Of a stretch of DNA of 64,000 nt, positions 1 through 64,000 are shown in pieces. Source of the DNA: Candidatus Omnitrophota bacterium (GTDB lineage Bacteria > Omnitrophota > Gorgyraeia > Duberdicusellales > 4484-171); the NCBI GenBank assembly GCA_024231025.1, contig JAAEQW010000120.1, positions 2,324 through 66,323 on the forward strand. The letters are read 5' to 3'. Numbering within the stretch: the first letter of the stretch is position 1; each line of letters starts with the position of its first letter. The position numbers and the translations under genes were made by a program. The notes under the pieces are model-generated. The model did not search any database, had not been told where the DNA came from, and worked only from the letters and a program-made list of their open reading frames with translations.

Positions 1-477
1 ATGAATGTTATGCTCAGCCATGCTCTCTATAAAGCAAACTTTAACAAAGAAGGCCACAAAGTAATAAACTCTATATATAAAATGGCAATAAACGAAAAAG
101 GGCAAATATACCCTACTCTTCCTGAATATTTTAACGGACAAGGCAAGGGGTTGTATCTTTATCTTACCGGATCAGCAAGTTGGTACATCTATACGTTACT
201 TGAAGAAGTGTTAGGCGTTAAATCTAATTTGGGTGATCTTGTTATTGAGCCAAAACTCGGTCCCTGGAATTTTACAACAAGGCAGATAAACACAAGTCTT
301 AATCTAAACGGCAAAAATATAGAAATAACTTTCATTGCTAAGAAAAAAGGAACTTGTGCTTATAAAATTGATAGCGTGGTCTTAAATGAACAGGAAATGA
401 TTTCAGCAAATAATAAATGCCTTATTGAGCAACAGGCATTAACTAAACACTCTCAAATTAAGATTTATCTTCACTAA
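1..477 (+). CDS. 3' fragment (C-terminal 158 aa) of a GH94-like glycoside phosphorylase / (alpha/alpha)6-barrel glycosidase; the 5' end lies outside the window
   Basis: The ORF is open from the window edge to TAA at 475-477. The motif LTGSASWYIYTLLEEVLGV resembles the conserved TGSxSWxY...ILG(I/V) segment near the C-terminus of cellobiose/chitobiose phosphorylase (GH94) family proteins. The family call rests on recalled motifs, not on a search. Confidence 0.45.
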   Translation: MNVMLSHALYKANFNKEGHKVINSIYKMAINEKGQIYPTLPEYFNGQGKGLYLYLTGSASWYIYTLLEEVLGVKSNLGDLVIEPKLGPWNFTTRQINTSLNLNGKNIEITFIAKKKGTCAYKIDSVVLNEQEMISANNKCLIEQQALTKHSQIKIYLH

Positions 478-534
478 CCCTGCATCGCGTAGACACAGAT
501 AAGTTTAAGTGAAACAAGAAAGACCTGACCCCTT

Positions 535-756
535 TTATACTTGCTCAACGCTTTTGATTTCGGGGATTGCTTCTTTTAATCTTTTCTCGATTCCCATCTT
601 TAGAGTATATGTGCTCATTGGGCATCCGCCGCAAGCGCCAGTCAAGCGAACTTTAACTATGCCGTCATCGCTAACGTCTACTAGCTCTACGTCTCCGCCA
701 TCGGCTTGCAGCATCGGTCTAACTTCCTCTAATGTCTTTTCTACTCTTTCACGCAT
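535..756 (-). CDS. NifU-like / Nfu-type Fe-S cluster assembly protein (73 aa)
   Basis: Carries the diagnostic CGGCPMS motif ([16 protein letters not shown]) of the NifU C-terminal/Nfu domain. A strong RBS AGGAGGTG lies 4-5 nt upstream of the ATG (rc of 761-768). The plus-strand ORF 509-775 is its shadow. Confidence 0.85.
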
Positions 757-950
757 GATTCACCTCCTGGTATAATTTTATTTATTGTCAAAATTTCCAA
801 ATTCCAAACATCAAATTACAATAACCAAATACCCAATCTCTCAAACAGTTTCGGTCATTTAGTAATTTGTAATTGGACATTGTTTGCGATTTATAATTTG
901 TGATTTTTCATAATATCTACTGCCTCTAAATTTAACCCTTTATTTAGCTA

Positions 951-980
951 TTGTCAAGAAACTTACCAATCTGGTACAAT
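951..980 (+). promoter_or_regulatory. sigma70-like promoter for the CinA-like gene (-35 TTGTCA 951-956, 18-nt spacer, -10 TACAAT 975-980)
   Basis: Hexamers read directly from the sequence. The -10 ends 7 nt before the ATG at 988 and no Shine-Dalgarno is present (agcctatATG), which implies a leaderless or near-leaderless transcript. Confidence 0.4.
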
Positions 981-987
981 AGCCTAT

Positions 988-1461
988 ATGGATAAGATAA
1001 AAGAGCTGGTGAAAACTTTTCAAAAAAAGAAACTTACTCTATCTGTGGCTGAAAGCTGCTCCGGAGGGTATGTGTCTTATTTGTTAACAAAAGTTTCGGG
1101 GAGTTCTGATTTTTTCAAAGGTGGAGTTATTGTTTACTCGCTGGAGTCTAAAAATAAGTTCTTTAAAATACCCTTTGCTCTATTAAGAAAAACTCAAGGT
1201 GTGTCCGATGAGGTTGCGTCTCTTTTGGCAAAACGAGTCAAGGGACTGCTTAACTCTGATATGGGAGCATCAATCGTTGGTTTTGCCGGACCCAAAGGCC
1301 AAAAAGTTGGCACTATCTATTTATCTGTGAGTTACAAAAAAACAGTAACTAAAAAACTCACGCTTAAAGGCGGTCGAGATTTAATAAGAAAACAAGCCAG
1401 TAGCGCACTAATTAACTTGATCCTGGGAGAAATAAAAAATGCTGACCTTCCTCACCGATAA
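988..1461 (+). CDS. CinA C-terminal domain protein / NMN amidohydrolase PncC-like (157 aa)
   Basis: The LSVAESCSGG motif matches the conserved AESCTGG signature of CinA_C/PncC, and the length is typical of stand-alone CinA_C proteins. Confidence 0.85.
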   Translation: MDKIKELVKTFQKKKLTLSVAESCSGGYVSYLLTKVSGSSDFFKGGVIVYSLESKNKFFKIPFALLRKTQGVSDEVASLLAKRVKGLLNSDMGASIVGFAGPKGQKVGTIYLSVSYKKTVTKKLTLKGGRDLIRKQASSALINLILGEIKNADLPHR

Positions 1462-1661
1462 AAAAATCCAACATAAATCATAAAAATTCCCGCAACAAAA
1501 TAAAATATACCTGTAGCCAAGCGATGGCTTTGCAATGTAGCTGAAATATCAATGACTACCTCTCTGCCCATTGCATCCAAGTAAGCGATAAAGTTGGGGA
1601 AAAAAATGAAAAACACAGCGAAAATTAAAGCAACTACTCCAATTATTCCAATGATAAACAT
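1452..1661 (-). CDS. small integral membrane protein (~69 aa, two predicted TM helices), hypothetical
   Basis: ORF on the minus strand. The internal ATG at 1661 is preceded by GGAGGGAGT (rc of 1662-1670), which lies inside the last codons of the giant gene (stop at 1672-1674). Hydrophobic segments are MFIIGIIGVVALIFAVFFIFF and IFYFVAGIFMIYVGFF. The longer track start at 1721 has no RBS. Confidence 0.4.
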   Translation of the reverse strand: MFIIGIIGVVALIFAVFFIFFPNFIAYLDAMGREVVIDISATLQSHRLATGIFYFVAGIFMIYVGFFYR

Positions 1662-1671
1662 ACTCCCTCCT

Positions 1672-4600
1672 TTATTGAACGGTGATTGTTGGAGAATCGC
1701 CGCTGATTGCTCCATCATCAACCGTTATGGTTACTGTTTGTCCAATGAGCGCGCCAACTGGAATTACAAATTGAAATGCTCCTTCAGCACTACCCATATC
1801 AACCGTTGCATCATCTATGCCGGTAACTGTTCCGCCAAAAGTTACATCGCTTGAATCACTAGGCACTGCGGTCCTGTTTACCGCGTTAGTTCCTGACAAA
1901 TAGCCACAAGCGTTTTTATGGTAAACCACAACTGAAACCGTCTCCCCTGCTAGAGGGGTTAACGTTGCCGGCTGAACTTCATACCAATCCTGACCAGAAA
2001 TCGCCCCGCCTTGATAATCAACAGAAGGCACATCACCGCTAACAGTTGTCATGCCACTAATGTAATTATTGTCCTTGTCTTTAATCCCACCGGTACCGTT
2101 ATCGTCTCCTCTAACATCTAAGTTAAAAGTTCCACCTAAGGTTAACGGGTTAGAAAGGTGCAGCGTTACGTTGTCTTCATACCAACAAACGGTATGGATA
2201 TCGCCTATGCCATTGTAATTATCTTTGTTTTGCGCGTTATCCGAATCGATATCCTCATCAAAGTAAACATGAACGAGGTATGGTGTTTCAGCCACTGCTT
2301 CTAAAACTTCCGGCGGATTAGTATCGCTTGATTGAAAACTAACTGTTATTTCAGCGCTTTTGATTGTTGCATCACCTGCATCCTCTAATTGGAATTTTAC
2401 ATTTTCAACTTGAGAATTTTCTAAAGCAAATTCGCCTATTCCATCAACGAAAGTGATTGAACTAGGGTCAACATAGCTACTGGAATCGTTTGTACTTTCC
2501 GAAAGAATGTTAACGTTCACCGTAGCGTTGTACCCACCAAGCCTTACCCCTGAGGCATCATTACCAGAGTAAGCAGTAAACCTTATCCTTGTTCCGGCTA
2601 CTTGATAACCACTGCTAAACGAAGCGCCAGAATAAACATAAAGTTTATCGACACCTAAAAAGTTAACATTTTCGGCAACATCACCTACGCCACTGACCGA
2701 GAATATAATATTCACTTCTTCCGCTTCGCTGTTTTCTAAGGTGAGTAATATTTCCCCGTTATCTCCACCGGCACCAGTAAATGAATAACTCCCCGCCACA
2801 ACACTACCACCTTTCCTTAAAACCGCACTGCCATTACTATTTTCCTCGCTTACGGTAATGTTTACTATACCGGCATAATCGGTAACAAGATTGCCTTGAT
2901 TATCAATTGCGCTTAGCCAAATTTGACCCTGTTGGTTGGTGCTAACTGCACCTGGCCCCTGACTAACAAGAGCATCAATAGCCGCACCGGTAACAGAAGT
3001 AAGGGCAACATTTAAAGTTCTCTCAGCTGAAGCATTGGTTCCCACCTCAACACTTACTGTAATTGTTTCTGGCTCAAGAGAATCCACGGTAAAATATCCC
3101 ACTCCATTAAACATCGCAACCTCACCTACACCACCGGTCATTCTGTCTCTCACCGAAAGAAGCCAGCTATTTTGCATACGACTAGAGCTTTCAATTACAT
3201 CAACAATAATTGAATCAGCAAAATTAGTTGCGACTATTGTTTCACCTGCATTCTGCCAAGCCGTAAGTTTAACCATTACCGGATCACCCACCGAAGAAGA
3301 AGCTGATCCTACTGCTGTAATGCCGACATGATCAACTCCAGTTGCTGGTGGAGTTTTTGCTGTTAAAATATACGCGTTGGTGTCCTGATTCGGTACTGAA
3401 TCTTCGGCTCTTACCCGAAAATGATATTCGGTATTTGCACTTAAGCCAGTAATGCCATAAGTGCACTCATTATCACTGGCACAATTAACATTAGCTTTGG
3501 TTAAATCAGCTACCGTTGTACCAAGGCTTGAAGTTTCGCCATAGTCAATGTCATAAAGAATCGTTGCATCACTGTCTGTGGCTGCATTCCACTCTAGAGT
3601 AATCGTACCAGCCGCACCAGGAGCATAAGCATGTTTTACACCGGCAAATGTAGGCGCAGCTGTATCTACGGGTAAGGCTCGTGCTGTTTCGCTTGCCTGA
3701 ACTACTCCGTTATCTTCAACGTCTTCGTCATCCGCTGAACGCACCAGAAAATCATAAGTTGTACTAGCCGTCAAACCAGAAACTTGATAAAAGCGCTGAG
3801 CCGTAATTGCATCTGGTGAACTAAAATCAAATGCTCCAGGCGATGCTACCCAATACACATTATAGTGATCAGTAGCCGCATTAGGGTCGCTCCAAACAAG
3901 ATCAACTGTTCCACCGGTACCAGCTATCGGAGTCAAAGAGGTAATCCCCTGGCGGTTTACAGCTATCTGAATTTGCATGCTGTCATAGGCTTCATCATTA
4001 TCGCGGGAACCGTTGCTATTGGTATCATTGTAAAAAATAAGACCGCCTTGATAGGTAACTGCTGATGCTTGCCCGGCTAAAACGGTAACTGCTATTTGAC
4101 GAGTATCGCTAGACTGCCCATCTAAACTAAAAGGCGAAAAATTATTGCTAATGCTGCTACCCGGCATTGCAAACGGCCCAGCGATTAAATCAGTGGCGTC
4201 AATATTAATTTGCATCGTGCTGTCGCTATTATTTTCTATGGTGATATTAACCCCCACCGACGTCTGGTTAGGATCAGCTCCGCCAAGATCAAGTGATTCT
4301 TCCTGAATATTTAAATCTATTCCTGCAGAGCCTGAAGAGCTTACCCCCAATATGATGACAATACCATCAAAAGGTTCACCATCATCGAAAAGTCCATTAC
4401 CGTTAAGATCGCCGTATACTCTCGCGCCTCCTGTGTAAGCGCCTGAAGGTTGGCTAGAAGGCACGCTTACCGTGATCGCTCGGCTAACTGATCCACTCCA
4501 AGGTTCTATGCTGATTGGAACAAATGTTATGTTGTTACTGCTAATCGTATTTACCCCTGAGATAAGATTACTAGGCTCAATTCTCACGACAATTGTTTGC

Positions 4601-7600
4601 GCCATATTATTCATGATGTTGACATTACGCTCAGCGCTAGCGCCGGCATCAACCGTCGCATAATTAAGTGACGCTTCGCCAACCTCTAGATCTCTGTGAC
4701 CTCCACCGCCGGCGGAGCTGACAAAAAGATGAAAGCCAATAGTTTCAAGCGGCTCATCAGTATCTAAGCTACCATTAGAATTAGTATCATTAAACATTGA
4801 CACCATTGTCCCGTACTCTCCGTCAACCGCATTATCAGGAATTACTACCCGCAAACGCCCTATATCGCTGGCACCAACAGCCAAAGAAGAAGGAATGTCA
4901 GCCTCGACGTTAAACCCTGCTACAGCCTCGAAAGATCCCTCACCAGGACCAGTAAACTTATAGAGCTGAATCGTAGTGGTAATAATATTATTTAGAGCTG
5001 TAGTAGCGGTATTCTGTAATGTAAATTCACCCCAAGAAGTGGTTGACCCTGGAGCATAATTCATAAAATCTAAGCCACCATCCCCAGAAATATCTAATCC
5101 TTCGGCACCGAAAAACAAAAAGATTTGCACATTTTCCCAATATTCATCATCATCTCTTATGCCATCATCGTCTTCATCATCATAAAAAGTAATCTCACCG
5201 ACATACTCTCCGGGAGTAACTCCGGTAGAAGGAATGCTAACGCTAGTTGAAATATCAAGCGAACTATTGGCCGCAACAGCATAAGGAGACGCTGGACTAA
5301 GATTAATATTGGAGCTATCAATTTGAGTTATCATATCAGTTGTATTACTCAAATAAGATGATAGTTCAACTTTTATATTAGCTTGGTGTGACGAAAGATT
5401 TTGTAGCGTAATCGTTTTGGTTTCGGTATCTTGACCAACCACAATTTCTTCAAAGTCGAGTTCCGGAGGATGATGAGCACTATCGGATGTTGTAATGTTT
5501 ATGCTCCCTCCAGATGCACCACCAGTTGCGAATGCCTCAACCTCACGAGGAGAATAACTGCTTTCGCTACCATCATTCATTGTGCAAGTCACTGTAATGT
5601 AATAAGGAACACCGGATTGCAAACCACCAATTGTTGTCCGAGTGATTGACGGATCACTGACTATTACAAAATCAGGATAGGTTCTGGAAGAACGACCATA
5701 ATAAATCTTGTACCCATCTACTCCGGAGACATAATCCCAACGAACTATTATTTCGCCAAAATTATAAGTCTGCTCAGTCCAAATGTTATTAGGATAAGGA
5801 ATGTTCGTTCCGGTAAGTTCAAGAAATTCCTCTAAAGTAGTATAACCAAGACCGCCATTAGCATCATAGGCCTTTATTACTGCATAATAAATTTGTCCAT
5901 CGGTAAGATCTGTTAACTGATGCTCTGTGACTTGTCCTACATTTTTGGGTGAGCCTTCACCATTGTAATTGCCCGGTGCCGTGCCATACCATATTTCATA
6001 GTAACTTGCCCAATCAATATAATCCCAACTTACATCCAACGTTCCAGAACCAGCTGAAGCAAGATACGCTTTTGCTTGGAGCATATTGCCAAAATAAATA
6101 TCTCCTAACAACATTCCACGATCATCCTCAGCAGCAATCCGATCTACTGGTTGATAAACCTCATTGGCTGAAATTGTTGTTTCATAAACTGATAGCCCAG
6201 GACCTTGAGGAAACCAAAATTCTCTTCGCTGTCCATCACTAAATTCTAAAACACACTTCGGTGTAAAATAAACTGGACTTGGAAACTCAAAACGCACGCC
6301 TAAATCCTGACCACCAATCGGCGGATCAGGATTAACCATAATATGGACTCCTTGGCTATAGGGACCTCCACTAAAAGGTCTATCGCCCAAGAAACCGCCC
6401 TTATCGTCAAAAGCAGCAATTCGACTGATTGGCGCATTTATTTCACTAGCTGCCACATAAATATCATAAGATGATCGCCCTTCTTCTCCGGTATAAAAAA
6501 ATCGCTTTGCTGTGCCATTATCAAATTCAACTTCAATTTGAGGCTTGAAAAATTCCGACTGAGAAAACTCCAATCTTACATTCAGATCAGCAAACACCAC
6601 CGGCGGATCAGGCATAACCATAATGTTGACACCGTCAGACCCACTATGACTCAATAAAAAATCACCAAGAAACATTCCCCGGTCATCTTCTATTACTACT
6701 CTATGTAAAGGGCCGACCATCTCAGAAGAAGGAATTGTTGCTTCATACATAGAAAGACCAACACCTTGAGGAAACGACAACGCTCTTCGCTGGCCGTCTG
6801 TAAACTCTAAGATTAATTTCGGTACAAAATAAATTGGACTCGGAAAAGACGTTTTTATAATTAAATCCTGCCCGGCAATTGGCGGATTAGGCATAATATC
6901 AATCATTGGGCCACCAACATTCATTGAACCGAATAAGCGTTCGGCAATTAGCGTTCCTTGCTCATCTTTAATTGCTATTCGTTCAATATTTTTGGTTATT
7001 TCCCCACCCGGAATAACCCGCTGATAAATAGTGTCACCAACATCTTGAGGGAATCCATACCCCGTATAACTGCCATCACTGTATTCCACAACTATAATCG
7101 GATGATAATAAGCTGCACTCTCAAGTTCTACCCTAAGATTTAAATCCTGATACGGCATTGGTGGATCAGGATTAACAGTAATCATACCTCCCGTTGGGGC
7201 AGGACCTGACATCTCTAAATTGTCTCTTACTACGCCATAAGGATCCAACAAATCAATACCCACCAAAGGCTTAGTTAAAGGATCAATAAAATCATGAAAT
7301 CTGCTACCCGGTAAATCGCCTTGCATTGTTATTTCTTCAACTACTCCATCCATATAGCGATAACGCAATCTCATTGCCAACGGAGAAACCAACGGAATCT
7401 CTGCGTTAACATCCAACCGCTGACCAACGATCGGCGGATAAGGATTAACTACCAGCCCTTGACCGTCAAAGTTTGTCTGCGCGCCAAACATCCGATCACC
7501 AAGATGCATTCCACCCTCGTCTTCAACATCAATAATTAGCAAGTTCGCATTAAAACGATCCGCACTAAGCATCGCCTTGTATTCTCGCCCCTGACCGGTA

Positions 7601-10600
7601 ACATTCAAAAATTCACGCGCGCCATTGTCGAGACCCGCCACTATTTTCGGCGTGAAGTAAGGCTCATAGTCAAAATGTACAACAATTTCTAAATTACTTC
7701 CGAGTTGCGGCGGATCAGGTATAACATCAATTAGAATTCCCCCCATCATTGGACCACCGGAGCCAAAGAAACGATCGCCTAAGAACATTCCTTTATCGTC
7801 TTGAACTTCAATGCGATGAATCGGACGACGAATATCGGAAGCCGGCAAAGACGTTTCATATCTAGTCTTGCCAGGTGCTTCATGTTGCATATAAATCGGA
7901 AATCTTCCTCCATCATTAAATTCTAGTTCGATTTTTGGCACAAAATAAACTGGACTTGGAAACTCAATTTTTATGTTTAACGGCTGATTTGCAATTGGCG
8001 GATCAGGCATAACATTAATATTTGCCGCAGCACTCATCATTGAACCAGTCGAAAATATTCTATCAACAATAAACATACCTCCACGATCATCTTCAATTGC
8101 TATTCGGTGTAGCGGCCGCATATTTTCAGCGGCTACCACATTTAACTCATACAATCTTGCCCCTGACTCCTGGGAGAACCAAAAATCTTTACGCGTTCCG
8201 TCTTCAAATTCTAAAACTGCTTTAGGCTTGAAATAAACAGGTTCTGGAAACTCAACTTTTATACCTAAATCCTGATGCGGCATTGGCGGATCAGGATTAA
8301 CGATTAAGTTGGCCCCCATTGCGCTACTTGAGCCACCGCCACCAACAAAACGATCAGCAATATGCATACCTCGATCGTCTTCGATAACAACACGCTGCAG
8401 CGGCTCAATAATTTCAACACCACGTAAGGTTATGTAGTAGGCATTATTGCCCGGAGACTGCGGAAAAATTTTCCCATTTCTTGCACCGGATGAAAACTCT
8501 AAAACCACTTTTGGCGTAAATTGAACCGGATAAGGAAAATCAACATGCACAGTCAAGTCCTGGTGCGGCACTGGCATATCCGGTGTCAATTTTATATCGG
8601 CACCATCTACTGGACCAGCGCCAGTGCCAAAAAATCTTTCAGCTAAAATTAATCCGGTTTCATTCTCAACCACCACTCGCTGCAAGTCTTCCTGCATTTG
8701 ATAGGCCGAGGCACTAAACTTATAAACAAATAATCCCGGCTCCTGAGGAAACCTAAATTCTTGACGCGCACCGCTAACAGATTCTAAAATCAATTTGGGT
8801 GTAGTTGGTAGTGGATAAGGGAACTCTACCCTTATCCCCAAAGGTTGATTACGACGCGGCGGATCAGGCATAGTCATAATATTTCCTGTGCCCATTACCG
8901 GTCCTCCTCCAAATGGCTGATCGATTAAAAACATTCCCCGGTCATCCTCAATTACCGCTCGACGAAGCGCACCTTTTATTTGACTACCGTCAATATTCAT
9001 GTAAAAAGTATTTACATTTTTTTGTGGAAAAACAAACTCTTCTCTTCGGCCATCATCATACTCTAGAAATAACTTAACCGCAAAATTAACCATATTAACA
9101 AATTCCAAATTAACATTTATACTGTCTCCGGGAAAAGGATTATGCGGAGTAACTCTAAAATCTCTTACCATTGTTTGCTGAGTTTGATGCATAAATCCGA
9201 CGCTATGCCTTACTGTGCCAAACGGATCAAGTAAATCCAACCCTACCGCTGCTTTCTCTAATTGTCCAATGTGAGCATTAAATCTTCTGCCCGGTAAGCG
9301 TCCATCAAAGGCGTACTCCTTACTGGAACCATCACTATAGATTATGCGCGCTTTTGGCGCTTGTGGAATTAACATTGGAAGCGTAAGCTCTATATCGAGC
9401 GGCTGCCCTTCTATCGGAGGATCAGGCATAATTCTTAAATCAGGTCCGCCGAAATCAGCCCCGCCACCGGATCCACCAAAGAAACGATTACCAATTGGTC
9501 GACCCCGATCATCCTGAACATCAATTGAAACAAGACTTGATTTAACTTTGCTGCCAGGAATAATTACCTTAAAATCTCTCTTTTCGCCAGCAGCAACTAA
9601 AAACTCTCCGTAACCTTCAAATTGCACGCTAACCTGAGGAACAAATGGAATATCCTGCATAAAATGTAAATAAATTTCAAGATCCTTACCAATTTCGCCA
9701 GCGGGTTCAGGATTTATTCCTATGTCTACGCCTCTAGCAACAAACTCTTCTAAATAAGCTACGATTTCTCTGCTTTCGCTAAGCATCTTTCCCTGACCCA
9801 AAGCAAAAACTTTAATAAAATTTGGTACTCCTTTTGGCAAATTAGTAAGCATATAACTTTTTTCAGAAGTTTCCATTGAATTTGCATATCCTCCGGGAGA
9901 ATTACCCCAACTAACGCGATAGCTGTCAGCTCCAGGATAATCACCCCAAATAAGACTAACTGAATCCGGCATTATAATGTCTTGGACATGCAATTCTCTA
10001 CGTAATTGACCGCACACCGATGAGACAATTGGCGAGCGCATAATTTCCTGTTTTCTGGAGTCATAGGCAATAATTTCAAAAGAATATCTTCGGCCCTGCA
10101 TTAATCCCCTTAATTGATGTCGAGATTGACCGCGAATTTCTATTTTCTCCTTTAGATTTTCTCCTTCACCATAAAGTAGCTCATAGAATGATACCCGCGG
10201 CAACCTTTCCCAAAACAGCTCAAAACCATCATTGCCTTGTGGCTTTACATCCAAATACAAACCGGGCATATTGCTTTCTTGCCCAAAATTAATCATTCTT
10301 TGGGTAAGCAACCGCCCTGTGGGATCAAATACGCTTACCGCAATATTATCCAAAGGCGCATCAACAGGAACAACGAATCTACCCATAAACTCCCGTGAAT
10401 ATGGAGATCCAGCCAGAGGAACATCAACAATCTTTCCTGCAAAATCTAAAGCTAAGCGAGGGACAAAAGGAATCTCATTATTAGCCCTAATCATAAGACT
10501 AGCTGTTTCGCCGCTGATTAAATCAGATGTAAGTTCAATATCAAATTCAAGTGAAACGTGACCACCACCGATAAACTCAACCGGCATGCTTACGAAAATA

Positions 10601-13600
10601 TTTCCCTCTTGATCTGATATCTCAACAGTTTCTAATGGGCTTTCTAACCTAGGCAATGTCGCACTGAACATATCACCAGGAATAGCCCCATAAAGCTTTG
10701 GCTCTTGGGAACCTTGGTCAAAAATAAGTTTCAACCGCGGTCTAAAATTTATTATCCCAGGAGCAACGACTTTCACTGTCAATGGCTGACCAATCATTGG
10801 CGGCATCGGCTCAATCATAATTCTGCCTCCTCCCGCATCAGGGCCATGTTGCTGCGGCCAATAATCGCCAATAATATTGCCACGATCATCGTAAACTTCA
10901 ATCACTGCCTCACGTGTAGGTTCCTCAGGAGCATTAAATTCCCCTTGAAACCTATTGCCAGGAATAGCACCTTTGAGATTGATTTTAATATCTTTTTGAT
11001 CGGAAATAAATTTCGCTTCCGGCTTAAAGAAAAGAGCTGCATCTGACTCCACATTAACAACCACTCTATCTTTTGGTCCAAAATCGCCGCCCTCGATCCA
11101 AACCCTTAATCCTCCTGGGGCCGGACCTCCGGCATCTTCAATAATTTCAGCCATACCGGCACCAACTAAATCTCCTCGATCATTATAAACTTCACCAATA
11201 ACCATTCCTGACGAAGCATAATCAGGTATAACAAAGTTTCCCCGATATGAATTGCCGGCTCCCTGCATAACAACATTGAGTTTTCTTCCATCAGCAAAAG
11301 TTAAAGAAGCCTTAAGCTCTCTCTTTATCGGACGGCGAGAATTTAATTGAATTGTGCCTGCCTGCATTCTTCGCAATACACCAGGCATTATATAAACCTC
11401 GGCCCCGCCACGCGCCCTTAAAGATGGCACAATTCTAGTTGGAAATGTATCCAAAACCATACCTTGGTCATCTTTCACAACAAAAACTCCCATACCACTT
11501 GGAACATCTTGGGCTAACTTCAATTCTACTTCAATGCTATTTAGCGGAGGCTTTTGTTTCACGGGCATATTTAAAACCTTACCGGTATTTAACCGCAGTT
11601 GAAGTTGCGGCACGAAATCGATCGTTTCTGAAAATACTGCTTTCGCATTAAATGACGCCCCGCTTACCAGCGGTGTTGGGTTAGTAGTTAAAAATACATC
11701 TGCTCGGTGCGCGCTCTCTGATTCATCCCAAACACCTATCCGACGCCGCACCTCATCAGGTGTTGCCGGATTAAGTATAAGTTGCGCCATGCCTAAAGGA
11801 ACGTCTTTAGGGCAGGCAAATTTTCCTCTGAACTCCCTGCCGCCTCCTGACAAAGCAACCGCAATTTTTTTACCATTGCTAAAGATAAAATCAAGCTTAG
11901 GGGGCTCTTCTAAATCACCTAAAGTATTTAACACAAATTCAACGCCCTCGCCCCTTGTAATTGGATCGGGCATTACCATCAAAGCATAAAAATCATCCTT
12001 GCGCGAAACTTTGAGCCATTCGCTTGATAAACCAATTTCAAAATAAGCATGATCATTCAATTGTCCGCTTGCGACTTCAACCATGCCCCTGCCAATAGGC
12101 GAATCATTATCGATAACATATTGACCATTATAGACTCTGCCATTTTTATTGAGTGCTAACGCAGCTTTTCTCCCATCAGGAAAACTAATTACCGCATTGA
12201 TATCATCTTCTAATCTCTTCAATGGTTCAATTACAACTGCTAAGGCTGCACCTTGGGCAACATGACGAGGCATATCAATCTTAAAATTTCCAGCACCCTC
12301 TGTAATGAGCAACGGCAATGGAACTTCAATTGCTAAAGGCATTGATTCCAATCCTGCATAATTTTTAGCTTTCAACTTAACTAAAATTACAGCTCCTTTC
12401 TCATGCATTTTACTAAGCTCTAAAAAATCAATAGGTTTGTTATAGGCAAATTTTCCTTCCGCATCCGCCATGATATCAGCAACAACCTCTCCATACTCCA
12501 AGTGAACAACTGCATCAGTTGCCGTTAAACCTCGAATTATGAAATGCTGTGGATTAAACTCTAAAAACTCCAAACTTAATGGCAAATCTGTTTGACGTTG
12601 CGGAGGAACAATGCCGACTATCTTCTCAGAGCTTGTGCCGGGATTACCCGATAGATCTTCTCCTCCGTTTAGTTTAAAAACCACTTCGCCCAACGGCGCA
12701 TCTAATGGGACCTGTATCTTCGATTGAAGCTCGCGTTCATTAACTTTTACCAAGTCAAGCTTTTTACTTTCTCCGGCCGGCATTTGCGCAAAAAGCTCAG
12801 GTGCAATTGCCAAGGCTTCGGAAGAAAAAACTTTAATGTTCGACTCAACGCCTAAGACTAAAGGTGAAGGATCAACTTCAATAGAAAAACTTGGCACAAT
12901 ATTATCTTGAGCAGTTAGTGTAAAGCTAGTTGCACCTTGCGTCTGGCTTGATTTATTACCAGCCTCATCTTGGCCCTGTACTTGGATCTCGACCAATGCC
13001 GGCGACAAGCCTTCGGTATCCATACGAGCAATAAACTGTGCGCCTTCGCCTTCAACGCTAAGACCAATTGTTTTTCCATCAACTACGGCAGTTACCGCTG
13101 GATTACCGGCTACAATATCTAAGCCGTTCGTCTGTGAATCAATACTGTTGATTTCAACATATACTGGATTACCGATAATCGCCGGAAGAGGCTTAACCTC
13201 CAAAACAAAAATTGGCGGCCACATATCAGGTGGTGTTATTTCCTTGGTTACTGAACTACTACTACCTATGTAGTCAGTAGCGGTAACGGTTAACATCCCT
13301 TCGGTGAAAGAAAATTTATGACTAAACTCTCCATTTTTGCCAAAATCAACGTTTACACCATTAATCATTAAAGACGCTAATCCACTTTCGCCATCAACTG
13401 CCTTACCCGAAACAACTACCACCTGTTCGTCTTTTAAGTATTCCAATTCACCCACCTCAAGTAACGGTGGATTATTTTCGAGTTCGACAACAATAATCGT
13501 AGATGTTTGGTAAGGATCATCTGCTTTGACTTCGATTTCCTTTGTGCCAGCAGATAAAACCTGCCTGCTCTCAAAAGCACCATCACTATCTACAGCAACG

Positions 13601-16600
13601 GCCTCTTGCGCAACAAAAACTTTCATATTTTCTTTTGCATAAGGAGTAATTGCATGAGCAAAAGGCTTAGACTTATTTCCCCAAAGATCTTGGGCCTCTA
13701 CAACTAAATCTAATGGCTCACAAAGTCCCTGACTAACCTTACCTTTTAAGCTCAATTGCCCATCAATGTAAAGAGGCTCCTCTAAAAGAAGTTGCGGTGG
13801 TTCGATTATCAGATCTAATTTCAATTTGAAAGCCCCATCTTCTGATACATCAACTAACTTATCCAAAACATAAACTCCCTTTATACCTGAGGAATCCTGC
13901 ACTCGACCAGAAACAAAAAGGCTCCTGCTATGATATTGAACCTCCATATCTTTTAACTCTGGGGGTTCTTTATCTTCGGGGATTTCTGTTTTACGCGGAC
14001 CCTCAATTGCTTGATTACCTGCAATATCAACCGCACTCACCGAAACCTCGCGCAAATGCTCTGTTAAAACTGCCTCGTAATTAAAGTCTATCACTTTTTT
14101 TATGTCGTAGATGATCGGTACTCCGTTTATCTCGATGCCTTTTACAGCCACATTATCCCTCACCTTACCGGAAATAATTAATTTACCCTCTCTAACTTCC
14201 CAAATATCAATTGTAATCTCCGGTGCAATAGTATCTTCTAAAGCTAAAATCTCTTTGGTTTCTTTGCCAGAAAGATCGCGCGCAAGGACCTCTATTGATT
14301 GGGTGTTGTTATCGACTACAATTTCATAATAAAAACGTCCGTTACCTTCTAACTCAACTTTCTGTTTAGCAATTAATAAGCTTTCAATTCCAGTATCATC
14401 CTCAACTGAACCAGAGATAATCACCCTGCCACCTTTATCAAAGACTGGTTGAGAAAGATATAGAGTTGGTGGTCTTTCATCAATTAACGGCTCAATTTTT
14501 AAGCGAACCTCTTCTGACTTTTTTCCTCCTACATTAAGCGCAACTAAAATAGCTTCGATTTGGTGTTTGGGTCTTTCTGTTTTAATGACAAATGAACCAT
14601 CACTTGATGCGGTAACTGCTGCATTAGGCAACTTGCCGCTTTCATCAAGCACTTGAGCCTGTGCTTCGGTATTTCCTGAAATTTTTACGCTATCTTTTTC
14701 GTAAATAATTGACGATATTTCCAATAACGGCGGATAAACACTGCTTAATGGAAATACCTGCGGAGTTGATTCGTTACCTTTAGCATCTTTGGCTTCGACA
14801 GTGATAGATTGCACTTCTCTGCTTAGGGCAAGTTCATATTCAAACCCTCCGTCCGAGCCCAAAGAAGCGGCATTCTTATTAATTAAAACTACCGGTGGCG
14901 GTAGGCTAAAATCTAGAGCAGCTTCTATTGTTTCTTTATTGCCCGCGCCGTCAATTGCTTCCAACGACGCTTTGATATTTCTTATCGTAACCGAAGAACT
15001 CACGCTAAAGCGCCCACCTTCAGTGGTTTCTACTTCTCTATCAAAAATGGTAAGTTTAGCTATCCCCAGACCCAAATCATAAACCGTACCCTCAACAGTT
15101 GCCATGAGTTTTTCTTCAACTGAACCAGTTACCTTCGCTATCTTGCCAATGTATTCAATAGGGCTAACACTAACTATTGGAGCAAGATTGTCAGTATATA
15201 CAATATTTGTTATTTCAATTATTGGCTTCCATTTATCTTCAATATTCACGCTTACTTCATTAGCCTTGCTTTGATCTAAATTTTGCCCTTTAACAATCAG
15301 GGGAGCGGCCAACATTCCCTTATCAGGAATTATTTTAACCTGGAATAAACCAGATTCATCACAGAAAACACTTTGCCCGGCTGTTTCAATTTTACCACCG
15401 GCAATAAACTTACCCTTTAGGATAAAGTGGTCTTCTTTATAATCAACTGCTGCATTTTCGATAGCTCCGATGAGAGTTCCAATTTGTGGCTCTACTTTTA
15501 TTTCCAATGGCGGAGATTGATTGTTGCCAATGTCTTGAGCAACAATTGTCAATTTATCCAGTTTGGGTGATGCGCTAGTTTTATAAACGAATTCTCCATT
15601 TTTGGCAAAATTAATCGCACAACCGTTAACAAAAATGGCGCTTACTTCAGTATTGTCAGTTGCTAATCCCTCTACTAAAATATCGGTCCCTTGCTGAGAA
15701 AAATTCATAACCTGAACCACCGGAGGCTGAGCGTCTTTTACTTCTTTTAATTTTTGCTTTGCCTGGGCAAGCAAAGACCGAGCAAGATTTACATCTCCTT
15801 TATCGACCGAAGCCTTTATCCGCTCGACTATTGCTTTAACTTCTCTGATGTCAAAACCTAGATCTCTCTTCCTTTGAAAATGCTTCAAAAACTGCTGCCA
15901 ATCTGCTTTGAATCCAGCGGGTAAGGCAAGTGCGGCCAAGGCCTTCTTGATTTTTTCGTATATCTCCTCTATCCCTTTAACATTGCCATCTTTTTGAGCA
16001 TTCTTTAAACTGCGTAAGTGATCGTAAATTACCCCTAATTCATAGCCCAATGATTTTTTGTATTCAACATCCTTTATTAAATCTTGAATTTTGCGTTCCC
16101 ATTCTAAAGGAACATTTTTTTTAACAACAACCAAAGCACTTTCGATTGCCTCTATAGCGGTTCTTAACTTTAAAAATGACTCTGCCTCTAAGAGCTTAAA
16201 CGCAATTTCAAGCTTGAGTTTTAAATCAACAACATCATAGCCTTCCCTTTCTTTGTTGCTAATCGCCTCACCGGCTGCCTTTAATTTCTTTTCCAAATAA
16301 ATCGGCATCTCTTTAAGGGCAGTATGAAGCTTTTCGTCGGCTTCCTTTAGCAGACTATACGCTTTAGCGTGATTTTTTTCTTGATAATATATGTAGCTTT
16401 GTCGCAATAATTCCTTCACCTCACCAACAGAAAAACCTTTCACTTCTTTAGCTAATACCAACTCCTGCAATTTTTGGTAGTCAGACAAAAAGTCTGAGTC
16501 TGTTTTTTTGCTGACCGAAGCTACTCTCTGCTCTAGGAGAGCAATCAATTTTTCCACTTGGCGAACATTTTTGTCTTGCAAGGCCTCTACGACTTCTCCT

Positions 16601-17502
16601 AATAACAGATAAAGCTCAACTACATCATAGTTTTCTTTTTCTTTAGCTTCTATTTGAGTTCTTAGTTCATCTAATTTTGTAACGTACTTCTCAACATTGT
16701 TAGGTTTCTTTGCTTTCTCAAGATAAACAAATGCTTTTTCGATCAAACCGTCAACGCGCGCATAATCACCCTTTTCCAGCAAAGCAAAAGCTTCCTCGAT
16801 AATGTTTTCTACTTTACTGACCAAATACCCTTGATTCTTCTTTTCCTGAAAAGCAGCAACCAATTCCCTCAAAAATAAACGCAGCTCTTGAGCTGCCTGC
16901 GTCTGGTGATCAGCCTCTTTTTGCACATCACCGCTAAATTCATCATGTGAATCTTCGTCTCTTGAATAAATATCACCCTCTTTTTGTGACGATCCATTTT
17001 CTCCTTGAGAATCGGTGTTGTAAGTCTCTCCTTCGATAAGGATATTTTTCGATTCTTTATCTTGTCCTTTGGTTTGCAGCAAGCCTTCCGTTCCGGTAAT
17101 ACCAACAATCGCAGTAGAAGAGTGAATCTTAAATTCGGACCCTTTCTCTTTAAACGGCGTTACTTTATAGCGCATCGCACCCAAATGTAATTTTAACTCG
17201 CGATTGCTTAATTTTGTTTTGGGGTTTTGCGAAAGGTCTTTGACCTCCATTAGGGAATTCTCACCAAGGCGAAATTCACTTTCATCAGGATAAACAAGTA
17301 AAACGCTTGACTCAAGAAACGTTCTAATCATATCACCGGTAATGAGTTTGGTTTTATTCTTTACCTTTGTCCATTCACCTTGACCGGATTTCTGAACTTG
17401 GACAAGACCGGTACGTTCTTTAATTTCCAAAAACGAATCTCCCGCAGATACCATAAGAGGAAAAGATATGATTATTAAAATAATTAAAATTTTCTTCTTC
17501 AT
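1672..17502 (-). CDS. giant secreted multi-domain surface/adhesin-like protein (~5,276 aa from the MKKK start). It contains a signal peptide, a FecR-like N-domain, an alpha-helical repeat region, Ig-like beta domains, at least 13 tandem ~93-aa PDPP/DDRG modules, FN3 domains, acidic Ca-binding-like loops and C-terminal Ig-like domains.
   Basis: A single uninterrupted 15.8-kb ORF. The start ATG at 17500-17502 has GGAG 5 nt upstream. The track's longer start at 17547 is a GTG with no RBS. The signal peptide is MKKKILIILIIISFPLMVSAG. A FecR-like block reads GLVQVQKSGQGEWTKVKNKTKLITGDMIRTFLESSVLLVYPDESEFRLGENSLMEV. Repeated helical E/K-rich ~45-aa units occupy aa ~215-620. Tandem modules with I/MPDPP...VEFPxPVYFxPK...LEFxDGxR...IEDDRGMFL...FGGGG follow. 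FN3-like blocks include WDYIDWASYYEIWYG and WDYVSGVDGYKIYYG. D-rich loops include DDEDDDGIRDDDEYW, NDTNSNGSLDTDEP and DLNGNGLFDDGEPFDG. Confidence 0.9.
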   Translation of the reverse strand: MKKKILIILIIISFPLMVSAGDSFLEIKERTGLVQVQKSGQGEWTKVKNKTKLITGDMIRTFLESSVLLVYPDESEFRLGENSLMEVKDLSQNPKTKLSNRELKLHLGAMRYKVTPFKEKGSEFKIHSSTAIVGITGTEGLLQTKGQDKESKNILIEGETYNTDSQGENGSSQKEGDIYSRDEDSHDEFSGDVQKEADHQTQAAQELRLFLRELVAAFQEKKNQGYLVSKVENIIEEAFALLEKGDYARVDGLIEKAFVYLEKAKKPNNVEKYVTKLDELRTQIEAKEKENYDVVELYLLLGEVVEALQDKNVRQVEKLIALLEQRVASVSKKTDSDFLSDYQKLQELVLAKEVKGFSVGEVKELLRQSYIYYQEKNHAKAYSLLKEADEKLHTALKEMPIYLEKKLKAAGEAISNKEREGYDVVDLKLKLEIAFKLLEAESFLKLRTAIEAIESALVVVKKNVPLEWERKIQDLIKDVEYKKSLGYELGVIYDHLRSLKNAQKDGNVKGIEEIYEKIKKALAALALPAGFKADWQQFLKHFQRKRDLGFDIREVKAIVERIKASVDKGDVNLARSLLAQAKQKLKEVKDAQPPVVQVMNFSQQGTDILVEGLATDNTEVSAIFVNGCAINFAKNGEFVYKTSASPKLDKLTIVAQDIGNNQSPPLEIKVEPQIGTLIGAIENAAVDYKEDHFILKGKFIAGGKIETAGQSVFCDESGLFQVKIIPDKGMLAAPLIVKGQNLDQSKANEVSVNIEDKWKPIIEITNIVYTDNLAPIVSVSPIEYIGKIAKVTGSVEEKLMATVEGTVYDLGLGIAKLTIFDREVETTEGGRFSVSSSVTIRNIKASLEAIDGAGNKETIEAALDFSLPPPVVLINKNAASLGSDGGFEYELALSREVQSITVEAKDAKGNESTPQVFPLSSVYPPLLEISSIIYEKDSVKISGNTEAQAQVLDESGKLPNAAVTASSDGSFVIKTERPKHQIEAILVALNVGGKKSEEVRLKIEPLIDERPPTLYLSQPVFDKGGRVIISGSVEDDTGIESLLIAKQKVELEGNGRFYYEIVVDNNTQSIEVLARDLSGKETKEILALEDTIAPEITIDIWEVREGKLIISGKVRDNVAVKGIEINGVPIIYDIKKVIDFNYEAVLTEHLREVSVSAVDIAGNQAIEGPRKTEIPEDKEPPELKDMEVQYHSRSLFVSGRVQDSSGIKGVYVLDKLVDVSEDGAFKLKLDLIIEPPQLLLEEPLYIDGQLSLKGKVSQGLCEPLDLVVEAQDLWGNKSKPFAHAITPYAKENMKVFVAQEAVAVDSDGAFESRQVLSAGTKEIEVKADDPYQTSTIIVVELENNPPLLEVGELEYLKDEQVVVVSGKAVDGESGLASLMINGVNVDFGKNGEFSHKFSFTEGMLTVTATDYIGSSSSVTKEITPPDMWPPIFVLEVKPLPAIIGNPVYVEINSIDSQTNGLDIVAGNPAVTAVVDGKTIGLSVEGEGAQFIARMDTEGLSPALVEIQVQGQDEAGNKSSQTQGATSFTLTAQDNIVPSFSIEVDPSPLVLGVESNIKVFSSEALAIAPELFAQMPAGESKKLDLVKVNERELQSKIQVPLDAPLGEVVFKLNGGEDLSGNPGTSSEKIVGIVPPQRQTDLPLSLEFLEFNPQHFIIRGLTATDAVVHLEYGEVVADIMADAEGKFAYNKPIDFLELSKMHEKGAVILVKLKAKNYAGLESMPLAIEVPLPLLITEGAGNFKIDMPRHVAQGAALAVVIEPLKRLEDDINAVISFPDGRKAALALNKNGRVYNGQYVIDNDSPIGRGMVEVASGQLNDHAYFEIGLSSEWLKVSRKDDFYALMVMPDPITRGEGVEFVLNTLGDLEEPPKLDFIFSNGKKIAVALSGGGREFRGKFACPKDVPLGMAQLILNPATPDEVRRRIGVWDESESAHRADVFLTTNPTPLVSGASFNAKAVFSETIDFVPQLQLRLNTGKVLNMPVKQKPPLNSIEVELKLAQDVPSGMGVFVVKDDQGMVLDTFPTRIVPSLRARGGAEVYIMPGVLRRMQAGTIQLNSRRPIKRELKASLTFADGRKLNVVMQGAGNSYRGNFVIPDYASSGMVIGEVYNDRGDLVGAGMAEIIEDAGGPAPGGLRVWIEGGDFGPKDRVVVNVESDAALFFKPEAKFISDQKDIKINLKGAIPGNRFQGEFNAPEEPTREAVIEVYDDRGNIIGDYWPQQHGPDAGGGRIMIEPMPPMIGQPLTVKVVAPGIINFRPRLKLIFDQGSQEPKLYGAIPGDMFSATLPRLESPLETVEISDQEGNIFVSMPVEFIGGGHVSLEFDIELTSDLISGETASLMIRANNEIPFVPRLALDFAGKIVDVPLAGSPYSREFMGRFVVPVDAPLDNIAVSVFDPTGRLLTQRMINFGQESNMPGLYLDVKPQGNDGFELFWERLPRVSFYELLYGEGENLKEKIEIRGQSRHQLRGLMQGRRYSFEIIAYDSRKQEIMRSPIVSSVCGQLRRELHVQDIIMPDSVSLIWGDYPGADSYRVSWGNSPGGYANSMETSEKSYMLTNLPKGVPNFIKVFALGQGKMLSESREIVAYLEEFVARGVDIGINPEPAGEIGKDLEIYLHFMQDIPFVPQVSVQFEGYGEFLVAAGEKRDFKVIIPGSKVKSSLVSIDVQDDRGRPIGNRFFGGSGGGADFGGPDLRIMPDPPIEGQPLDIELTLPMLIPQAPKARIIYSDGSSKEYAFDGRLPGRRFNAHIGQLEKAAVGLDLLDPFGTVRHSVGFMHQTQQTMVRDFRVTPHNPFPGDSINVNLEFVNMVNFAVKLFLEYDDGRREEFVFPQKNVNTFYMNIDGSQIKGALRRAVIEDDRGMFLIDQPFGGGPVMGTGNIMTMPDPPRRNQPLGIRVEFPYPLPTTPKLILESVSGARQEFRFPQEPGLFVYKFSASAYQMQEDLQRVVVENETGLILAERFFGTGAGPVDGADIKLTPDMPVPHQDLTVHVDFPYPVQFTPKVVLEFSSGARNGKIFPQSPGNNAYYITLRGVEIIEPLQRVVIEDDRGMHIADRFVGGGGSSSAMGANLIVNPDPPMPHQDLGIKVEFPEPVYFKPKAVLEFEDGTRKDFWFSQESGARLYELNVVAAENMRPLHRIAIEDDRGGMFIVDRIFSTGSMMSAAANINVMPDPPIANQPLNIKIEFPSPVYFVPKIELEFNDGGRFPIYMQHEAPGKTRYETSLPASDIRRPIHRIEVQDDKGMFLGDRFFGSGGPMMGGILIDVIPDPPQLGSNLEIVVHFDYEPYFTPKIVAGLDNGAREFLNVTGQGREYKAMLSADRFNANLLIIDVEDEGGMHLGDRMFGAQTNFDGQGLVVNPYPPIVGQRLDVNAEIPLVSPLAMRLRYRYMDGVVEEITMQGDLPGSRFHDFIDPLTKPLVGIDLLDPYGVVRDNLEMSGPAPTGGMITVNPDPPMPYQDLNLRVELESAAYYHPIIVVEYSDGSYTGYGFPQDVGDTIYQRVIPGGEITKNIERIAIKDEQGTLIAERLFGSMNVGGPMIDIMPNPPIAGQDLIIKTSFPSPIYFVPKLILEFTDGQRRALSFPQGVGLSMYEATIPSSEMVGPLHRVVIEDDRGMFLGDFLLSHSGSDGVNIMVMPDPPVVFADLNVRLEFSQSEFFKPQIEVEFDNGTAKRFFYTGEEGRSSYDIYVAASEINAPISRIAAFDDKGGFLGDRPFSGGPYSQGVHIMVNPDPPIGGQDLGVRFEFPSPVYFTPKCVLEFSDGQRREFWFPQGPGLSVYETTISANEVYQPVDRIAAEDDRGMLLGDIYFGNMLQAKAYLASAGSGTLDVSWDYIDWASYYEIWYGTAPGNYNGEGSPKNVGQVTEHQLTDLTDGQIYYAVIKAYDANGGLGYTTLEEFLELTGTNIPYPNNIWTEQTYNFGEIIVRWDYVSGVDGYKIYYGRSSRTYPDFVIVSDPSITRTTIGGLQSGVPYYITVTCTMNDGSESSYSPREVEAFATGGASGGSINITTSDSAHHPPELDFEEIVVGQDTETKTITLQNLSSHQANIKVELSSYLSNTTDMITQIDSSNINLSPASPYAVAANSSLDISTSVSIPSTGVTPGEYVGEITFYDDEDDDGIRDDDEYWENVQIFLFFGAEGLDISGDGGLDFMNYAPGSTTSWGEFTLQNTATTALNNIITTTIQLYKFTGPGEGSFEAVAGFNVEADIPSSLAVGASDIGRLRVVIPDNAVDGEYGTMVSMFNDTNSNGSLDTDEPLETIGFHLFVSSAGGGGHRDLEVGEASLNYATVDAGASAERNVNIMNNMAQTIVVRIEPSNLISGVNTISSNNITFVPISIEPWSGSVSRAITVSVPSSQPSGAYTGGARVYGDLNGNGLFDDGEPFDGIVIILGVSSSGSAGIDLNIQEESLDLGGADPNQTSVGVNITIENNSDSTMQINIDATDLIAGPFAMPGSSISNNFSPFSLDGQSSDTRQIAVTVLAGQASAVTYQGGLIFYNDTNSNGSRDNDEAYDSMQIQIAVNRQGITSLTPIAGTGGTVDLVWSDPNAATDHYNVYWVASPGAFDFSSPDAITAQRFYQVSGLTASTTYDFLVRSADDEDVEDNGVVQASETARALPVDTAAPTFAGVKHAYAPGAAGTITLEWNAATDSDATILYDIDYGETSSLGTTVADLTKANVNCASDNECTYGITGLSANTEYHFRVRAEDSVPNQDTNAYILTAKTPPATGVDHVGITAVGSASSSVGDPVMVKLTAWQNAGETIVATNFADSIIVDVIESSSRMQNSWLLSVRDRMTGGVGEVAMFNGVGYFTVDSLEPETITVSVEVGTNASAERTLNVALTSVTGAAIDALVSQGPGAVSTNQQGQIWLSAIDNQGNLVTDYAGIVNITVSEENSNGSAVLRKGGSVVAGSYSFTGAGGDNGEILLTLENSEAEEVNIIFSVSGVGDVAENVNFLGVDKLYVYSGASFSSGYQVAGTRIRFTAYSGNDASGVRLGGYNATVNVNILSESTNDSSSYVDPSSITFVDGIGEFALENSQVENVKFQLEDAGDATIKSAEITVSFQSSDTNPPEVLEAVAETPYLVHVYFDEDIDSDNAQNKDNYNGIGDIHTVCWYEDNVTLHLSNPLTLGGTFNLDVRGDDNGTGGIKDKDNNYISGMTTVSGDVPSVDYQGGAISGQDWYEVQPATLTPLAGETVSVVVYHKNACGYLSGTNAVNRTAVPSDSSDVTFGGTVTGIDDATVDMGSAEGAFQFVIPVGALIGQTVTITVDDGAISGDSPTITVQ
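6150..9800 (-). repeat. intragenic tandem repeat array of at least 13 copies at ~280-bp period (93 aa) inside the giant gene; more degenerate copies extend to ~11400
   Basis: A recurring DNA core, the reverse complement of ATTATGCCTGATCCGCC (encoding IMPDPP), appears at approximately 6321, 6601, 6881, 7161, 7441, 7715, 8000, 8285, 8570, 8860, 9135, 9420 and 9710. The protein copies are highly similar (for example LIVNPDPPMPHQDLGIKVEFPEPVYFKPKAVLEFEDGTRKDFWF versus INVMPDPPIANQPLNIKIEFPSPVYFVPKIELEFNDGGRFPIYM). Confidence 0.85.
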
Positions 17503-17532
17503 CCCGACTCCCTTACTAAAAAAATCGCTCAT

Positions 17533-17568
17533 ATAAAAAATCCCCACAACTTAGTAGCTATGGGGATT
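17533..17568 (-). promoter_or_regulatory. intrinsic-terminator-like hairpin plus U tract in the 5' leader of the giant gene (possible attenuator, or terminator of the upstream HTH gene)
   Basis: The minus-strand RNA reads AAAUCCCCAUAGCUACUAAGUUGUGGGGAUUUUUUAU. A 7-8 bp stem (AUCCCCA/UGGGGAU) with a ~14-nt loop is followed directly by UUUUUU, about 30 nt upstream of the RBS/ATG at 17502. Coordinates are +/-2 nt. Confidence 0.4.
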
Positions 17569-17687
17569 TATTGTAGTGTTTTATTCGGTAACTGACTGCC
17601 ATAGCTCCTAAGACCTTAGACTCTTGAGTTTTGCGCCCTCACCTTTCGATGAGTTTGCCTTTTTCGCAAAAAGAAATAACCTAATTT

Positions 17688-17912
17688 TTAAAGATCTTTT
17701 TGTCTATTTTTTCTTTTGAGTTGCTGTCTTCGTTTAATTCTTTTTTCAACCCAATGTTCAAGCAAATCTCTCTTAAAGCGCCACTGCCCTTTAAGCTTAA
17801 AAGCAGGAATGTCTGTATCTTGAATTAACCGATATATAGTAATCGTGTGCACCCCTAAGTATTTAGCGGCTTCGCTTGCACTCATTATTTGAAGACGTTT
17901 ATACTGGCTCAT
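17688..17912 (-). CDS. small HTH DNA-binding protein, excisionase/MerR-like HTH_17 family (74 aa)
   Basis: The segment SASEAAKYLGVHTITIYRLIQDTDIPAFKLKGQWRFKRDLLEHW is typical of the excisionase-family HTH_17 domain, followed by a basic tail. The RBS AGGGGG lies ~5 nt upstream of the ATG at 17912. The gene is on the same strand as the giant gene and 185 nt upstream of its start. Confidence 0.7.
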   Translation of the reverse strand: MSQYKRLQIMSASEAAKYLGVHTITIYRLIQDTDIPAFKLKGQWRFKRDLLEHWVEKRIKRRQQLKRKNRQKDL

Positions 17913-17987
17913 ATTTCCCCCTAATTTGGGTATAGCATATTTTGTTAAAAATTACCACTTTTTATCAAATATTTTCCATTTTTATGT

Positions 17988-18017
17988 ATTGCTATGCATT
18001 GCTATGAATTGCTATTG
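17988..18017. repeat. three head-to-tail 10-bp direct repeats ATTGCTATGC / ATTGCTATGA / ATTGCTATTG (putative operator/iteron array) in the divergent intergenic region
   Basis: Read directly: ATTGCTATGCATTGCTATGAATTGCTATTG at exact 10-bp (one helical turn) spacing. The array lies 45 bp upstream of the -35 of the plus-strand promoter and ~75 bp upstream of the HTH gene start. Confidence 0.6.
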
Positions 18018-18062
18018 TCATAAAATCAACGATTTTCCTTGAAAAACGGTATTTTTTTAGTG

Positions 18063-18091
18063 TAGACAGCCAAATAAACTACTGTTATAAT
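18063..18091 (+). promoter_or_regulatory. strong sigma70-like promoter for the OMP-lipoprotein-cyclase operon (-35 TAGACA, 17-nt spacer, extended -10 TGTTATAAT)
   Basis: TAGACA at 18063-18068, TG at 18083-18084 and TATAAT at 18086-18091. This gives a 5' UTR of ~32 nt before the ATG at 18130. Confidence 0.5.
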
Positions 18092-18129
18092 TAAGAAGAT
18101 TTTTAAAAACGACCACTATTACTCATAAA

Positions 18130-20481
18130 ATGATTAAAAAAACCTCCACAAGGCTTTTTATTCTACTGTGTTATTTGGGGTGCTGGATTGGCTTTTCTAC
18201 CGCAGCTAAAGAAGCTCCGAGTGAAATTTTCTCTCAAGGAATAGTTAATCTGCAACAAGGAAACTTAAAAAAAGCAAAAAGCCTCTTTGAAAAAGTCACC
18301 AAGCTTGAATTTGGTCACTATCCTTCATATTTCAATATCTCTTTAATATACCTAAATACCGGTGACTACAAAAAATCCATCAAATCTTTAGAAAAAGCCA
18401 AAAAATTTAACCCCTACGACCTACGGGTGGATGCACTTCTTGCAACCAGCTTCATTATGACAAAAAAAACAAAAAACGCTAAAGAGGCGCTATCAACTAT
18501 CATTTCAAAAAAACCTGACGATATAAACTCCCACAAAAAGTTAGGTATTTTGCACTTGCAAGAAGGCAATCTAAAAGAGGCGCTCTCGGAATTTACTACG
18601 ATAAAAAACTTATCCCCCGCAGATCAAGATGTTACCCAACTTTTAGAAACTGCCCAAAACAAGACAAGCAATAAGCTTATTAATTCTTTAAAAAGTAACA
18701 TTGTCACCCGTGAAATAGAATCAATAAAACCGGCAGAAAAATTCGAACTTAGCGAGGTGTCGAAACGAATCGTAAAAAAATTAAAAAAAGAAGAAGAGCA
18801 AACCGCACCCGCACCAACCGTAAAAAAACCAAAAAAGAAACTTCCGTTTAACACAAAAGCGACTTTAACTGAAACTTTCGAGCTCTACGACAGGAGCCCC
18901 CAAGCCAGTAGCCCAATTAATAAATTTCATAGCGCGTCAAATTTGAAATTTCAAGGAAAGATCAAGAAAAAAATAGATTACACCACTCAATTAGAGTGGT
19001 TTTTTAACACTTGGGATCACACAGTTTTAGACTATTATAAGGTGAACTTCAAAGAACGCGATAAATACGAGGTGGACGTCGGTAAATTCTCTGCAAAACA
19101 CTTTCCCAAATTAGTCAGCTACCCTACAGTTAATGACGGATTAAGGATATGGAAGAAATTTAAACGTCCTGATGCTCAAATCAGTGAAACATCCATAACA
19201 GAGACTAGTAATAAACCAATCAATCTAGGTGAACTTTATCGAAAAAATCAAGACTTACGCTGGTTTAAGTCTGCTGAACTTACCTATGTGATCGGGCGCA
19301 CTCTTGCCCCAGTCAATTTAGATCGACGAAAAGAAAAAAATGAAGATACATACGAAACCAGCGGGCAATTTGAGCAATGGACCACAGCTGTGCGTGCTTA
19401 CACAAAAGTTAATTCTTTTTCTGATTTTGGAGTGTCTTTTGCCTTAACCCAAGACAGAGAGCACTCAGCCAATATTAGCTCATCAACTAATCCAATAACT
19501 TCAAAGGCACTTGGCATCGATGGTAATTTTAGCTTGTTAAACGATAAGCTCAGCTTTGACTGGGAAATCGCAAGAAGCGACTATGATGAAAACAGTCTCG
19601 ATCCAACCGATAAACATCTTGAAGATAAAGCTTGGTACGCTAAGTTCACTTATAAGCCACAGAAAGAGTATACTTTCTCCTATGAACATACCGGAGTGGA
19701 AAAAAGTTTTAAAGTAGAAGGAGCTTATCAAACAGAAGATAAACTGAGTCACATTATTAACGCTCAATTTAAGCCATCGGAACCAAAAACTTGGAGCTTA
19801 AAATCGCTCTCATTAAAATTTCAACCTGAAGAAACTAACTTTAGAGGCTATGGAACAAGCAGAAAGAAGTATCGGACCTTTCAACCAGTAGTTGATATCA
19901 AACTTCCTGATGACGCAAAGCTAACTCTGGACTATAAATATTACCGGGAGTATGATAAGTGCGTATGCAGCTCTTATCGCACCCGAAAATTAAAATCAGC
20001 TATTGAATGGGAAGCAAAACCAATAAAAACCACTTTTAAACCATCATATACTTTTGAGCGTAAAGACGACCGCGTTGCTGCTGCTACTGATGAAAACTTA
20101 AAAGAAACCGTCCTGACAATTGAGAATAAATTAATAAAAAACTTAACCGTTAAGGGATCTATTGAGCGCGAAATAAAAACATACGTTGGGGCAACCACTA
20201 AAAGCTACCACCAACATGTTTATAGCGCTGAAGCAAAATATGACATTGTTCCTTCGCGCTTTGACGCAAAATTCAAACTATCGCGAGACAGAAAGGATTC
20301 TTCCGACACAAATGACACCGACATAATTACCCTTACCTGGGAACTTAACTATACGTCTAAGGATCGCGACCATAAGATAGCCTTAAAGATAGAACGCAAA
20401 AATAACACTTACGACCCCTGGTCAGAAACGTCTGCTTACCGGCAGAACTATGCAAAACTGAAGTATACCTATAAGTTCTAA
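18130..20481 (+). CDS. outer-membrane protein with N-terminal TPR repeats and a large C-terminal beta-barrel (783 aa); architecture is like the PgaA/BcsC family of exopolysaccharide export porins
   Basis: Signal peptide MIKKTSTRLFILLCYLGCWIGFSTAA. TPR-like helices at aa 30-200 (LQQGNLKKAKSLFEKV..., YKKSIKSLEKAKKFNP..., LQEGNLKEALSEFTT). A K/P-rich linker follows. About 530 aa of alternating amphipathic beta strands rich in Y/T/K end in the C-terminal aromatic ...KLKYTYKF, typical of OMP barrels. Confidence 0.55.
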   Translation: MIKKTSTRLFILLCYLGCWIGFSTAAKEAPSEIFSQGIVNLQQGNLKKAKSLFEKVTKLEFGHYPSYFNISLIYLNTGDYKKSIKSLEKAKKFNPYDLRVDALLATSFIMTKKTKNAKEALSTIISKKPDDINSHKKLGILHLQEGNLKEALSEFTTIKNLSPADQDVTQLLETAQNKTSNKLINSLKSNIVTREIESIKPAEKFELSEVSKRIVKKLKKEEEQTAPAPTVKKPKKKLPFNTKATLTETFELYDRSPQASSPINKFHSASNLKFQGKIKKKIDYTTQLEWFFNTWDHTVLDYYKVNFKERDKYEVDVGKFSAKHFPKLVSYPTVNDGLRIWKKFKRPDAQISETSITETSNKPINLGELYRKNQDLRWFKSAELTYVIGRTLAPVNLDRRKEKNEDTYETSGQFEQWTTAVRAYTKVNSFSDFGVSFALTQDREHSANISSSTNPITSKALGIDGNFSLLNDKLSFDWEIARSDYDENSLDPTDKHLEDKAWYAKFTYKPQKEYTFSYEHTGVEKSFKVEGAYQTEDKLSHIINAQFKPSEPKTWSLKSLSLKFQPEETNFRGYGTSRKKYRTFQPVVDIKLPDDAKLTLDYKYYREYDKCVCSSYRTRKLKSAIEWEAKPIKTTFKPSYTFERKDDRVAAATDENLKETVLTIENKLIKNLTVKGSIEREIKTYVGATTKSYHQHVYSAEAKYDIVPSRFDAKFKLSRDRKDSSDTNDTDIITLTWELNYTSKDRDHKIALKIERKNNTYDPWSETSAYRQNYAKLKYTYKF

Positions 20482-20506
20482 ATTGTCAATCACGCAAATG
20501 GAGGTA

Positions 20507-21418
20507 ATGATGCGATTAATAATGATTATTGTGGTGATTTTTACAGGTTGTTCAACCATTAACCCAAAAATGCTTGTAAACCCCTACGAACCGCTTTATT
20601 ACCGCGGGACCGACAGCTTTGATAACAAAGATTACACAACCGCTATCGAAGCATACTCTCGTTTTCTTGAAAAATGCCCTGATTCCTCTTTTACCATTCC
20701 GGCAAAACTAAATTTAGCAATGGCATATTACCATCAAGAAAAGTGGCAATTGACTCAAAGCACTTTAAAGGACGTAAAAATAACCGATTCCGCTATCAGC
20801 AAATTTGTCAACGATACATTAGCTACTTGCGAAAAAAAACTAAATCCAAATGGCAGCACAACGAGTGAAAAAACAGAAACACAACCACAAGAAGAAGTAG
20901 TAATTACGATTACTGACGCTTACTTAGATAACGCTGACATGCTTAATTTAACCGGAACCGTATCTAGAGAGGGTAAAATTTATATCGGCCAAATAGCAGC
21001 TGATTTTCAAAAAGATAATACGTTCACCATCATTTCGCGTTGGCGCAAGGGCAAGCCGATTATTATATCCTGGCGTAAAGACGGACTCGAGCAAACTCTA
21101 GATTACTATCCCGACAATGAAGAACCGCAAGCCCCTGATGGCCTTTTTCGACGCAATATGAGCGATAATACCGTTGAATTGGAATGGAACGACAATGATG
21201 AGGGCGATATTAAAGGCTACAAATTATACTATCAATTAAGCGGCAGTGGATCACTTCAGGAAGTGCGTGATATAATTGAAGATACAGACTTCGAAGTGGT
21301 TGGTTTGCAAAATTTAATTGATGGCGCAAATAAAACTTTTCGTTTTTACCTTAGAGCCGTAGATAAAATGAATAATTATTCTGATCCGTCAGACACCCTA
21401 GAGGTAACTTTGCCTTAA
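20507..21418 (+). CDS. lipoprotein with a TPR-like region and a C-terminal fibronectin type III domain (~303 aa)
   Basis: GGAGG at 20500-20504 is followed by ATGATG. The lipobox IFTGCS is present. TPR-like segments are DYTTAIEAYSRFLEKCPDS and LNLAMAYYHQEKW. An FN3-like block reads VELEWNDNDEGDIKGYKLYYQ...FRFYLRAVDKMNNYSDPS. It starts 2 nt after the OMP gene stop. Confidence 0.55.
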   Translation: MMRLIMIIVVIFTGCSTINPKMLVNPYEPLYYRGTDSFDNKDYTTAIEAYSRFLEKCPDSSFTIPAKLNLAMAYYHQEKWQLTQSTLKDVKITDSAISKFVNDTLATCEKKLNPNGSTTSEKTETQPQEEVVITITDAYLDNADMLNLTGTVSREGKIYIGQIAADFQKDNTFTIISRWRKGKPIIISWRKDGLEQTLDYYPDNEEPQAPDGLFRRNMSDNTVELEWNDNDEGDIKGYKLYYQLSGSGSLQEVRDIIEDTDFEVVGLQNLIDGANKTFRFYLRAVDKMNNYSDPSDTLEVTLP

Positions 21419-21419
21419 A

Positions 21420-24005
21420 ATGAAAAAGATTACCATCTGCATATTAATTAGCTTCCTGGTAGCCTTAATTTTAGGAGGACTGTCAATTTTTGCCCCGTAT
21501 CGCCTAATTGAGTCTAAGCTCTACGATGCACGAATGAATTTACGCCCTGCGCCTACTCAAGATAAAAGAATATTGTTTATCGAAATGGACGAACAAGCAA
21601 TAGATGACCTTGGACGCTGGCCATGGCCCCGAGACATAAATGCCCAATTAATTGAAACCTTAAAATCACTTGGAGCAAGGCAGGTTTTATTTGATGTCAC
21701 TTTTTCAAACACATCGCAGTTAGTTATCGATAAAGAAAAAATGAATGAGGTTTTTAAAGAAAAAAATATAATTTCTGACTTCATAGATCAGGTATCCGAT
21801 GGAATAAAATCAGGTGACATAAAAGAAAGAGAAGATATTTTATGGTATTTAACTCAAATCAACGATGGAATTGATGCCTTCAGAGGCAACCTTACCGACA
21901 GCATGCGCTATGCAATTACTGATAAAGATAAAATTCTCGCCTCAGCGCTTTCCAGCGATGATGTTTTTATTGGATATAAATTTGAAGTCATACACAAACC
22001 TCATGACATAGCAAAAGATGAAACCTACGCAACGCTAAAAAAGGAATTCGAAAACTGGATTATCAATAACCCAACAAAATTCTACCGAGATCTTCCTCAC
22101 CAATACAAAAGCATCTCGTCTTTTAGCGAAGAAGAAAAAAATCTTCTTTTTTTCCAACTTAAAATTCGCACCCTACTTAATGAAAATATACAAAGTAGCG
22201 TTGATCAAATAGCAAAAGCACTGAATAGACCAAAAAAAGAAGTGCGTCCCGAATTTAACAGTATAAAGAAAGATCTAGCGGAAGAAAAAATTATTTCTTT
22301 TTTAGAAGAAAATGCTCAAGCAAAATTCACTCAGGTAATATGGACCAGTCAAATCCATGATCGCCAAACAGCTCTGCTTTTTAAAAAAGCTTGGGCAAAT
22401 GTTAAGAAAAAACAACTTTTTATTGAAAAAATTGGACGCCATATAAAAACCGATCAAAAATTTCTAAAAGCAGTTAAACTCGACGTTCCCATCGCCGAAT
22501 TCACTAAAGCAGTTAACGGAGCGGGATTTCTCAATGGCATTGTCGACGATGATGGCGTACTGCGCAGCGTTCCGCTTTTCATAAAGTACGAAAACAAAAT
22601 ATACCCACATATGGCAATAACATCTGTTATAAATTTGCTTAAACCAAAAGAAATCAGTTTTGTTGGCGGAAAATTTTGCCTACTAAAAGGCATTGTCACC
22701 GAGGGCAAGCAAAAAGACCTGCGCATACCAATAGATGCAAAAGCAACTACCCTTATAAATTGGGTCGGTAAATGGCACGATACATTTAGACATGCTTCTT
22801 GCAGCGATGTTTATCGCCTTTACTCTTTACGGGAAAACGCAAAGCATAATGCCAATATCCCTAAAGAAGAATTAACCGCCGAAGCCTTAGGCGCAATCGC
22901 CAAAGAAAACGAACGCCTAGCTGAAAATGAAAAAAAGTTAACCGATAAGGTTGCTGGTTCAATTTGCATAATTGGCCTTACCGCAGCGGGAACTCATGAC
23001 TATAACCCTATACCGCAGGAATCAGCTTATCCCATGCTAGGCACTCATGCTAACATTATAAATTCGATATTAACCGAACAATTTATCACAAAAGCACCCA
23101 AAATTTATGACCTTGCCGTTACTCTCATTTTAGTAATTCTTCTGGGGGTGGTTTTAACACTGCTATCCTCTACGATTGGATTAATTTTTATAATTGCTGT
23201 AATTGCTGTAATTTTTTATTTATCGCTTTTTTTATTTAACCATGGTATCTGGATAAATTTAACATCTCCGATTTTGCTTTCTCTATTTTCGTATCTTGGA
23301 ATCACTAGCTACAAGTTCGCAACTGAAGAAAAAGAAAAACGCTGGATAAAAAAGGCATTCTCGCATTACGTTTCAAAAGAAGTAATAGAGGAAATCATAA
23401 AGGACCCGTCTAAATTAAAACTTGGTGGCCAGAGAAAGGTGCTAACCGTTCTTTTTAGTGATATAAGAAGTTTCACTACATATTCTGAAAAAAGAAAACC
23501 GGAAGAAGTTGTTACAGTGCTAAATGAATACCTCGACGAAATGACAAAAGTTATATTTGCCAATAGCGGAACGCTTGACAAGTATGTTGGTGATGAAATA
23601 ATGGCACTTTTCGGCGCACCACGCTATGAACCGCCTGATTTAAGCGCCGTGCATGCGGTAAAAACCGCCTGCGCCATGCTTGAAAAATTAGCTCTTCTGC
23701 AGGAAAAATGGAAAGCACAAGGCATAGAACCGCTTGATATCGGAATTGGCATAAACACCGGGGAGATGGTCGTTGGGAATATGGGATCAAGCTTGGTTAT
23801 GGACTACACCGTAATCGGTGATGCCGTAAATTTGGGTGCACGCATTGAAGCTTTAACCCGCCAATACAATAATCATATCATTGTTTCAGAATCTACTTAC
23901 GAGTACATAAAAGACATTGTGGATGCTAAACCGCTAGAAGCAATCAAGGTTAAAGGAAAGAACATTCCCGTTATGATATATCAAGTCAATGGAATGAAGA
24001 CTTAA
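21420..24005 (+). CDS. membrane-bound CHASE2 sensor domain / class III adenylate (or guanylate) cyclase (861 aa)
   Basis: An N-terminal TM helix is followed by a ~520-aa periplasmic-type domain (CHASE2-like length and position). A cluster of 3-4 TM helices follows (LAVTLILVILLGVV...IFIIAVIAVIFYLSLFLF...ILLSLFSYLGI). The C-terminal cyclase domain carries VLTVLFSDIRSFTTYSE, YVGDEIMALFGAP and VVGNMGS...YTVIGDAVNLGARIE, which are class III nucleotidyl cyclase signatures. Confidence 0.85.
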   Translation: MKKITICILISFLVALILGGLSIFAPYRLIESKLYDARMNLRPAPTQDKRILFIEMDEQAIDDLGRWPWPRDINAQLIETLKSLGARQVLFDVTFSNTSQLVIDKEKMNEVFKEKNIISDFIDQVSDGIKSGDIKEREDILWYLTQINDGIDAFRGNLTDSMRYAITDKDKILASALSSDDVFIGYKFEVIHKPHDIAKDETYATLKKEFENWIINNPTKFYRDLPHQYKSISSFSEEEKNLLFFQLKIRTLLNENIQSSVDQIAKALNRPKKEVRPEFNSIKKDLAEEKIISFLEENAQAKFTQVIWTSQIHDRQTALLFKKAWANVKKKQLFIEKIGRHIKTDQKFLKAVKLDVPIAEFTKAVNGAGFLNGIVDDDGVLRSVPLFIKYENKIYPHMAITSVINLLKPKEISFVGGKFCLLKGIVTEGKQKDLRIPIDAKATTLINWVGKWHDTFRHASCSDVYRLYSLRENAKHNANIPKEELTAEALGAIAKENERLAENEKKLTDKVAGSICIIGLTAAGTHDYNPIPQESAYPMLGTHANIINSILTEQFITKAPKIYDLAVTLILVILLGVVLTLLSSTIGLIFIIAVIAVIFYLSLFLFNHGIWINLTSPILLSLFSYLGITSYKFATEEKEKRWIKKAFSHYVSKEVIEEIIKDPSKLKLGGQRKVLTVLFSDIRSFTTYSEKRKPEEVVTVLNEYLDEMTKVIFANSGTLDKYVGDEIMALFGAPRYEPPDLSAVHAVKTACAMLEKLALLQEKWKAQGIEPLDIGIGINTGEMVVGNMGSSLVMDYTVIGDAVNLGARIEALTRQYNNHIIVSESTYEYIKDIVDAKPLEAIKVKGKNIPVMIYQVNGMKT

Positions 24006-24091
24006 GCTATAGTCCTCAAAGTGCAATCAAAAGCTTTTACTTTCTTCTTTATGCGAGGGAAATAGCGATGTTTATATCAGCGCGTAACGTA

Positions 24092-24112
24092 GGCCTGGAG
24101 CGAAGCCAGGCC
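24092..24112. terminator. GC-rich perfect hairpin (GGCCTGG-AGCGAAG-CCAGGCC) between convergent genes; possible bidirectional terminator
   Basis: A 7-bp perfect stem with a 7-nt loop in otherwise AT-rich DNA. It sits between the cyclase stop (24005) and the stop of the minus-strand gene at 24153. No clear U tract is present on either strand. Confidence 0.3.
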
Positions 24113-24152
24113 AGGTGATTTACCGCAGCAGAAAATAGAGAGTAAAAGTGTA

Positions 24153-24827
24153 TTAGCAGCCACAATCACCTTTAAAAGTAGGGCTTTTACCGGAAGATAT
24201 CGCATTACCACTTAAATCTTTTACTTCATCCACCTCAACATAACCTTCTTCATCATCATCAAACTCGATCCCAAATTTTAAAATTACTGTGTCCTTGTGA
24301 TATTCTATCGACTCCGGGTGAACTTCCCGCTTATTAGTGATCGCTGTGTAGTTTTCGCAACCTTGCGCACTTTCATCCTCTACTTCTTCGCTAAATTTTA
24401 CTGTGATTAAATTTTTTGCCTCAATCATTATCCCCTCAACAAATGGAGCCAAAACGTCTCGACACACAAAAGAAGCACTCAAATTAGTCGGCGCATTTAC
24501 CCCCTCTATTTCAACAACGAGATTCAAGCCAATTTCCTTTCGACACTTGATAGAAAAAATACCCTTGCCATTTTTAAATTTTAAATTTTTAGGAAAGCTG
24601 CAAGGTTTAGTGTCAGCCTTTGAAGAAAAAGTTACGTTCTTTTTCCCGCTAAACGCAGCATCAACTTCGCCTCGATCATTTAAAGCGTAAGCTAATACAT
24701 TGAGTTCAACACCACAAATAGCTTGGTTTTGTTTTTCTAGAAATAACTGAATGGGTTTAGCTAAAGCTAGCTTAAAAGATAACAAAAATAAAAAAAGAAA
24801 CAGTAGGCACCGTCTATAGGCATGCAT
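24153..24827 (-). CDS. secreted hypothetical protein (224 aa) with signal peptide and Cys-rich C-terminus (..KGDCGC)
   Basis: Signal peptide MHAYRRCLLFLFLFLLSFKLALA. No recognisable catalytic motifs were found. Confidence 0.45.
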   Translation of the reverse strand: MHAYRRCLLFLFLFLLSFKLALAKPIQLFLEKQNQAICGVELNVLAYALNDRGEVDAAFSGKKNVTFSSKADTKPCSFPKNLKFKNGKGIFSIKCRKEIGLNLVVEIEGVNAPTNLSASFVCRDVLAPFVEGIMIEAKNLITVKFSEEVEDESAQGCENYTAITNKREVHPESIEYHKDTVILKFGIEFDDDEEGYVEVDEVKDLSGNAISSGKSPTFKGDCGC

Positions 24828-24832
24828 CTGGC

Positions 24833-25273
24833 TTAAAAAACGAGTCCGCCCCCGGGATTATTTTTTCTGCGCAAGCGACGTGACATTTCAGTCATCATTT
24901 GATAAAGAATCTTTGCAACAATATGCGCAGACTTAGTAAAAAGTTTGTTAAAATCCTGCCTGTTTATCTCCAGAAGAATAGTGTTCTCTGTAGCAATAAT
25001 TGAGGCAGTTCTAACAGCATAATCAAAAAGAGCAACCTCACCAAAAAAATCACCCCCTGCCAACTGTATTATTTCTTCTGCGTTTTTAACAACTTTTACG
25101 GCACCGCTTTTTATGATGTACATGCTCTCGCCCTTGGACCCTTCGGAAAATACTGTCATATCTGGAAGATATATTTTTTTAGTAAAAATCGGCACTAACT
25201 CTTCCAACTCGTCAGGATGTAGCAATTGAAAAACGAACAATCCTTGCAGATCAGCTGAATTTAGTTCTTCCAT
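24833..25273 (-). CDS. stand-alone cyclic-nucleotide-binding (CAP effector-domain) protein, 146 aa, no DNA-binding domain
   Basis: A cNMP-binding beta-roll with phosphate-binding cassette GGDFFGEVALFDYAVRTASIIA. The segment VFSEGSKGESMYIIKSGAVKV is typical of CAP/PKA-R type domains. Confidence 0.8.
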   Translation of the reverse strand: MEELNSADLQGLFVFQLLHPDELEELVPIFTKKIYLPDMTVFSEGSKGESMYIIKSGAVKVVKNAEEIIQLAGGDFFGEVALFDYAVRTASIIATENTILLEINRQDFNKLFTKSAHIVAKILYQMMTEMSRRLRRKNNPGGGLVF

Positions 25274-25443
25274 AAATTATCCTCCAATAAAATTGTAGCT
25301 ATTTAGGGTAATTCCCTAAATTTTATTGGCACTGAGAGTTCCGTCTCGAAGTGCCTAGCACATTAGACATTGCCTGCCCGCCGTATTGGCAGGCGGGTAT
25401 CTTGTATCTTGATAATTATTTCTTTTTACAAGATTTAATAACT

Positions 25444-25896
25444 TTATATAAACAAATTGTCATTTTCAATATTCATACGCCGAATACGCTTACTCATATC
25501 CTGAATAACCTTATATAAGACCTTAACCCCCAGGCGCGGATGCTCTGAAACAAGTGCGCCAAAATCATCACGGATTATTTCAAAAAGCAAACATTCCTCA
25601 ACCGCAACCGCTGAAGCCGTACGCGGCACACGATCAAAAAGAGCAATTTCACCGAAAAAATCACCAGAATAAAGAGCGATGACCTCTCTCGTTTCCGTCT
25701 TAACCTTTCGAGTTATCCTGACCGTTCCTGAATCGATCAAAAACATCCCATTACTTGTTTCATTTTCCGAAAAAATTACGTCTCCAGCACTGAAACGTTT
25801 TTCTTTACAGATTGAAGCAACATTGTCGAGCTCATCTTCGGTTAAGAATTTAAACAAGAATACGCCCTTTAATCTTTCTAATTTGTCAGTAGTCAT
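25444..25896 (-). CDS. second stand-alone cyclic-nucleotide-binding domain protein, 150 aa (paralogue of 24833-25273)
   Basis: Phosphate-binding cassette SGDFFGEIALFDRVPRTASAVA, plus IFSENETSNGMFLIDSGTVRI. Confidence 0.8.
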   Translation of the reverse strand: MTTDKLERLKGVFLFKFLTEDELDNVASICKEKRFSAGDVIFSENETSNGMFLIDSGTVRITRKVKTETREVIALYSGDFFGEIALFDRVPRTASAVAVEECLLFEIIRDDFGALVSEHPRLGVKVLYKVIQDMSKRIRRMNIENDNLFI

Positions 25897-25936
25897 AAGT
25901 TAATTGTATTATTTTCTGCTCGTTATGTCTATACCC

Positions 25937-27157
25937 TCAAGCAAATTTTTTATTCGCTGTTGAATCTGAAATATATACGGCTACAAATGATAAAAGTAAC
26001 CAGAAAAATATTGAAAGCTTTAATGAGTAGAATTGCGTATCAAAAAAAGCACCGATCAAAAAACTTATCAACCCTAAGAATAAACCTAAATATCGAAAAT
26101 CAACTCTTCGTCTCAATTCTTTGTACCCTTTCAAAAGAAGCTCCCATAAAAACCACAGAAAAGTTCCTAAACCAAAAATGCCTGTTTCCGCTAAAATCTG
26201 TAAATAACAGTTGTGGGCATAATAAGCCCCCTCTAAGTTCACCGCGTACTCTTTTACACAATCCATAAATAGCCCTAACCCCCTGCCAAACAATGGGTTG
26301 TGTTTAAACATTAGAATTGCTGCCTTCCAAAGAACAAAACGTTGGGCATCACCTCCGGCATGAAATGTAAGCAGTAATTTCTGTTCAAAAAACGGTAAAT
26401 GACTAGTTACCGCCACAAAGATTGCCGCAAATATTGCTAAAAGCACTCTGCTTTGCTTATCAGCGCTAAAAGCAACCAACAAAATAATTCCCACTAAAAA
26501 CGAAAACCAACCCGCACGCGAATAAGTAAGAAGGAGCCCCCCCATTAACATCAAAGATGCGATAACTACTATAATTTTTACCCAATTTTTTTTACTCCTG
26601 TATAAAACCCCATAATTAATAAAAAACATTGCCGTTAAATAACTGGATAAATTATTTGGATTATAAAAAGTCGCACGAATAGCATTATTCGCAGAACTTA
26701 TGGAAAATCGCCTAATAAAATCAACGCCAACTATTTTTTGATAGAAACCGTCAATACAAATTAAAATCGAAGATGCCAAGAAAAGTTTTAATAGAAAAAT
26801 GACTTTCTTTTTAGTTAAAAATACCTGGGCGAAATAGAACAATAAAACTCCCTCGCCCCATTTAAAAAACCACGCAATAAAACTCTTTGAAGGCATCGGG
26901 CTAATCACCGTTGATACGGCAATTGAGAGGTAAAATATAAGCAAAGAAAGATTAATTTTATTTTGAAAAAAAAGTTTTGTTTTTGAAAGACTAAACCTGG
27001 CAAAAATCGTTCTCACCAAAAAACAAACAAGGATCGCGGTAAAGGAAATCTCAATGATAGCTGATGAGATCGGCAAAAAAAACACCAACACCACAAAAAG
27101 AAAAAAAGCTACCCTTTCCGCTTCTAAAACTATTTTATTCCTTAAGTCGCTATTCAT
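25937..27157 (-). CDS. polytopic membrane protein of the O-antigen ligase / Wzy_C family (406 aa)
   Basis: Ten or more predicted TM helices. The central LLLTYSRAGWFSFLVGIILL segment resembles the Wzy_C/O-antigen ligase conserved loop. Confidence 0.5.
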   Translation of the reverse strand: MNSDLRNKIVLEAERVAFFLFVVLVFFLPISSAIIEISFTAILVCFLVRTIFARFSLSKTKLFFQNKINLSLLIFYLSIAVSTVISPMPSKSFIAWFFKWGEGVLLFYFAQVFLTKKKVIFLLKLFLASSILICIDGFYQKIVGVDFIRRFSISSANNAIRATFYNPNNLSSYLTAMFFINYGVLYRSKKNWVKIIVVIASLMLMGGLLLTYSRAGWFSFLVGIILLVAFSADKQSRVLLAIFAAIFVAVTSHLPFFEQKLLLTFHAGGDAQRFVLWKAAILMFKHNPLFGRGLGLFMDCVKEYAVNLEGAYYAHNCYLQILAETGIFGLGTFLWFLWELLLKGYKELRRRVDFRYLGLFLGLISFLIGAFFDTQFYSLKLSIFFWLLLSFVAVYISDSTANKKFA

Positions 27158-27161
27158 AAAA

Positions 27162-28988
27162 TTATACCCGATCCGAAGAACAATAGTGCGGGACCAATTC
27201 TTTAATTATTTTTACAGTTTTTTCTGCATCCATTTTACCGGCAAGCGATTCAAGCTCTTTTATCTTCATCTGTAGTTTTCTTGAATCAAAATCATTAGGT
27301 TGAGCAATATATATCTTATCGTGCTTGGTTGTTTTATCCTCTTCAGCATTGTGCAGCATCTCTTCATACAATTTTTCGCCCCGACGCAGCCCAATAAACT
27401 CTATCGCGATATCCTCATCCGGCCTTAAGCCCGATAACGTAATTAATTCCTTGGCTAGATCAACTATTTTTATTTGCTCGCCCATATCAAGAATAAAGAT
27501 TTCTCCCCCCTTGCCAATCGCACCAGCCTGAATTACAAGTTGTGCCGCCTCAGACACCGCCATAAAAAATCTTCTAACCTCAGGATCAGTTACGGTAACC
27601 GGTCCACCGCTTTCAATTTGTTTTTTGAATATTGGAACAACTGACCCGCTTGAACCAATAACATTACCAAATCTTACTGCCATGAACTTTGTTTTAGCAG
27701 TTTTTGCTTTAGCTTGAATTTGCATTTCGGCAATACGTTTGGATGCTCCCATAATATTTGTTGGATGCACCGCTTTGTCGCTAGAGATCATAACAAAGCT
27801 TTCTACCTTGTAGTGCTCAGCGGCATACATAAAATTTCTTGTTCCGATAATATTATTCTTTACCGCAGCAATCGGGTTGCTTTCCATAAGCGGTACATGT
27901 TTATGCGCAGCAGAATGAAAAACTATTTTTGGTTTATGTTTTGTGAATGTATGCTTTAGCAAGCCAATGTCTTTAACGTCACCAATTATGGCCTCTATTT
28001 TTAAATCAGGATATTTATTGCGCAGTTCCAGCTCTAAGAAGTAAGTATCGTTTTCATTATAATCATACATTATGAGTTTAGCCGGATTGAACTTGCCTAT
28101 TTGCTTACATAGCTCACTGCCGATAGTTCCACCAGCACCGGTAACTAAAACCACTTTATTCTTTATAAAAGATGTTACTCCTTCGGTTTCGATAGTTACT
28201 GTTTCGCGACCCAAAAGATCAGCCGGGCGAACATCTCTAATTTGCCGAACGGTTACTTCTCCGGTTAATATCTTATGCAATGCAGGAACTATCTTTATTG
28301 CAGTTTCTGTATTTGCGCACTTGGATATGATATCTCTTATTAACTTCCCTCGAGCTGAAGGAATCGCAATAATTATATCGGTCGCTTCATATTTTTTTAC
28401 AATCTCTTCAATATCGGCAATCACACCCAATACTTTTATTCCCTGGATACGCGAATATGTCTTACGCCGATCATCATCAACAAATCCAACCGGTTGATAA
28501 ATTGTGCTTTTAGCGTTAATTAGCTCTCGCACAACCATTTCCCCTGCTGAACCGGCACCCACAATGATTGCTCGGCGCATATTGCAATAACGAGATTGCT
28601 TTATGCTGATCAACACTCTTGGTAAAAACCGCGACGTTGCCATAAGAAAAAGGCAGATAAGGTAATCAATCAGCAACACTGACCGGGTCATCATTTTATG
28701 CTGCGTAAAAAATACTACAACCACCAACAATAAGCTTCCAAGCGTGGTGGCCTTTACAATATTGGTTGCTTCACTAATACTGGCGTACCTAAACGACCAG
28801 CGATACATCCCGCAACAATAAAACATTATAATTCTTATACCGCTTGCCCAAAGTAAAAAAGAAACATACGCCCCAACAAGCACTTCTAAATTCCAATCAA
28901 AGCGAATCATAAAGGCTAAGAATAGCGAGATACTAATCAAAATAATATCAACTATCATCATCACCAATTTTCTTGTAGCTAATAACAT
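27162..28988 (-). CDS. membrane-anchored UDP-sugar 4,6-dehydratase of the CapD/PglF/WbpM family (608 aa)
   Basis: Four N-terminal TM helices, then a Rossmann domain (IIVGAGSAGEMVVREL), then an SDR dehydratase domain (VLVTGAGGTIGSELCKQI ... MISSDKAVHPTNIMGASKRIAE). Confidence 0.85.
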   Translation of the reverse strand: MLLATRKLVMMIVDIILISISLFLAFMIRFDWNLEVLVGAYVSFLLWASGIRIIMFYCCGMYRWSFRYASISEATNIVKATTLGSLLLVVVVFFTQHKMMTRSVLLIDYLICLFLMATSRFLPRVLISIKQSRYCNMRRAIIVGAGSAGEMVVRELINAKSTIYQPVGFVDDDRRKTYSRIQGIKVLGVIADIEEIVKKYEATDIIIAIPSARGKLIRDIISKCANTETAIKIVPALHKILTGEVTVRQIRDVRPADLLGRETVTIETEGVTSFIKNKVVLVTGAGGTIGSELCKQIGKFNPAKLIMYDYNENDTYFLELELRNKYPDLKIEAIIGDVKDIGLLKHTFTKHKPKIVFHSAAHKHVPLMESNPIAAVKNNIIGTRNFMYAAEHYKVESFVMISSDKAVHPTNIMGASKRIAEMQIQAKAKTAKTKFMAVRFGNVIGSSGSVVPIFKKQIESGGPVTVTDPEVRRFFMAVSEAAQLVIQAGAIGKGGEIFILDMGEQIKIVDLAKELITLSGLRPDEDIAIEFIGLRRGEKLYEEMLHNAEEDKTTKHDKIYIAQPNDFDSRKLQMKIKELESLAGKMDAEKTVKIIKELVPHYCSSDRV

Positions 28989-30001
28989 TTTTTCTCTTTC
29001 TCTTTAAAGGTTACCCATAAACTCAATGCCGACAAAACCGCAATTGCACTAAACGAAACTATAATTTTTAATACTGTCGCGGAACGTAAATACACACAGG
29101 CCAAAACCATCAATAAAACAAACACCAAAGAAAGCGCTCCGGTAACTTGACCGTGGCTGTAGCCCAAACCAATTGCTCTTTGATAAAAATGGCTCTTATG
29201 CGCCTTATACCAAGATTCACCTTTAATCGCTCTTCTTATTAAGGTGATCACCGTATCAAAAACAAACACTCCCGAGACAATTACCGTTGGAACCAATAGC
29301 TGTTCATGGGTTATAGCCATAAAAGCTATATAAAATCCTAAAAAATAACTGCCGACATCGCCCATAAATATTTTAGCCGGAGGATAGTTTAAAATAAGAA
29401 ATCCCGCTGTCGGCGCACAGATTGCAATACCGATGGGAATTAGATTTACTTCTTTTGAAATAAAACCAAAAAATACAAAAAAACATCCAACAGCTATTGC
29501 CTGGATCGCAGTTAAGCCATCGATACCGTCCATAAAATTATAAAAATTAGTTAGGCTAACCACCCAAAGAACAATAAAAAACGGCAATAAAAAACTCAAA
29601 TTCACATTAAAACCTAGAATATCAATCGAAGGCAAAATGCCTAAAGCAAAAACTACCGCAGCAGCCACAACTATTTGTAAGATAATTCGAATTAACGCGG
29701 GAATATGCGTGCGATCGCTATACAAACCAATTACGCTAATTGCCACCGCTCCAAGTGTAATTGTTAAATATTTACCGTAAAGAAGAGGGAAATCAAAAAA
29801 ATGCATCCCAAAAACTACCGCCAACGCACCAACAACTATCCCTAAACCACCCCCCTTTGGCGTAGGTCTAAAATGGGAACTTCTTTCGTTGGGCATGTCA
29901 ATTAAACCAAACCTTTTTGATTTTCTTATCAACCATGATCCAACCAATAGGGATAATAACCCACCTAAAAAAACCACAAGTAGGATGCCCATATAACTCA
30001 C
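28979..30001 (-). CDS. polyprenyl-phosphate HexNAc-1-phosphate transferase (WecA/WbpL/MraY superfamily initiating transferase), 340 aa
   Basis: FYNFMDGIDGLTAIQA carries the DGIDGL motif diagnostic of the PNPT family. The protein has ~10 TM helices. Confidence 0.85.
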   Translation of the reverse strand: MSYMGILLVVFLGGLLSLLVGSWLIRKSKRFGLIDMPNERSSHFRPTPKGGGLGIVVGALAVVFGMHFFDFPLLYGKYLTITLGAVAISVIGLYSDRTHIPALIRIILQIVVAAAVVFALGILPSIDILGFNVNLSFLLPFFIVLWVVSLTNFYNFMDGIDGLTAIQAIAVGCFFVFFGFISKEVNLIPIGIAICAPTAGFLILNYPPAKIFMGDVGSYFLGFYIAFMAITHEQLLVPTVIVSGVFVFDTVITLIRRAIKGESWYKAHKSHFYQRAIGLGYSHGQVTGALSLVFVLLMVLACVYLRSATVLKIIVSFSAIAVLSALSLWVTFKEKEKKCY

Positions 30002-30026
30002 TATTATAGTGAAAAAACACTAAATA

Positions 30027-30719
30027 TCAAGTATTGTTGAGATATTTCTCAACAGTGTCTAGCCCTTCGGGGACTCCCATGTCAAAAAATCTTTGACTTG
30101 TGGGAAAGGAGGTAAACTGACAATTTTCAATAAGTTGAGGAAAAATTTCCTCTTCCAATGAGCACATCTTTTTCTTGGGTATTAGGTTGACTATACTTCT
30201 TTTAAAAACAGCTACTCCGGCATTTATATGCGTATTATTGCTGTCATTTTTACCACAACCGATCACTTGATTATTACGACAAGTAATGTTACTTGGTCCT
30301 ACCTTCTTTTTGTTGTCATAGGCAACGACCATTGCATCTTTTTTGCTTTTATGAAAACTCTCTACTAGCTTAAAGTAATCTACTATCGTAATAGTATCAC
30401 CGTTCAGTAAGATAAATTCATCATTTAGTTTACTCTTAGCGTTTCTTAATGCTCCTGCGGTTCCCAATTGATTTTTTTCATAACAATAACTTATTTTTAG
30501 CCCTAATTTCTTACCATCTCCAAAGTGCGATTCAATTTTATCCCCTAAATAACTCACCAGAAGTAAAATATCATTGATTTTTTGTCGTTGCAGAAGAATA
30601 AGAAGATGTTCCAGGAAAGGCTTCCCGCAAACCTTAATCATCGGTTTAGGGGTATTGTCAGTTACGGGATTAAGACGACTACCCCTGCCGCCAGCAAGAA
30701 TTACTGCCTGAATATTCAT
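30027..30719 (-). CDS. short sugar-1-phosphate nucleotidyltransferase (HddC/RmlA-short type), 230 aa
   Basis: N-terminal MNIQAVILAGGRGSRLNPVTDNTPKPMIKVCGKPFLEHLL is the NTP_transferase G-x-G-x-R-L signature. The size fits D-glycero-D-manno-heptose-1-P guanylyltransferase-like enzymes. Confidence 0.7.
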   Translation of the reverse strand: MNIQAVILAGGRGSRLNPVTDNTPKPMIKVCGKPFLEHLLILLQRQKINDILLLVSYLGDKIESHFGDGKKLGLKISYCYEKNQLGTAGALRNAKSKLNDEFILLNGDTITIVDYFKLVESFHKSKKDAMVVAYDNKKKVGPSNITCRNNQVIGCGKNDSNNTHINAGVAVFKRSIVNLIPKKKMCSLEEEIFPQLIENCQFTSFPTSQRFFDMGVPEGLDTVEKYLNNT

Positions 30720-30738
30720 AAAGGGGTCAAATCTGTAT

Positions 30739-31701
30739 TTACAACATAACAGTCTTCATCTCTAAATTATTAACAACACTATCGTATTCCTTATCGTCCT
30801 TTATCTTTCGGTAAGATCTACTAATTGTTTCTGTCGATACTTCCAACTCTTTTGCGATATCAACATTTTGAAAATTTAGTTTTTCTCTACAATAACGCAC
30901 GACAAAACTTCTTACCTTACAATATTCATTTTGCTTGCTGTTGTATTGTTCTAATGTCATTCCAAAACATCTCAAAAACATATTTAATACATCTACTATC
31001 AACTTGGCAGGTAAACCATCCTTTAGCTCCTGCGATGAGATCTCAGATAAATCCTTTCCGAAAATAATTTGCTTGACCCTCTCTTTAAACGTATCGCTAC
31101 CTAAAACAGACGGCCAATTCGACCCTTTTAAGCGTTTTTCAAAGTCCTCTGATGCATTTCCGTGCACACATAGATTATATTCTTTCATCGCTATTTTTTT
31201 ATACTTTCCGAAATAAGATAATGCTTCATCAACACAGAACCAATTAGGCTGTTTTTCTTTACTTCCATGGTAATACTTATGGCTACTCCACTCATATATG
31301 CCTAATTTTCGTTCTAATCCTGCTTTAATTGGGTTACAGTGAATATAGCAAATGCATTCCTTAAAATAATTATCTCCATCAATTAGAATTGACTTATACC
31401 TTCCTTTAAATAATGCACCTTCCAGTTTATGTTTTTTGTTTATTTTTTGGGTATATACACCATTGATATGACGCATAACTCTTGAAATATTTGCCTCAGG
31501 AGTACTTAAAAGCAAGTGATAATGATTTGGCATCAAGCAGTACGAATATATTTTTGCATGAAATAATTTAAAAGCTTCGGAAAGAACCGATAAGAACAAA
31601 TACCGATCACCGTCGTCGATGAAAATATTTTCACGACGGCGACCGCGATTCATTACGTGATAAATAGCATCTTTATATTCTACCCTTAACGGACGTGACA
31701 T
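30739..31701 (-). CDS. IS200-like Y1 (HUH) transposase domain fused to a DnaA C-terminal-like HTH domain (320 aa); likely a domesticated transposase-derived protein
   Basis: The N-terminal 150 aa read AIYHVMNRGRRRENIF...YCLMPNHYHLLLSTPE...YIHCNPIKAGL, which gives the HxH motif and catalytic Tyr region of the IS200/RAYT family. The C-terminal region reads ...NVDIAKELEVSTETISRSYRKIK (a DnaA_C-like helix-turn-helix). Only 19 and 30 nt separate it from neighbouring genes, and no flanking inverted repeats or REP elements were seen. Confidence 0.65.
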   Translation of the reverse strand: MSRPLRVEYKDAIYHVMNRGRRRENIFIDDGDRYLFLSVLSEAFKLFHAKIYSYCLMPNHYHLLLSTPEANISRVMRHINGVYTQKINKKHKLEGALFKGRYKSILIDGDNYFKECICYIHCNPIKAGLERKLGIYEWSSHKYYHGSKEKQPNWFCVDEALSYFGKYKKIAMKEYNLCVHGNASEDFEKRLKGSNWPSVLGSDTFKERVKQIIFGKDLSEISSQELKDGLPAKLIVDVLNMFLRCFGMTLEQYNSKQNEYCKVRSFVVRYCREKLNFQNVDIAKELEVSTETISRSYRKIKDDKEYDSVVNNLEMKTVML

Positions 31702-31731
31702 AAGGAATTATACCTTTGATATTATTCAATG

Positions 31732-32919
31732 TCAAGAATACAGACTTGACCCCTTTTTTTTAAAACGTCTTTCGGTCCTCTCCCAAATTCCTTTTTGCTT
31801 GCCTAGAATTACTTCAAAAAATCCAAACAAAAGAGCTAAATTGAGGTTACAGAAATAAAATGGTATGTACACCAAAAATGGCACTTTTTTGTATTTTGTT
31901 AAACATAATCCACATATAGCTGTAGCATAAAATATTATCTGCAAAAATAAAATATACCTATAAAAATTTTGACCGAGAAGAAAGACATTTATCACCAAAA
32001 GCAAAGCAAGAATAAATGGAGCCAACCACCTCAAGACGCGATGCGACCAGTAAATAAAAGCTCTTATCCCCAAAAGCGGGCTTAAAAGTTCTAATAAATA
32101 TCTAATTGCAATATAGTGACCTGCGCCATCACGAACATGACGCTTAAACTCTCCTTGTGTAGTCGGCGCAACATATTCATACGCAACAGCTTTTTCTTCA
32201 TAAAGACACTTGAATCCTCTCTTCACAATACCCATAGATGTCATGAAATCATCATTGATAGTTCCACAAGGTAAAGATTTAAATAAATTGCGACGGATAG
32301 CATAAATTGCCCCATTAGCCCCAGCAACATAACCTAACCTGCTTTCTAACATTTTTAATTGAGTTTCATAGCGCCAATAAAAGTTTTCCCCCTTACCGCT
32401 AATCACTTCATTCGGATTTCTATAGATAAGCCTTCCGCAAACACAACCAACTGTTTCATCGTTAAAATGCTTAATTAGTTCCTTAACAGACCGCTTATCG
32501 TATTCAGTGTTGGCATCTGAAAATATTACAATTTCTGCATCAATTTTCTCCATAACGCTATTGATTGTTTGTGCCTTACCCTGTCGAGCGCACTCTAGAA
32601 AATGCAGGCAATCAATATCACTCGCTAACCTACTTACTATACGATTTGTGCCATCATTGGATCCATCAGAAGCAACCCAAATGTTTAATTGTTCGCGCGG
32701 ATAGTCAAGCAACAAGGAATTTTCTATCTTCTCCGTGATCACCTCTTCTTCGTTGTGGGCAGCAATCACAATAGCAACACTAGGGAATTGGGAAATTGCG
32801 GCAGGCTTACTGTAAACTACAAACATTTTTACTAAAATTAACAACGAAAAGTAGTAGCCAAAATAGGTGTGCATTAACAATGCTATAAAGAACCAAAAAA
32901 CAACAACAAAAAAGTTCAT
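31732..32919 (-). CDS. membrane-embedded GT2 glycosyltransferase of synthase (processive-like) type, 395 aa
   Basis: N-terminal TM helices, a GT-A domain with a D...D...D pattern (IVIAAHNEEEVI, VASDGSNDGT, VIFSDANTEYD) and an HRVLRW motif at the QxxRW position. The C-terminal region has 3-4 TM helices. Confidence 0.7.
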   Translation of the reverse strand: MNFFVVVFWFFIALLMHTYFGYYFSLLILVKMFVVYSKPAAISQFPSVAIVIAAHNEEEVITEKIENSLLLDYPREQLNIWVASDGSNDGTNRIVSRLASDIDCLHFLECARQGKAQTINSVMEKIDAEIVIFSDANTEYDKRSVKELIKHFNDETVGCVCGRLIYRNPNEVISGKGENFYWRYETQLKMLESRLGYVAGANGAIYAIRRNLFKSLPCGTINDDFMTSMGIVKRGFKCLYEEKAVAYEYVAPTTQGEFKRHVRDGAGHYIAIRYLLELLSPLLGIRAFIYWSHRVLRWLAPFILALLLVINVFLLGQNFYRYILFLQIIFYATAICGLCLTKYKKVPFLVYIPFYFCNLNLALLFGFFEVILGKQKGIWERTERRFKKKGSSLYS

Positions 32920-32927
32920 GACTATTC

Positions 32928-34376
32928 CTATCTATTATTGCAAAAAAGATATTTAAAAAAAATTCGACCAGCTTTTATAGTTTTCCCTAATTCTTTGGGG
33001 GTTCGCAAGATACTAATAGTTTTATACGCTAAATATCGTGGGTTTAAATAATATTTTTTGCGAGCATAATCACAAAAATCTACTAAATCCTGAGCGCTCA
33101 AAGAAGCGGTATTTATGACGCAATTATGCATCCCGTCGACATCAAGCCAATCCCGAAAATCTTTGGCTATAATATGCTCGTTGTCTTTGGCCCATTGATA
33201 GGCCTCGGTGCCAGGGTAAACCATTAAGGGGAAAAACTGTGCCGTATCAGCGTTGATCTTTTTTGCGAATTTAAGAGATTTCATTAAGGTTTCTCTGGTT
33301 TCACCCATATTCCCGGCCATAAAGCAAGAATGCAGTAATATGCCAGCCTTTTTTGCATCCACAACAAAACGTTGCATCTGCTGCAGTGTAGTTCCTTTTT
33401 TAACATTTTTAAGTATATCATCATCGGCACTTTCAAATCCAACGACTATTAAGCGACAACCTGCCTTCTTCATCATAGCCATCGTTTCATATTTCAAATT
33501 TGTCCGACATTCAACTGTCCAAGGAAGCTTTATCCCCTTTTCAATCATCAACTCACAAAATCTCATTGTATGTTTCTGGTCAAAAGAAAAAGTATCATCA
33601 TCAACCAAAACTTCTTGCACTTGAGGCAGCTCTTTCTCTATGTACTCAAATTCAGCAACAATATTTTCTGGAGTTCTCTGCCGCTGCTTACGACCAAACA
33701 TTTTTTCAGGATAAACACAGTAGTTACACTGTCCATAACATCCTCTGCTAGAAAAAATTGAAACAACCGGATATCTACAATGAGCATAAAAATAATTCTC
33801 TATGTTAAGGTGTTTTTTATATACAGCAGAGACAAAAGGAATAGAATCTAAATCCTCAATAAACGGTCTGGCATGGTTATGGATAAACTTTTCACCATCT
33901 CTAAAAGTAGTTCCGGAAATATTTTTTATAGGCTTACCCAACTGCAAACTATCGGCGATCTCAAGCAAAGTCGCATCATATTCACCACAAATCACCCCAT
34001 CTACTCTTTTGTCTAAATTAAGCGATTCTTCAATAAGCGCAGATACATGGGGACCAGCGAGAACAACCACACAATTGTCAAACAAATCTTTAATCTCTCC
34101 AGCAATTTGGACATCATTGTATATACTCGGTGTTGAAGTATATAAAACAGCTATGTCTGGTTTAAAATCACAAGCTATATCATAGCAATCCTGTCTTGAT
34201 AAGCCATCGGCACAAGCATCGATAAGCTTAACGGCATGACCTGAATTTTCAAGTACACCAGCAGCATAAGCATGCCAAATAGGATAATATATCGTACCAC
34301 TTTTAGTTACTGCTGGGCTGCGAGAAAATCGAGAAAACTTTGGTAAAAATGGTGGATTTAGCAGTAATACTTTCAT
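32928..34376 (-). CDS. B12-binding domain radical SAM enzyme (class B rSAM), 482 aa
   Basis: An N-terminal cobalamin-binding Rossmann-like domain and a CxxxCxxC cluster motif (SSRGCYGQCNYC). Confidence 0.8.
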   Translation of the reverse strand: MKVLLLNPPFLPKFSRFSRSPAVTKSGTIYYPIWHAYAAGVLENSGHAVKLIDACADGLSRQDCYDIACDFKPDIAVLYTSTPSIYNDVQIAGEIKDLFDNCVVVLAGPHVSALIEESLNLDKRVDGVICGEYDATLLEIADSLQLGKPIKNISGTTFRDGEKFIHNHARPFIEDLDSIPFVSAVYKKHLNIENYFYAHCRYPVVSIFSSRGCYGQCNYCVYPEKMFGRKQRQRTPENIVAEFEYIEKELPQVQEVLVDDDTFSFDQKHTMRFCELMIEKGIKLPWTVECRTNLKYETMAMMKKAGCRLIVVGFESADDDILKNVKKGTTLQQMQRFVVDAKKAGILLHSCFMAGNMGETRETLMKSLKFAKKINADTAQFFPLMVYPGTEAYQWAKDNEHIIAKDFRDWLDVDGMHNCVINTASLSAQDLVDFCDYARKKYYLNPRYLAYKTISILRTPKELGKTIKAGRIFFKYLFCNNR

Positions 34377-35749
34377 AATTTTTTCCCTTTAAAAAATTTA
34401 TTGTAAATTTTTGTTAATATTTCACGCAATGGCCCCCGTTTTAAATTCTTATAGGCGTAGCCAACGGCTTTAACTAATAATTTATTCTTAAACCTGCTAC
34501 CAACGATCTCACAGAGCGCTTTATTGGCATAGTCATAATCCACCCCTTTTATCTTTGACTTCTTAGGATCCCTGCTTAACTTAGCATAATCGCGTTCAAC
34601 AATTAAATCATTTTCCCGACAATAATCAAAAAGATACGATCCTGGCATAGGTGAATAAAAACTACAGCTAGATATTGTTGCGCTTATTTTTTTCGCCATA
34701 TCAGCAGTTTCTCTTATTTCGTTATTGGTCTCTGTGGGTAGTCCAATCATGAAATTTCCCACGATCCCAATACCATGCCTGTGCAGAATCTCGGCCGATC
34801 TTAAGTTCTGCTCAACAGTAGTTCCTTTGCCAATGAAATCCAATACCCGCTGGCTGCCACTCTCGAACCCTATAATCACCGCTCGAAGCCCTAGCTTTTT
34901 TAATTCTGCCATTTCATTATCCAAAGAACATATGTTATTGGACCTGCCTTGAAGCATGACTTCAACCTTCTTGACTCTAGATAGTCTTTCTAACAACTCA
35001 AACAAAAAATCCTTATGTGCCAAAATGCAATCATCATAAAACATAATTGAGTTAAATTCAAAGTGATTAGCAATATTTTCAACTTCCCTTAAAACCTGCC
35101 CAACGTTTTTCTGACGATATTTCTTGCCATAAAGAATCTGCTCTGCAGGCTGACAAAATTTACAATTATAAACACAACCTCGACTGGTAATAATCGGAAC
35201 CATCGGTGGCTTTACGATGCCGCCATACAGCGAAAAAGAAGTTGAAAGCTTATAATCATAGAGACCAATATCCTCAAAAGGAATATCGTTAATATCAGGT
35301 ATCTGACCACGAACTAATTTCTGAAAACCATCAGGCTCACGAAGCAATTTAGGCAAGGTAATGTCTGCCTCACCAGTAAATACATAATCAAAATTATTAT
35401 TTTTTACAAAATCGTCGGGAGATAGGCTTGGGTGAATACCACCTATTATTACTTTAGCATCTGGCTTAATAGTTTTTATAATCTTTGCTGACTTTTCCAC
35501 AATCGGCACATCGATAGTGCGACAAGTTATGCCATACCATAAAGACGAATCTTTGCTTACTGCTTCGAAAAAGCTTTCATAAGAAGAAAGCTGTCGAAAG
35601 TCTATCAATGAGCAGTCAATCTTATCCTTTTTACATATGGCCGATATTTGGGATACACCATGATTGACCGCGCTTGACCAATATGAATTACCCCACTTGC
35701 CGATTCCATATTCCCCCAAAAATCCCGGATCAATAATAGTAAACTTCAT
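34373..35749 (-). CDS. second B12-binding domain radical SAM enzyme, 458 aa
   Basis: TSRGCVYNCKFC is a CxxxCxxC motif, and an N-terminal B12-binding-like domain is present. There is a 4-nt ATGA-type overlap with the upstream gene. Confidence 0.8.
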   Translation of the reverse strand: MKFTIIDPGFLGEYGIGKWGNSYWSSAVNHGVSQISAICKKDKIDCSLIDFRQLSSYESFFEAVSKDSSLWYGITCRTIDVPIVEKSAKIIKTIKPDAKVIIGGIHPSLSPDDFVKNNNFDYVFTGEADITLPKLLREPDGFQKLVRGQIPDINDIPFEDIGLYDYKLSTSFSLYGGIVKPPMVPIITSRGCVYNCKFCQPAEQILYGKKYRQKNVGQVLREVENIANHFEFNSIMFYDDCILAHKDFLFELLERLSRVKKVEVMLQGRSNNICSLDNEMAELKKLGLRAVIIGFESGSQRVLDFIGKGTTVEQNLRSAEILHRHGIGIVGNFMIGLPTETNNEIRETADMAKKISATISSCSFYSPMPGSYLFDYCRENDLIVERDYAKLSRDPKKSKIKGVDYDYANKALCEIVGSRFKNKLLVKAVGYAYKNLKRGPLREILTKIYNKFFKGKKL

Positions 35750-36846
35750 GAAACATCTCCAATCACAACATTCTTATTCGCTATAGTTTCATAGTAATTT
35801 AATGTATTATCTACCATAATAGTACTAGTAAAATTTTGTCGATAAAAATCGTATGCTTCCCCTATCACTTCTTTCGTCTTATCTTTATTAGAAAACACAT
35901 AGGATATCTCCTCACTCAAAGCCAGACTATCACCCACTGGAAATAAAAATCCAGTAACTCCATGCTTAACTAACTCCGGAATTCCTCCGGCAGTTGAAGC
36001 AATAACAATTTTTTTCGAAGCAAAAGCTTCAACAATCGTAATGCCAAAAGTTTCATTTACAGAAGGCACAACTACAATGTCCATGTTTTGCATTAATTGC
36101 AAAACATCGCCCCGAAACCCTAAAAACTCAACTTTCTCTGACAAACCACTCGCCTCAACTTGACCTAGAAGCTCTTCCCTTAAGGGGCCATCACCAATTA
36201 CAATACACCTATAGTCTATTTCCTTCAAACATTTTAAAGCCTCGACTAAATAACGCTGACCTTTCTCGGGCGACAAGCGACCTACGGTCCCAATAATAAA
36301 TTGCTTTCCACTTCTTTCTTGCCTGGGAATACCCACCACTTCTTTATCGTCGATACCCGAATATATCACTTTAACACGATTTGGCCTCATTTTAGCAACC
36401 TCAACAAAATGATCTTTGTTTTGACTAGAATTAACGATAATTCCGTCGCAAAATCGATGAAGCAGGTGATAAAAAAAAGGGTACACATACATCTGCCATC
36501 TCTTCATCTTTTCATGAATTATAGCATTTAGCAAAGTGCAACAAAGTGGGATCCGGTAAAAAATATTGACTAAAGCAAACAACAAGCTGCATCTTGTTAG
36601 GTAAGTATTTATTACATCTACCTTTTCTCTCTTTAGTATTCTAAAAATACTTTGGAGGCTCTTGAGCGAAGAATAATCTACTATATAACAATTAACTTTG
36701 CTAGCTTTTAGCAAATCGGCCAGCGATCCAGACGACACAACAGTTACAAGCTCATGCTCCCTAACTAACAACTCCTTAACGCAAGAAAAAAATACATTCT
36801 GAGCGCCTCCCATTGTGGCTGAATCTATCGCTAGTAATATTTTCAT
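35746..36846 (-). CDS. GT4-family (GT-B, retaining) glycosyltransferase, 366 aa
   Basis: C-terminal VVPSVNETFGITIVEAFASKKIVIASTAGGIPELV is an E-x7-E type GT1/GT4 motif. Confidence 0.8.
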   Translation of the reverse strand: MKILLAIDSATMGGAQNVFFSCVKELLVREHELVTVVSSGSLADLLKASKVNCYIVDYSSLKSLQSIFRILKREKVDVINTYLTRCSLLFALVNIFYRIPLCCTLLNAIIHEKMKRWQMYVYPFFYHLLHRFCDGIIVNSSQNKDHFVEVAKMRPNRVKVIYSGIDDKEVVGIPRQERSGKQFIIGTVGRLSPEKGQRYLVEALKCLKEIDYRCIVIGDGPLREELLGQVEASGLSEKVEFLGFRGDVLQLMQNMDIVVVPSVNETFGITIVEAFASKKIVIASTAGGIPELVKHGVTGFLFPVGDSLALSEEISYVFSNKDKTKEVIGEAYDFYRQNFTSTIMVDNTLNYYETIANKNVVIGDVS

Positions 36847-36847
36847 A

Positions 36848-37819
36848 TTAGCTTAACAACCCTTGCTTACGATAATGATCCGTAACATTAGATATTGCGT
36901 CTTTAATGTTAAAGGCCGGTTTCCAACCCATATCATTCTGCAATAAGGAAGCAGAGTAAATCTTTCGATTAGTTAGCTCTACAAGCTTAGCCGAATTGAT
37001 CGGCATACTACAATTCGTTAGCTTAGCAGCCCAATCAAGGACAGATACCAACATTTTAACCGGCCAATACGGTAAATGCATTATTGGCCTATCGTCAGCA
37101 ATTTTTTCCTTAATCGCTGCTATAAAATCGTTTAATTTTACAGGAGTATTTATAATATAAATATCACTGGCGACATCAACAGAAAGCAAACTAAAAATCA
37201 ATTCACTAATTTCCTTAACATAAAGATAGTTCAAATAAAATTGACTCCTGTCTCTACCAACAAAACAAAATCTGTTATTTTTAATTTTTGTAAATAAATT
37301 CAATAGGTGCTTTTCGGGATCATCTTCACCAAACACATTAGTTGGTCTTAATGTAATAACTTTTTGCGGATTCTGTTGAGAATATTTTTTAACTATTAAT
37401 TCAGCCTGCAATTTAGTCTTTTCATACGCATTGCCAGGCTGACAAGTCGTTTTCTCGTCAATCACGATATTAGCACTATTACCAATAACTCCAACGCTGC
37501 TTAAATAAATAAGCCTTTTAAGGCTACAGTTTTTTTCACAAGCATCAATTATGTTTTGAGTTCCCTTAACGTTAACTTGATAAAAAAACCGAGGATCATT
37601 TTTGCATCCAGCCATGTGTACAACATAATCAGATTGCTCAATGCCATGGTTAATTAATGATGTGTCAGATATATCTCCCTGCAAATAAACCAAGTTTTTT
37701 TTGCTATCTCTCTTCTGCCTAGTTAAAGCAACAAGACTGTATTCACCCTGACCACAAAGTTTTCTTAACATATGTTTACCGATAAATCCAGTACCACCAG
37801 TAATAAATATTCGTTTCAT
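36848..37819 (-). CDS. NAD(P)-dependent sugar epimerase/dehydratase (extended SDR), 323 aa
   Basis: MKRIFITGGTGFIGKHM is the GxxGxxG motif, and YEKTK is the YxxxK motif. Confidence 0.8.
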   Translation of the reverse strand: MKRIFITGGTGFIGKHMLRKLCGQGEYSLVALTRQKRDSKKNLVYLQGDISDTSLINHGIEQSDYVVHMAGCKNDPRFFYQVNVKGTQNIIDACEKNCSLKRLIYLSSVGVIGNSANIVIDEKTTCQPGNAYEKTKLQAELIVKKYSQQNPQKVITLRPTNVFGEDDPEKHLLNLFTKIKNNRFCFVGRDRSQFYLNYLYVKEISELIFSLLSVDVASDIYIINTPVKLNDFIAAIKEKIADDRPIMHLPYWPVKMLVSVLDWAAKLTNCSMPINSAKLVELTNRKIYSASLLQNDMGWKPAFNIKDAISNVTDHYRKQGLLS

Positions 37820-37837
37820 TGTTGTCCTATTGAAAAA

Positions 37838-39118
37838 TTAAAGTTTTTCGGCTTTAAGGCAATTTTGAAACCACGGGAAAAACATAGGTAAAAGAGCCAG
37901 GCTCATCATAAACCAATAGATAACTGACTTCCAAAACGGAAAAATTACAAGAGATATGATCATGCCAATCAAAATAGCAACACAACCAAAAATGCGTTCG
38001 CGAAACTTATCGCCCATAGTCCTACAGCCTTTGACAAAAAATATTACTCCTGCAATGATAAGAGGCATCAGGCATGGTAAAAACATGAGCAAAACAGTAA
38101 TCCCTGATGCATGCCCCTCCGCTACAGGATGAGGTGAGCGTACGGTGCCCCGTAAAGCCAAACTAGCCGCTTCTCTTATGCCAAAAACTTGGGGCAACGC
38201 ATCTGCTATGTCATTCAGTCGAACAAACAAACTATATTTTATAGTGCCTAGACCAAGATTGTGCGTAAATAATCCAGGAAAGAAGAACGCGTACAAACAC
38301 AAAAAACACACCAGCATGATCGCTGATTTTCCAATCTCACTCCTTTGATCTTTAGACCCTTTGACTAAAACAAAGACGGTAACTATGAAAAAACCAACAA
38401 AAACTATCTTGCCCATAGCAAGAGCGACCATCGCAGAAAGAATTGCCGTACCGCCAACAACTCGATTGTTAGTCTTTGTAAAATGAAGCGGTAGAGCAAA
38501 CAAAAGAAATAAACTAACTAAAGTACCTGAGCGTAAAAGACCCGCTGGTCTAAAAACCCTTACATCATATGCTATTTGAGATAAAGGAGTAAACAAGGTT
38601 GACTGTACATCAGGAGCCCTGGCAACTTCATAGTAATGGCTAGACAATATTTGTGAAAGGCCGCCAACACCGGCGCTTTGCAATATCATCAATGGCACAC
38701 TCAAAAAACAAATAAACATCACCTGTTTATATATGATATCCGGCTTTTGGAAAGCAATCACACCTGCGGCAATAAAAATCATAACGTTTACTAAAAAAAC
38801 GTAACCCATAGAGCACCATGTTGAAGCAAATATTGTTGCAATAGTCTTTAACAATACTACGGTCACCGCAAGTATCAGTGGCCACGCTTTAGAGCGAAAT
38901 GCATAAAGAATAATGAAAAGAGCAGCCACATCATTAAACAAAACTACGATTTGGCCAATATAAAACGGCCTAGCCCACCCATGAGGCCCTATAACAACCG
39001 TCAAAAGAATGCCGGGAAATAGCCACCACATGCATACCTTCTTCAAATCATCTAGAGTAACAGCACCTCCGCCTTTAAATAAGTCTGATATTTTTTTAAT
39101 AAAGTTTTTGGAACCCAT
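37838..39118 (-). CDS. polytopic membrane protein (426 aa), candidate Wzy-type repeat-unit polymerase
   Basis: At least 11 hydrophobic helices and no catalytic motifs recognised. The call rests on position in the glycan operon only. Confidence 0.35.
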   Translation of the reverse strand: MGSKNFIKKISDLFKGGGAVTLDDLKKVCMWWLFPGILLTVVIGPHGWARPFYIGQIVVLFNDVAALFIILYAFRSKAWPLILAVTVVLLKTIATIFASTWCSMGYVFLVNVMIFIAAGVIAFQKPDIIYKQVMFICFLSVPLMILQSAGVGGLSQILSSHYYEVARAPDVQSTLFTPLSQIAYDVRVFRPAGLLRSGTLVSLFLLFALPLHFTKTNNRVVGGTAILSAMVALAMGKIVFVGFFIVTVFVLVKGSKDQRSEIGKSAIMLVCFLCLYAFFFPGLFTHNLGLGTIKYSLFVRLNDIADALPQVFGIREAASLALRGTVRSPHPVAEGHASGITVLLMFLPCLMPLIIAGVIFFVKGCRTMGDKFRERIFGCVAILIGMIISLVIFPFWKSVIYWFMMSLALLPMFFPWFQNCLKAEKL

Positions 39119-39120
39119 AA

Positions 39121-40086
39121 CTAACTTACCCCTTTTTCAATCGGTTTAATACCGTACAATAATTTAATGAAAAAATTAAAAACACCCCAGGCTTTAAGCT
39201 TGTCCTTGGTCCTATACATCTTCTCCTGAGTAAAGATCAAAAACACAAAAGAAATTAGAATATCTCTTGGATTAAAACTTAAATTTAAAAAAGCCGGCAG
39301 CAATCTGAATCCTGCAGCACGTAGATCGCTTTTAAGGCAATTTTTATAGCCTCTCGCTATCCCTTTCAGCGATTTTTTATCAAGTTTATCTTTATACTTA
39401 TCAAGCAGATAAGAAAAATCATGGGCTATTATATGACGTCGAGAGTTGCTAAAATTCGCCTGATGTTTTCTGTAAACCGCCAAAGAATCTTTAGCATAAT
39501 CAAAGTTGCCTAAAAATGAAAGCCGCAGAAAAAGATCATAGTCCGGGGCATATATCATCTTATTATCAAATACTGTATCGAGCTTTTTTAACCCATCTAT
39601 TTTGATGACTGCGGTCTGAAAGCCAACAAAGTTATTTCGACATAAATGCTTAGTAACGCCACCTCGGTAAAAGTTCTTTTTTGGATCATGAACAACATAA
39701 TCAAAGTCTACAATCATATTTTTGGCGATGTAGTTACTATAAACCAAGACTGTATCGTCATTAAAAAGTTGGATCTGCTCGCTCAACTTATTAGGCATCC
39801 ATAGGTCATCACAATCAAGAAAGGCCAGGTATTGACCGGTTGCTTTCTCTACAGCTTTGTTGCGAGCTATGCCAAGAGTATCAAAAATATCAGACTTAAA
39901 ATACTTAATGCGATTATCATAGCTTTTAGCTATTTTAGCACTATCGTCGGTTGACGCATTATCCCAAAAGATTATCTCCCAGTCTTTATATTCTTGCGCA
40001 TAAACACTACCAATAGACTCTTTTAAATATTGAGAACCATTGTGACAATTCATTATTATGCTTACTTTTGCCATCACATTCTCCAC
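39121..40086 (-). CDS. GT2-family glycosyltransferase (GT-A fold), 321 aa
   Basis: VSIIMNCHNGSQYLKESIGSVYAQ...WDNASTDDS...LAFLDCDDLW gives the D, DxD and DCDD motifs of Glycos_transf_2. Confidence 0.85.
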   Translation of the reverse strand: MENVMAKVSIIMNCHNGSQYLKESIGSVYAQEYKDWEIIFWDNASTDDSAKIAKSYDNRIKYFKSDIFDTLGIARNKAVEKATGQYLAFLDCDDLWMPNKLSEQIQLFNDDTVLVYSNYIAKNMIVDFDYVVHDPKKNFYRGGVTKHLCRNNFVGFQTAVIKIDGLKKLDTVFDNKMIYAPDYDLFLRLSFLGNFDYAKDSLAVYRKHQANFSNSRRHIIAHDFSYLLDKYKDKLDKKSLKGIARGYKNCLKSDLRAAGFRLLPAFLNLSFNPRDILISFVFLIFTQEKMYRTKDKLKAWGVFNFFIKLLYGIKPIEKGVS

Positions 40087-41102
40087 TTAATCTCTTCATC
40101 TACTCTATTATCATCAATAAGCTTCCTTATTGTTCTTATTCTAAAATATTTATTGGAATCAAAACCTTCTTGAGTCAGATTAAACTTCCTATAGGCATCA
40201 TAAAGCTCATTCACCCCCATCTCCAGATCCCAAACTGGGTTGAAATCCAAGGTGTTCTTTATTTTTGAAAAATCAACTCTATAGGAGCGCTCATCAGACC
40301 CAGCTGTATTTTTTATTTCAACACGACTACCCACAACAACCTTTTCTACACAGTGAGCTATATCTCTAACTCGATAGTTCTCACTATTGCGACCCACGTT
40401 AAAAGTTTGATTGTGCACCTTATCAACCGGTGCTTGAACAATAGCAAGAAAAGCCCGGCAAAGATCCTCGGCATGAGCTATGGGCCGCCAAGGGCTACCA
40501 TCGCTTAATATGGTAACTTTTCCAGTAATATGCGCCCAGGCTAAAAGGTTATTCACCACAAGATCAAGTCTTAGCTTTGGCGAAAGACCATATGCTGTAG
40601 CATTACGTAAAAACGTAGGATGAAAATTACTATCTGCCAACTTGGCCAACTCAATCTCTGAATCTACCTTGGCCTTGGCATATGCCGTTAAGGGATCCAC
40701 TTCATCCTCCTCAGTAAGTGCCTTATCTCCTGGGGCGATACCGTAAACACTGCATGATGATGAAAAGAGATATCTTGATATGCCGATGCTTTTAGCAAGC
40801 TTGGCAAGGTTTACCGACGAAACACAGTTAATCTTATGAGTAAGGCCAGGATTTAACTCACCCAAAGGATCATTAGAGAGCGCCGCCAAATGAATAACAG
40901 CTTCCACGCCATCTAAATCACAAGCCTCTATGTTATCAACATCCTTGAATATCTGTCTGAAAGGCCTCTCTTGGGCCGGATAAAATTCACACCCTTTATA
41001 GTAGTCGGAATCAACACCAACAACCTCATGGTCCCTATCTTGTAAAAATTTTGCCATGACCGTACCAATATACCCCGTATTTCCTGTAACTAGAATCCTC
41101 AT
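40074..41102 (-). CDS. NAD-dependent sugar epimerase/reductase (GalE-like extended SDR), 342 aa
   Basis: MRILVTGNTGYIGTVM, FSSSCSVYG (matching GalE SSSATVYG) and YAKAK. Confidence 0.75.
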   Translation of the reverse strand: MRILVTGNTGYIGTVMAKFLQDRDHEVVGVDSDYYKGCEFYPAQERPFRQIFKDVDNIEACDLDGVEAVIHLAALSNDPLGELNPGLTHKINCVSSVNLAKLAKSIGISRYLFSSSCSVYGIAPGDKALTEEDEVDPLTAYAKAKVDSEIELAKLADSNFHPTFLRNATAYGLSPKLRLDLVVNNLLAWAHITGKVTILSDGSPWRPIAHAEDLCRAFLAIVQAPVDKVHNQTFNVGRNSENYRVRDIAHCVEKVVVGSRVEIKNTAGSDERSYRVDFSKIKNTLDFNPVWDLEMGVNELYDAYRKFNLTQEGFDSNKYFRIRTIRKLIDDNRVDEEIKWRM

Positions 41103-41121
41103 TTCTTTTATCTCCTTTAAA

Positions 41122-41574
41122 TTACTTATTCTTTATATCCCAGTTATAAGGTATTTTATCAGTACGAGGGTCTAGCCTGTCCATCTCTCCCGAAGTATTA
41201 GGCATTGTGGCACAATTAGCAACAATGGCCGGTTTACCACCAACAGCCAAATGACCATTCCAAACCAATGGAGGTATTTTAACGAGACAGTAGTTCTGAT
41301 CTCCAATAAATAGCTCCATTAGCCCTCCTTTTGTAGCAGAACCATCTCTGTCGTCAAAGAGCACAAGCTTTATCATGCCCTGTATAACCGCATAGTTTAA
41401 AGTCATCTCTTTGTGACTATGCCACCCCTTTATCGCTTTAGGGTATATAGTAGAAAAATAGATCTCTCCAAACTTTTCAAAAATAGGGTCATCATTGCGC
41501 AACATATGATAAATACACCCACGCTCATCCGGTATTTTTCTTAAAGATCTTACAACTACTCCTTCAATACTCAT
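41122..41574 (-). CDS. RmlC-like cupin sugar-nucleotide 3,5-epimerase / 3,4-ketoisomerase family protein, 150 aa
   Basis: Small cupin with GWHSHKE and FSTIYPKAIKGWH, resembling dTDP-4-dehydrorhamnose 3,5-epimerase or the MlghB/FdtA-type small cupins. Confidence 0.55.
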   Translation of the reverse strand: MSIEGVVVRSLRKIPDERGCIYHMLRNDDPIFEKFGEIYFSTIYPKAIKGWHSHKEMTLNYAVIQGMIKLVLFDDRDGSATKGGLMELFIGDQNYCLVKIPPLVWNGHLAVGGKPAIVANCATMPNTSGEMDRLDPRTDKIPYNWDIKNK

Positions 41575-41595
41575 CTCATCCTCCTTTAATATCTC

Positions 41596-42825
41596 TTAAA
41601 TTATCTCTATTTCCGGATAGGGCTTTATGATCTTTAGCCCTTTATCCCTATATTTCTCAATACTTTTTACAATCTCATTAAAATAAGTATATGATGTAAT
41701 CAACAAATAATCAAGCGGCTGTTTGCTGAGCGCGTCTGAAGACGCTACTGGTATGCCAAGCAAAGGAATAAAGCGTTTTTGTTTGTTTATATCTGAGTCG
41801 ATAACGTAGTTAAAAAAATCCTCACCCTGATCGATGGAGCTTATCATGGTGACACCACGTGAACCTGCCCCCCAAGCCCCTATCTTTTTACCCTTGCTCT
41901 TTATCTCGGACAAACACTGCGATATATTCTGCCGCCAATCTTGATAACCCTTGGCAAAAGAATCAACACCGCTATAATCGGTGGCCAACTGATCAAGATC
42001 ATGATCTTGATCATTCGAACAAAAAATACGCAAAAACTCACCCTGGCTGCTCTCTATTTCGGTAACATTTTTCCAACCCAACTTCTTTAAAAAACTAATC
42101 AAATAATCGGATGTAAAATAATATATATGATCATAGTAGAAATCAAAATAAAGGTTATTCTCCATCAAAAAAGACACATTAGGCACTTCAAGAAATAAAG
42201 CCCTCTGATCCTGGGAAACCCTATAACATTTATTAAGCGACTCCAGATAATTTAAAGGATCCGATATATGCTCCAAAACATGTCTCAAAACAAACAGATT
42301 TATACTCTTACCTTCTAATTGCTTTTGTTGAGCTGGATCAAAGTAATCATTATGCACTTCTATATTTTCATATTTTTTTGCCATCTGAAATGTAGGAGAC
42401 GGCTCAAAGCCTACAGCTTGCTTGCAATAACGTGACATTTGTTCAAGAAAGAAACCATCACCACAGCCTATCTCACAAACGCTCTTACCTTTTAAATCCA
42501 TCATCTTTGCTACATCTTCGGCCAGCTGTTTTTGATAGTGCATAGACTGAGTTGAAAAAGACATAGAAGAATAATAGTCTGGATCCTTATAATCATGACT
42601 CTTTGCCTGCGAAGTAAAATAATCACCGTTAAAGACAATGCGACAATCTTGGCACATAACTATATCAAGTCCCGCACTTTGGCAGTTAACCGCTTCTCTC
42701 TGGCTTTTGTACAGACTCTGTGACGAAGCCGGCATCTTCGTTGCTCTAAGCAGCGGCTTAATGCCTCGGGAAGAACAAAAAATACACTTATCTATTTTTT
42801 CCAAGGCGCTATACCTTCTTGCCAA
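41596..42825 (-). CDS. NDP-hexose C-methyltransferase (TylCIII-like: Zn-ribbon + class I SAM MTase + C-terminal domain), 409 aa
   Basis: N-terminal CxxC...CxxC (CIFC...CQDC), SAM motif I VCEIGCGDGFF, and the ~410-aa three-domain layout typical of sugar 3-C-methyltransferases. Confidence 0.65.
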   Translation of the reverse strand: MARRYSALEKIDKCIFCSSRGIKPLLRATKMPASSQSLYKSQREAVNCQSAGLDIVMCQDCRIVFNGDYFTSQAKSHDYKDPDYYSSMSFSTQSMHYQKQLAEDVAKMMDLKGKSVCEIGCGDGFFLEQMSRYCKQAVGFEPSPTFQMAKKYENIEVHNDYFDPAQQKQLEGKSINLFVLRHVLEHISDPLNYLESLNKCYRVSQDQRALFLEVPNVSFLMENNLYFDFYYDHIYYFTSDYLISFLKKLGWKNVTEIESSQGEFLRIFCSNDQDHDLDQLATDYSGVDSFAKGYQDWRQNISQCLSEIKSKGKKIGAWGAGSRGVTMISSIDQGEDFFNYVIDSDINKQKRFIPLLGIPVASSDALSKQPLDYLLITSYTYFNEIVKSIEKYRDKGLKIIKPYPEIEII

Positions 42826-43553
42826 AGACCCTCAAGAACATTTCTGTCTCTTATAGTATCCATACAATGCCAAAAACCTTCATGTTTATGCACCATCAAC
42901 TGCCCATCTTTTGCTAGATTCTCAAGAGGATCCTGTTCCAAAATAGTCTTATCACTCTTAAGATATTTAAATATCTCCGGCTGGAAAACAAAAAAACCAC
43001 CATTTACCCAGCCTTCACCGGTTTGAGACTTTTCTTTAAAATCAACGACCTTCTCGCCATCAAAACTCATACAACCAAACCGTGCCGAAGGCCTTACGGC
43101 AGTCACCGTGGCTATCTTCCCATGTGATTTATGGAACTCTACCAACTTCTCAATATCTACATCGCTAAGACCATCTCCATAAGTAAGCATAAAAGTCTCA
43201 TTAAGCTTACCCTCAAGTCTTCCAAGCCTTCCTCCAGTCATGGATTTTTCTCCGGTATCAACGAGATCTATTTTCCAGTCTTTGATGTTGTTATTTTCAG
43301 CAGTAATTTTACCAGTTTTTAGATCTATATTAAGATTGCTTTGATGATGATAATAATTTATAAAGTATTCCTTTATCATCTCACCCTTGTAGCCAAGAGC
43401 CAAGGTAAACTCCTTATATCCAAACGACCTATATATATTCATAATGTGCCATAAAATAGGTTTACCACCTATCTCTACCATCGGCTTTGGCCTATACTCT
43501 GTTTCCTCTCGCAATCGAGTGCCCATACCTCCGCACAAAACTACAACTTTCAT
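42792..43553 (-). CDS. rfbF: glucose-1-phosphate cytidylyltransferase (CDP-glucose pyrophosphorylase), 253 aa
   Basis: MKVVVLCGGMGTRLREETEYRPKPMVEIGGKPILWHIMNIY is a close match to the RfbF/DdhA N-terminus as recalled. The 253-aa length matches. Confidence 0.8.
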   Translation of the reverse strand: MKVVVLCGGMGTRLREETEYRPKPMVEIGGKPILWHIMNIYRSFGYKEFTLALGYKGEMIKEYFINYYHHQSNLNIDLKTGKITAENNNIKDWKIDLVDTGEKSMTGGRLGRLEGKLNETFMLTYGDGLSDVDIEKLVEFHKSHGKIATVTAVRPSARFGCMSFDGEKVVDFKEKSQTGEGWVNGGFFVFQPEIFKYLKSDKTILEQDPLENLAKDGQLMVHKHEGFWHCMDTIRDRNVLEGLWQEGIAPWKK

Positions 43554-43554
43554 A

Positions 43555-44484
43555 TTAATCCTCCGATATTTTATAGAACTCTACTGTACGCTTCAACCCT
43601 TCTTCTAAACTTATCTGCGGCTGCCAACCAATCTTTTCCTTTATGAGAGAAGTATCCGCATAAAGCTGCATATTCTCACCCTTACGATAAGGATAAGTGC
43701 CCCACAAAGGCGTCCCTTTGCCTGTTATCTTAACAATTTTCTCAACCATCTCTCGGATAGTAACAGCCTGACCTGAACCAACATTAAATATCTTACCCTT
43801 GGCGCTATTTGACAACGCTAGCTGGGCCAAAGCCTGAACTGCATCCTCTACATAACAAAAATCACGAAGCTGCTTCCCCTCAGAGGTTTTAAACTCTTCA
43901 CCATTAAGACAAGCTTTTATTATTTGCGGTAAAAATCGTCGGTCATCCTGACCAGGTCCGTAAACCAGAAAGAATCTCGCAACAACCCCTGGAAAATCTT
44001 CGGTTTTGCTAATCATTTGTATAAAATGAGAGGCGGCTGTTTTTGCAAAAGAATACGGCGATATTGACATTTCACGCATAGCTTCATTCTGCGGTGCCAA
44101 AAGCCCTCCATACTCATCGCTTGAGCCGATCTGAACAAAACCTTTTAATCTGTCCCAATCAATGCTATCTAATAAATTCATCAAACCAATAAGATGAGCC
44201 TCTATCACTCTGCGCCCACCCTTAAAATAATGGGTATGATCTATATAGCCCCCTAAGTTAAACACGTAGTCAAAAGCTCTTGCTTTGAGAGCCTTCGCAA
44301 GAGAAGGCTTATCACATAAATCAGCCGTAATATATTCAACATCCTTAATAGGCTCTGTCTTCTCAGGCAAAGATAAAACGGAAACGTTCTCTGTATCCTT
44401 TAAGCATCTTTTAACCAGATGGCTTCCGATAAATCCCGTACCTCCTATAACCAATATTTTGTCTAAAGCTTTAAAATTTTTCAT
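43555..44484 (-). CDS. NDP-sugar 4,6-dehydratase-like extended SDR (candidate CDP-hexose or GDP-heptose 4,6-dehydratase), 309 aa
   Basis: LVIGGTGFIGSHL, GSSDEYGG (the dehydratase-type S-x-D-E dyad, compare RmlB STDEVYG) and YSFAK. Confidence 0.55.
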   Translation of the reverse strand: MKNFKALDKILVIGGTGFIGSHLVKRCLKDTENVSVLSLPEKTEPIKDVEYITADLCDKPSLAKALKARAFDYVFNLGGYIDHTHYFKGGRRVIEAHLIGLMNLLDSIDWDRLKGFVQIGSSDEYGGLLAPQNEAMREMSISPYSFAKTAASHFIQMISKTEDFPGVVARFFLVYGPGQDDRRFLPQIIKACLNGEEFKTSEGKQLRDFCYVEDAVQALAQLALSNSAKGKIFNVGSGQAVTIREMVEKIVKITGKGTPLWGTYPYRKGENMQLYADTSLIKEKIGWQPQISLEEGLKRTVEFYKISED

Positions 44485-45917
44485 GATAAAAATAACTTAG
44501 AATATGTTACTAATGGCTGACCGATCCCCAATCTTTCTTTCATTTTTATGGAGCCCCCCCTTAAACCTACGCTACCCACCAAATCCCGTAACGAAATATC
44601 TTGATAATCCTTTCGCAAAGATCCTTCAATGCCTTCAATATTTATATACTGCAAATAATCAGAATTTGTGATTTGAATAACTGGCCGCCCAAGCAACAAG
44701 GCCTCTTCCAAAACTGTAGTGCTCATGCCAACAACCGTAATGGCGCCCTCTATGTCTTCTTTTAAACTAACGCCTTTAGACATCTGGATCAAACCTTTTT
44801 TAAGCTGCGCGTTTAACCATCTCTGCTTACTGCGCTTGATCTGTGCGTAGGGATGCAATCTTATTCTTATTTTCATTGGATCTTTAAGCTTTTCAACAAC
44901 TCTTTGCAAAGATGCAATTAAAACATCATTGTCAAAACTGGCAAGAGCACCCGCAAATAAATAATATTTTCCTTTTTTATCTGGATTAGCAACTACATCT
45001 TTCCAATGCGAATATCGATAGCTGCAACCTAAAAAAAACTTGGTATTGGCATAATAAGGCCTTAACAGGCCCATGATATCTTTGTTAAATACGTGCATAA
45101 CATCCGGCAAAGCCAAACCTCCCTCTATTTCCTCAGGGTGAGCAAAATACCACAGCTTACCCGGAGTAATCGCCGCGTGTTGAACCGCATAGCTTTTGGT
45201 TTTATACTTTTTGGCCACCTGCCAGGCTACCCTGGCATAAAAATGCATTTCGTGCACGCAACCTATTTTTTTAATATCGTATTTTTCTACAACTTGGGAC
45301 AACGCATGTTCAAGGTAATAAGCATATAGCCATCGCTGGCTTACTGCCCATTCAAACCACAGAAAGGTCAGCAATATCTTATCAAAAAGATTACCACGAA
45401 CTTGGCCGAAGGCATACGCTCCGCTCTTTACAAGGGCTAATCCGTACAACAGTTTGTGCCCTAATCCTAATTTTTCTATATCTTGTTCATCTTTACCGCA
45501 ATCCTTAGTCCGTCCAAAAACGAAGATACCGTCATCCTCATTGGTATAAACATAGGGAGTATGGTATACTCCATCCGACCCCTGTAAACCACACGTCGAT
45601 GATACCACCAAAATACTATCGTCTACTTTACCGTATACTGCATACTTAAAAGAGCTCGGACTAAAGGCTAGCTTAATCATGCCTTTAACGCCACTATAGA
45701 TTGTTCGGATCAAAAGACCGCAAAATAATCTTGCCTTGTGTTTTTTCCTATACCTCTCATGCCAAAGCATACATAGATCGGGACTCCTTGCACTCAAGGG
45801 AGATGCAAAGACCAATGACAACAATCTAGGAGGGATCACGTTTACCGCCTTGGATACAAATTTAATTGCTAATAATTCAAAATCATCACTAAACATTGCA
45901 CTATTTATTTGTTTCAA
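44481..45917 (-). CDS. GT-B-fold transferase of TagF/KpsC-like (glycerophospho- or capsule-polysaccharide transferase) type, 478 aa
   Basis: C-terminal RIRLHP...ITVVGMSTTVLEEALLLGRPVI resembles the HP catalytic and nucleotide-binding (ITDYSSV-like) motifs of Glyphos_transf/Capsule_synth families. It is a paralogue of 62504-63964. Confidence 0.35.
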   Translation of the reverse strand: MKQINSAMFSDDFELLAIKFVSKAVNVIPPRLLSLVFASPLSARSPDLCMLWHERYRKKHKARLFCGLLIRTIYSGVKGMIKLAFSPSSFKYAVYGKVDDSILVVSSTCGLQGSDGVYHTPYVYTNEDDGIFVFGRTKDCGKDEQDIEKLGLGHKLLYGLALVKSGAYAFGQVRGNLFDKILLTFLWFEWAVSQRWLYAYYLEHALSQVVEKYDIKKIGCVHEMHFYARVAWQVAKKYKTKSYAVQHAAITPGKLWYFAHPEEIEGGLALPDVMHVFNKDIMGLLRPYYANTKFFLGCSYRYSHWKDVVANPDKKGKYYLFAGALASFDNDVLIASLQRVVEKLKDPMKIRIRLHPYAQIKRSKQRWLNAQLKKGLIQMSKGVSLKEDIEGAITVVGMSTTVLEEALLLGRPVIQITNSDYLQYINIEGIEGSLRKDYQDISLRDLVGSVGLRGGSIKMKERLGIGQPLVTYSKLFLS

Positions 45918-46833
45918 AAAATCTTATCAAATTCTGTGTCGCCTCTAACTCCATCTGAATACGTGACTCTTTTGTCAAAGTAGCCACGTGAGGAGTTAAA
46001 ACAATATTCTCGATATCGCAAAGTTTTCCTTTATAAGGCTCTTGCCCAAAAACATCTAAGCCAGCACCAGCCAAATGGCCATCTTTTAAGGCATCGTATA
46101 AAGCATTCTCATCAACAAACTGACCACGGGCAACGTTAATCAGCATTGCGCCTTTCTTCATAGAAGAAATTTCTTTCTTGCCCAAAACAAATGGAGCGTC
46201 TTCTCTGAAGGTAATATGAATACTTACAATGTCACAAGCTAAAAGCAATTGGTCAAGGGCAATAATTTTTACGCCTGCCTGCTTTGCCCAATCAAGATCT
46301 GGCGCAATATCGCATCCATAAACCTTTGCGCCTAAAGATCTTATAAGTTCGGCTGTGCGCCGCCCTATTCTTCCTAAACCAATAATGCCAAATGTCTGTT
46401 CACTTAAAAGATTGCCGGTTTTTTTCTCCCAGCGCCCAGCCTTCAGAGATGCCGTTTGAACTGAAACCCTCTTCAAAAGATCAAAAGCAAATCCAACGGT
46501 CAACTCAGCAACCGGCTGGCTGACAACATCAGGCGTATTGCGCACAGCTATACCCCTTTGTTTAGCTTTATCAAGATCAATATTATCAATTCCAACGCCT
46601 AGGCGCGATATGCACTTTAACTTTGGCATGCTCTCGATGACTTGTGAATTAAACGGTTCAAGGCCAGCTATTGCTCCCTCGCAATCACCACCCATATCCA
46701 TAAGCTCATCGGCTGTTAACCGACGACCAAGCGAGTTTATGCGATAGCTCAAACCGCTTCGATCCAAAAGTTTAAGCGGCTGATCACCGTGTTTAGCAAA
46801 TGTTGATGCCGAAATAAATATCTGTCCCTTCAT
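45901..46833 (-). CDS. D-isomer-specific 2-hydroxyacid dehydrogenase (NAD-binding), 310 aa
   Basis: FGIIGLGRIGRRTAELIRSLGAKVYGCD is the classical GxGxxG(17x)D NAD motif of the D-2-HADH family, and the HVA catalytic-His region is present (LTPHVATLTKES). Confidence 0.85.
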   Translation of the reverse strand: MKGQIFISASTFAKHGDQPLKLLDRSGLSYRINSLGRRLTADELMDMGGDCEGAIAGLEPFNSQVIESMPKLKCISRLGVGIDNIDLDKAKQRGIAVRNTPDVVSQPVAELTVGFAFDLLKRVSVQTASLKAGRWEKKTGNLLSEQTFGIIGLGRIGRRTAELIRSLGAKVYGCDIAPDLDWAKQAGVKIIALDQLLLACDIVSIHITFREDAPFVLGKKEISSMKKGAMLINVARGQFVDENALYDALKDGHLAGAGLDVFGQEPYKGKLCDIENIVLTPHVATLTKESRIQMELEATQNLIRFFETNK

Positions 46834-47618
46834 GCGATCTCTCCTTTAAGTTGTGCTATTTTTTCGTAAAAATCTTTTTGAGTTAAGTCATTTCTTAAAA
46901 TATCCTCTACACTCGCTACATCATCTTCTCGATCTACACCCACTGTTCTCTGGGAGTATATTACTCCTCTTATTGAGTAGCCATGCTCTAAGATGCGTAA
47001 AAAATCGACTGACTCCACCACCTCTTTTGGCGTAGGATCAAGACGAGAAAATTTATGTAAAAATTCTTTAGTAAATGCCGATATGCCTGTTTGACGATAC
47101 ATAGGACATTTATCATCAACTCTAAAGTAAGGTATTGGCGATCTGGAAAAGTACATCACATCATTTTTATTATTGATCACTGCCTTAACAATATCAATAT
47201 CGTCCAAATCTGCCTTATCTTCAATGACTGATAACAGGTTTGTGCAAATCATTGAATCACACTCAAACATGGGCTTTACCAAAACCTCTAAAACCTGCGG
47301 ATCAAACAAGGGTTCATCACCCTGGACTATTACAACAATATCAGCATCCAGATCCATTGCCGCCTCATCAACCCTGTCAGTACAACGTTGGTGAGTATCT
47401 TTTGTCATAACAGCCTTACCACCGGAGTTGTTCACTACGTCAAAAATCTCTTTATCGCAAGTGGCAACATATGTTTGGTCTATCACCTTTGACAAAGATA
47501 CTCTTCTTCTTACATGTTCGATCATCGGCAGATCTAATATTTTTGCCAAAGGTTTACCTGGAAAACGCGAAGCAGCCATCCTGGCTGGTATTATTGCAAC
47601 AACTTTTTTCTTACTCAT
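46830..47618 (-). CDS. CMP-3-deoxy-ulosonic acid cytidylyltransferase (KdsB-like, CTP_transf_3 family), ~262 aa
   Basis: VVAIIPARMAASRFPGKPL matches the KdsB IIPAR..S.R.PGKPL motif. The ATG at 47618 overlaps the stop of the downstream SDR gene (ATGA). Confidence 0.7.
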   Translation of the reverse strand: MSKKKVVAIIPARMAASRFPGKPLAKILDLPMIEHVRRRVSLSKVIDQTYVATCDKEIFDVVNNSGGKAVMTKDTHQRCTDRVDEAAMDLDADIVVIVQGDEPLFDPQVLEVLVKPMFECDSMICTNLLSVIEDKADLDDIDIVKAVINNKNDVMYFSRSPIPYFRVDDKCPMYRQTGISAFTKEFLHKFSRLDPTPKEVVESVDFLRILEHGYSIRGVIYSQRTVGVDREDDVASVEDILRNDLTQKDFYEKIAQLKGEIA

Positions 47619-48364
47619 AATGGCATCACTCCACAATCAACATTTATTGATTGCCCGGTTATGGCTGAGCTTGAGTTTGAAGCTAAAAATAGACAGCTGT
47701 CGGCCACCTCTTTTGCCTGCGGCAAACGCTTTAAACCCGATTGAGATTTAGCAAAACTACTTAAGTAACTTTTAATATTTTTACCTGCCGTTGGTGACAC
47801 CTTACTTTTTAGAGCCTGCAGCAAACCTTTGGTCTCGATATACACCGGGCAAATTGCATTAACCCTTATTCCATCCTTACCCAGCTCCTTTGACAAAGCT
47901 TGAGTCAATCCGGTTACTCCAAATTTAGAAGCGCAATATACAGAGTTATTCGCGCTACCCCGACGACCAGCAAGGCTCGAAATATTTATTATAGCTCCAC
48001 CTTTATTCAAGCTCTGTGCTGCAACCTTACATCCTAAAAAAGTACCTTTTAAGTTAGTATCGATCATGGCATTCCAAAAATCATTAGTTACCTTGCCAAT
48101 CGGTGACCATTTAGAAAAACCTGCGCAGTTAATATAAACATCCAAGCGCTTGGTCCATTTTTTTGCTGACTGGACCACCTTTTGGTGATCACTCTCTTTG
48201 CGTACATCACACTTGATGAAGCGAACATCTTCACCCAACTCTCTTGACAACCCTGTGTCGGTGCGAGCAGCAACAACAACTCGATATCCGGCCTGTGCAA
48301 AGCTGCGAGTTATTTGGGCCCCTATACCCTTATTCCCGCCAGTAATAACTACAGTTTTTTTCAT
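47615..48364 (-). CDS. classical SDR oxidoreductase, 249 aa
   Basis: TGGNKGIG, NISS...YCASK (YxxxK). Confidence 0.85.
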   Translation of the reverse strand: MKKTVVITGGNKGIGAQITRSFAQAGYRVVVAARTDTGLSRELGEDVRFIKCDVRKESDHQKVVQSAKKWTKRLDVYINCAGFSKWSPIGKVTNDFWNAMIDTNLKGTFLGCKVAAQSLNKGGAIINISSLAGRRGSANNSVYCASKFGVTGLTQALSKELGKDGIRVNAICPVYIETKGLLQALKSKVSPTAGKNIKSYLSSFAKSQSGLKRLPQAKEVADSCLFLASNSSSAITGQSINVDCGVMPL

Positions 48365-48378
48365 TTATAAATCCTTTT

Positions 48379-49158
48379 TTAAATGGTCATACTTGAAAAT
48401 CCGCCATCAACAGCAATCTCAGCACCAGTAACAAAGCTTGCCGCATCAGAACATAGCCAAATAACAGCTCCAATAAGCTCTGAGGGCTTCCCGTAACGCT
48501 TCATAGCCGTATGCCCCAAAATCGCTGCTTCTCTTTCTTTTGTGATAAAATTCTTTTTACTCCACTCTGTGGGAAAAAATCCTGGACGAAGAGCATTGAC
48601 TCTAACACCCTTGGTTGCCCATTCACGAGCTATATTTTGCGTAATATTTTTAACACCAGACTTAGCCACTGAATATGCAAAAGCCTTTGATAGTGGCGGC
48701 CCGGCTGATGCTGAAGAAATATTTATAATTGATCCACTGCCATTTTTAAGCATATGCTCTCCAAAAACCTGACAGCCTAAAAAAGTACCGGTTAAATGAA
48801 CTTCTATTATGGAATTCCATTCATCCAGTGGTATATCTAAAAATGGTGTAGGAGCATTAATGCCTGCGCCGTTTATCAAGATATCCACCTTACCAAACTC
48901 TAGGCTTGCCTTATCAAGAACTTGAGCATGCTCTTCTTTTGTAGTAACCCCGCTTACCACTCCAACGACTTTACCACCGTCTTTTTTAATTTCACTGACC
49001 TTTTCATCAACTCTCTTTTTATCATTGTCGACTATCACCACAGATACCCCTGACTTGGCTAAGGCACAGGCCATTGTGCCGCAAAGAAATCCCCCGCCAC
49101 CGGTTATAACTGCAACCTTGTCTTTAACGGTAAAAAGTTCTCCAACATATTCTGACAT
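48379..49158 (-). CDS. classical SDR oxidoreductase, 259 aa
   Basis: VITGGGGFLCGTMA, YSVAK. Confidence 0.85.
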   Translation of the reverse strand: MSEYVGELFTVKDKVAVITGGGGFLCGTMACALAKSGVSVVIVDNDKKRVDEKVSEIKKDGGKVVGVVSGVTTKEEHAQVLDKASLEFGKVDILINGAGINAPTPFLDIPLDEWNSIIEVHLTGTFLGCQVFGEHMLKNGSGSIINISSASAGPPLSKAFAYSVAKSGVKNITQNIAREWATKGVRVNALRPGFFPTEWSKKNFITKEREAAILGHTAMKRYGKPSELIGAVIWLCSDAASFVTGAEIAVDGGFSSMTI

Positions 49159-49171
49159 AATTAAACTCCCC

Positions 49172-49807
49172 TTAATTATTTAACAAAAAATTTTGAACTT
49201 GGGCCATGTTATTAAATATTGGAACATCGTCTCTACCAAATGGTTTCTTGCTATCGCGACCAATAAAGAATGTTTCTGTATCTTGCGCACTCTTTAAATC
49301 CTCAGGTGTATCGCCAATAAAAACCATATCGCCCAGAGAAACGCCTTCTCGCCCTGCAATATCTTTTAAAGTATCAACTTTAACCCAGGGATAGGCATAA
49401 ACATCTTTAAAATACTTGGCAATGCCTCGCTTATTAAGTATGCGCATAAATTCATCTTTTGGATTAACTGTAGCAATATACATCGGAACCTTATCATAAA
49501 AATAATCTAAAAAATCCATTGCCCCATCAACATAGGGGCAAGCTATGATAGATTTTAAAACATAGTCCGAATATTGCGCACACATTTGATCTTCTAGCTG
49601 TTGAGTATATGTTTTATTCAGAATATGCTCAGTTATATATTTAAATTTTGTATACCTTATAGTTGCGTTGTTGGCAAGATGATAGCGCATTATCTCATCT
49701 ATCTTATCAGGATAATTTTTAAAAAGATCTTCGAAAGCCTTATCCTTTATACCAACAGACTCAACCAAAGTACCGTCAAAGTCTAAAGCTATAACCTTAA
49801 ATTGCAT
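49172..49807 (-). CDS. HAD-superfamily phosphatase, 211 aa
   Basis: Motif I IALDFDGTLV (DxDGT) and FIGDTPED (motif IV). Confidence 0.75.
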   Translation of the reverse strand: MQFKVIALDFDGTLVESVGIKDKAFEDLFKNYPDKIDEIMRYHLANNATIRYTKFKYITEHILNKTYTQQLEDQMCAQYSDYVLKSIIACPYVDGAMDFLDYFYDKVPMYIATVNPKDEFMRILNKRGIAKYFKDVYAYPWVKVDTLKDIAGREGVSLGDMVFIGDTPEDLKSAQDTETFFIGRDSKKPFGRDDVPIFNNMAQVQNFLLNN

Positions 49808-49808
49808 A

Positions 49809-50588
49809 TTAACTTACTATTCCTTGCATCTTCTTACCCCACTCTAACAAAATAAAAATATCAGATGCCAAAACCACAAATGTGTACCCTTGATCAAATT
49901 TTTCACAAACACTTTTTTTACAAGGAGTTATATCCTGGGTTCCACACCCCTTGCCAAACTTTTTACAAGCATCAATTACCCGACCGGCTGCTTTTTTAAC
50001 CTTAGCATGCTCAATCTGCCCTGGTATCCCTAATGATCCTGATATATCATAAGGACCGATCATTACTCCATCAATAGCATCAACCGAAAGTATCTTATCA
50101 ATATTATCTACCGCGGTTATTGACTCTATCTGCACGATTAAAAACCCCGACTCATTCCAATCATTAATATACTGGTCAAAATCAAACCCATAACCTTGGG
50201 CACGAGAGATGCCAAATCCACGAATACCCTGTGGCGGATACTGCATCCACGAAGCTATCTCTCTTGCTTGGCTTGCAGTTTCAACCATTGGGACAATAAG
50301 ACCGTCGGCTCCAGAATCAAGCAGACGTTTGATCATCTCCATATTGTGCGTAGCTACTCTCGGCAAGCATAATGAGCCGCCGGATTGGCTTGCAGCAATA
50401 ATCCTCTGGGACTGCTCCTGGCTAATTGTACTATGTTCAATGTCAATTCCTATAAAATCAACACCAATCTTAGCGAACATTTCGGTAACCGATGGGTGGG
50501 CCAGAGACGTCCAAGCCGCAAACATGGTTTTACGACTTCTTAACTTGCCCTTAAGCTCGAATCTCTTCTGATTTAATTTTTTGGTCAT
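49809..50588 (-). CDS. HpcH/HpaI-family class II pyruvate aldolase (2-keto-3-deoxy-sugar-acid aldolase family), 259 aa
   Basis: GVDFIGIDIEH, GADGLIVPMVETA, YPPQGIRGFG and LIVQIES are the conserved HpcH/HpaI blocks. Confidence 0.85.
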   Translation of the reverse strand: MTKKLNQKRFELKGKLRSRKTMFAAWTSLAHPSVTEMFAKIGVDFIGIDIEHSTISQEQSQRIIAASQSGGSLCLPRVATHNMEMIKRLLDSGADGLIVPMVETASQAREIASWMQYPPQGIRGFGISRAQGYGFDFDQYINDWNESGFLIVQIESITAVDNIDKILSVDAIDGVMIGPYDISGSLGIPGQIEHAKVKKAAGRVIDACKKFGKGCGTQDITPCKKSVCEKFDQGYTFVVLASDIFILLEWGKKMQGIVS

Positions 50589-51270
50589 TGTTTACCTCTG
50601 ATTTTGCTGCATCATTTAAAAACATTTGCACCGTCTCTTTAGTATACGGATGCACAATCATCCCCTCAACTAACTTAGGTAACGCAGTTACAATATGAGC
50701 GCCAGCGTGCAACCACTCAATAATATTGAGAACTTCGCGAGTTGAGCCAATTATAATCTTTGCCTTCAGCTGAAAGTCGTCGAGAAGTTTGCGTAATTTT
50801 TTAATCTCTTCGATTGAGCTATAACCCATGTTGTTAACCCGGCCACCGAACAAAGAAACATAAGTAGCTCCTGCCATAGCTGCCACAAAGCATTGTTGCG
50901 CACTCATCATTGCTGTCACATTAACCCGAACGTTATGCATTGTCTCAAGCTCATGCACAACAGCTAAGTTATCCAACTCACCATTGGGGCCATGCACAGT
51001 AATCTTCACATTGATATTCTCGGCAAGAGAAGCAAAATACTTACCTTGAGCGATCATCTCTTTGCGATCGTTGGTTGTAACCTCAATAGAAAGCGGATAA
51101 GGATGAATAAGCTCCGCGATCTGGACTGCCACCTTTTCTACGGCGGCGATACCGCCGCGAACACCATCTTTAAGTAAAATCGTTGGATTAGTGGTAACTC
51201 CTCGAATTACCCCTAACTCATGAAACTTTTTGATGTCCTCTAACTTTCCTGTGTCTAAAAATATTGCCAT
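50551..51270 (-). CDS. transaldolase-family protein of fructose-6-phosphate aldolase / TalC type, 239 aa
   Basis: MAIFLDTGKLEDIKKFHELGVIRGVTTNPTIL matches the FSA/TalC N-terminus (LDTANV...GVTTNPSI) and the ~220-aa size class. Confidence 0.85.
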   Translation of the reverse strand: MAIFLDTGKLEDIKKFHELGVIRGVTTNPTILLKDGVRGGIAAVEKVAVQIAELIHPYPLSIEVTTNDRKEMIAQGKYFASLAENINVKITVHGPNGELDNLAVVHELETMHNVRVNVTAMMSAQQCFVAAMAGATYVSLFGGRVNNMGYSSIEEIKKLRKLLDDFQLKAKIIIGSTREVLNIIEWLHAGAHIVTALPKLVEGMIVHPYTKETVQMFLNDAAKSEVNNDQKIKSEEIRA

Positions 51271-51292
51271 AACAAACCTCCTCTAAAAATTT

Positions 51293-51898
51293 TTACTTCG
51301 CCGATAAAGTAGTCTCCCACTTATTACCCATAACCATTACTCGTGGATCAGAAACAATCATATGCCAAATAATAGCCTGAAAAGCTTCTGCCTGTGGGGT
51401 TAACATATTAGGCTGCGAAGCCGGCATCACAATACAAACATCCGCAACTTTTGGCGTATAACCGCCGGTTCTACCTACAATACCAAAAATCTTTGCCTTT
51501 TGTGATTGAGCGTACTCTAAAGCTTCAACGATATTGGTACTAATATTTTTCTCCTTATTGCCTCCGCCTACAGAAAATACCATAATGCCATCATTAGCGT
51601 TTAGCCTACTTCCCTTAAGCCATCCGCTAAAAATTGTGCTCCATCCTTCATCGTTAGCTCGAGCCGTAAGCTCAGCTACATTATCCACAGGCGAGTAAGC
51701 CTCAAAACCACCAATTTTACGAAAATCGTTTACCGCATGGGCACAGTTAGCTGCACTGCCACCTACGCCGATAAAAAATAGTCGTCCACCTTTTTTGCGT
51801 ATATCCAGCAATAAGGCAATCATCTCTTCCAATTGATCCCTGTCAACCGCGTTCAGGATATCCACGATACTTTTTAAATAATCATTTGCATACGACAT
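51293..51898 (-). CDS. SIS-domain sugar-phosphate isomerase, GmhA (sedoheptulose-7-P isomerase)-like, ~202 aa
   Basis: RLFFIGVGGSAANCAHAVNDF...GIMVFSVGGG are SIS signatures. The start ATG at 51898 has GGAGG 7 nt upstream. The track's longer ORF to 52063 would overlap the upstream gene and lacks an RBS. Confidence 0.7.
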   Translation of the reverse strand: MSYANDYLKSIVDILNAVDRDQLEEMIALLLDIRKKGGRLFFIGVGGSAANCAHAVNDFRKIGGFEAYSPVDNVAELTARANDEGWSTIFSGWLKGSRLNANDGIMVFSVGGGNKEKNISTNIVEALEYAQSQKAKIFGIVGRTGGYTPKVADVCIVMPASQPNMLTPQAEAFQAIIWHMIVSDPRVMVMGNKWETTLSAK

Positions 51899-51911
51899 AG
51901 TATAGCCTCCT

Positions 51912-52859
51912 TCAATTACTACCATTAGCCAACCGCGCCAAGCGATGTTGTGCTGGCCCATCATATAAATAATAGGCTGGTGGCATGCACTTATAGTATT
52001 TTTGTTGCCATGGGCACAATTCATCAACGATAATTTCATCATCGCTTCTCCATGGATAATCAAAAAAACGCGTCACTGTACCATCCGGCAGCATTTTTTC
52101 TACTCGATTGCAACAATATATATACGGATTAATGATCTTGGATGCGCGCAAAATACGAAAATATTGATCAATAATTTCAGGATTCATCTCCTGGAATGAA
52201 GCAATATTAGCAGCTAAACCAATAGGGCTGCCTGATAGCAATTCGCAGTTATCTGCCTGCAATGCAATAACCGAAACTTTTTTATCGCGAAGAGCTAATT
52301 GCATTTGATCTGCATTTTCGACCAAAGCCAACGATACACCTTTATTTGCCTTCAAGATACACGCTATATCTACCGCTAAAACTGGGGTTAAATTAACACA
52401 AATTATCTTAGTAATTTTGTTGCTCGGCAAGCAAGATAACAACATATTTGTCAAATTAGCGAACCCATCGCCAATTATACAAATATTGCCAGATAATTCA
52501 TTTAAACTTATCTTCTCCATCAGAAACGCCAAAGTCAAAGCCTGACGCAACTGATCAAGGTCAAAACATCTCCCCTGTTTTTTTGCAATCGCTTTACCGC
52601 TCTTGCAAATTTCTTGAATAAGATTCTTTTGTCCCCATCGATAATATGGCTTTTGCATCAAATGATGTACAAAATTAATAGAAAAATTATACTTTCTGTT
52701 ACCGCCAAAACCCTTCATTCCAGAAAAATTTCCATCATTAAAAGAAAAATCTTTCAAATAAAACTGCCAGTGAGAAGACCGCCCTTCCTCTAAATTATTC
52801 GCCAAAACTGCCAGTCGTGATATTGCTTCATCATTAAATTTTAATTGATCGGTAATCAC
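51912..52859 (-). CDS. hypothetical protein, 315 aa, possibly a Rossmann/methyltransferase-like fold
   Basis: NICIIGDGFANLTNML resembles a SAM motif I but is not diagnostic. Confidence 0.3.
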   Translation of the reverse strand: MITDQLKFNDEAISRLAVLANNLEEGRSSHWQFYLKDFSFNDGNFSGMKGFGGNRKYNFSINFVHHLMQKPYYRWGQKNLIQEICKSGKAIAKKQGRCFDLDQLRQALTLAFLMEKISLNELSGNICIIGDGFANLTNMLLSCLPSNKITKIICVNLTPVLAVDIACILKANKGVSLALVENADQMQLALRDKKVSVIALQADNCELLSGSPIGLAANIASFQEMNPEIIDQYFRILRASKIINPYIYCCNRVEKMLPDGTVTRFFDYPWRSDDEIIVDELCPWQQKYYKCMPPAYYLYDGPAQHRLARLANGSN

Positions 52860-52874
52860 CGTGGATACCTCCTT

Positions 52875-53888
52875 TTAGCCATTTTTCCTTATAACGATTC
52901 GTGCATAAGAACTTAACAAATTCGTCTGCAAAAACTCCTGAAAAGCCTGCCGAACAGAGTCGTCACCATCAACAATCATATTTTGCACAAATTTCGGCAA
53001 GGTAACATCAGGATTACGCCCCGCAGTGGCTTTAACATTTTCAACATCAAGAATGCCTGGAGTACTAAATTCCAAACATTCAAAGTTATGCCGAGTAAAT
53101 AAATTACGAAAGCCCTTTACGGAAAAAACATTAAGTCTATCCGGAGCAAATAAGTTTTCCGACTTATCCCAAAGTACTTGAAAATCAAAACCAGACGCTA
53201 AAATTGAAGTGATGAAACAAATTCCGCCAGGTTGGAGCATTTGACTCACTTTTTGGAAAAGTAAATTTATATCTGAGGTATGATCGCAAACTTCAAAAAG
53301 TGAAACAACATCAACATCACCTTCAAGCTCAATGCTATCTAGGCCTTTATCAACTATACTAAGATCTTTTTTTTCTGAATTAATTTGCAGAAAAGGGTTT
53401 ATCAATGTTTTCCGATCAAAAACTTGAGATTTCTCTATCGCTTCAATATAGACTTCTTGATCAGTATTTATATCGACATAGTGTTTTTGATTATCTAAAT
53501 ACTCTAAGGTAGAGTCTTCAATCCAAGCGAATCGTGGGTTTACAATCTTATTCTTACGAGTCTTATCCGTAGAGCGAGTGAGCCTTTCGCGCCATAGAAT
53601 GCGTGCCGGCGATTCCCTATAGTAACGAACAATATCGTTATCCGCCGGCCGCGGAGATATGTAAAGCGTACCGCAATTCTCACACTCATTATATTTTAAA
53701 CCGAACTTCTCAAAAGTTGTAGAAACCTGCTGACTTCCGCAGCCGGGACAGGTACATTTATTAAGTTCGCTATTGGTCAAGAAAAAACTCTGGATACTTT
53801 CGGCAGTAAGCTTAACATAGTCGTTAAACATCTCTGCTGGTTTTAGATCAACACCATTATACCGATCAAAAATAACAACACTTTTCAC
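52875..53888 (-). CDS. class I SAM-dependent methyltransferase with N-terminal Cys4 zinc ribbon, 337 aa
   Basis: CPGCG...CENCG, followed by a Rossmann-type methyltransferase core (LQPGGICFITS). Confidence 0.5.
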   Translation of the reverse strand: MKSVVIFDRYNGVDLKPAEMFNDYVKLTAESIQSFFLTNSELNKCTCPGCGSQQVSTTFEKFGLKYNECENCGTLYISPRPADNDIVRYYRESPARILWRERLTRSTDKTRKNKIVNPRFAWIEDSTLEYLDNQKHYVDINTDQEVYIEAIEKSQVFDRKTLINPFLQINSEKKDLSIVDKGLDSIELEGDVDVVSLFEVCDHTSDINLLFQKVSQMLQPGGICFITSILASGFDFQVLWDKSENLFAPDRLNVFSVKGFRNLFTRHNFECLEFSTPGILDVENVKATAGRNPDVTLPKFVQNMIVDGDDSVRQAFQEFLQTNLLSSYARIVIRKNG

Positions 53889-54910
53889 TTATAAACCTCC
53901 TGGTATGTTTGAGAATCAATGTAGGCTTTCTCAATAATCTTCATTACCTTTAATGCATCCTGTGATGAACTAATATCAACTGTTTTATCCTGATCAATGC
54001 AATCTAAGAACTCTTTAACCTCTAAATCCCAAGAGAGATCGCGATCAAAATGAGTGATCTCTTCCTCAGGATTACCCACAGCGTAAGCTTCATCCTCAAA
54101 CTGACGTTTACCCAAGATTAACCGCTCACGGCCATAGCTACCGCTCTTTGAAAGAAGACCCTCTACCGTCGCGTATCCTTCCTCTAAAATCATTTCCAAT
54201 TTAAAAGTATGCTTCCATAAAGTAGCAGAAGAGTGTAGCGAAGCTGTCTGACCGCTTTTGTTTTTCATAATCATGTGAGCGTTGTCTTCGATAGCAAACT
54301 TCCAAAAGGAGTTACTAGTAAAACACTTAACTTGTTCAAAATCATTACAAAAATAAAGAAACAAATCTAGCATGTGAATACCCTGGTCGAGCAAAATTCC
54401 ACCCCCGGAAACACTACGATCATTACGCCAGGAGCTGGGAAAATTTTTGCCACCAGATTTACCATAAACACCTCTGAGAGATACTATATCCCCAAGTCTG
54501 CCACTATTAATAATCGCTCTAGCCTTTATGATTCCTGGATGGAAACGATGATTAAAGCCAAACATTAGCTTTATTTTTTTATTACGCTTTTCGCTTTTTA
54601 TAATATCTTCTATATCTTTTACATCGCGACCAGGCGGTTTTTCGCAAAAAATATGCTTACCGGCATTCATCCCGGCTATACACAACTCAGGCGAAGAAGA
54701 GTTAGGCGTACAAACAAAAACTATGTCTAAAACATCTTTAAAGATATCCTCAGCTTTATCATAAAGCCTGCAACCCGTAATTTTACTACGTATTTGGGAA
54801 TTAACCTCAAAAATGCCAACAAGCTCCAAGCAAGGATTAGCCTCAATAACCTTTCTTCTAATCTCTCCCATATAACCATAACCGATAATCGCTGCTTTCT
54901 TAACTTTCAT
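53885..54910 (-). CDS. Gfo/Idh/MocA-family NAD(P)-dependent sugar oxidoreductase, 341 aa
   Basis: KAAIIGYGYMG...VFVCTPNSSSPELCIAGMNAGKHIFCEKP is the N-terminal Rossmann domain with the EKP motif. Confidence 0.85.
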   Translation of the reverse strand: MKVKKAAIIGYGYMGEIRRKVIEANPCLELVGIFEVNSQIRSKITGCRLYDKAEDIFKDVLDIVFVCTPNSSSPELCIAGMNAGKHIFCEKPPGRDVKDIEDIIKSEKRNKKIKLMFGFNHRFHPGIIKARAIINSGRLGDIVSLRGVYGKSGGKNFPSSWRNDRSVSGGGILLDQGIHMLDLFLYFCNDFEQVKCFTSNSFWKFAIEDNAHMIMKNKSGQTASLHSSATLWKHTFKLEMILEEGYATVEGLLSKSGSYGRERLILGKRQFEDEAYAVGNPEEEITHFDRDLSWDLEVKEFLDCIDQDKTVDISSSQDALKVMKIIEKAYIDSQTYQEVYK

Positions 54911-55448
54911 TCAAAACCACCTCTGTTCTTTTCATCACATAATCAACCAACTTTTTAACCGATTCTGCTGCTGTTTCTTTTTCCGAATCTATTATTAGGT
55001 CCGGCATTGTCGGCGCCTCATAATCCACTCCACCAAAACCGATTAGATCGATTATTTCGCGATCTTTAGCTTTACAATACAAGCCCTTCACATCACGTTG
55101 GGTTACGCAACCTAAGCCAGCGCTAAAATAAATTTCATAAAAATTGGGTGCTAGCTTAGAGCAAGCATCGCTACGGGATACTTTAAACGGCGATATTATA
55201 GGTACCATGATGACATCATAGCTATCTTTATTTTCTTCACAAATTAAAGTAATCAAACGATTATTCTCTTTGATATCTTCCGGAGTAAAGCTCAAATGCT
55301 GGTGATACCTTTCTCGTACCTGATCGCCGTCTACGATAAATGTCATCAGACCTTTCTTTTCTAAAACTTTAGCCGCCTGCACGGCAACGGTTGTTTTGCC
55401 TGAACCGGAAAGCCCCGTAAACCAAAAAATGTTAGAGTTTTTTTTCAT
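54900..55448 (-). CDS. cysC: adenylylsulfate (APS) kinase, 182 aa
   Basis: FWFTGLSGSGKTTVA P-loop and the FIVDGDQVR segment match APS kinase. Confidence 0.9.
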   Translation of the reverse strand: MKKNSNIFWFTGLSGSGKTTVAVQAAKVLEKKGLMTFIVDGDQVRERYHQHLSFTPEDIKENNRLITLICEENKDSYDVIMVPIISPFKVSRSDACSKLAPNFYEIYFSAGLGCVTQRDVKGLYCKAKDREIIDLIGFGGVDYEAPTMPDLIIDSEKETAAESVKKLVDYVMKRTEVVLNES

Positions 55449-57622
55449 ACAAAAATTTCACGTCCTTCTTTAGTATAACCTAAAACCATATCGCTTATCT
55501 CCCCCCTGGTCATCCAAGTTGGCGGACGTACGCCTTGAACGAAACTATCTCTTACTGCTGTTCCTGAAATTGACTTTTTTTGTTCATCAATATGCGTACA
55601 TTGTGCAACATAATTATCGCAGGCTGGGCAAAATTTAATCTCATCAAACATTACAGGAATAATCCCAATATCACCTAAATCATAAAATAGCTGTTGTGAC
55701 GCGGTAGGCGGATAAAATTTACCCACTCCAGTATGGTCACGACCAATAATAAAATGGCTACAGCCAAAGTTTTTTCGGCAAAGAGCAGTGAATACTGCCT
55801 CTCTTGCCCCCGAATAACGAGAATAGGTAGCAAAAGCTCCGATAAACGCCTTATCGGGAGGTAAGAAGCCGCCGTCTAACATAACCTGATACCCCTTAAG
55901 TAAGACATCAGAAGCAAAGTCACCCTTCTTTTTCTCACCGATAACCGGACTCACCAATAAGCCATCACAGTGGGTCCTTTCTAAGGCAATTTTCTGTAAA
56001 GCTTCATGGCCGCGATGAACAACATTACGAGTATGAAACCCCACTACACGACTCCACCCCTTACTATCAAAAATATGGCGCAGCTCTTGAGGCGTAAAGT
56101 TATATATTTTATGAGCACAACGCCTTTTCCTAACCAATGTTACTTCTCCCCCTATGAAACAATCCCCTTTAGCTTTTAAACCAATCACTCCAGGATGGGT
56201 TTGGTCCAATGTGCCAAACCATCTTTTACATACCGATTCAAAAGGAAACTTATAGATATCAGTTATTTTAAGAGTAGCGTAAACCTCCTTATCAACTTTG
56301 TTTGATAAAGCAATCATCTGTCCGGCTGTTAGCCCAACAAGATCTGCACTGTGCTGCTGTAAAACTATCGGTAAGGTCCATATCGCTCCATCAACCAACT
56401 TGTAGGTGTCCAAAACTGAATCGATTTGGATTCGATCCATAAACCCCTCTAAAGGAGAATATGTCCCTACGGCTATTTGCTCGCAATCCATGATCGCCGC
56501 ATCGCTGACTTCCAACATGCGAAAACTATTAACCATTCCCCAATCAGGGTCCTTGTCCCAACGTTGCACTAGTTCTCCTCCGTGAGGCTCAACCAAAAGA
56601 GAGCCTACAGAAGTTGAACTTTGAGTCAAATCCTGCTTTTGGGAGAGATTAAATTGATTAATTAATCTGACCACCATCGAAGCTGCCTGAACAGGGCGCT
56701 TGCCAATGGCGGTTTCCGCCGCTAAAACTAATCCATCCGCACCCATCGCTAGAGAATTAATCACATCATGCACCTCAGCTCGAGTAGGAGTAGCTTTTTC
56801 AATCATTGATTCAAGAAGATTGGTCGCGATATAAACCGGTTTTCCAACCTGATTGGCACGAGAAACGATTTTTTTCTGATAAAAAGGTACCTGTTCTATT
56901 TTAATCTCTCGAGATAGATCCCCTCGATCAATTAAAATAGCATCGGTGACAGAAAGAATATCATCTAAATTCTTATACCCCCGCTGACTCTCTATCTTAG
57001 AAATAATAAAAGCCTTGCCCTGAGTGAGGCGACGCATAGTTTCAACATCTTTCTTAGTATTAGCAAAAGAAAGAGCATAATGTTTAATATCCAGCTTATT
57101 GCCGATTTCAATTGCCTCAATATCCTTTTGTGTAAAAGCTGGTAGCTCTATCTGGCGCAAAGAAGTAACTGCTTTATTACTACCTACCCAGCCACTAGAT
57201 ATCACCCTGGCCCGGATAATACCTGACTCTATAGAAATAACTCTAATTAAGGCTGAATCAAAATCAATACTCAACAAATCACCTTCGGCTAACTGATCAA
57301 TGATAAAAGCCGGATAAAGCGGTATGTTATCTAAGCTATCTGCTCGGCTATTACCCAGCACTATTTTTTGATTGGCTTTTAGAAATTTTTCTTTCACTCC
57401 AATAAAACCAGTTCTTATCTGGGCTCCTTCACTATCAAGGCATATCGAAACGCTGCTGTAACGACGGATAAAATTAACACGATCCTCTATATCATCTAAT
57501 TTAGTATGCGATAAGTTAATACGAAATAAACTTACCCCCACCTCTTCTAGACGAACTATTGTTTTTTCATTAAATGATGCTGGGCCTAATGTGCATAATA
57601 TTTTCTTTTTACTTTTGATCAT
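55445..57622 (-). CDS. in-frame fusion protein: N-terminal pyruvate-kinase barrel domain + C-terminal ATP sulfurylase (sulfate adenylyltransferase), ~725 aa
   Basis: PK part: ILCTLGPAS, RINLSH, ICLDSEGAQIRTG, IISKIESQRG, ILIDRGDLS and YIATNLLESMIEKATPTRAEVHDV...LAAETAIG cover all PK barrel blocks, including the catalytic K/E/D/T positions, with no C-terminal allosteric domain. Sat part: LEVSDAAIMDCEQIAVGTYSPLEGFM, GAIWTLPIV, GFHTRNVVHRGHE and RYSGAREAVF...HFIIGRDHTGVG. The ORF is continuous. The ATG at 57622 was preferred over the TTG at 57658. Confidence 0.85.
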   Translation of the reverse strand: MIKSKKKILCTLGPASFNEKTIVRLEEVGVSLFRINLSHTKLDDIEDRVNFIRRYSSVSICLDSEGAQIRTGFIGVKEKFLKANQKIVLGNSRADSLDNIPLYPAFIIDQLAEGDLLSIDFDSALIRVISIESGIIRARVISSGWVGSNKAVTSLRQIELPAFTQKDIEAIEIGNKLDIKHYALSFANTKKDVETMRRLTQGKAFIISKIESQRGYKNLDDILSVTDAILIDRGDLSREIKIEQVPFYQKKIVSRANQVGKPVYIATNLLESMIEKATPTRAEVHDVINSLAMGADGLVLAAETAIGKRPVQAASMVVRLINQFNLSQKQDLTQSSTSVGSLLVEPHGGELVQRWDKDPDWGMVNSFRMLEVSDAAIMDCEQIAVGTYSPLEGFMDRIQIDSVLDTYKLVDGAIWTLPIVLQQHSADLVGLTAGQMIALSNKVDKEVYATLKITDIYKFPFESVCKRWFGTLDQTHPGVIGLKAKGDCFIGGEVTLVRKRRCAHKIYNFTPQELRHIFDSKGWSRVVGFHTRNVVHRGHEALQKIALERTHCDGLLVSPVIGEKKKGDFASDVLLKGYQVMLDGGFLPPDKAFIGAFATYSRYSGAREAVFTALCRKNFGCSHFIIGRDHTGVGKFYPPTASQQLFYDLGDIGIIPVMFDEIKFCPACDNYVAQCTHIDEQKKSISGTAVRDSFVQGVRPPTWMTRGEISDMVLGYTKEGREIFV

Positions 57623-57638
57623 ATGTAGCCTGCCTTTA

Positions 57639-58838
57639 TTACAATTGTTCTTTACCAAGCACTGGTTGCAAAAATTGCTTCCCAGATATTACACGTAAAT
57701 AATACTTAAAAAATAGTTTAACCCTTAACAGATACCAAATAACATTTGTAATAATAACTTTAAATTTAGATTTTTTCAAATTGTTCCAAATGTACTGAGG
57801 AGAAAAAAATCTTAGCTCAAAACTTAATGGGAGCAAAATCAAAAACGGAACCAAAAATATATCAAAAATACCTATCTTTTTGAGAGAATAACCATAAAAA
57901 ACAAGCCGATTGTTCATAATGCAATTAAGCACGGACTTATCGTGCCAGGATAATTTTTTCTCCCAATTATTAACCAATGCTTTTGCCGACCACCCTTTAT
58001 CCTTATGTTTTGCGGTAGAAAGGGCATCCCCGTGCCACGTTAACCCAGCCCATGTCGATCTTTTTAGGCAATCATTATGAGAAATACCTAGCCATTGACA
58101 CAAACCGTTTAATACCTTGTCGTTTCCCATATCCTCTAATTTAATTGCACAATATTCGTGATTAAGCCTCTCCAAAGCTTCCACATCCGCTAAGATTCTT
58201 CTTATATAGAAATATAAGAATGCTTCGTTGTCTTTTAGCAAATCGAATTTACGCCAATGTAAAATTCCTGATACAAAATTTGCCCGAGGGTCTCTGGTTG
58301 TGCAGATAATCTTACTGGTAGGAAAATCATCCATCAGCAAATCTAAACGATCAAAACCATGTTCATGATGGAAAATAATCTTTTTGCTCTCAATATCCTG
58401 ACCTAATACAATTGCATAAGCCCCGTAAATAGCCACAAAAATAGTTTTCAAATCAAGTCTTCTGTCAACTAATAGTTGGACAAATATTTCTTTGAAGCAA
58501 GAAATATCAATATCAATGGATTTATTGCGTCCATCACCCAGCTTATTCTTTCGCTCAAATAAATCATACCTGGACTTAAACCGTTCAATAAAAAACCCGA
58601 CGAACTCATCAATAAAATCTCTAGAATCAAATTCTCCAGCCTTAACACACACCGATCTGGCCCAAAAATCATGGAATAAAAGCGACCCGTTAAAAGTAGC
58701 AACCTCTGGATGTGAATCAAGTAAACTCTGCAAGAGATCGCTGCCGGTTCTTCCGGTTGTCACTAATATATATACCGGTAAACCCAAAAGCTTTTCCATT
58801 ATTAATGCACTATCCTTTAATTTCTCATCAGTTACCAT
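57639..58838 (-). CDS. PAPS-dependent sulfotransferase with C-terminal membrane anchor, 399 aa
   Basis: The 5'-PSB-like motif YILVTTGRTGSDLLQSLL and the 3'-PB-like motif ICTTRDPRANFVSG are present. A C-terminal hydrophobic stretch reads IFDIFLVPFLILLPLSF. Confidence 0.7.
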   Translation of the reverse strand: MVTDEKLKDSALIMEKLLGLPVYILVTTGRTGSDLLQSLLDSHPEVATFNGSLLFHDFWARSVCVKAGEFDSRDFIDEFVGFFIERFKSRYDLFERKNKLGDGRNKSIDIDISCFKEIFVQLLVDRRLDLKTIFVAIYGAYAIVLGQDIESKKIIFHHEHGFDRLDLLMDDFPTSKIICTTRDPRANFVSGILHWRKFDLLKDNEAFLYFYIRRILADVEALERLNHEYCAIKLEDMGNDKVLNGLCQWLGISHNDCLKRSTWAGLTWHGDALSTAKHKDKGWSAKALVNNWEKKLSWHDKSVLNCIMNNRLVFYGYSLKKIGIFDIFLVPFLILLPLSFELRFFSPQYIWNNLKKSKFKVIITNVIWYLLRVKLFFKYYLRVISGKQFLQPVLGKEQL

Positions 58839-58888
58839 TGTTTACACATCCTTGCCTATTTTTCTAATCATAACAAAATGACAAATGC

Positions 58889-59887
58889 CTACTCATCGTC
58901 AATATTTCCAATTTTGCGATCGCTATCAGCCCATCCCAAAAAAGATGACACATAAACGATATCTAATAGCCTTTTAAAAAGCCTATAGCCTTTTTTAAAC
59001 AACCAAAATCTTAGAATTCTGTTTTTCTTGGCAGCTTGAGCAATAATTTTTAAATATTCTCTACTCTCTGCATCACTTAAAAGACCTTCTTTCTTAGCCA
59101 AATCAACAATACCACCAGCATAATCATATACCCCGTACACTAAACAAGTAACAATAGATTTGCGAAGCTTATCTTTTGCATAAGCCAGATCATTCAACTT
59201 TTTTAAATATTTAATCCAAATATCTACATGCTTAAAGTATAGCGCATCACCAAAGACTAGTTGCCCTTTACCGCCGTAATTAAAAAAAGTTTTCCTCTTC
59301 CAGTATTGCCTTCTAATATCAATAAGGGTAAAACCTTTTTCATCTAAAAATCCATCTACATCTCTAAAAACGGGCTGGTCTGTATACAATTTGAGAAATT
59401 CTACCTCGCACTGTATGCCAAAAGTATGACTCAAGCACTCTTCTGCTCCACCCTTTAGAATAAAAAGCTCCGTTCCCTGGGTATCCAATTTAATAAAATC
59501 AGCGTCTTCTAATACATTCTCGGAAAAGAGCTTATCCAGAGTGGTTATCTTATGCTCCGGAATATCTACAGTACTAATAACTTTAAATCTTTCTACCTGA
59601 GGATAATCTTCCAACACATCAAAATTAGGCCTAAGGCAAGACGACTTTCCGGACTCCTGAGAAACATAATATTTTTGCTTAACCACATTTTCATAAAGAG
59701 CATAATTAAGATACACGACTTGATCGGTCGACTTTAATTTCGTAAACTCTCTATCATCTGGTTCAAACGCAATGACCTTCATCCGCTTCGATATAACATC
59801 CCACTTTGTAGCAATTCCCCCCATAGAACCGACATCAATCAAGATATAGTGTCCCTCCAACAATTCTTCTATTAGTTTTTTCATCAC
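58889..59887 (-). CDS. FkbM-family SAM methyltransferase, 332 aa
   Basis: YILIDVGSMGGIATKW...KVIAFEPDDREF resembles the FkbM (Methyltransf_21) hhDVGAN.G...AFEP core. Confidence 0.55.
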   Translation of the reverse strand: MMKKLIEELLEGHYILIDVGSMGGIATKWDVISKRMKVIAFEPDDREFTKLKSTDQVVYLNYALYENVVKQKYYVSQESGKSSCLRPNFDVLEDYPQVERFKVISTVDIPEHKITTLDKLFSENVLEDADFIKLDTQGTELFILKGGAEECLSHTFGIQCEVEFLKLYTDQPVFRDVDGFLDEKGFTLIDIRRQYWKRKTFFNYGGKGQLVFGDALYFKHVDIWIKYLKKLNDLAYAKDKLRKSIVTCLVYGVYDYAGGIVDLAKKEGLLSDAESREYLKIIAQAAKKNRILRFWLFKKGYRLFKRLLDIVYVSSFLGWADSDRKIGNIDDE

Positions 59888-59915
59888 ATCCTACTTTCTA
59901 ATACTAGTATATAAA

Positions 59916-60677
59916 TTACCAGGCGCTCCATCCACCATCAACATTCAAAACTTCACCTGTAACATAGCTTGAATTATCTGTCGCCAAAAAAAGACAAGCA
60001 TTGGCTACATCACGCGATTTACCCCATTTTTTCTGAGGCGTTCTATCTAATGTAAATTGATAGAGATCATTTTTTTTCTGAAAACTTTCCGTGTAAGACG
60101 TCTCACAAAATCCAGGAGCGATAACGTTAACATTTATATTATAGCTGGCCCACTCTAACGCTAAACATTTTGTTAAAGATATCATGCCCCCTTTTGATGC
60201 ACCGTAAACAGAAAGATCCGGAAGCCCTAAAGTACCTACAATAGAGGCGATATTAACTATTTTACCGCACCCTTTGTTAACCATATGTTTCCCTGCTTCA
60301 CGACAAAAAAAGTATACACTATCTAAATTATTAGCCATTACCCCTTGCCAGTCTTGGGTAGTTGTATCAAGGAATTTCTTTCTAAAACGCATACCGGCAT
60401 TATTTATAAGCACATCTATACAACCAAACTTATCTACGGTTTTTACGATAAAATCTTTTACCGAAACCTCGCAAGACACATCCCCTTGGAACAACAATAT
60501 TTTATCCTCATCTAAGCTAACTTCTTTCTTTAAGGAAGAAAAATCATTTGAGTCGCGAGTAATAAGCGCTAATCTTGCTCCTTGTTCATAAAAAAGTTTT
60601 GCAACCTCTCTTCCTATTCCTTTACCAGCTCCGGTAACAACACAAACCTTATCTTTTAGTAAAAATTGATTTTGCAT
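59916..60677 (-). CDS. classical SDR oxidoreductase, 253 aa
   Basis: VCVVTGAGKGIGREVA, NIAS...YGASK. Confidence 0.85.
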   Translation of the reverse strand: MQNQFLLKDKVCVVTGAGKGIGREVAKLFYEQGARLALITRDSNDFSSLKKEVSLDEDKILLFQGDVSCEVSVKDFIVKTVDKFGCIDVLINNAGMRFRKKFLDTTTQDWQGVMANNLDSVYFFCREAGKHMVNKGCGKIVNIASIVGTLGLPDLSVYGASKGGMISLTKCLALEWASYNINVNVIAPGFCETSYTESFQKKNDLYQFTLDRTPQKKWGKSRDVANACLFLATDNSSYVTGEVLNVDGGWSAW

Positions 60678-60678
60678 T

Positions 60679-61857
60679 TTAACTCCTTATAAGATAATTA
60701 AATGCCTGGGCAACCAGATCATCGGAAACATCACCATAGACCCCGCATTCTCCTATCACCTGCGGCAAAACAAATCGTAACTGACTATTTTTTTTCTTTT
60801 TGTCTTTATAAACATTCCTCACGCATTCATCAATAAGATCTTGTCGCCGAAAATTTATTGCCTTTGAATCAACCCTTGTCGGAAGACCATATTTTTTAAG
60901 TATTGCCTCATGTTCGCGCAAAATATTATCTGACTTGCCAAAATATTTAACAGCAATATACGCCGCACCAATCATCCCAATAGAAACACCCTCTCCATGA
61001 CGATAAGTCTCAGACAAAACATCAGTTGATATCTCTACAGAATGACCCAATGTATGTCCATAATTCAACCTTAATCTTTTCCCTTGCTCTCTTACATCAC
61101 CCGATACATGGTCAAGCTTTATTTCAATGGCACGAGACATAATATACAACAACGCATCCTGTTGGCGACTTAATACTTTTTCTGAGTTAACATCAAGATA
61201 CGCAAAGAGCTCTTTATCCGCAATAACTGCACATTTTATTATTTCTGCCAAGCCTGACCTAAAATCTCGATCGGACAAAGATTTAATAAAATCAAAATCA
61301 ATCACATCAAGCATGGGATGATAATAATTGCCTATAGCATTAATTGTTTTTCTGAAATTTATAGCTACCTTTCCTCCAATAGAGCTGTCAATCATCGCCA
61401 TTAGAGTAGTCGGAATGCTAATAAAATTAACTCCCCTCAGGTAAGTGCTTGCTACAAAACCAACCAAATCACCAATAACTCCGCCACCAAAAGCAATAAT
61501 TGTAGAATCACGCGAAAAGCCCTTTATTTCAAGAAACTCATAAAGGCCAATTGCACTAATGATAGTTTTGTTATGCTTACCCGACTTTAAAAGGTGGGTA
61601 TGCACTTGATATTGAGCACAAGTTAAGGCATCTTGAACCTTACCTTTAACTAAATCTTCAAAATAAGGATCAAAAACAATAAGAACTTTTTTATTCTTTG
61701 TTTTCGAGTTTAGATTCTCTATGAGGCTATCCGGTAACAGATCTCGACCCAGAAGTATATTATAGCAAGAACTGTCCAATTTAACTTCATAATTATTATA
61801 CATCACATTGCTCTTCATTATCTTTCTCCTATACCGCAAAAAGTCCGGTATCAACAA
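60679..61857 (-). CDS. 3-dehydroquinate-synthase-like (DHQS family) sugar-phosphate cyclase/oxidoreductase, 392 aa
   Basis: GGGVIGDLVGFVASTYLRGVNFISIPTTLMAMIDSSIGGKVAINF and LNYGHTLGHSVE match the AroB/sedoheptulose-7-P cyclase metal and NAD binding blocks. The true substrate cannot be decided by eye. Confidence 0.75.
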   Translation of the reverse strand: MLIPDFLRYRRKIMKSNVMYNNYEVKLDSSCYNILLGRDLLPDSLIENLNSKTKNKKVLIVFDPYFEDLVKGKVQDALTCAQYQVHTHLLKSGKHNKTIISAIGLYEFLEIKGFSRDSTIIAFGGGVIGDLVGFVASTYLRGVNFISIPTTLMAMIDSSIGGKVAINFRKTINAIGNYYHPMLDVIDFDFIKSLSDRDFRSGLAEIIKCAVIADKELFAYLDVNSEKVLSRQQDALLYIMSRAIEIKLDHVSGDVREQGKRLRLNYGHTLGHSVEISTDVLSETYRHGEGVSIGMIGAAYIAVKYFGKSDNILREHEAILKKYGLPTRVDSKAINFRRQDLIDECVRNVYKDKKKKNSQLRFVLPQVIGECGVYGDVSDDLVAQAFNYLIRS

Positions 61858-62491
61858 TTAGCTCCGCAATCTTAAAATCTTCAGGGGTATCGATGTCATG
61901 CCCCTCAAAATGGTTAATATTCTTAACGTAAGGTCGAGTTGAAATTCTTTGCCCTGTCTTCTCGAAAACCTCTCTCTTAAACACATACAAACTTGACTGT
62001 TCCGCGACCACCGGATCTATATCCTGAGTGCGCGGGGTTGGCTTATCAAGAGAATAATTCAAAGGCTTACCGTTAAACCAGCAAAACTTGTTTATTGCAT
62101 AAGCGGTAAAGCTTGAGTCGTATTCATCAGAATTAACTCTGCCCAAACAATCAACAATAGTTTCAGGCTTCAAAAAGGGTGATGTAATATGTAAAAGAAC
62201 TACTGTGTCCGCGCTATCCAATTTTAAAAATTCTCTTATCAGGTCTTGAATCGTTGTATTTTGATCATCAAGGGTATCCGGCCGCTTTAAAAATTTATAT
62301 TTTAGCCCAGGCTGAATATGTTCACAAATAGATGGCTCGGAAGCAAAAATTACAACCTCATCAATATCCGAAACTTTGTTTAAAGCACGCACTGTATAGT
62401 TCACCAAAGGCACTCCTCCCAACTCTTTTATATTCTTAGAAGGCAAACGCTGACTGTTAAGCCTCGACGGTATAAACCCCACTGTTCTCAT
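61829..62491 (-). CDS. acylneuraminate/ulosonic-acid cytidylyltransferase (NeuA/PseF-like CTP_transf_3), 220 aa
   Basis: VGFIPSRLNSQRLPSKNI matches the I-P-A-R-x-x-S-x-R-x-P-x-K-N motif of CMP-NeuAc/CMP-Kdo synthetases. Confidence 0.7.
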   Translation of the reverse strand: MRTVGFIPSRLNSQRLPSKNIKELGGVPLVNYTVRALNKVSDIDEVVIFASEPSICEHIQPGLKYKFLKRPDTLDDQNTTIQDLIREFLKLDSADTVVLLHITSPFLKPETIVDCLGRVNSDEYDSSFTAYAINKFCWFNGKPLNYSLDKPTPRTQDIDPVVAEQSSLYVFKREVFEKTGQRISTRPYVKNINHFEGHDIDTPEDFKIAELIVDTGLFAV

Positions 62492-62503
62492 AGCTTGTCC
62501 TCC

Positions 62504-63964
62504 CTATTGCAAAGATTTTCTGATAAAATTATAAAAATTACTACTGTTGTCTTCCTCATATCTAAATCGACTAACATCGATATCTTTTTTCTTGATGCCT
62601 TTGAGCCTGCTTAACATAAAATTTATAGCGTCATAAGACTTATCCTTGCTATTCACATAACAAACAGGAAAGATATCGGGTGATTGATAATTATTAAACA
62701 CTCCAGTCTTAAAATGATTGTACCTATCCCATTTATCATAGAGCAATACCGGTATTCTATTTATCAATGCCTCATCGATAACCGTAGATGAATAGCTTAT
62801 TAACATATCTGAAGCTGAAAGAACATCCTCAAATTTTCCTAATCTGCTTATACTGTACTTACTTGACTCTGGTAAAAATAATTTCATCTCCTCGTCACTT
62901 AAATCAAAGCCGGGATGCACTCTTATGATTAATTTGGTGTTATCCATTTTGTTTATCGCACCAACCACATCAGCTAGCCCCGATAAATATTCATCCACTG
63001 TCTCTAGAAAATAAAATCTTTCAGACCCTATGGGCTTAACTGTCGTAGCGTGGAGAATCACTTGTTCATCCGGCAAAAAACTTAAGTGAGCCTTCTTTGT
63101 AAACTTATCTGTTTCAGTTATATCAGCAAAAATGAGTGGGGCCGTTAACACCTCTTTATTTTTTATCCATTCATACTTGTTCTTGAAATATCGAAAATGC
63201 TCTTGCTGCACAGGAGTGCTCAGAGCTACATGACTATAATCTCCAAGCATAAAACCTCTACACAGATTAAAAATCGATATCTCATGATACTGATTAATTG
63301 GCATAGGATGAGTGCCATGAGAGATAAATAAAGATGGCCTGTCAAGTTTAGGCAGCAACTCAGCGGCAACATACCACAATCCTCTACCAAATGGCGATAT
63401 CAACAGAACAATATTAAATTTCTGAGTCAAAGCTTTAAACTTATAGGACCACTCTACCATCTGACGAAGACGCCCCACAAAAACACTCCTCTTTTGGTCC
63501 ATAACTTGTTTAACGTTAACTCCATTATAGGTAAAGACACTTTCGCATTCGTCATCAAATAATTTTTCTAGACTTTTGGTAACGCCGGCTTGGTCTATTG
63601 AGCTATCCCGACTTTGCACAAAGTTAATATCTATAAAAAAGACACCTGAAAATAATCCCCATATTAACCCACCATATCTCTGATACCACTTCAATCGCTT
63701 ATCATCTTTAAGAATTAAGAAGCTACTATGTGAGTTTTTAAATTTAACCTTATCTACCAATACTTTGAATCCATAGCTTAACGTAGGTAGCACAACCAGA
63801 ACCTTATTGAAAACTTTTAAGTACGCCTTTAATAAATCCAAAGAAAAATTATACATCGCCGACGCGTTCTCTTGCGTTCCGGTAAATCCTTTTTTCGCGC
63901 ACTCTTGGGAGTCCCCAAAATAATGAAATTTGATCTTATGCTTATCCGCGAACTTCTTTACCAA
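62504..63964 (-). CDS. GT-B-fold TagF/KpsC-like transferase (paralogue of 44481-45917), 486 aa; the upstream region runs to the window edge
   Basis: IIRVHP...DMLISYSSTVIDEALINRIPVLLYD resembles the TagF HP and ITDYSS motifs. Confidence 0.35.
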   Translation of the reverse strand: MVKKFADKHKIKFHYFGDSQECAKKGFTGTQENASAMYNFSLDLLKAYLKVFNKVLVVLPTLSYGFKVLVDKVKFKNSHSSFLILKDDKRLKWYQRYGGLIWGLFSGVFFIDINFVQSRDSSIDQAGVTKSLEKLFDDECESVFTYNGVNVKQVMDQKRSVFVGRLRQMVEWSYKFKALTQKFNIVLLISPFGRGLWYVAAELLPKLDRPSLFISHGTHPMPINQYHEISIFNLCRGFMLGDYSHVALSTPVQQEHFRYFKNKYEWIKNKEVLTAPLIFADITETDKFTKKAHLSFLPDEQVILHATTVKPIGSERFYFLETVDEYLSGLADVVGAINKMDNTKLIIRVHPGFDLSDEEMKLFLPESSKYSISRLGKFEDVLSASDMLISYSSTVIDEALINRIPVLLYDKWDRYNHFKTGVFNNYQSPDIFPVCYVNSKDKSYDAINFMLSRLKGIKKKDIDVSRFRYEEDNSSNFYNFIRKSLQ

Positions 63965-64000
63965 CAGCCCCGTAGATATTGCACCAAATATAGAGCCTTT

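Follow-up and report, generated by a model that had tools for sequence, protein, structure and literature searches.

Extent and organization of the locus

The window (the whole 64,000-nucleotide stretch of DNA of an uncultured Candidatus Omnitrophota bacterium that was analysed) contains a long run of minus-strand genes. A glycan locus had been proposed in the initial annotation, and gene content and family assignments agree with it. With a probability of about 70%, the region represents the greater part, though not the whole, of a single polyprenol-linked surface-glycan biosynthesis locus, built from six portable cassettes and operating by the mechanism proposed below.

Between 25937 and 63964, 37 consecutive minus-strand ORFs were listed (Table 1), and the coordinates given previously were reproduced exactly. 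Start codons were adjusted using ribosome-binding sites, homologues and NCBI gene calls. The claimed number of at least 37 co-directional genes thus stands, but only 36 are glycan genes, the remaining one being the insert of a REP-associated transposase (RAYT). The span is 99% coding with a largest intergenic gap of 50 nt. The run reaches the window end at 64000, where the locus is truncated, as the last ORF (62504-) is open up to that point, without an upstream stop. Downstream, three more genes in the same direction (24153-25896), two of them coding for cNMP-binding proteins and one for a small Ig-like protein, bring the same-strand run to 40 genes. Four-nucleotide overlaps were found at 8 of the 36 junctions (six ATGA, two GTGA), longer overlaps (-10 to -38 nt) at 4, gaps of 1-19 nt at 18 and gaps of 21-50 nt at 6. 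All junctions are tight, but the earlier wording (a 1-20 nt gap or a 4-nt overlap) literally fits 26 of them.

Promoter-like sites occurred at shuffle expectation in both halves (24-44 kb and 44-64 kb). Terminator-like sites numbered 12 in 44-64 kb, matching expectation (14.4), and 24 in 24-44 kb, somewhat more than the expected 14.1 (sd 3.5); of the sites listed, none falls inside a junction of two glycan genes. Strong promoter matches on the minus strand do occur in two junctions, one before wecA (11/12 at 30030..30003) and one, a 12/12 sigma-70 consensus, carried by the RAYT element (31735..31707). These matches speak against a single transcript and suggest a minimum of two or three putative transcription units. 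The RAYT element is bracketed by 20-nt inverted repeats (19/20 match), of which a third copy is found at 516-535 of the window (chance expectation 0).

Table 1. Predicted features, all on the minus strand (positions in the window; profile scores as E-values or bits)
Position	Predicted product	Evidence
25937..27157	Wzy_C-domain membrane protein (O-antigen ligase, polymerase or O-oligosaccharyltransferase family)	PF04932 7e-23; 9 TM
27162..28988	PglF/WbpM/CapD-type membrane-anchored UDP-HexNAc 4,6-dehydratase	Polysacc_synt_2 2.7e-118; CoA_binding_3; 4 TM
28979..30001	Polyprenyl-phosphate HexNAc-1-phosphate transferase (WecA/WbpL/MraY family), initiating enzyme	PF00953 3.4e-35; 11 TM; WecA model 79 bits (cutoff 326)
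30027..30719	Sugar-1-phosphate nucleotidyltransferase	NTP_transferase 2.4e-25; no NCBIfam equivalog reached
30720..31756 (gene 30739-31701)	RAYT/IS200-like transposase element	Y1_Tnp 2.8e-15; REP_Tyr_transpos 74 bits (cutoff 80)
31732..32919	Membrane GT2	5 TM; RVLRW motif
32928..34376	B12-binding radical-SAM enzyme, HpnJ-like over full length	TIGR03471 391 bits
34373..35749	B12-binding radical-SAM enzyme	Profile matches
35746..36846	GT4-family (GT-B) glycosyltransferase	Glycos_transf_1 4e-40
36848..37819	NAD-dependent epimerase/reductase	Profile matches
37838..39118	TM12, 12-TM membrane protein; candidate polymerase or GT-C-like enzyme	12 hydrophobic segments
39121..40077	Soluble GT2 glycosyltransferase	PF00535 2e-30
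40074..41102	NDP-sugar epimerase/reductase	Profile matches
41122..41574	RmlC/FdtA-like cupin (epimerase or ketoisomerase)	dTDP_sugar_isom 5.5e-6, 26.6 bits (just under cutoff 27); FdtA 7e-4, 19.8 bits (cutoff 23)
41596..42825 (start 42825 or 42804)	NDP-sugar C-methyltransferase, TylC3-type	Methyltransf_14 1.7e-21; Methyltransf_23; Methyltransf_13 weak
42792..43553	RfbF, glucose-1-phosphate cytidylyltransferase	TIGR02623 360 bits (cutoff 300)
43555..44484	NDP-hexose 4,6-dehydratase-like SDR	Profile matches
44481..45896	Unk478, GT-B-fold protein of uncharacterised family; candidate CMP-acid transferase	Invariant R346/H348 'RLHP'
45901..46833	D-2-hydroxyacid dehydrogenase	2-Hacid_dh_C 1e-48
46830..47618	KdsB-type CMP-ulosonate synthetase	NF009905 272 bits (cutoff 255); NF003952 251 bits (cutoff 193)
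47615..48364	SDR	Profile matches; 62% identity in L027
48379..49158	SDR, mannonate/gluconate-5-dehydrogenase-like	Profile matches; 61% identity in L027
49172..49807	HAD phosphatase	HAD_2 9e-12
49809..50588	HpcH/HpaI class-II pyruvate aldolase	PF03328 7.6e-33; HpaI, GarL, YfaU models 143-156 bits, each below cutoff
50551..51270	Fructose-6-phosphate-aldolase/transaldolase-family (FSA) enzyme	TAL_FSA 6e-37; TIGR00875 146 bits, below cutoff; 74% identity in L027
51293..51898	SIS-domain sugar-phosphate isomerase	SIS_2 2e-8; start refined to ATG 51898, after GAAGGAGG ribosome-binding site
51912..52859	NanM-like putative sugar O-methyltransferase	TIGR04371 45.1 bits (cutoff 44)
52875..53888	SAM methyltransferase (Methyltransf_23)	Profile match
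53885..54910	Gfo/Idh/MocA sugar oxidoreductase	Profile matches; 62% identity in L027, 44% in L001 (same cassette)
54900..55448	APS kinase	TIGR00455 144.8 bits (cutoff 138.7)
55445..57622	Pyruvate-kinase barrel + PUA_2 + ATP sulfurylase fusion (PK-Sat)	PK 222, PUA_2 123, ATP-sulfurylase 229 bits
57639..58838	Sulfotransferase	Sulfotransfer_3 3e-9; Sulfotransfer_1 8.5e-6
58889..59887	FkbM-family methyltransferase	PF05050 1.9e-13; TIGR01444 above cutoff
59916..60677	SDR3, short-chain dehydrogenase, obligate partner of DHQS paralogue	adh_short_C2 9e-64
60679..61818	3-dehydroquinate-synthase (DHQS) paralogue in glycan context	TIGR01357 318.5 bits (cutoff 305)
61829..62491	CMPtr2, NeuA/PseF-like cytidylyltransferase (CTP_transf_3)	PF02348 4.8e-19; PseF model 82 bits (cutoff 206)
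62504..64000	Unk640, C-terminal ~498 aa of ~640-aa soluble protein; candidate CMP-dependent transferase	'IIRVHPGF' motif

Cassettes shared with other loci

Retrieved relative loci (L-numbers) were used for comparison. Six cassettes were distinguished: DHQS paralogue/SDR/CMP-transferase; PAPS synthesis with sulfotransferase; HpcH to KdsB; CDP-C-methyl-6-deoxyhexose; membrane protein/GT4/B12-radical-SAM/membrane GT2; and WecA-family initiator/PglF-type dehydratase/Wzy_C. Each was seen elsewhere, alone or recombined, in Nitrospirota, Brocadiaceae, Saganbacteria and CPR bacteria. On sequence comparison the locus is therefore a mosaic whose linkage is modular and not fixed. In L004, 13 genes are collinear with the window (44-74% identity) with a Wzx upstream, but the sulfation and HpcH cassettes are lacking. 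L027 displays the same gene order GFO-MT23-SIS-FSA-HpcH-HAD-SDR2-SDR1-KdsB-2HADH-Unk478 (40-74% identity), while L001 contains PK-Sat, APS kinase, sulfotransferase, Wzx, HpcH, GFO, MT23 and a KdsB-like gene. The DHQS-SDR-CTP_transf_3 triad is shared with L004, L005/16, L008/9, L010, L011, L014 and L037. As to whether the sub-modules are normally unlinked, the outcome was mixed: they recur in glycan loci, but in differing combinations. All six together were found in none of the retrieved relatives, which counts against the single-glycan reading; several glycans may instead be made side by side. In Omnitrophota, polysaccharide cassettes are hypervariable (bioRxiv 10.64898/2026.06.07.730766), and glycoconjugates that are sulfated and bear ulosonic acids are common among environmental consortia (PMC10483923).

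Proposed initiation, assembly and export of the glycan

Gene families, their tight packing and the recurring cassettes are observed; substrates, step order, export route and transcription units are all inferred. The chain would be started by the PglF/WbpM-type dehydratase and the WecA/WbpL-family phosphotransferase, which would place a 6-deoxy-HexNAc on undecaprenyl phosphate; the expected WecA-type initiator is indeed present as a WecA/MraY-family protein (PF00953). Extension would be performed by the GT4 enzyme, both GT2s and the novel proteins Unk478 and Unk640, which share an R-x-H-P motif and are proposed to be of GT-B fold (modelled for Unk478 only), with donors made in situ. The claimed assignment of the membrane GT2 as synthase-type is ambiguous, since RVLRW replaces the expected QxxRW and lipid-directed GT2s look alike. 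The two B12-radical-SAM enzymes support the proposed radical-SAM tailoring and may introduce further C-modifications. The one at 32928..34376 is not an HpnJ equivalog, as it stays below the TIGR03471 cutoff of 578 bits.

A scan of the ORFs of at least 80 aa in the minus-strand run and its flanking genes detected neither Wzx nor an ABC exporter, aminotransferase or acetyltransferase, and to that extent their reported absence holds. A point against the proposed reading is that a flippase, a chain-length regulator and an outer-membrane exporter are all missing from the window. In five relatives, export genes lie directly upstream of the DHQS cassette, the one truncated here at the window end. A Wzx occurs one to three genes upstream of it in L004, L006/7, L010 and L037; in L008 a Wzm/Wzt pair takes this position. 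By this analogy the missing Wzx is probably an edge effect, and export would probably proceed by a Wzx (or ABC) gene just beyond the window end.

After export, TM12 and the Wzy_C protein would act as polymerase and ligase, attaching the glycan to lipid or protein. Wzy/ligase-like proteins had been announced; one Wzy_C protein was confirmed, but TM12 could be placed with neither Wzy nor Wzx nor GT-C, which counts against the proposed mechanism. TM12 gave no Pfam match, a negative hhalign comparison with the Wzy_C protein of the window and no significant PDB match for its AF2 model (pLDDT 91.8). Its family comprises 203 representatives, with a weak Wzy_C match in 3 of 66 aligned members, and L004 carries a TM12 orthologue as well as a Wzx.

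The glycan had further been suggested as ligand or coat partner of the neighbouring giant protein. This received no support: a divergent signalling operon lies between the two, and the giant gene has a c-di-GMP riboswitch of its own. Omnitrophota giant genes surveyed are flanked by secretion and glycoside-hydrolase genes, not by glycan synthesis (bioRxiv 10.64898/2026.06.07.730766).

Predicted nucleotide-activated donors and sulfation

The first donor would be a CDP-activated C-methyl-6-deoxyhexose, made by RfbF, dehydratase, C-methyltransferase, cupin and reductase. The claimed C-methylation is supported, with RfbF above its cutoff and the TylC3-type enzyme adjoining it. Orthologues of the cupin (58-59% identity) occur in L017, L024 and L025. 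Four methyltransferase-fold proteins were counted where five or more had been announced. With the two B12-radical-SAM enzymes included, possible methylases would total six.

The second donor is proposed to be a CMP-activated 3-deoxy-2-ulosonic acid, formed by the FSA/transaldolase enzyme, SIS isomerase, HpcH pyruvate aldolase, HAD phosphatase and KdsB, and tailored by three dehydrogenases and methyltransferases. The proposed route is Kdo-like, with a pyruvate aldolase in place of KdsA. Ulosonic-acid chemistry is corroborated by KdsB, above its NCBIfam cutoffs, and by the second, NeuA/PseF-like cytidylyltransferase. Heptose chemistry was not sustained: its sole basis is the SIS domain (GmhA 45 bits, cutoff 209), and no heptose kinase is present. 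The HpcH aldolase is kept in L001 (37% identity) and L027 (62%), where the Methyltransf_23 gene also stands beside the Gfo/Idh gene. The HpcH aldolase, FSA, SIS, HpnJ-like and WecA-family enzymes all score below equivalog cutoffs, which counts against the preferred pathway.

Unk478 and Unk640 had been described as TagF/KpsC-like transferases; neither matches Pfam even at E<=10, and they belong to no known family. All 92 homologues of Unk478 are annotated as hypothetical. Its AF2 model (471 aa, pLDDT 93.7) retrieved GT-B proteins by Foldseek at E~5e-7 (UDP-GlcNAc 2-epimerases/NeuC and GT4 glycosyltransferases), with TagF and KpsC absent from the top 50 structural matches. In many loci its homologues adjoin either type of CMP-transferase cassette, and in L027, L029 and L031 the D-2-hydroxyacid dehydrogenase. 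Unk640, also unmatched in NCBIfam, lacks ~136-148 N-terminal residues in the window by alignment to a 642-aa L011 homologue, its gene starting outside, at about 64.4 kb. It is 40-49% identical to 627-669-aa proteins whose genes immediately precede the CMP-transferase gene in L004, L005, L006, L010 and L011. The R-x-H-P motif, the only feature common to both proteins that bears on it, supports a putative cytidine-nucleotide donor.

Sulfation was correctly predicted, as sulfotransferase, ATP sulfurylase and APS kinase are all present. The sulfotransferase would sulfate the glycan with PAPS made on site by the PK-fused ATP sulfurylase and APS kinase, whose genes overlap by 4 nt. The pyruvate-kinase catalytic motifs of PK-Sat are intact, and its PK domain probably regenerates ATP from ADP with PEP. 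PK-Sat has 3556 homologues at E<=1e-10, with the three-domain architecture in 120/120 among the matches listed.

The DHQS-paralogue cassette

The general kind of the locus is ordinary, and its main interest lies in the widespread, unstudied DHQS cassette. DHQS is an enzyme of aromatic amino acids, of which a copy is found here in a glycan cassette. The paralogue retains all DHQS catalytic motifs (DSSIGGK, N, E..K, K, R..LN.GHT.GH, HGE, DKK), and DHQS structures in the PDB match it at 1e-57, against 1e-33 to 1e-27 for EEVS, DOIS and DDGS. With this copy, the cassette appears to produce a building block of surface sugars. The third donor would be a second CMP-activated acid, made by the paralogue, its partner SDR and the NeuA-like cytidylyltransferase, followed by FkbM methylation. 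A CMP-linked carbocycle would be a chemically awkward glycosyl donor, which counts against this proposal.

At least 120 cluster representatives of the paralogue were found at >=49% identity, and all eight contexts sampled are glycan loci. Orthologues of SDR3 (65-68% identity) adjoin it in L004, L005, L008, L010 and L011, and those of CMPtr2 (60-74%), whose closest solved structures are CMP-Neu5Ac synthetases (2e-13), in L004, L005, L010 and L011. In L006 the CMPtr2 orthologue adjoins an HMGL-like replacement of the paralogue, and the DHQS-SDR-CMP-transferase run of the CPR locus L008 is likewise followed by an FkbM gene.

Gene content and organization of the glycan locus

The ORF listing of the window revealed 37 consecutive ORFs on the minus strand between positions 25937 and 63964, the start codons being adjusted by ribosome-binding sites, domain boundaries, homologues and NCBI gene calls. 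The 36 junctions comprise 8 four-nucleotide overlaps, 4 overlaps of -10 to -38 nt, 18 gaps of 1–19 nt and 6 gaps of 21–50 nt, and 99% of the run is coding. The description of tight co-directional packing in the initial annotation was thus accurate in substance, and its reading of the locus was supported in part. One of the 37 ORFs encodes a transposase. The last ORF, encoding a family-less protein (Unk640), has no upstream stop within the window and is about 140 N-terminal residues short when compared to a 642-aa homologue in a Brocadiaceae locus (L011). Therefore, the locus extends past 64 kb. At the other end, the same-strand run goes on downstream by three more genes.

Pfam and NCBIfam scans were done over all 40 minus-strand products, and the genes were grouped in six cassettes, designated A to F in transcription order (see table). 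RfbF, the glucose-1-phosphate cytidylyltransferase of cassette D, scored 360 bits with TIGR02623 (cutoff 300), indicating a CDP-hexose pathway. A polyprenyl-phosphate initiating transferase was recognized in cassette F by PF00953 (3.4e-35) and 11 TM segments, with a score below the WecA equivalog level (79 bits vs a cutoff of 326). The locus is a long, mosaic and truncated example of a polyprenol-linked surface-glycan cluster. Considered as a 'super-operon', it is an unusually long member of an ordinary class. At least three of its cassettes are biochemically uncharacterized, namely the DHQS/CMP-transferase cassette, the pyruvate-aldolase route to a CMP-ulosonic acid and the pyruvate kinase-fused ATP sulfurylase. 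The main value of the locus lies in these three widely distributed cassettes, above all in the one combining DHQS, SDR and CMP-transferase.

Features of the glycan locus and its neighbourhood (positions in the window)
Feature	Position	Strand	Content
Cassette A	>64000-58889	-	~640-aa family-less protein, NeuA/PseF-like cytidylyltransferase, DHQS paralogue, SDR, FkbM methyltransferase
Unk640 (fragment)	62504-64000	-	family-less protein, 498 aa seen
CMPtr2	61829-62491	-	NeuA/PseF-like cytidylyltransferase
DHQS paralogue	60679-61818	-	
SDR3	59916-60677	-	
Cassette B	58838-54900	-	sulfotransferase, pyruvate-kinase barrel/PUA/ATP sulfurylase fusion, APS kinase
PK-Sat fusion	55445-57622	-	PK-barrel::PUA_2::ATP-sulfurylase
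Cassette C	54910-44481	-	Gfo/Idh/MocA oxidoreductase, two methyltransferases (one NanM-like), SIS isomerase, FSA/transaldolase, HpcH/HpaI aldolase, HAD phosphatase, two SDRs, KdsB, D-2-hydroxyacid dehydrogenase, Unk478
Unk478	44481-45896	-	family-less protein, 471 aa
Cassette D	44484-39121	-	NDP-hexose dehydratase, RfbF, TylC3-type C-methyltransferase, RmlC/FdtA-like cupin, reductase, GT2
Cassette E	39118-31732	-	TM12, epimerase, GT4, two B12-radical-SAM enzymes (one HpnJ-like), 5-TM GT2
TM12	37838-39118	-	12-TM protein
Membrane GT2	31732-32919	-	5 TM
Inverted repeat	31737-31756		20 nt
RAYT gene	30739-31701	-	IS200/RAYT-type transposase
Inverted repeat	30720-30739		20 nt
Cassette F	30719-25937	-	sugar-1-P nucleotidyltransferase, WecA/MraY-family transferase, PglF/WbpM-type dehydratase, Wzy_C protein
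cNMP-binding proteins	24833-25896	-	two stand-alone cNMP-binding-domain proteins
Cyclic-nucleotide signalling genes	18130-24005	+	TPR, TPR-fn3, CHASE2-adenylate/guanylate cyclase
c-di-GMP-I riboswitch	17584-17669	-	RF01051, 72.7 bits, E 2e-12
Giant protein	1672-17547		FecR/Ig/fn3, 5291 aa
Third repeat copy	516-535		

Promoter-like sites were counted at shuffle expectation, as were terminator-like sites in the region 44–64 kb; the latter were somewhat more frequent in 24–44 kb (24 vs 14.1 expected). None of the terminator-like sites listed for 24–64 kb fell in a gene junction, and only two junctions displayed a promoter match, one at the RAYT insert and the other, matching the sigma-70 consensus at 11 of 12 positions, immediately upstream of the wecA-family gene. 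The packing of the glycan genes is compatible with long transcripts, and from these matches the last four or five genes are predicted to be driven, probably, by their own promoters. The GC content ranges from 0.34 to 0.43 throughout the locus, with no compositional sign of recent cassette acquisition, and no RNA element was detected inside it by Rfam and tRNA scans.

The insertion site of the transposase gene coincides exactly with the junction that separates cassettes E and F. It is bracketed by inverted repeats matching at 19 of 20 positions, of which a third copy lies elsewhere in the window where 0 would be expected by chance. The upstream repeat arm provides the membrane GT2 with its last codons and stop, and also contributes the -35 box of the element's promoter, a perfect TTGACA-17-TATAAT sigma-70 consensus. 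Besides the flanking repeats, the RAYT assignment is based on a Y1_Tnp match (57 bits vs 23), while the score with NF047646 (74 bits) is slightly below the cutoff of 80. As in REP/RAYT elements, a Y1 (IS200-like) transposase is thus found between short inverted repeats with a further copy at a distance. The window element differs by a C-terminal extension of approximately 180 aa, in which a weak HTH signal is seen, and by its location at a junction within an operon, to which it supplies a consensus promoter.

A DHQS paralogue associated with a cytidylyltransferase

The DHQS paralogue of cassette A passes the AroB model TIGR01357 (318.5 bits, cutoff 305), has kept all catalytic motifs as judged from alignment with the V. 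cholerae DHQS, and is annotated by NCBI as 3-dehydroquinate synthase. It could therefore be taken for the housekeeping dehydroquinate synthase of the shikimate pathway, present in the operon by chance. The genomic context contradicts this explanation, which is very improbable and was discarded on that ground. No other shikimate-pathway gene is located nearby, and orthologues with 52–64% identity have the same SDR and a CTP_transf_3 gene as neighbours in seven other glycan loci belonging to at least five phyla. All contexts sampled over this range of identity were glycan loci with these two partners. One of the carriers is a member of the CPR Zambryskibacteria, a group in which aromatic amino-acid synthesis is generally absent. 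Considering these contexts and this carrier lineage, the paralogue is predicted to differ from the housekeeping AroB and to be a dedicated enzyme.

Outside the window, the DHQS-SDR-CTP_transf_3 triad was identified in L004, L005/L016, L008/9, L010, L011, L014 and L037. It is accompanied by Wzm/Wzt and FkbM in the Zambryskibacteria genome (L008/9), by Wzx and three 640-aa paralogues in Saganbacteria (L010), and by Wzx in an Fdt-type O-antigen-like locus (L037). The paralogue has the same fold and NAD+/metal chemistry as DHQS and the sugar-phosphate cyclases EEVS, DOIS and DDGS. When compared to solved structures, it matched DHQS at 1e-57 and these three cyclases at 1e-33 to 1e-27 only; an identity as EEVS, DOIS or DDGS was ruled out, the protein being much nearer to true DHQS, whose motifs it retains. 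In contrast to shikimate and aminocyclitol clusters, the gene sits in a glycan locus with cytidylyltransferases, and its product falls in a clade of its own, with at least 120 cluster representatives sharing at least 49% identity. The conserved cassette consists of the NeuA-like cytidylyltransferase, the DHQS paralogue and the SDR, often together with FkbM or radical-SAM genes and with novel GT-B proteins harbouring an H-P motif. The closest solved structures of the cytidylyltransferase (CMPtr2) are CMP-Neu5Ac synthetases.

In the simplest chemical reading, the DHQS paralogue would act on DAHP, or on a close analogue of it, to give a dehydroquinate-type product, which may then be reduced by the SDR, methylated and activated with CMP. 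The resulting dehydroquinate- or quinate-type carbocyclic alpha-hydroxy acid, to be put on surface glycans, would be a carba-analogue of a 3-deoxy-2-ulosonic acid, as C1 of quinate with its hydroxyl and carboxyl groups would mimic the anomeric centre of the latter. A probability of roughly one in five is given to this proposal. Its chemical weakness lies in the saturated tertiary carbocyclic centre, which makes a poor glycosyl donor. Alternatively, it is possible that the paralogue limits itself to oxidation and phosphate elimination on an ulosonate phosphate, which would lead to a deoxy or unsaturated heptulosonic acid. If the carbocyclic acid is correct, it would be a glycan building block of a new class, and shikimate-pathway chemistry would have found a new use; the carriers would belong to Omnitrophota, Nitrospirota, anammox Planctomycetota, Saganbacteria and CPR bacteria. 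No description of the DHQS/cytidylyltransferase pairing was found in the searchable literature. As the same cassettes occur in anammox bacteria, which can be grown in enrichment, their glycan products could be sought directly.

The cassette resembles nonulosonic-acid cassettes (NeuA/PseF/LegF with NeuB) in that its NeuA/PseF-like cytidylyltransferase adjoins presumed transferases with an R-x-H-P motif where the C-terminal Rossmann domain begins and, in relatives, in that it lies directly downstream of Wzx. It differs in the origin of the acid, which would be made without NeuB by the DHQS paralogue and the SDR or, in L006, by an HMGL-like aldolase and a PfkB kinase.

It was also considered that part of the locus is dedicated to a small glycolipid or a cyclitol-type secondary metabolite, such as a hopanoid-like compound or a lipid-linked cyclitol, and not to a polymer. 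Candidate makers would be the DHQS-like cyclase, the HpnJ-like radical-SAM enzyme (391 bits with the HpnJ model over its full length), the HpnA-like epimerase (97 bits) and the membrane GT2, which is similar to lipid-directed GT2s. DHQS-family cyclase and rSAM-SPASM genes are moreover paired in relatives, for which BtrC/BtrN aminocyclitol chemistry offers an analogy. However, both Hpn scores are far under their equivalog cutoffs (578 and 368, respectively), and no squalene-hopene cyclase, HpnG, HpnH, HpnI or HpnK was identified, which ruled out a hopanoid cluster. The DHQS paralogue is also always flanked by cytidylyltransferases, glycosyltransferase-like genes and either Wzx or Wzm/Wzt. A glycolipid or cyclitol product is hence very improbable, and a CMP-activated acid for surface glycans is the preferred function of cassette A.

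Two family-less candidate GT-B proteins

Unk478 (471 aa) and the Unk640 fragment (498 aa) gave no Pfam match at E≤10, including Glyphos_transf (PF04464) and Capsule_synth. For Unk478, 92 homologues were retrieved from Omnitrophota, Nitrospirota, Brocadiaceae/Scalindua and Thermodesulfobacteriota, all of them annotated as hypothetical. An AlphaFold model obtained from 54 sequences (pLDDT 93.7) was assigned by Foldseek to the GT-B superfamily, with UDP-GlcNAc 2-epimerases/NeuC and GT4 transferases at E values of about 5e-7. R346 and H348 are invariant in Unk478 and form the motif 'RLHP', while 'RVHP' is found at the equivalent place of the 498-aa fragment. An H-P motif at this position is typical of cytidine-nucleotide-dependent GT-B enzymes, including bacterial sialyltransferases, beta-Kdo transferases and TagF. 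Both proteins had been called 'TagF/KpsC-like'. As a guess of function this is reasonable considering the H-P motif, but membership of the TagF or KpsC family was ruled out by the Pfam scans and, for Unk478, by the absence of both names from the Foldseek top 50. In contrast to known HP-motif GT-B transferases (sialyltransferases, beta-Kdo transferases GT99/GT107), the window proteins have no Pfam or CAZy assignment.

Proposed ulosonic-acid cassette and sulfation cassette

Cassette C groups an SIS isomerase, a HAD phosphatase and a KdsB-type cytidylyltransferase with a dedicated candidate GT-B transferase directly downstream, similarly to the Kdo pathway (KdsD-KdsA-KdsC-KdsB). A Kdo-like route, on putative substrates, would proceed via the isomerase, C–C bond formation, the phosphatase and KdsB. 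The KdsB assignment is based on NF009905 (272 bits, cutoff 255) and NF003952 (251 bits, cutoff 193), whereas the score with TIGR00466 (147 bits) is slightly below the cutoff of 155. Neither KdsA (DAHP_synth_1) nor NeuB was matched in the window. Instead of the PEP-dependent KdsA, a class-II pyruvate aldolase of the HpcH/HpaI type with the adjoining FSA/transaldolase would join the carbon chains, and the product may be further tailored by four extra oxidoreductases and two or three methyltransferases. It is unlikely to be Kdo itself. The heptose chemistry proposed earlier found no support, since the SIS domain scored 45 bits against a GmhA cutoff of 209 and there is no heptose kinase. A search for HpcH-based ulosonic-acid pathways gave nothing relevant in the searchable literature.

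The enzymes for PAPS synthesis and sulfation are encoded in cassette B, as shown by an ATP-sulfurylase domain (5e-68), an APS kinase (144.8 bits vs 138.7) and a Sulfotransfer_3 match (3e-9). Over its full length, the ATP-sulfurylase fusion (PK-Sat) remains slightly below the NCBIfam cutoffs (368 and 309 bits vs 387 and 323). The catalytic motifs of its pyruvate kinase (PK) barrel are intact (Arg/Asn/Ser, Lys/Glu, Asp, Thr). Homologues amount to 3556 at E≤1e-10, and the 120 listed matches all display the same architecture; among these, carriers are Omnitrophota, Deltaproteobacteria, Brocadiaceae and Bdellovibrionales. Database entries are annotated just as 'sulfate adenylyltransferase' or 'pyruvate kinase', and the searchable literature yielded no account of the fusion. 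The likeliest role of the PK domain would be a PEP-driven recycling of ADP to ATP, pulling PAPS synthesis forward. The presence of ATP sulfurylase, APS kinase and a PAPS-dependent sulfotransferase inside a glycan locus is shared with known bacterial glycan sulfation (NodPQ/NodH in rhizobia, cyanobacterial sulfated EPS clusters, Sat-APS kinase fusions), from which the window sulfurylase is distinguished by its N-terminal pyruvate-kinase barrel with intact motifs, widespread in metagenomes.

Membrane proteins and export

None of the ORFs scanned in the window matched Wzx, an ABC transporter, Wzz, an aminotransferase or an acetyltransferase. In detail, no Polysacc_synt or MOP match was obtained for a flippase, no Wzz or Poly_export match for a chain-length regulator or OPX exporter, and no ABC2_membrane, ABC_tran or Capsule_synth match for an ABC-dependent capsule system (KpsM/T, Wzm/Wzt, KpsC/KpsS PF05159). 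In L004, L006, L010 and L037, the orthologous cassette is preceded by a Wzx gene.

The Wzy_C match of cassette F (7e-23) fits a ligase, a polymerase or an O-oligosaccharyltransferase alike; Wzy_C proteins include PglL-type protein O-oligosaccharyltransferases. The membrane GT2, taken in the initial annotation for a synthase-type enzyme, displays SDGS, SDAN and NDD motifs, with RVLRW where QxxRW is expected, and reached 84 bits with the PgaC model (cutoff 422). TM12 is a member of a small family (203 representatives), in which Q147, R190, P191, P281 and R300 are invariant. It has no Pfam match itself, a weak Wzy_C match being seen in 3 of 66 family members, and no profile similarity to the Wzy_C protein of the window was detected. 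Its AlphaFold model (pLDDT 91.8) gave no significant Foldseek match to any solved structure; the top TM-scores, though insignificant, were those of GT-C enzymes. A flippase function of TM12 was ruled out, as L004 carries both a Wzx and a TM12 orthologue. A polymerase or a GT-C-like enzyme is our best guess for this candidate.

With its PNPT initiator, membrane-anchored UDP-HexNAc 4,6-dehydratase, GT2 and GT4 enzymes and Wzy_C protein, the locus resembles Wzx/Wzy O-antigen/EPS loci (e.g. Pseudomonas aeruginosa O-antigen clusters), with which it also shares nucleotide-sugar synthesis in situ and co-directional, tight packing. It differs from them by lacking Wzx and Wzz in the window (Wzx being predicted by synteny alone), by about twice the usual size, and by the addition of PAPS synthesis, two CMP-acid pathways, B12-rSAM enzymes and the RAYT insertion.

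Portable cassettes in related loci

Gene neighbourhoods around homologues were examined in another 30 loci. In L004, 13 genes are collinear with the window at 44–74% identity (Unk640, CMPtr2, DHQS, SDR3, Unk478, NanM, RfbF, C-MT, dehydratase, reductase, GT2, TM12 and epimerase); FkbM, cassette B and the greater part of cassette C are absent, and a methyltransferase and Wzx lie immediately upstream. Cassette C is conserved nearly gene for gene and in the same order in L027 (Ga0265292_1000159, 1-11400), with 40–74% identity and an Unk478 homologue at the end; the NanM-like gene is missing and about 1.9 kb are added between the HAD and SDR genes. In L001, PK-Sat, APS kinase and sulfotransferase are joined to Wzx, HpcH, Gfo/Idh, MT23 and a KdsB-like gene, while PK-Sat and APS kinase are joined to NeuB-type genes in L002. 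An otherwise equivalent frame (Wzx, MT, a 669-aa protein, CMP-transferase ... Unk478) is seen in L006/L007 (3784-6608), where an HMGL-like::MptE-like fusion and a PfkB sugar kinase substitute for the DHQS and SDR pair, which suggests that the acid-forming step of the cassette is interchangeable. In L005, L006, L010 and L011, three to six genes each for B12-binding and SPASM radical-SAM proteins are interleaved with glycosyltransferase genes; radical-SAM tailoring appears to be general in these glycan loci.

A locus with all six cassettes was not encountered among those retrieved. According to the initial annotation, a single super-operon would be called into question if homologous loci had the sub-modules normally unlinked. 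This was partly the case: the partners are not fixed, but each cassette was always found inside a glycan locus. Judged from gene order, the sub-modules are portable, recombining cassettes. They may also serve several independent glycan pathways lying side by side (e.g. O-antigen, capsule/EPS and protein O-glycan) instead of one polymer. Such an arrangement would account for the cassettes being separate or otherwise combined in L001, L004, L006, L027 and L037, for the presence of two CMP-transferase cassettes with separate GT-B partners, for two candidate polymerase/ligase membrane proteins, one of a family with PglL-type members, and for the consensus promoters inside the run. It is less easily reconciled with a single polyprenyl-phosphate initiating transferase in 38 kb, with junctions that are all at most 50 nt long, 12 of them overlapping and none with a terminator-like site, and with the collinearity of cassettes A, D and E in L004. 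Several pathways are thus considered a rather unlikely alternative to one mosaic surface-glycan cluster.

Hypervariable polysaccharide cassettes in the phylum are described in a recent Omnitrophota genome survey (bioRxiv 10.64898/2026.06.07.730766). Attachment and evasion are the probable roles of surface glycans in uncultured, host-associated nanobacteria such as Omnitrophota and CPR. The present locus shows that such glycans draw on a shared pool of portable cassettes.

Giant protein and signalling neighbourhood

The glycan had been proposed as ligand or coat partner of the neighbouring giant FecR/Ig/fn3 protein. No functional tie between them was found. A divergent TPR/TPR-fn3/CHASE2-cyclase operon and two cNMP-binding proteins are encoded between the giant gene and the glycan locus, and the giant gene has its own c-di-GMP-I riboswitch 37 nt upstream, by which the surface protein is probably controlled, as predicted from this motif. 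The sole conceivable link, by analogy, would be a protein O-oligosaccharyltransferase activity of the Wzy_C protein, since such enzymes belong to its family. The genes for the two cNMP-binding proteins lie directly downstream of the Wzy_C gene, and together with the divergent operon they form a cyclic-nucleotide signalling neighbourhood. The location of a FecR-domain protein beside a CHASE2 cyclase is a recurring pairing.

Follow-up and report, generated by a model that had tools for sequence, protein, structure and literature searches.

A radical SAM family related to HpnJ, paired with a membrane glycosyltransferase in bacterial surface glycan clusters, may tailor a lipid-linked sugar

Introduction

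Two distinct class-B-type radical SAM enzymes, here called ORF A and ORF B, are encoded side by side in a glycan operon within the window (the whole 64-kb stretch of DNA analysed here), and sequence comparison places ORF A in a large uncharacterised clade that is sister to HpnJ. We tentatively favour, with a little less than even confidence, the reading that both enzymes tailor a sugar during the assembly of a lipid-linked surface glycan. As the core unit we propose ORF A together with the membrane glycosyltransferase (GT2) encoded directly downstream of it, so that, in many phyla, an HpnJ-sister enzyme is tied to a membrane GT2 where O-antigen-like clusters have their initiation genes.

Radical SAM enzymes that tailor sugars have, to our knowledge, been described for antibiotic pathways and for hopanoid and archaeal lipid head groups, and not for ordinary bacterial surface glycan assembly. 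No published description of this radical SAM–glycosyltransferase module was found in the literature on HpnJ and MoeK5, on cobalamin-dependent radical SAM enzymes and surface polysaccharides, or on Omnitrophota. The preliminary description of this DNA had called such tailoring rare for surface polysaccharides; this is true of characterised systems but not of metagenomes, where the A–GT2 pair is very common and proteins resembling ORF B also occur in glycan clusters.

Gene organisation and the surrounding glycan cluster

ORF A and ORF B lie between a GT4 gene upstream and the GT2 gene downstream, within a sugar operon of about 40 kb, as had been described. The genes concerned are the following.

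37838..39118, minus strand: membrane protein with about 12 TM segments (hydropathy), no Pfam or NCBIfam match
36848..37819, minus strand: NAD-dependent SDR epimerase/dehydratase/reductase upstream of GT4 (Pfam Epimerase, 121 bits)
35746..36846, minus strand: GT4 glycosyltransferase (Glycos_transf_1, 137.5 bits)
34373..35749, minus strand: ORF B, putative accessory B12-binding-domain radical SAM enzyme (458 aa, CxxxCxxC at residues 192-199)
32928..34376, minus strand: ORF A, predicted HpnJ-sister B12-binding-domain radical SAM enzyme (482 aa, CxxxCxxC at residues 213-220)
31732..32919, minus strand: membrane GT2 partner of ORF A (395 aa, TM segments at both ends, PgaC/GT21-like catalytic domain; Pfam, NCBIfam and hydropathy scan)
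30720..31756, minus strand: Y1 (IS200/RAYT-like) transposase gene (Y1_Tnp, 57 bits; REP-associated tyrosine transposase, 74 bits)
30027..30719, minus strand: sugar-1-phosphate nucleotidyltransferase (NTP_transferase, 90 bits)
28979..30001, minus strand: WecA/MraY-family polyprenyl-phosphate sugar-phosphate transferase, the initiating enzyme (Glycos_transf_4, 121.9 bits)
27162..28988, minus strand: PglF/CapD-like membrane-anchored UDP-GlcNAc 4,6-dehydratase (Polysacc_synt_2, 394.9 bits)
25937..27157, minus strand: Wzy_C family protein of the O-antigen ligase, polymerase or O-oligosaccharyltransferase type (Wzy_C, 81.5 bits)

Read on the minus strand, the stop codon of ORF B and the start codon of ORF A overlap by 4 nt as ATGA, and the stop of the GT4 gene overlaps the start of ORF B likewise; purine-rich, Shine-Dalgarno-like stretches (GGGA and GGAG) lie 5' of the starts of ORF A and ORF B, and 8 nt separate the ORF A stop from the GT2 start. 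Together with the Pfam domains given below, the ATGA overlap bears out the earlier claim of two translationally coupled B12-domain radical SAM genes inside a glycan operon. Terminator-like sites between 27000 and 40200 showed no excess (12, against 9.0 +/- 3.5 in shuffled sequence).

The CxxxCxxC motifs quoted previously are present in both translations: ORF A contains SSRGCYGQCNYC at residues 209-220 and ORF B contains TSRGCVYNCKFC at residues 188-199, and the cluster cysteines (C213/C217/C220 in ORF A, C192/C196/C199 in ORF B) are invariant across each family. The two proteins had been taken for adjacent paralogues. They are only 27% identical over 322 residues and are therefore regarded as distant superfamily relatives from different subfamilies, not as a duplicated pair; a recent tandem duplication was rejected on the same identity.

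The pair is located at the initiation end of Wzx/Wzy-type glycan clusters, beside WecA/PglC-like and PglF-like genes; genes for WecA or Bac_transf, a PglF-like dehydratase, Wzy_C and Wzx-type proteins surround it in the window and in other phyla. A member of the WecA/MraY family or a Bac_transf protein follows GT2 in most related loci, a PglF-like gene is found 1.8-5.3 kb downstream of ORF A in most of them, Wzy_C has a counterpart in two (L002 and L007), and orthologues of the nucleotidyltransferase (38-40% identity) lie downstream of GT2 in another two (L031 and L035). The membrane protein at 37838..39118, a probable polymerase or flippase-type component, has homologues of 29-31% identity near A-like genes in three loci (L024, L030 and L032). 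The SDR, which gives a weak HpnA-like match (96.9 bits against a cut-off of 367), has a 50% identical copy at the same position in L001 and is missing from most A–GT2 loci.

The Y1 transposase-like gene interrupts the conserved order A–GT2–WecA–PglF. Because it is bracketed by a 20-nt inverted repeat (30720-30739 and 31737-31756) and is missing at that position in related loci, it is interpreted as an insertion and was set aside as a member of the pathway.

Domain architecture, fold and cobalamin

Both proteins have the architecture of class-B radical SAM enzymes, in which a B12-binding-type Rossmann domain is joined to a radical SAM barrel. The profile search for these domains, which the preliminary description had suggested as a check, returned both of them above the Pfam gathering cut-offs (PF02310, 32.1 bits; PF04055, 29.5 bits) in both proteins: B12-binding PF02310 scored 54.7 bits in ORF A (residues 21-140) and 52.6 bits in ORF B (residues 30-135), and Radical_SAM PF04055 scored 62.6 and 92.4 bits, respectively. 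The AF2 models are confident for both (pLDDT 92 for ORF B), each with a beta-alpha Rossmann N-terminal domain, and their full-length PDB matches are all B12-domain radical SAM enzymes.

For both models the best Foldseek match was AprD4 (6fd2), with a TM of about 0.73, followed by the methylases MgmA/QCMT, TsrM, CysS and TokK; for ORF B in particular the best folds were AprD4, MgmA/QCMT and TsrM. Fold comparison was discarded as a means of telling methylases from non-methylases, as AprD4 came first and a mixture of B12 methylases and OxsB came next for both models. AprD4 possesses a Rossmann-like N-terminal domain, yet binds no cobalamin (PMC12931638). Since this is the best fold match, the presence of a B12-binding domain does not by itself prove the use of B12. 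Neither cob, cbi or btu genes nor a cobalamin riboswitch was found in the 64-kb window, and we know of no sequence motif that diagnoses base-off, His-off cobalamin binding.

The likeness to AprD4 raises an alternative that we consider improbable, in which at least one of the two proteins would be an AprD4-type radical dehydratase that works without B12 and, with the adjacent SDR, deoxygenates a sugar ring through 1,2-diol dehydration and keto-reduction. AprD4 acts on the glucosamine ring of paromamine, it leads the Foldseek ranking for both models and is also the best PDB sequence match for ORF A, it binds no cobalamin in spite of its Rossmann-like N-terminal domain (PMC12931638), and the SDR is conserved upstream in the arrangement SDR–GT4–B–A–GT2. 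On the other hand, the AprD4 model (NF033070), with a cut-off of 500 bits, gives 93.9 bits for ORF A, where the alignment is confined to the radical SAM half (residues 195-434), and 39.7 bits for ORF B, both N-terminal domains exceed the Pfam B12-binding threshold, most A–GT2 loci are without an SDR, and the Foldseek rank may simply reflect the similarly compact size of AprD4.

ORF A and its kinship to HpnJ

Against the HpnJ model (TIGR03471), ORF A scored 391 bits, with residues 1-477 aligned to model positions 1-467 of 472, and the next best NCBIfam family reached only 160 bits. It is 33% identical over 480 residues to HpnJ from a real hpnI-hpnJ-hpnK operon, and HpnJ and the ORF A clade have 21 alignment positions in common that the other families compared seldom show. 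A crude neighbour-joining tree, which has no support values and leaves out Cds, GenK and Fom3, puts the ORF A clade as sister to HpnJ, ahead of a MoeK5-like protein and BchE. The ORF A family keeps 65-72% identity across phyla, and it lies below the cut-off of every curated NCBIfam model.

Because its score lies under the curated cut-off of the HpnJ equivalog (577.6 bits), ORF A is not regarded as an HpnJ orthologue. True HpnJ membership was rejected on this score and on the missing partners: HpnI and HpnK from the real operon, used as tblastn queries, found no match in the window or in 43 related loci. The partner GT2 has no pairwise similarity to HpnI (BLASTP E = 1.4). The possibility raised earlier that the two proteins might be BchE-like Mg-protoporphyrin cyclases was likewise dismissed, with 160 bits for ORF A and 96 bits for ORF B in the BchE model (TIGR02026) against a cut-off of 481; ORF A is 24-26% identical to annotated BchE proteins. 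The name "BchE" carried by many homologues of ORF A is an automatic JGI label.

The reaction proposed for HpnJ is the contraction of a glucosamine ring, with no methyl group transferred (PMC9204698, PMC13459092). This function was assigned solely from genetics, and HpnJ has never been reconstituted (PMC13459092). A second alternative, which seems to us unlikely, is that both enzymes are cobalamin-dependent radical SAM C-methyltransferases adding C-methyl branches to one or two sugars of the repeat unit. Both share the B12-binding plus radical SAM core, the majority of characterised class-B enzymes are methylases, GenK and MoeK5 being examples that act on sugars (PMC9204698, PMC12931638), a published similarity network sets HpnJ beside Fom3 and MoeK5 (PMC9204698), and methylases follow AprD4 among the PDB folds. 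A MoeK5-like protein of S. clavuligerus pCLA1, identified only by MoeE5-F5-GT1-H5-K5 synteny, is 28.6% identical to ORF A (153 bits, with HpnJ at 286), and the tree places it outside the A/HpnJ clade; the GenK/MoeK5 families have no curated model. However, ORF A is nearer to HpnJ (286-391 bits) than to this protein or to the NCBIfam methylase models (at most 118 bits), and iterative action is made less likely by the fact that ORF A and ORF B are not copies of one another. The operon already contains a conventional NDP-sugar C-methyltransferase (41596-42825) and several class I methyltransferases, and fusions of A-like proteins with class I methyltransferases would be partly redundant if ORF A itself methylated. 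The iterative C-methylation put forward in the preliminary description is thus not upheld, given two different subfamilies, a sister relationship of ORF A to a proposed non-methylating enzyme and a C-methyltransferase already in place.

The GT2 partner and its conserved linkage

The partner GT2 matches the lipid-glycosylating Glyco_transf_21 family of Pfam. Among 18 distinct contigs carrying ORF A at 59% identity or above, 16 have a GT2 orthologue directly downstream of it, with gaps of 12-114 nt, and, as read from the two lists of matches, about 45 of the best 120 in the A and GT2 searches agree in the length of their longest contig. The order GT4–B–A–GT2 is kept in L001/L012 and L002, and GT4–A–GT2 in L007, L030 and L032. 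Gene fusions join the same partners: an A-like radical SAM protein is fused to GT2 in P0372 and a GT4 to an A-like radical SAM protein in P0394, and A-like proteins are also found fused to class I methyltransferases. The A–GT2 module is widespread in uncultivated, mostly anaerobic bacteria. The only cultured carrier found is Lawsonia intracellularis, which bears a homologue (48% identity) on plasmid 1 in a context without a directly adjacent GT2 orthologue.

A membrane GT2 could also serve lipid glycosylation as such, and a third alternative, very improbable in our judgement, holds that the product of the A–GT2 pair is a membrane lipid carrying a modified sugar head group and that the place of the pair among glycan genes is mere co-location. 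The GT2 is membrane-embedded and matches Glyco_transf_21, the nearest characterised relatives of the chemistry, HpnJ and Cds, work on lipid head groups (PMC13459092), and hpnJ-hpnI of P. graminis shows the same order of radical SAM gene and GT2 gene, with overlapping frames. What speaks against this is that the pair lies between GT4 and the genes of an initiating phosphoglycosyltransferase and PglF in many phyla, with overlapping or tightly spaced frames, that a GT4–radical SAM fusion exists, and that the window holds no hopanoid or other lipid-synthesis genes, with no squalene-hopene cyclase among its Pfam matches.

ORF B and the slot upstream of ORF A

No NCBIfam family reaches its cut-off for ORF B, whose best matches are the HpnJ equivalog TIGR03471 (144 bits, under the 577.6-bit cut-off) and the MJ_1487 family (109 bits). 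Only about 12 clusters of ORF B orthologues at 60% identity or above were found, and B-like proteins of 35-40% identity also occur in glycan clusters. ORF B is rare, and the slot upstream of ORF A can hold any of at least three unrelated B12-radical SAM families, its own among them. These families, B, C and D, all encoded directly upstream of A, share 21-30% identity with one another and with A. ORF B is probably a methylase.

Proposed role in surface glycan assembly

In the reading that we tentatively favour, the WecA-like and PglF-like neighbours would make a polyprenyl-diphosphate-linked primer, to which GT2 would add a hexose or hexosamine at the cytoplasmic face of the membrane. A 5'-deoxyadenosyl radical formed in ORF A may then abstract a hydrogen from the sugar added by GT2 and rearrange it; by analogy with HpnJ, the outcome would most likely be a ring contraction or a carbocycle-forming isomerisation and not a methyl transfer. 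A further radical step may come from ORF B, an interchangeable accessory B12-radical SAM enzyme, with cobalamin-dependent C-methylation as its most plausible reaction, and GT4 would then lengthen the chain. The order from GT2 through ORF A and ORF B to GT4 is assumed, and we infer the substrate, the sequence of steps, the chemistry of both enzymes and any use of cobalamin. Several observations stand against the favoured reading: ORF A is not an HpnJ orthologue, its partner GT2 does not resemble HpnI, no HpnK-type deacetylase was found in the window or the 43 related loci, most of the class-B enzymes characterised so far methylate, HpnJ itself groups with methylases in the published network (PMC9204698), and AprD4, a B12-independent dehydratase, is the best structural match for both proteins.

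A more specific form of the proposal, which we regard as unlikely, is that the hexose or hexosamine just added to the lipid-linked glycan is converted by the A–GT2 module into a carbocyclic pseudosugar (a cyclitol) joined through an ether link, the conversion suggested for HpnJ on hopanoids, and that the B, C and D enzymes then decorate it further. A bacterial surface polysaccharide would then carry, close to its reducing end, a non-glycosidic link that resists glycosidases and acid. If ring contraction or another change of the carbon skeleton does take place, the surface glycans of many uncultivated anaerobes would hold sugars that are not anticipated by present methods of glycan analysis or by arguments from glycosidases. 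It would also matter for how phages and predators recognise these cells, for how long glycans persist in sediments, and for how far envelope synthesis depends on the supply of iron-sulfur and possibly of B12. Furthermore, a soluble and abundant A family would offer a practical route to the mechanism of HpnJ.

Comparison with known systems

AprD4 (6fd2), the radical SAM 1,2-diol dehydratase of apramycin, resembles the two proteins in its compact size of about 450 aa, in its Rossmann-like N-terminal domain followed by a barrel and in acting on an aminosugar ring. It differs in its identity to them of 14-24%, in an NCBIfam model that scores far under its cut-off, and in binding no cobalamin (PMC12931638), whereas ORF A and ORF B exceed the Pfam B12-binding threshold.

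The closest solved relative of the partner GT2 is 6yv7 (62.5 bits over residues 44-251), which we take to be a PcManGT-type minimal cellulose-synthase-like membrane GT2. Like the partner, it is a small membrane-embedded GT2, but the match is limited to the catalytic domain and gives neither the donor sugar nor the acceptor. MoeK5 and GenK are, like ORF A and ORF B, class-B radical SAM enzymes associated with the tailoring of sugars, and the substrate of MoeK5 is a lipid-linked saccharide; they belong to the secondary metabolism of antibiotic pathways and not to cell-surface glycan assembly.

Cds, the calditol synthase of Sulfolobus, is also a radical SAM enzyme, and its proposed reaction turns a lipid-linked hexose, by contraction, into a carbocycle of five members (PMC13459092). 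This is the same chemistry as that proposed for ORF A; Cds differs in being archaeal and in serving tetraether lipid head groups.

HpnJ differs from ORF A in its setting: the partner GT2 of ORF A is not HpnI, no HpnK deacetylase or hopanoid genes accompany it, and its context is a Wzx/Wzy-type glycan cluster in organisms that are not known as hopanoid makers. The two proteins are nevertheless collinear over their full length, with the identity of 33% and the 21 shared positions described above, both are encoded adjoining and upstream of a membrane GT2, and the presumed substrate of each is a sugar attached glycosidically to a membrane-bound carrier.

A tandem radical SAM gene pair in a glycan operon

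The preliminary description had reported two tandem, translationally coupled B12-binding radical SAM (rSAM) genes between GT2 and GT4 genes, and its coordinates match the ORF list exactly:

31732-32919, minus strand: GT2, membrane glycosyltransferase gene (Pfam), downstream neighbour of ORF A
32928-34376, minus strand: ORF A, 482 aa, B12-binding and Radical_SAM domains
34373-35749, minus strand: ORF B, 458 aa, B12-binding and Radical_SAM domains
35746-36846, minus strand: GT4, glycosyltransferase gene (Pfam), upstream neighbour of ORF B

On the coding strand, ATGA overlaps join the GT4 stop to the B start and the B stop to the A start, and 8 nt separate the ORF A stop from the GT2 start. Both motifs quoted earlier are present, SSRGCYGQCNYC in translated ORF A and TSRGCVYNCKFC in translated ORF B, and both domains lie above the Pfam cut-offs in each protein (B12-binding, 54.7 bits in A and 52.6 in B, cut-off 32.1; Radical_SAM, 62.6 and 92.4 bits, cut-off 29.5). 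The term "adjacent paralogues" did not hold, as A and B share 27% identity across 322 residues and are not a paralogous pair. Terminator-like sites in the pair's region showed no excess over shuffled sequence.

From about 24 kb to 64 kb of the window, every gene lies on the minus strand and has sugar-nucleotide or glycan-assembly functions, including a Wzy_C protein, a PglF-like dehydratase, a WecA-like initiating transferase, nucleotidyltransferases, cytidylyltransferases, several SDR enzymes, a sulfation module and a dehydroquinate-synthase-like cyclase. Features of the operon and its surroundings are as follows:

1672-17547, minus strand: giant ORF, 5291 aa
17584-17669, minus strand: c-di-GMP-I riboswitch (72.7 bits, E = 2.4e-12), immediately upstream of the giant ORF
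21420-24005, plus strand: CHASE2-domain adenylate/guanylate cyclase, just past the operon end
24833-25273 and 25444-25896, minus strand: two small cNMP-binding proteins, just past the operon end
30739-31701 (bracketed region 30720-31756): Y1 (IS200/RAYT-like) transposase, 320 aa, extra C-terminal region
41596-42825, minus strand: conventional SAM-dependent NDP-hexose (NDP-sugar) C-methyltransferase, Methyltransf_14 C-terminal domain
54900-58838, minus strand: sulfation module within the operon (APS kinase, 737-aa fusion, sulfotransferase)
60679-61857, minus strand: dehydroquinate-synthase-like sugar-phosphate cyclase, adjoining a CMP-sugar-type cytidylyltransferase

The sulfation module suggests a sulfated glycan; its 737-aa protein fuses a pyruvate-kinase barrel, a PUA domain and ATP sulfurylase, the barrel fusion being unusual. 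The cyclase and the spans 61829-62491, 50551-51270, 49809-50588 and 49172-49807 form one gene set, made up of the cyclase, the adjoining cytidylyltransferase and, further along the operon, a transaldolase, an HpcH-type aldolase and a HAD phosphatase; it could give this operon another, independent way of making a cyclitol or a higher-carbon sugar. The C-methyltransferase has a counterpart in a related locus (L002). The CHASE2 cyclase and cNMP-binding proteins (21420-25896) could place the locus under cyclic-nucleotide control. Very long proteins, such as that of the giant ORF, are reported to be typical of Omnitrophota (bioRxiv 10.64898/2026.06.07.730766).

A 20-nt inverted repeat, AAAGGGGTCAA(A/G)TCTGTATT, flanks the transposase gene; its outer arm overlaps the last codons of GT2, and a degenerate third copy lies at 516-535. 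The transposase gene is closely preceded by a perfect TTGACA-17-TATAAT promoter match (31735-31707, minus strand). In two Nitrospirota loci (L038, L041), transposase homologues (31-32% identity) sit directly upstream of A-like rSAM genes.

ORF A and its relation to HpnJ

Sequence comparison places ORF A in a large, conserved clade whose sister is HpnJ. In NCBIfam, HpnJ was its best match (391 bits, aligned over the whole length, below the cut-off of 577.6), followed by BchE (160 bits against 481), and no model reached its curated cut-off for A or for B. A protein of a Candidatus Omnitrophica MAG (132.6-kb contig) matches ORF A at 100% identity; that protein excepted, the best 120 database matches are all 65-72% identical, with Omnitrophota and Smithella among the source lineages, and an alignment of 18 family members has a mean column identity of 80%. 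A scan of species-representative genomes found relatives in MAGs or single-cell genomes of Melioribacter, Omnitrophota, Smithella, many Deltaproteobacteria/Thermodesulfobacteriota, Bdellovibrionales, Nitrospirota, Fibrobacterota, Bacteroidota (Sediminibacterium, Marinoscillum), Lentisphaeria and Marinimicrobia.

The S. clavuligerus pCLA1 rSAM protein, which we take to be MoeK5-like from the gene order of the moe cluster (epimerase, Asn-synthase, an ORF without Pfam match in the MoeGT1 position, Asn-synthase-like, rSAM), is 28.6% identical to A (153 bits); HpnJ scores 286 bits against A and 102 against B. In a neighbour-joining tree, HpnJ is the sister of the A clade, to which a plasmid protein of Lawsonia intracellularis (48% identity) also belongs, with B, the MoeK5-like protein, BchE and two other B12-rSAM families, C and D, branching further out. 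The A clade and HpnJ have 21 conserved alignment positions in common that are rare in the other families, for example the TSTPS..D stretch at residues 80-88, W34, H349 and Q380.

The Lawsonia gene lies on plasmid 1 (27 kb) of this cultured pathogen (L044, 9531-13099), where its reading frame overlaps that of a class I methyltransferase. After it come a second radical SAM gene, a further four methyltransferases, GT2s and genes of heptose type (HAD-IIIA, GHMP kinase, SIS). Three A-like proteins that represent 50%-identity clusters (P0370, P0375, P0383) are interrupted a short way past CxxxCxxC by an intein that includes a LAGLIDADG endonuclease.

Coupling of ORF A to a membrane GT2

To judge from gene order, ORF A and the membrane GT2 belong together. 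On mapped contigs from Smithella, Omnitrophota and other sources the genes repeatedly run [GT4], A, GT2 (about 385 aa), WecA or Bac_transf, then a PglF-like dehydratase, with Wzy_C and Wzx-type genes nearby. Among distinct contigs with A at at least 59% identity and enough downstream sequence, a GT2 orthologue (44-61% identical) lies 12-114 nt downstream of A in 16 of 18 by tblastn; it follows 5 of 14 more distant A-like genes. The GT2 family is comparable in size to the A family in metagenomes and, by our own reading, about 45 of the best 120 matches in the A and GT2 searches share a longest contig of equal size.

GT2 has hydrophobic segments at both ends, matches PgaC-like and Glyco_transf_21 models (Pfam, NCBIfam), and has the small membrane GT2 in 6yv7 as its closest solved relative. 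That the A-GT2 pair builds a glycolipid head group, leaving the polysaccharide unmodified, is improbable.

Representatives of 50%-identity clusters include natural fusions of an A-like rSAM to a following GT2 (P0372), of GT4 to a following A-like rSAM (P0394), and of an A-like rSAM to a following class I methyltransferase (P0365, P0400, P0401). The fused glycosyltransferase domains share only 23-24% identity with GT2 and GT4 of the window, and therefore support a functional link at family level, not orthology.

ORF B and the second rSAM slot

ORF B appears to be an accessory, replaceable partner of A. Its NCBIfam matches are weak and unspecific (HpnJ, 144 bits; MJ_1487 family, 109 bits), and only about 12 clusters reach at least 60% identity; the GT4-B-A-GT2 arrangement recurs on three contigs carrying B orthologue clusters. 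Of 20 distinct contigs with enough upstream sequence, 13 have a second rSAM gene upstream of A. In other loci the place directly upstream of A is taken by a different B12-rSAM, family C in 11 loci of Deltaproteobacteria type and family D in two of Nitrospirota/Marinimicrobia; C and D show 21-30% identity with A, with B and with one another. Glycan clusters also contain B-like proteins of 35-40% identity, one in the order GT4, B-like, GT2, rSAM.

An Eleftheria terrae plasmid locus (L050, 3627-12468) carries a tandem pair annotated "radical SAM protein" and "cobalamin-dependent protein", the first 28% identical to A, accompanied by a PIG-L deacetylase, a WecB/TagA glycosyltransferase, an SDR and two GT4 genes.

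Structure models and proposed chemistry

AlphaFold2 models of A (pLDDT 82, pTM 0.85) and B (pLDDT 92, pTM 0.89) are confident; residues 15-28 of A, a strongly conserved N-terminal motif, are modelled with low confidence. The best PDB match for both is AprD4 (TM about 0.73), followed by the B12-dependent MgmA/QCMT, TsrM, CysS, TokK and OxsB. These matches to predicted models confirm the B12-domain rSAM architecture and fit more than one chemistry. AprD4 is a radical SAM diol dehydratase acting on an aminosugar ring, and AprD4-like deoxygenation by one or both of A and B, together with the SDR, is improbable. According to a 2026 review, AprD4 binds no cobalamin (PMC12931638), and we therefore infer B12 use by A and B from the domain match. 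The 64-kb window holds no cobalamin genes or cobalamin riboswitch.

The proposal for HpnJ, which comes from genetics only, is a contraction of the glucosamine ring in bacteriohopanetetrol glucosamine to a cyclitol ether, without methyl transfer (PMC9204698, PMC13459092). The preliminary description had suggested iterative C-methylation or other radical sugar tailoring; that A and B are both C-methylases is rather unlikely. The best-supported reading, held tentatively, is that GT2 would add a sugar to a lipid-linked primer, A would use radical chemistry to rearrange the added sugar, as has been proposed for HpnJ, B would then make a second radical modification, probably methylation, and GT4 would extend the chain.

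Comparison with known systems

Sugar-tailoring B12-domain rSAM enzymes are already known; within this class, an HpnJ-sister clade that is widespread and coupled to a GT2 in glycan clusters of Wzx/Wzy type is a new variation. No published description of the A-GT2 module was found in the literature searched, and source annotations of A and B homologues are generic or wrong ("BchE", "YgiQ"). ORF A resembles HpnJ in its full-length alignment (33% identity over 480 residues) and its sister position in the tree, but it is not an HpnJ orthologue, since it scores below the curated cut-off, its partner GT2 is unlike HpnI (no pairwise similarity, E = 1.4), and neither the window nor 43 related loci contain HpnI or HpnK homologues. 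Genuine hpnJ genes, recovered by tblastn of plasmid records, lie beside hpnI, within an hpnI-hpnJ-hpnK operon in Mycetohabitans rhizoxinica and an hpnJ-hpnI pair in Paraburkholderia graminis.

Follow-up and report, generated by a model that had tools for sequence, protein, structure and literature searches.

The window, i.e. the complete 64,000-nucleotide stretch analysed here, contains a widespread and uncharacterised five-gene set (SDR309, cytidylyltransferase, cupin, SDR342, and GT2), into which a C-methyltransferase gene is inserted after the cytidylyltransferase gene. Judging from sequence and gene context, the chances are about even that this operon provides a CDP-activated C-methyl-branched hexose for a surface polysaccharide of an uncultured Omnitrophota bacterium, in which case SDR342 would oxidise C4 and SDR309 would carry out the reduction.

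Gene content of the cassette

43555-44484, minus strand: SDR309 (309 aa), extended SDR, predicted NAD(P)H-dependent CDP-4-keto sugar reductase of the last step
42792-43553, minus strand: NT253 (253 aa), glucose-1-phosphate cytidylyltransferase of the RfbF/DdhA type, yielding CDP-D-glucose
41596-42825, minus strand: MT409 (409 aa, TTG start), SAM-dependent sugar C-methyltransferase of the TcaB9/TylC3 family
41122-41574, minus strand: CUP150 (150 aa), small cupin of the 3ejk subfamily (RmlC/FdtA superfamily), predicted 4-keto sugar epimerase
40074-41102, minus strand: SDR342 (342 aa), Cj1427-like NAD-dependent SDR, predicted C4 dehydrogenase yielding a CDP-4-keto sugar
39121-40086, minus strand: GT2_321, family 2 glycosyltransferase, likely transferase for the product sugar
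36848-39118, minus strand: U426 and SDR323, possibly associated with the cassette

According to the ORF list of the window, the region 40074-44484 contains exactly five ORFs on the minus strand, which are tightly packed with intergenic spacings of -34 to +21 nt. The start of MT409 overlaps the upstream cytidylyltransferase gene by 34 nt, and the same overlap is found in L012 and L013. The first-pass annotation had described this region as five adjacent genes with their domains, which is confirmed by the ORF list and by strong profile matches far beyond chance. Of the roles that it had assigned, the cytidylyltransferase, the C-methyltransferase, the cupin, and the involvement of two SDRs in nucleotide-sugar chemistry stand, but the 309-aa protein as dehydratase and the 342-aa protein as GalE-like reductase are not supported. 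The functional unit extends beyond these borders at least to the GT2 gene (39121-40086), which overlaps the SDR342 gene by 13 nt. GT2_321 matches PF00535 with 106 bits, and a homologous GT2 (35-60% identity) adjoins the cassette in nearly all related loci. U426, with about 12 hydrophobic segments in the hydropathy analysis, and SDR323, which in the motif alignment has T-R after β-strand 2 as is typical for NADPH binding, may also be associated with the cassette, and both are kept 3' of it in L001 and L014 (47-61% identity). Among nine methyltransferase loci, SDR342 is missing only from L002 and L014, the GT2 only from L013, and this cupin type only from L013 and L001, of which L001 encodes another kind of cupin with 208 aa.

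Nucleotide carrier and C-methyltransferase

NT253 reaches 360 bits on TIGR02623, for which the curated cut-off is 300, and aligns to Salmonella Typhi RfbF (1tzf) with 251 residues (residues 2-252; E 9e-86). The CDP-glucose carrier proposed earlier is thus supported, and by profile the protein is a cytidylyltransferase and not an enzyme with dTTP or UTP specificity. GDP-heptose, which had been offered as an alternative, does not fit this window, where NT253 scores only 89 bits on the HddC model (cut-off 300) and no HddA gene is found. A heptose supply consisting of GmhA, HddC-GmhB, and HddA is wired to the same methyltransferase/cupin/SDR trio in four sister loci (L004, L005, L015, and L016).

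MT409 combines an N-terminal four-Cys motif (C14, C17, C58, and C61), a class I methyltransferase domain (PF13489), and the C-methyltransferase C-terminal domain PF08484, which is matched with 77 bits (cut-off 23.5). Its best solved relatives are TcaB9 (E 2e-18), the sugar 3-C-methyltransferase 5t64, which we take to be KijD1, and the D-mycarose 3-C-methyltransferase. Y222, E224, and H225 of TcaB9 align with Y230, D232, and H233 of MT409, and H181 aligns with H186. A set of 24 relatives retains the four cysteines as well as Y230, H233, and H186. The assignment to the TylCIII/TcaB9-type sugar C-methyltransferases therefore holds, and the protein does not belong to another family of O- or N-methyltransferases. 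TcaB9, TylC3, and KijD1, the 3-C-methyltransferases of antibiotic dTDP-sugars, share with MT409 the architecture of a Cys-rich N-terminus, a class I SAM domain, and the PF08484 domain, as well as the active-site Tyr and His. However, as the E-value to TcaB9 indicates, the kinship is distant. The antibiotic enzymes work on dTDP-2,6-dideoxy sugars in secondary metabolism, while MT409 is encoded in a cell-surface glycan locus and its presumed substrate is a CDP sugar with a 2-hydroxyl and probably also a 6-hydroxyl group. The presumed substrate of the MT409-type enzymes in the sister loci, GDP-heptose, differs as well. Known TcaB9-type methyltransferases act on 4-keto substrates, and MT409 is predicted to methylate a carbon beside the 4-keto group, which would most likely be C3 (or else C5). 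Neither the regiochemistry of the methylation nor the final stereochemistry can be read from the sequence.

The two SDRs and the origin of the keto intermediate

Both proteins are extended SDRs and strong matches to PF01370 (158 bits for SDR309). In the first-pass model SDR309 was the CDP-glucose 4,6-dehydratase and SDR342 the final 4-ketoreductase/epimerase, resulting in a C-methyl 6-deoxy sugar, and to this order of reactions we assign little likelihood. The S-x-D-E motif in SDR309 is indeed present (GSSDEYG at residues 120-126, with QIGSSDEYG invariant across the family) and resembles the T-D-E of the dehydratases, but the label 'dehydratase-type' is an interpretation. Both HMMER and MAFFT place S-S-D at the T-D-E positions of RmlB in an ungapped alignment, and an Asp stands where the dehydratases have their Glu. 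Among the NCBIfam models, that of the dTDP-glucose 4,6-dehydratases (TIGR01181) scores highest, but the 145 bits are well below the cut-off of 365, and the CDP-glucose 4,6-dehydratase model TIGR02622 gives 45 bits (cut-off 278). The motif alignment revealed no Asp closing β-strand 2 of SDR309. The family has no clear characterised relative, and Pal, 4-epimerases, and dehydratases match its profile at similar scores.

In Dissulfurispira (L017) and in 18 of 33 metagenome loci, the operon that contains a member of the SDR309 family (35-64% identity) also encodes a true CDP-glucose 4,6-dehydratase. The L017 operon groups the SDR309-type gene with the dehydratase (486 bits on TIGR02622), a cupin, and a GT2. 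These dehydratase-bearing five-gene operons contain no other reductase. This company of a bona fide dehydratase points to SDR309 as the downstream reductase, most likely the terminal 4-ketoreductase and probably not a 4,6-dehydratase. In L012, the SDR309 gene has decayed to a remnant of about 170 nt and an RmlD-like reductase is present. If SDR309 were the dehydratase, L012 and the heptose loci would be left without an oxidising enzyme. L002, which encodes SDR309 and an RmlD-like reductase but not SDR342, would conversely favour a dehydratase. With SDR309 as reductase, L002 fits only on the unsupported assumption that the ketone is generated by its radical SAM-SPASM protein.

If SDR309 reduces the ketone, another enzyme has to introduce it, and the window encodes no CDP-glucose 4,6-dehydratase. 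SDR342, which had been regarded as a GalE-like reductase, has its best match among solved structures in Cj1427 (6vo6; 5e-28, next match 1e-18), with 101 bits for the single sequence. The family profile gives 177 bits for Cj1427, 115 bits for the next protein, and 75-83 bits for dTDP-glucose dehydratases. The segment G-[IL]-S-P-[KR]-[LM]-R-L-D-L-[LV]-V-N is common to SDR342 and Cj1427, and an NAD-type Asp (Asp31) closes β-strand 2. Cj1427 is a pure C4 dehydrogenase, which requires α-ketoglutarate to recycle its tightly bound NADH (PMC10680097). A partner for such recycling is not evident here. In L019, L099, and L100, SDR342 stands where related cassettes have the 4,6-dehydratase, and the two were never found together in the loci examined. 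L099 and L100 contain SDR309, the cytidylyltransferase, the cupin, SDR342, and the GT2, and no other redox enzyme.

This exact exchange in related cassettes could also mean that SDR342 is a non-canonical 4,6-dehydratase, a one-for-one substitute, with SDR309 still being the reductase and CDP-6-deoxy-3-C-methyl-hexose the product. An invariant cysteine (Cys117) beside the catalytic Ser might act as acid/base in an elimination, or in an epimerisation. In addition, 6-deoxy sugars are the common natural class of C-methyl sugars (PMC12961483), and operons combining a classical dehydratase with a C-methyltransferase are found in Sphingomonas (L007) and in L006 and known from Sinorhizobium meliloti (SMb21416-18, encoding ddhA, ddhB, and an NDP-hexose 3-C-methyltransferase; PMC4053727). 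However, the RmlB T-D-E positions are occupied by S-C-S in SDR342 (T-N-S in Cj1427), so that the carboxylate and with it any Asp/Glu or Asp/Lys pair is missing, the dehydratase models score only 44-57 bits, and the pure C4 dehydrogenase Cj1427 is the nearest solved relative by 62 bits. We therefore regard a dehydratase SDR342 as unlikely. It seems that a simple C4 dehydrogenase rather than a 4,6-dehydratase supplies the keto intermediate, and the product may consequently be no deoxy sugar at all. The '6-deoxy' of the earlier proposal is doubtful because SDR342 is closest to a C4 dehydrogenase while sitting in the dehydratase slot.

The cupin and the relation to known pathways

CUP150 belongs to the uncharacterised subfamily of 3ejk (E 3.5e-37) and scores 26.6 bits on PF00908, slightly under the cut-off of 27, in agreement with the RmlC-like cupin of nucleotide-sugar chemistry described before. 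Relatives with 53-73% identity are present in all methyltransferase or SDR342 loci that bear this cupin type. With E-values of 3e-8 to 1e-5, the family profile finds epimerases of the RmlC and WbcA types and the heptose epimerases of C. jejuni. CUP150 is predicted to epimerise the 4-keto sugar. Clear equivalents of RmlC Lys73 and Tyr133 are absent from CUP150, and the near-invariant His126 of the family is an Asn. An alternative role as FdtA/QdtA-type 3,4-ketoisomerase, in which the ketone would move to C3 and the positions of methylation and reduction would shift, is suggested by the FdtA-like H52-x-H54 (G-W-H-S-H-K in the alignment to 5tpu, matching H-x-H-K), by 19.8 bits on Pfam FdtA, by the matches of FdtA and QdtA to the family profile at about 1e-5, and by the PDB title of 3ejk, 'dTDP sugar isomerase'. 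We think this very improbable, as the matches of the epimerases are better (3e-8 to 2e-7), many family members have a Lys in place of the first His of the motif, the cassette lacks the aminotransferase that usually accompanies a ketoisomerase, and the TcaB9-type methyltransferases are known to use 4-keto substrates.

With CUP150 as epimerase, NT253 would form CDP-D-glucose from glucose-1-phosphate and CTP, as its family membership indicates, and SDR342 would oxidise C4 to give CDP-4-keto-glucose, probably keeping the 6-hydroxyl. MT409 and SAM would then methylate the carbon beside the ketone, CUP150 would epimerise an acidic position that remains (C5 and/or C3), SDR309 would reduce the 4-ketone, and the adjacent GT2 would transfer the sugar onto the growing glycan.

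The same logic of C4 oxidation without dehydration, epimerisation by a small cupin, and C4 reduction is found in the capsular heptose pathway of Campylobacter jejuni with Cj1427, the C3/C5 epimerase Cj1430, and the C4 reductase Cj1428. However, SDR342 is no more than a distant relative of Cj1427, the substrate there is GDP-heptose and not CDP-glucose, the C4 reductases belong to unrelated SDR families, the cupin of the window is of the 3ejk subfamily, and the window has the inserted C-methyltransferase. With the classical CDP-6-deoxyhexose operons of the Yersinia/Salmonella types (DdhA/RfbF, DdhB/RfbG, cupin, and reductase), whose form is seen in many metagenome loci and in Dissulfurispira, the window has the cytidylyltransferase, the SDR309-type reductase, the small cupin, and the GT2 in common, but the slot of the CDP-glucose 4,6-dehydratase is taken by the Cj1427-like SDR342. 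Nucleotide-linked 3-C-methyl branched sugars outside antibiotic pathways are CDP-vinelose of Azotobacter vinelandii, thus also carried on CDP, and GDP-virenose of Coxiella burnetii, and both are 6-deoxy sugars. A non-deoxy 3-C-methyl hexose occurs in nature as 3-C-methyl-D-mannose in the O-antigen of Helicobacter pylori (PMC12961483).

Cassette layout and family assignments

The cassette sits inside an approximately 40 kb run of glycan-synthesis genes on the minus strand of the window. In the ORF list five adjacent genes occupy positions 40074-44484, as the first-pass annotation had stated, and neighbouring genes overlap by up to 34 nt or lie at most 21 nt apart. The five genes in transcription order, followed by the adjoining glycosyltransferase gene, are:

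43555-44484, minus strand, SDR309, extended SDR of 309 aa
42792-43553, minus strand, NT253, cytidylyltransferase of 253 aa
41596-42825, minus strand, MT409, C-methyltransferase of 409 aa
41122-41574, minus strand, CUP150, small cupin of 150 aa
40074-41102, minus strand, SDR342, extended SDR of 342 aa
39121-40086, minus strand, GT2 glycosyltransferase gene, overlapping the end of SDR342 by 13 nt

After the GT2 gene, the region 36848-39118 encodes a 426-aa protein without family match, which has about 12 hydrophobic segments, and an SDR with a T-R motif, which is typical of NADPH binding. Because both are kept in L001 and L014 (handles of this type denote related loci from other genomes and metagenomes), they may be part of the same module as the cassette.

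NT253 clears the curated equivalog cut-off of TIGR02623 (glucose-1-phosphate cytidylyltransferase, RfbF/DdhA) with 360.3 versus 300.25 bits, and aligns end to end with the solved enzyme of S. Typhi (Salmonella; 1tzf, E 9e-86, residues 2-252 on 4-256). MT409 contains PF08484, the C-terminal domain specific to sugar C-methyltransferases (77.1 bits, gathering cut-off 23.5), which answers the question of a TylCIII C-terminal domain raised earlier, and a class I SAM domain (PF13489, 74.7 bits). The only well-scoring solved relatives are TcaB9, the sugar 3-C-methyltransferase 5t64, and a D-mycarose 3-C-methyltransferase. The TcaB9 active site residues Y222/E224/H225 and H181 align to Y230/D232/H233 and H186 of MT409, of which Y230, H233, and H186 do not vary among 24 relatives. 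In the same relatives the four-Cys N-terminal zinc site is retained, C58 and C61 without exception and C14 and C17 in 90% or more; the Pfam zinc-domain model PF08421 gave no match to MT409 at E 0.001. Because the family assignments of NT253 and MT409 are secure, neither of the two findings that the first-pass annotation regarded as fatal to its reading, a dTTP- or UTP-type nucleotidyltransferase and a methyltransferase of another class, was obtained.

The suggestion that the cassette could instead act on GDP-heptose fails for the window. NT253 reaches 89 bits on the model of HddC (heptose-1-phosphate guanylyltransferase; cut-off 300), a search of the window for a homologue of the GHMP kinase HddA found none, and the GmhA-like (45 bits, cut-off 209) and HddC-like ORFs of the window are weak and distant from the cassette.

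CUP150 falls into the subfamily represented by PDB 3ejk (E 3.5e-37), a structural-genomics protein that is itself uncharacterised. It scores 26.6 bits on PF00908 (RmlC-type 3,5-epimerase), just under the gathering threshold of 27, and an NCBIfam search gave no match. The family profile matches RmlC-type epimerases, the 'putative epimerase' 5buv, and the C. jejuni heptose epimerases (3e-8 to 1e-5), and by analogy with the Campylobacter and Yersinia systems CUP150 is read as a putative epimerase. The rival reading is a ketoisomerase, in favour of which the profile also reaches the ketoisomerase FdtA (1e-5) and the motif H52-x-H54-K is similar to FdtA-type proteins. His52 aligns to the catalytic His of RmlC (His63), a position at which many relatives have Lys; CUP150 has no Lys at the position of RmlC Lys73, and the alignments to RmlC stop before the Tyr133 region. 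Residues E37, Y39, W51, H54, N120, and E130 are invariant in the cupin family. CUP150 has Asn at position 126 (P-N-T-S-G-E), where 15 of 16 relatives, those of other methyltransferase loci among them, share a near-invariant His (P-H-D-P-x-E); the activity of CUP150 could be altered or reduced, or residue 126 may be non-essential. The first His of the cupin W-H-x-H motif was considered as a marker of SDR342-type intermediates and discarded, because L046 combines a W-H-x-H cupin with a classical dehydratase.

The two extended SDRs

SDR309 had been described as a dehydratase-type SDR, an assignment that we reject because of its scores on curated models, the alignment of its motif, and its genomic neighbourhood. 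Neither SDR reaches the cut-off of 278 bits of TIGR02622 (CDP-glucose 4,6-dehydratase, DdhB/RfbG; 44.8 bits for SDR309, 44.3 bits for SDR342), and against the dTDP-glucose dehydratase model, whose cut-off is 365, SDR309 reaches 145 bits. Both HMMER and MAFFT align its invariant motif QIGSSDEYG without gaps to the S-T-D-E-V-Y-G of dTDP-glucose dehydratases, which places S-S-D at the T-D-E positions and an Asp at the position of the Glu. The acid/base pair of NDP-hexose 4,6-dehydratases after the catalytic Thr/Ser (D-E, D-K, or S-E) is thus not present, SDR309 being a borderline case.

The gene context is the stronger argument. Dissulfurispira thermophila (L017) encodes a family member, 64% identical to SDR309, in an operon where the SDR gene is followed, in this order, by those for a cytidylyltransferase (383 bits on TIGR02623), a CDP-glucose 4,6-dehydratase (486 bits on TIGR02622), a 149-aa cupin, and a GT2. 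Among the metagenome loci with an SDR at least 35% identical to SDR309, all 33 of which were retrieved via the SSDEY motif, 18 contain a CDP-glucose 4,6-dehydratase within the available stretch, usually in the order dehydratase, cupin, cytidylyltransferase, SDR, and GT2. A 6-deoxyhexose pathway requires a 4-ketoreductase, and the five-gene dehydratase operons offer no candidate for it other than the SDR309-type protein. SDR309 is therefore probably not the dehydratase. At E 1e-20 or better its family numbers over 3000 proteins, the identity between members from Nitrospirota, Planctomycetota, Elusimicrobiota, and Omnitrophota is about 60%, and the family profile has no clear nearest characterised enzyme. 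The residue after β-strand 2 was dismissed as an indicator of cofactor preference, because the Asp absent from SDR309 is also absent from the true CDP-glucose dehydratase. What is left of the SDR309-type gene in L012 (L012:1-180) measures about 170 nt and retains about 26 codons of the N-terminus and 20 of the C-terminus, which lie in different frames. It is located upstream of the cytidylyltransferase gene, and the cassette ends with an RmlD-like reductase (175 bits on TIGR01214). It looks as if one reductase has been displaced by another.

Because one SDR must oxidise and the other reduce, and SDR309 takes the part of the reductase in dehydratase-type operons, SDR342, previously described as a GalE-like reductase/epimerase, looks like the ketone-forming enzyme. 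Its best solved relative is Cj1427 (6vo6; E 5e-28, 101 bits in a single-sequence search; next 1e-18, 71 bits). A profile built from eight family members scores 177 bits on Cj1427, 115 bits on the next relative, and 75-83 bits on dTDP-glucose dehydratases. The segment G-[IL]-S-P-[KR]-[LM]-R-L-D-L-[LV]-V-N is common to both proteins. At the T-D-E positions SDR342 has S-C-S and Cj1427 T-N-S, so that neither contains a carboxylate. Invariant in the SDR342 family, which has at least 8000 matches at E 1e-30 or better, are S116, Y141, K145, and D31, corresponding to the Ser/Thr-Tyr-Lys triad and the NAD-type Asp; this Asp after β-strand 2, typical of NAD binding, is kept in both SDR342 and Cj1427. 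Cys117 is also invariant in the family and could support unforeseen chemistry.

Extended SDR folds resemble each other so closely that they would not tell a reductase from a dehydrogenase or a dehydratase. A rival explanation is that SDR342 itself is a dehydratase and the 6-hydroxyl is lost at this step; given the profile scores and the missing carboxylate, we regard loss of the 6-hydroxyl as less likely than not, though far from remote. L019, L099 (Elusimicrobiota), and L100 (Planctomycetota) encode SDR309, cytidylyltransferase, cupin, SDR342, and GT2 and no further redox enzyme, and among the loci examined the SDR342 type and a classical dehydratase did not co-occur in the same locus. Cj1427 oxidises C4 of GDP-heptose without dehydration and the 4-keto sugar passes to a cupin epimerase and a separate reductase, the bound NADH being recycled by α-ketoglutarate in a ping-pong manner (PMC10680097).

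Related loci and proposed pathway

The neighbourhoods of nine MT409 relatives (35-57% identity) were compared. A 149-aa cupin, 53-58% identical, is present in all of them except L001, which has another cupin of 208 aa, and L013; GT2 is missing only in L013. The SDR342 type (45-57% identical) is found in all but L002 and L014, which have a radical SAM-SPASM gene in its position. An NT253-like cytidylyltransferase supply is encoded in L001, L002, L012, and L013, and the 34-nt overlap of the MT409 and cytidylyltransferase genes is seen again in L012 and L013. Heptose supply (GmhA, HddC-GmhB fusion, HddA) is encoded in L004, L015, L016, and, from a Dehalococcoidia genome, L005, and for these sister loci the GDP-heptose alternative does hold. 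There the trio of methyltransferase, cupin, and SDR342 is tied to heptose supply, which implies a C-methylated heptose as the predicted product. No C-methylated heptose is known to us from the literature. Placing MT409 between the cytidylyltransferase and cupin genes of the L099/L100 cassette gives the cassette of the window. A scan of the genome collection with the methyltransferase profile retrieved only 7 loci, none of them from the genome to which the window belongs.

The classical form, with cytidylyltransferase, true dehydratase, and distant TcaB9-like methyltransferases, is present, for example, in Sphingomonas sp. CFBP 13603 (L007) and L006; the combination of classical dehydratase and C-methyltransferase has been annotated in S. 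meliloti as SMb21416-18 (PMC4053727). Some cassettes have a B12-binding radical SAM gene in the slot of the C-methyltransferase and a radical SAM-SPASM gene in that of SDR342. The radical SAM genes of related cassettes are located at:

L002:4616-5731
L014:1503-2633
L020:8583-11411
L018:6417-11450

These genes suggest a non-orthologous replacement of both the ketone-forming and the methylation steps. NCBIfam gave generic matches for the proteins, those of the L002 and L014 SPASM proteins being maturase-type, and their identification as BtrN-like dehydrogenases was set aside as speculation. L002 fits the pathway model only if the radical SAM-SPASM protein supplies the ketone, which is likewise speculative.

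Based on family membership, NT253 would form CDP-glucose from glucose-1-phosphate and CTP. SDR342 would oxidise C4 of CDP-glucose, and MT409 would methylate the carbon beside the ketone, namely C3 by the TcaB9/TylC3 precedent, or possibly C5 as in the NovU-type reaction. CUP150 would epimerise whatever position remains exchangeable, SDR309 would reduce the C4 ketone, and GT2 would transfer the finished sugar. Beyond family membership we infer this pathway, the chemistry of which is plausible. It could be, and we put this forward tentatively and at somewhat less than even confidence, that a Cj1427-type C4 dehydrogenase acting on CDP-glucose and a TcaB9-type C-methyltransferase yield a CDP-3-C-methyl-hexose keeping the 6-hydroxyl, the cassette being one setting of a modular toolkit widespread in uncultured phyla. 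As part of the same tentative reading, the ketone slot would be filled by a 4,6-dehydratase, a Cj1427-like SDR, or a radical SAM-SPASM protein, the methylation slot would be empty or hold a TcaB9-like or B12-radical SAM enzyme, and the supply would be CDP-hexose or GDP-heptose.

Most known C-methyl branched sugars come from antibiotic pathways, where dTDP is the carrier, and all routes to them known to us proceed via a 4,6-dehydratase. To our knowledge, there is no known biosynthetic route for the 3-C-methyl-hexose class with a 6-hydroxyl. A non-deoxy 3-C-methyl hexose does occur in nature, as 3-C-methyl-D-mannose in the Helicobacter pylori O-antigen (PMC12961483). The cassette most resembles the Campylobacter Cj1427/Cj1430/Cj1428 route (heptose C4 dehydrogenase, cupin C3/C5 epimerase, and C4 reductase), with CDP-glucose as predicted substrate and a TcaB9-type C-methyltransferase added. 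It falls outside the classical DdhA/DdhB CDP-deoxysugar pathway, whose defining dehydratase it lacks. The parts are familiar. A literature search for this gene combination or the likely non-deoxy product found nothing; there was no paper combining CDP-glucose with Cj1427 and no mention of vinelose in the library searched, and WbcA gave only unrelated acronyms.

If the proposal is true, surface glycans of Omnitrophota and of relatives in Planctomycetota, Elusimicrobiota, Nitrospirota, and Dehalococcoidia would use a plain C4 oxidation based on CDP-sugars or GDP-heptose, and this route would yield branched, non-deoxy sugars. Two very large SDR families without annotation could then be given a function, and glycoengineering would acquire a C-methyltransferase for CDP-sugars along with a second case of the unusual Cj1427 chemistry. 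If it is wrong, the cassette is an ordinary O-antigen-type deoxy-sugar operon.

Further genes of the window

Directly upstream of the cassette (44481-47636) are genes for a cytidylyltransferase resembling KdsB (272 bits, NF009905), a 2-hydroxyacid dehydrogenase, and a 478-aa protein that matches TIGR04326 weakly. The first two recur in the methyltransferase loci L004 and L015, and the third in L001 (56%) and L100 (29%). The run at 47615-52063, which may encode a sugar-acid pathway, comprises two classical SDRs, a HAD phosphatase, an HpcH/HpaI aldolase, a fructose-6-phosphate-aldolase-like protein, and a SIS-domain protein with a weak GmhA match.

A 737-aa ORF at 55445-57658 is a fusion of a pyruvate-kinase barrel, a PUA-like domain, and ATP sulfurylase. 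It is adjoined by an APS kinase (54900-55448) and a sulfotransferase (57639-58838), which together suggest a sulfated glycan and an unusual fusion. The stretch 59916-62491, inside the glycan locus, holds an AroB-like 3-dehydroquinate synthase (318 bits, just over the cut-off of 305) flanked by a classical SDR and a PseF-like cytidylyltransferase; a similar DHQ-synthase-like gene with an SDR is present in L001. Two adjacent B12-binding radical SAM genes are found at 32928-35749, the first of them HpnJ-like (391 bits, below the cut-off of 578). In the polysaccharide locus, an IS200-like Y1 transposase domain is encoded by a 320-aa ORF (30739-31701) on the same strand as its neighbours, and positions 1672-17547 are taken up by one 5291-aa ORF on the minus strand.
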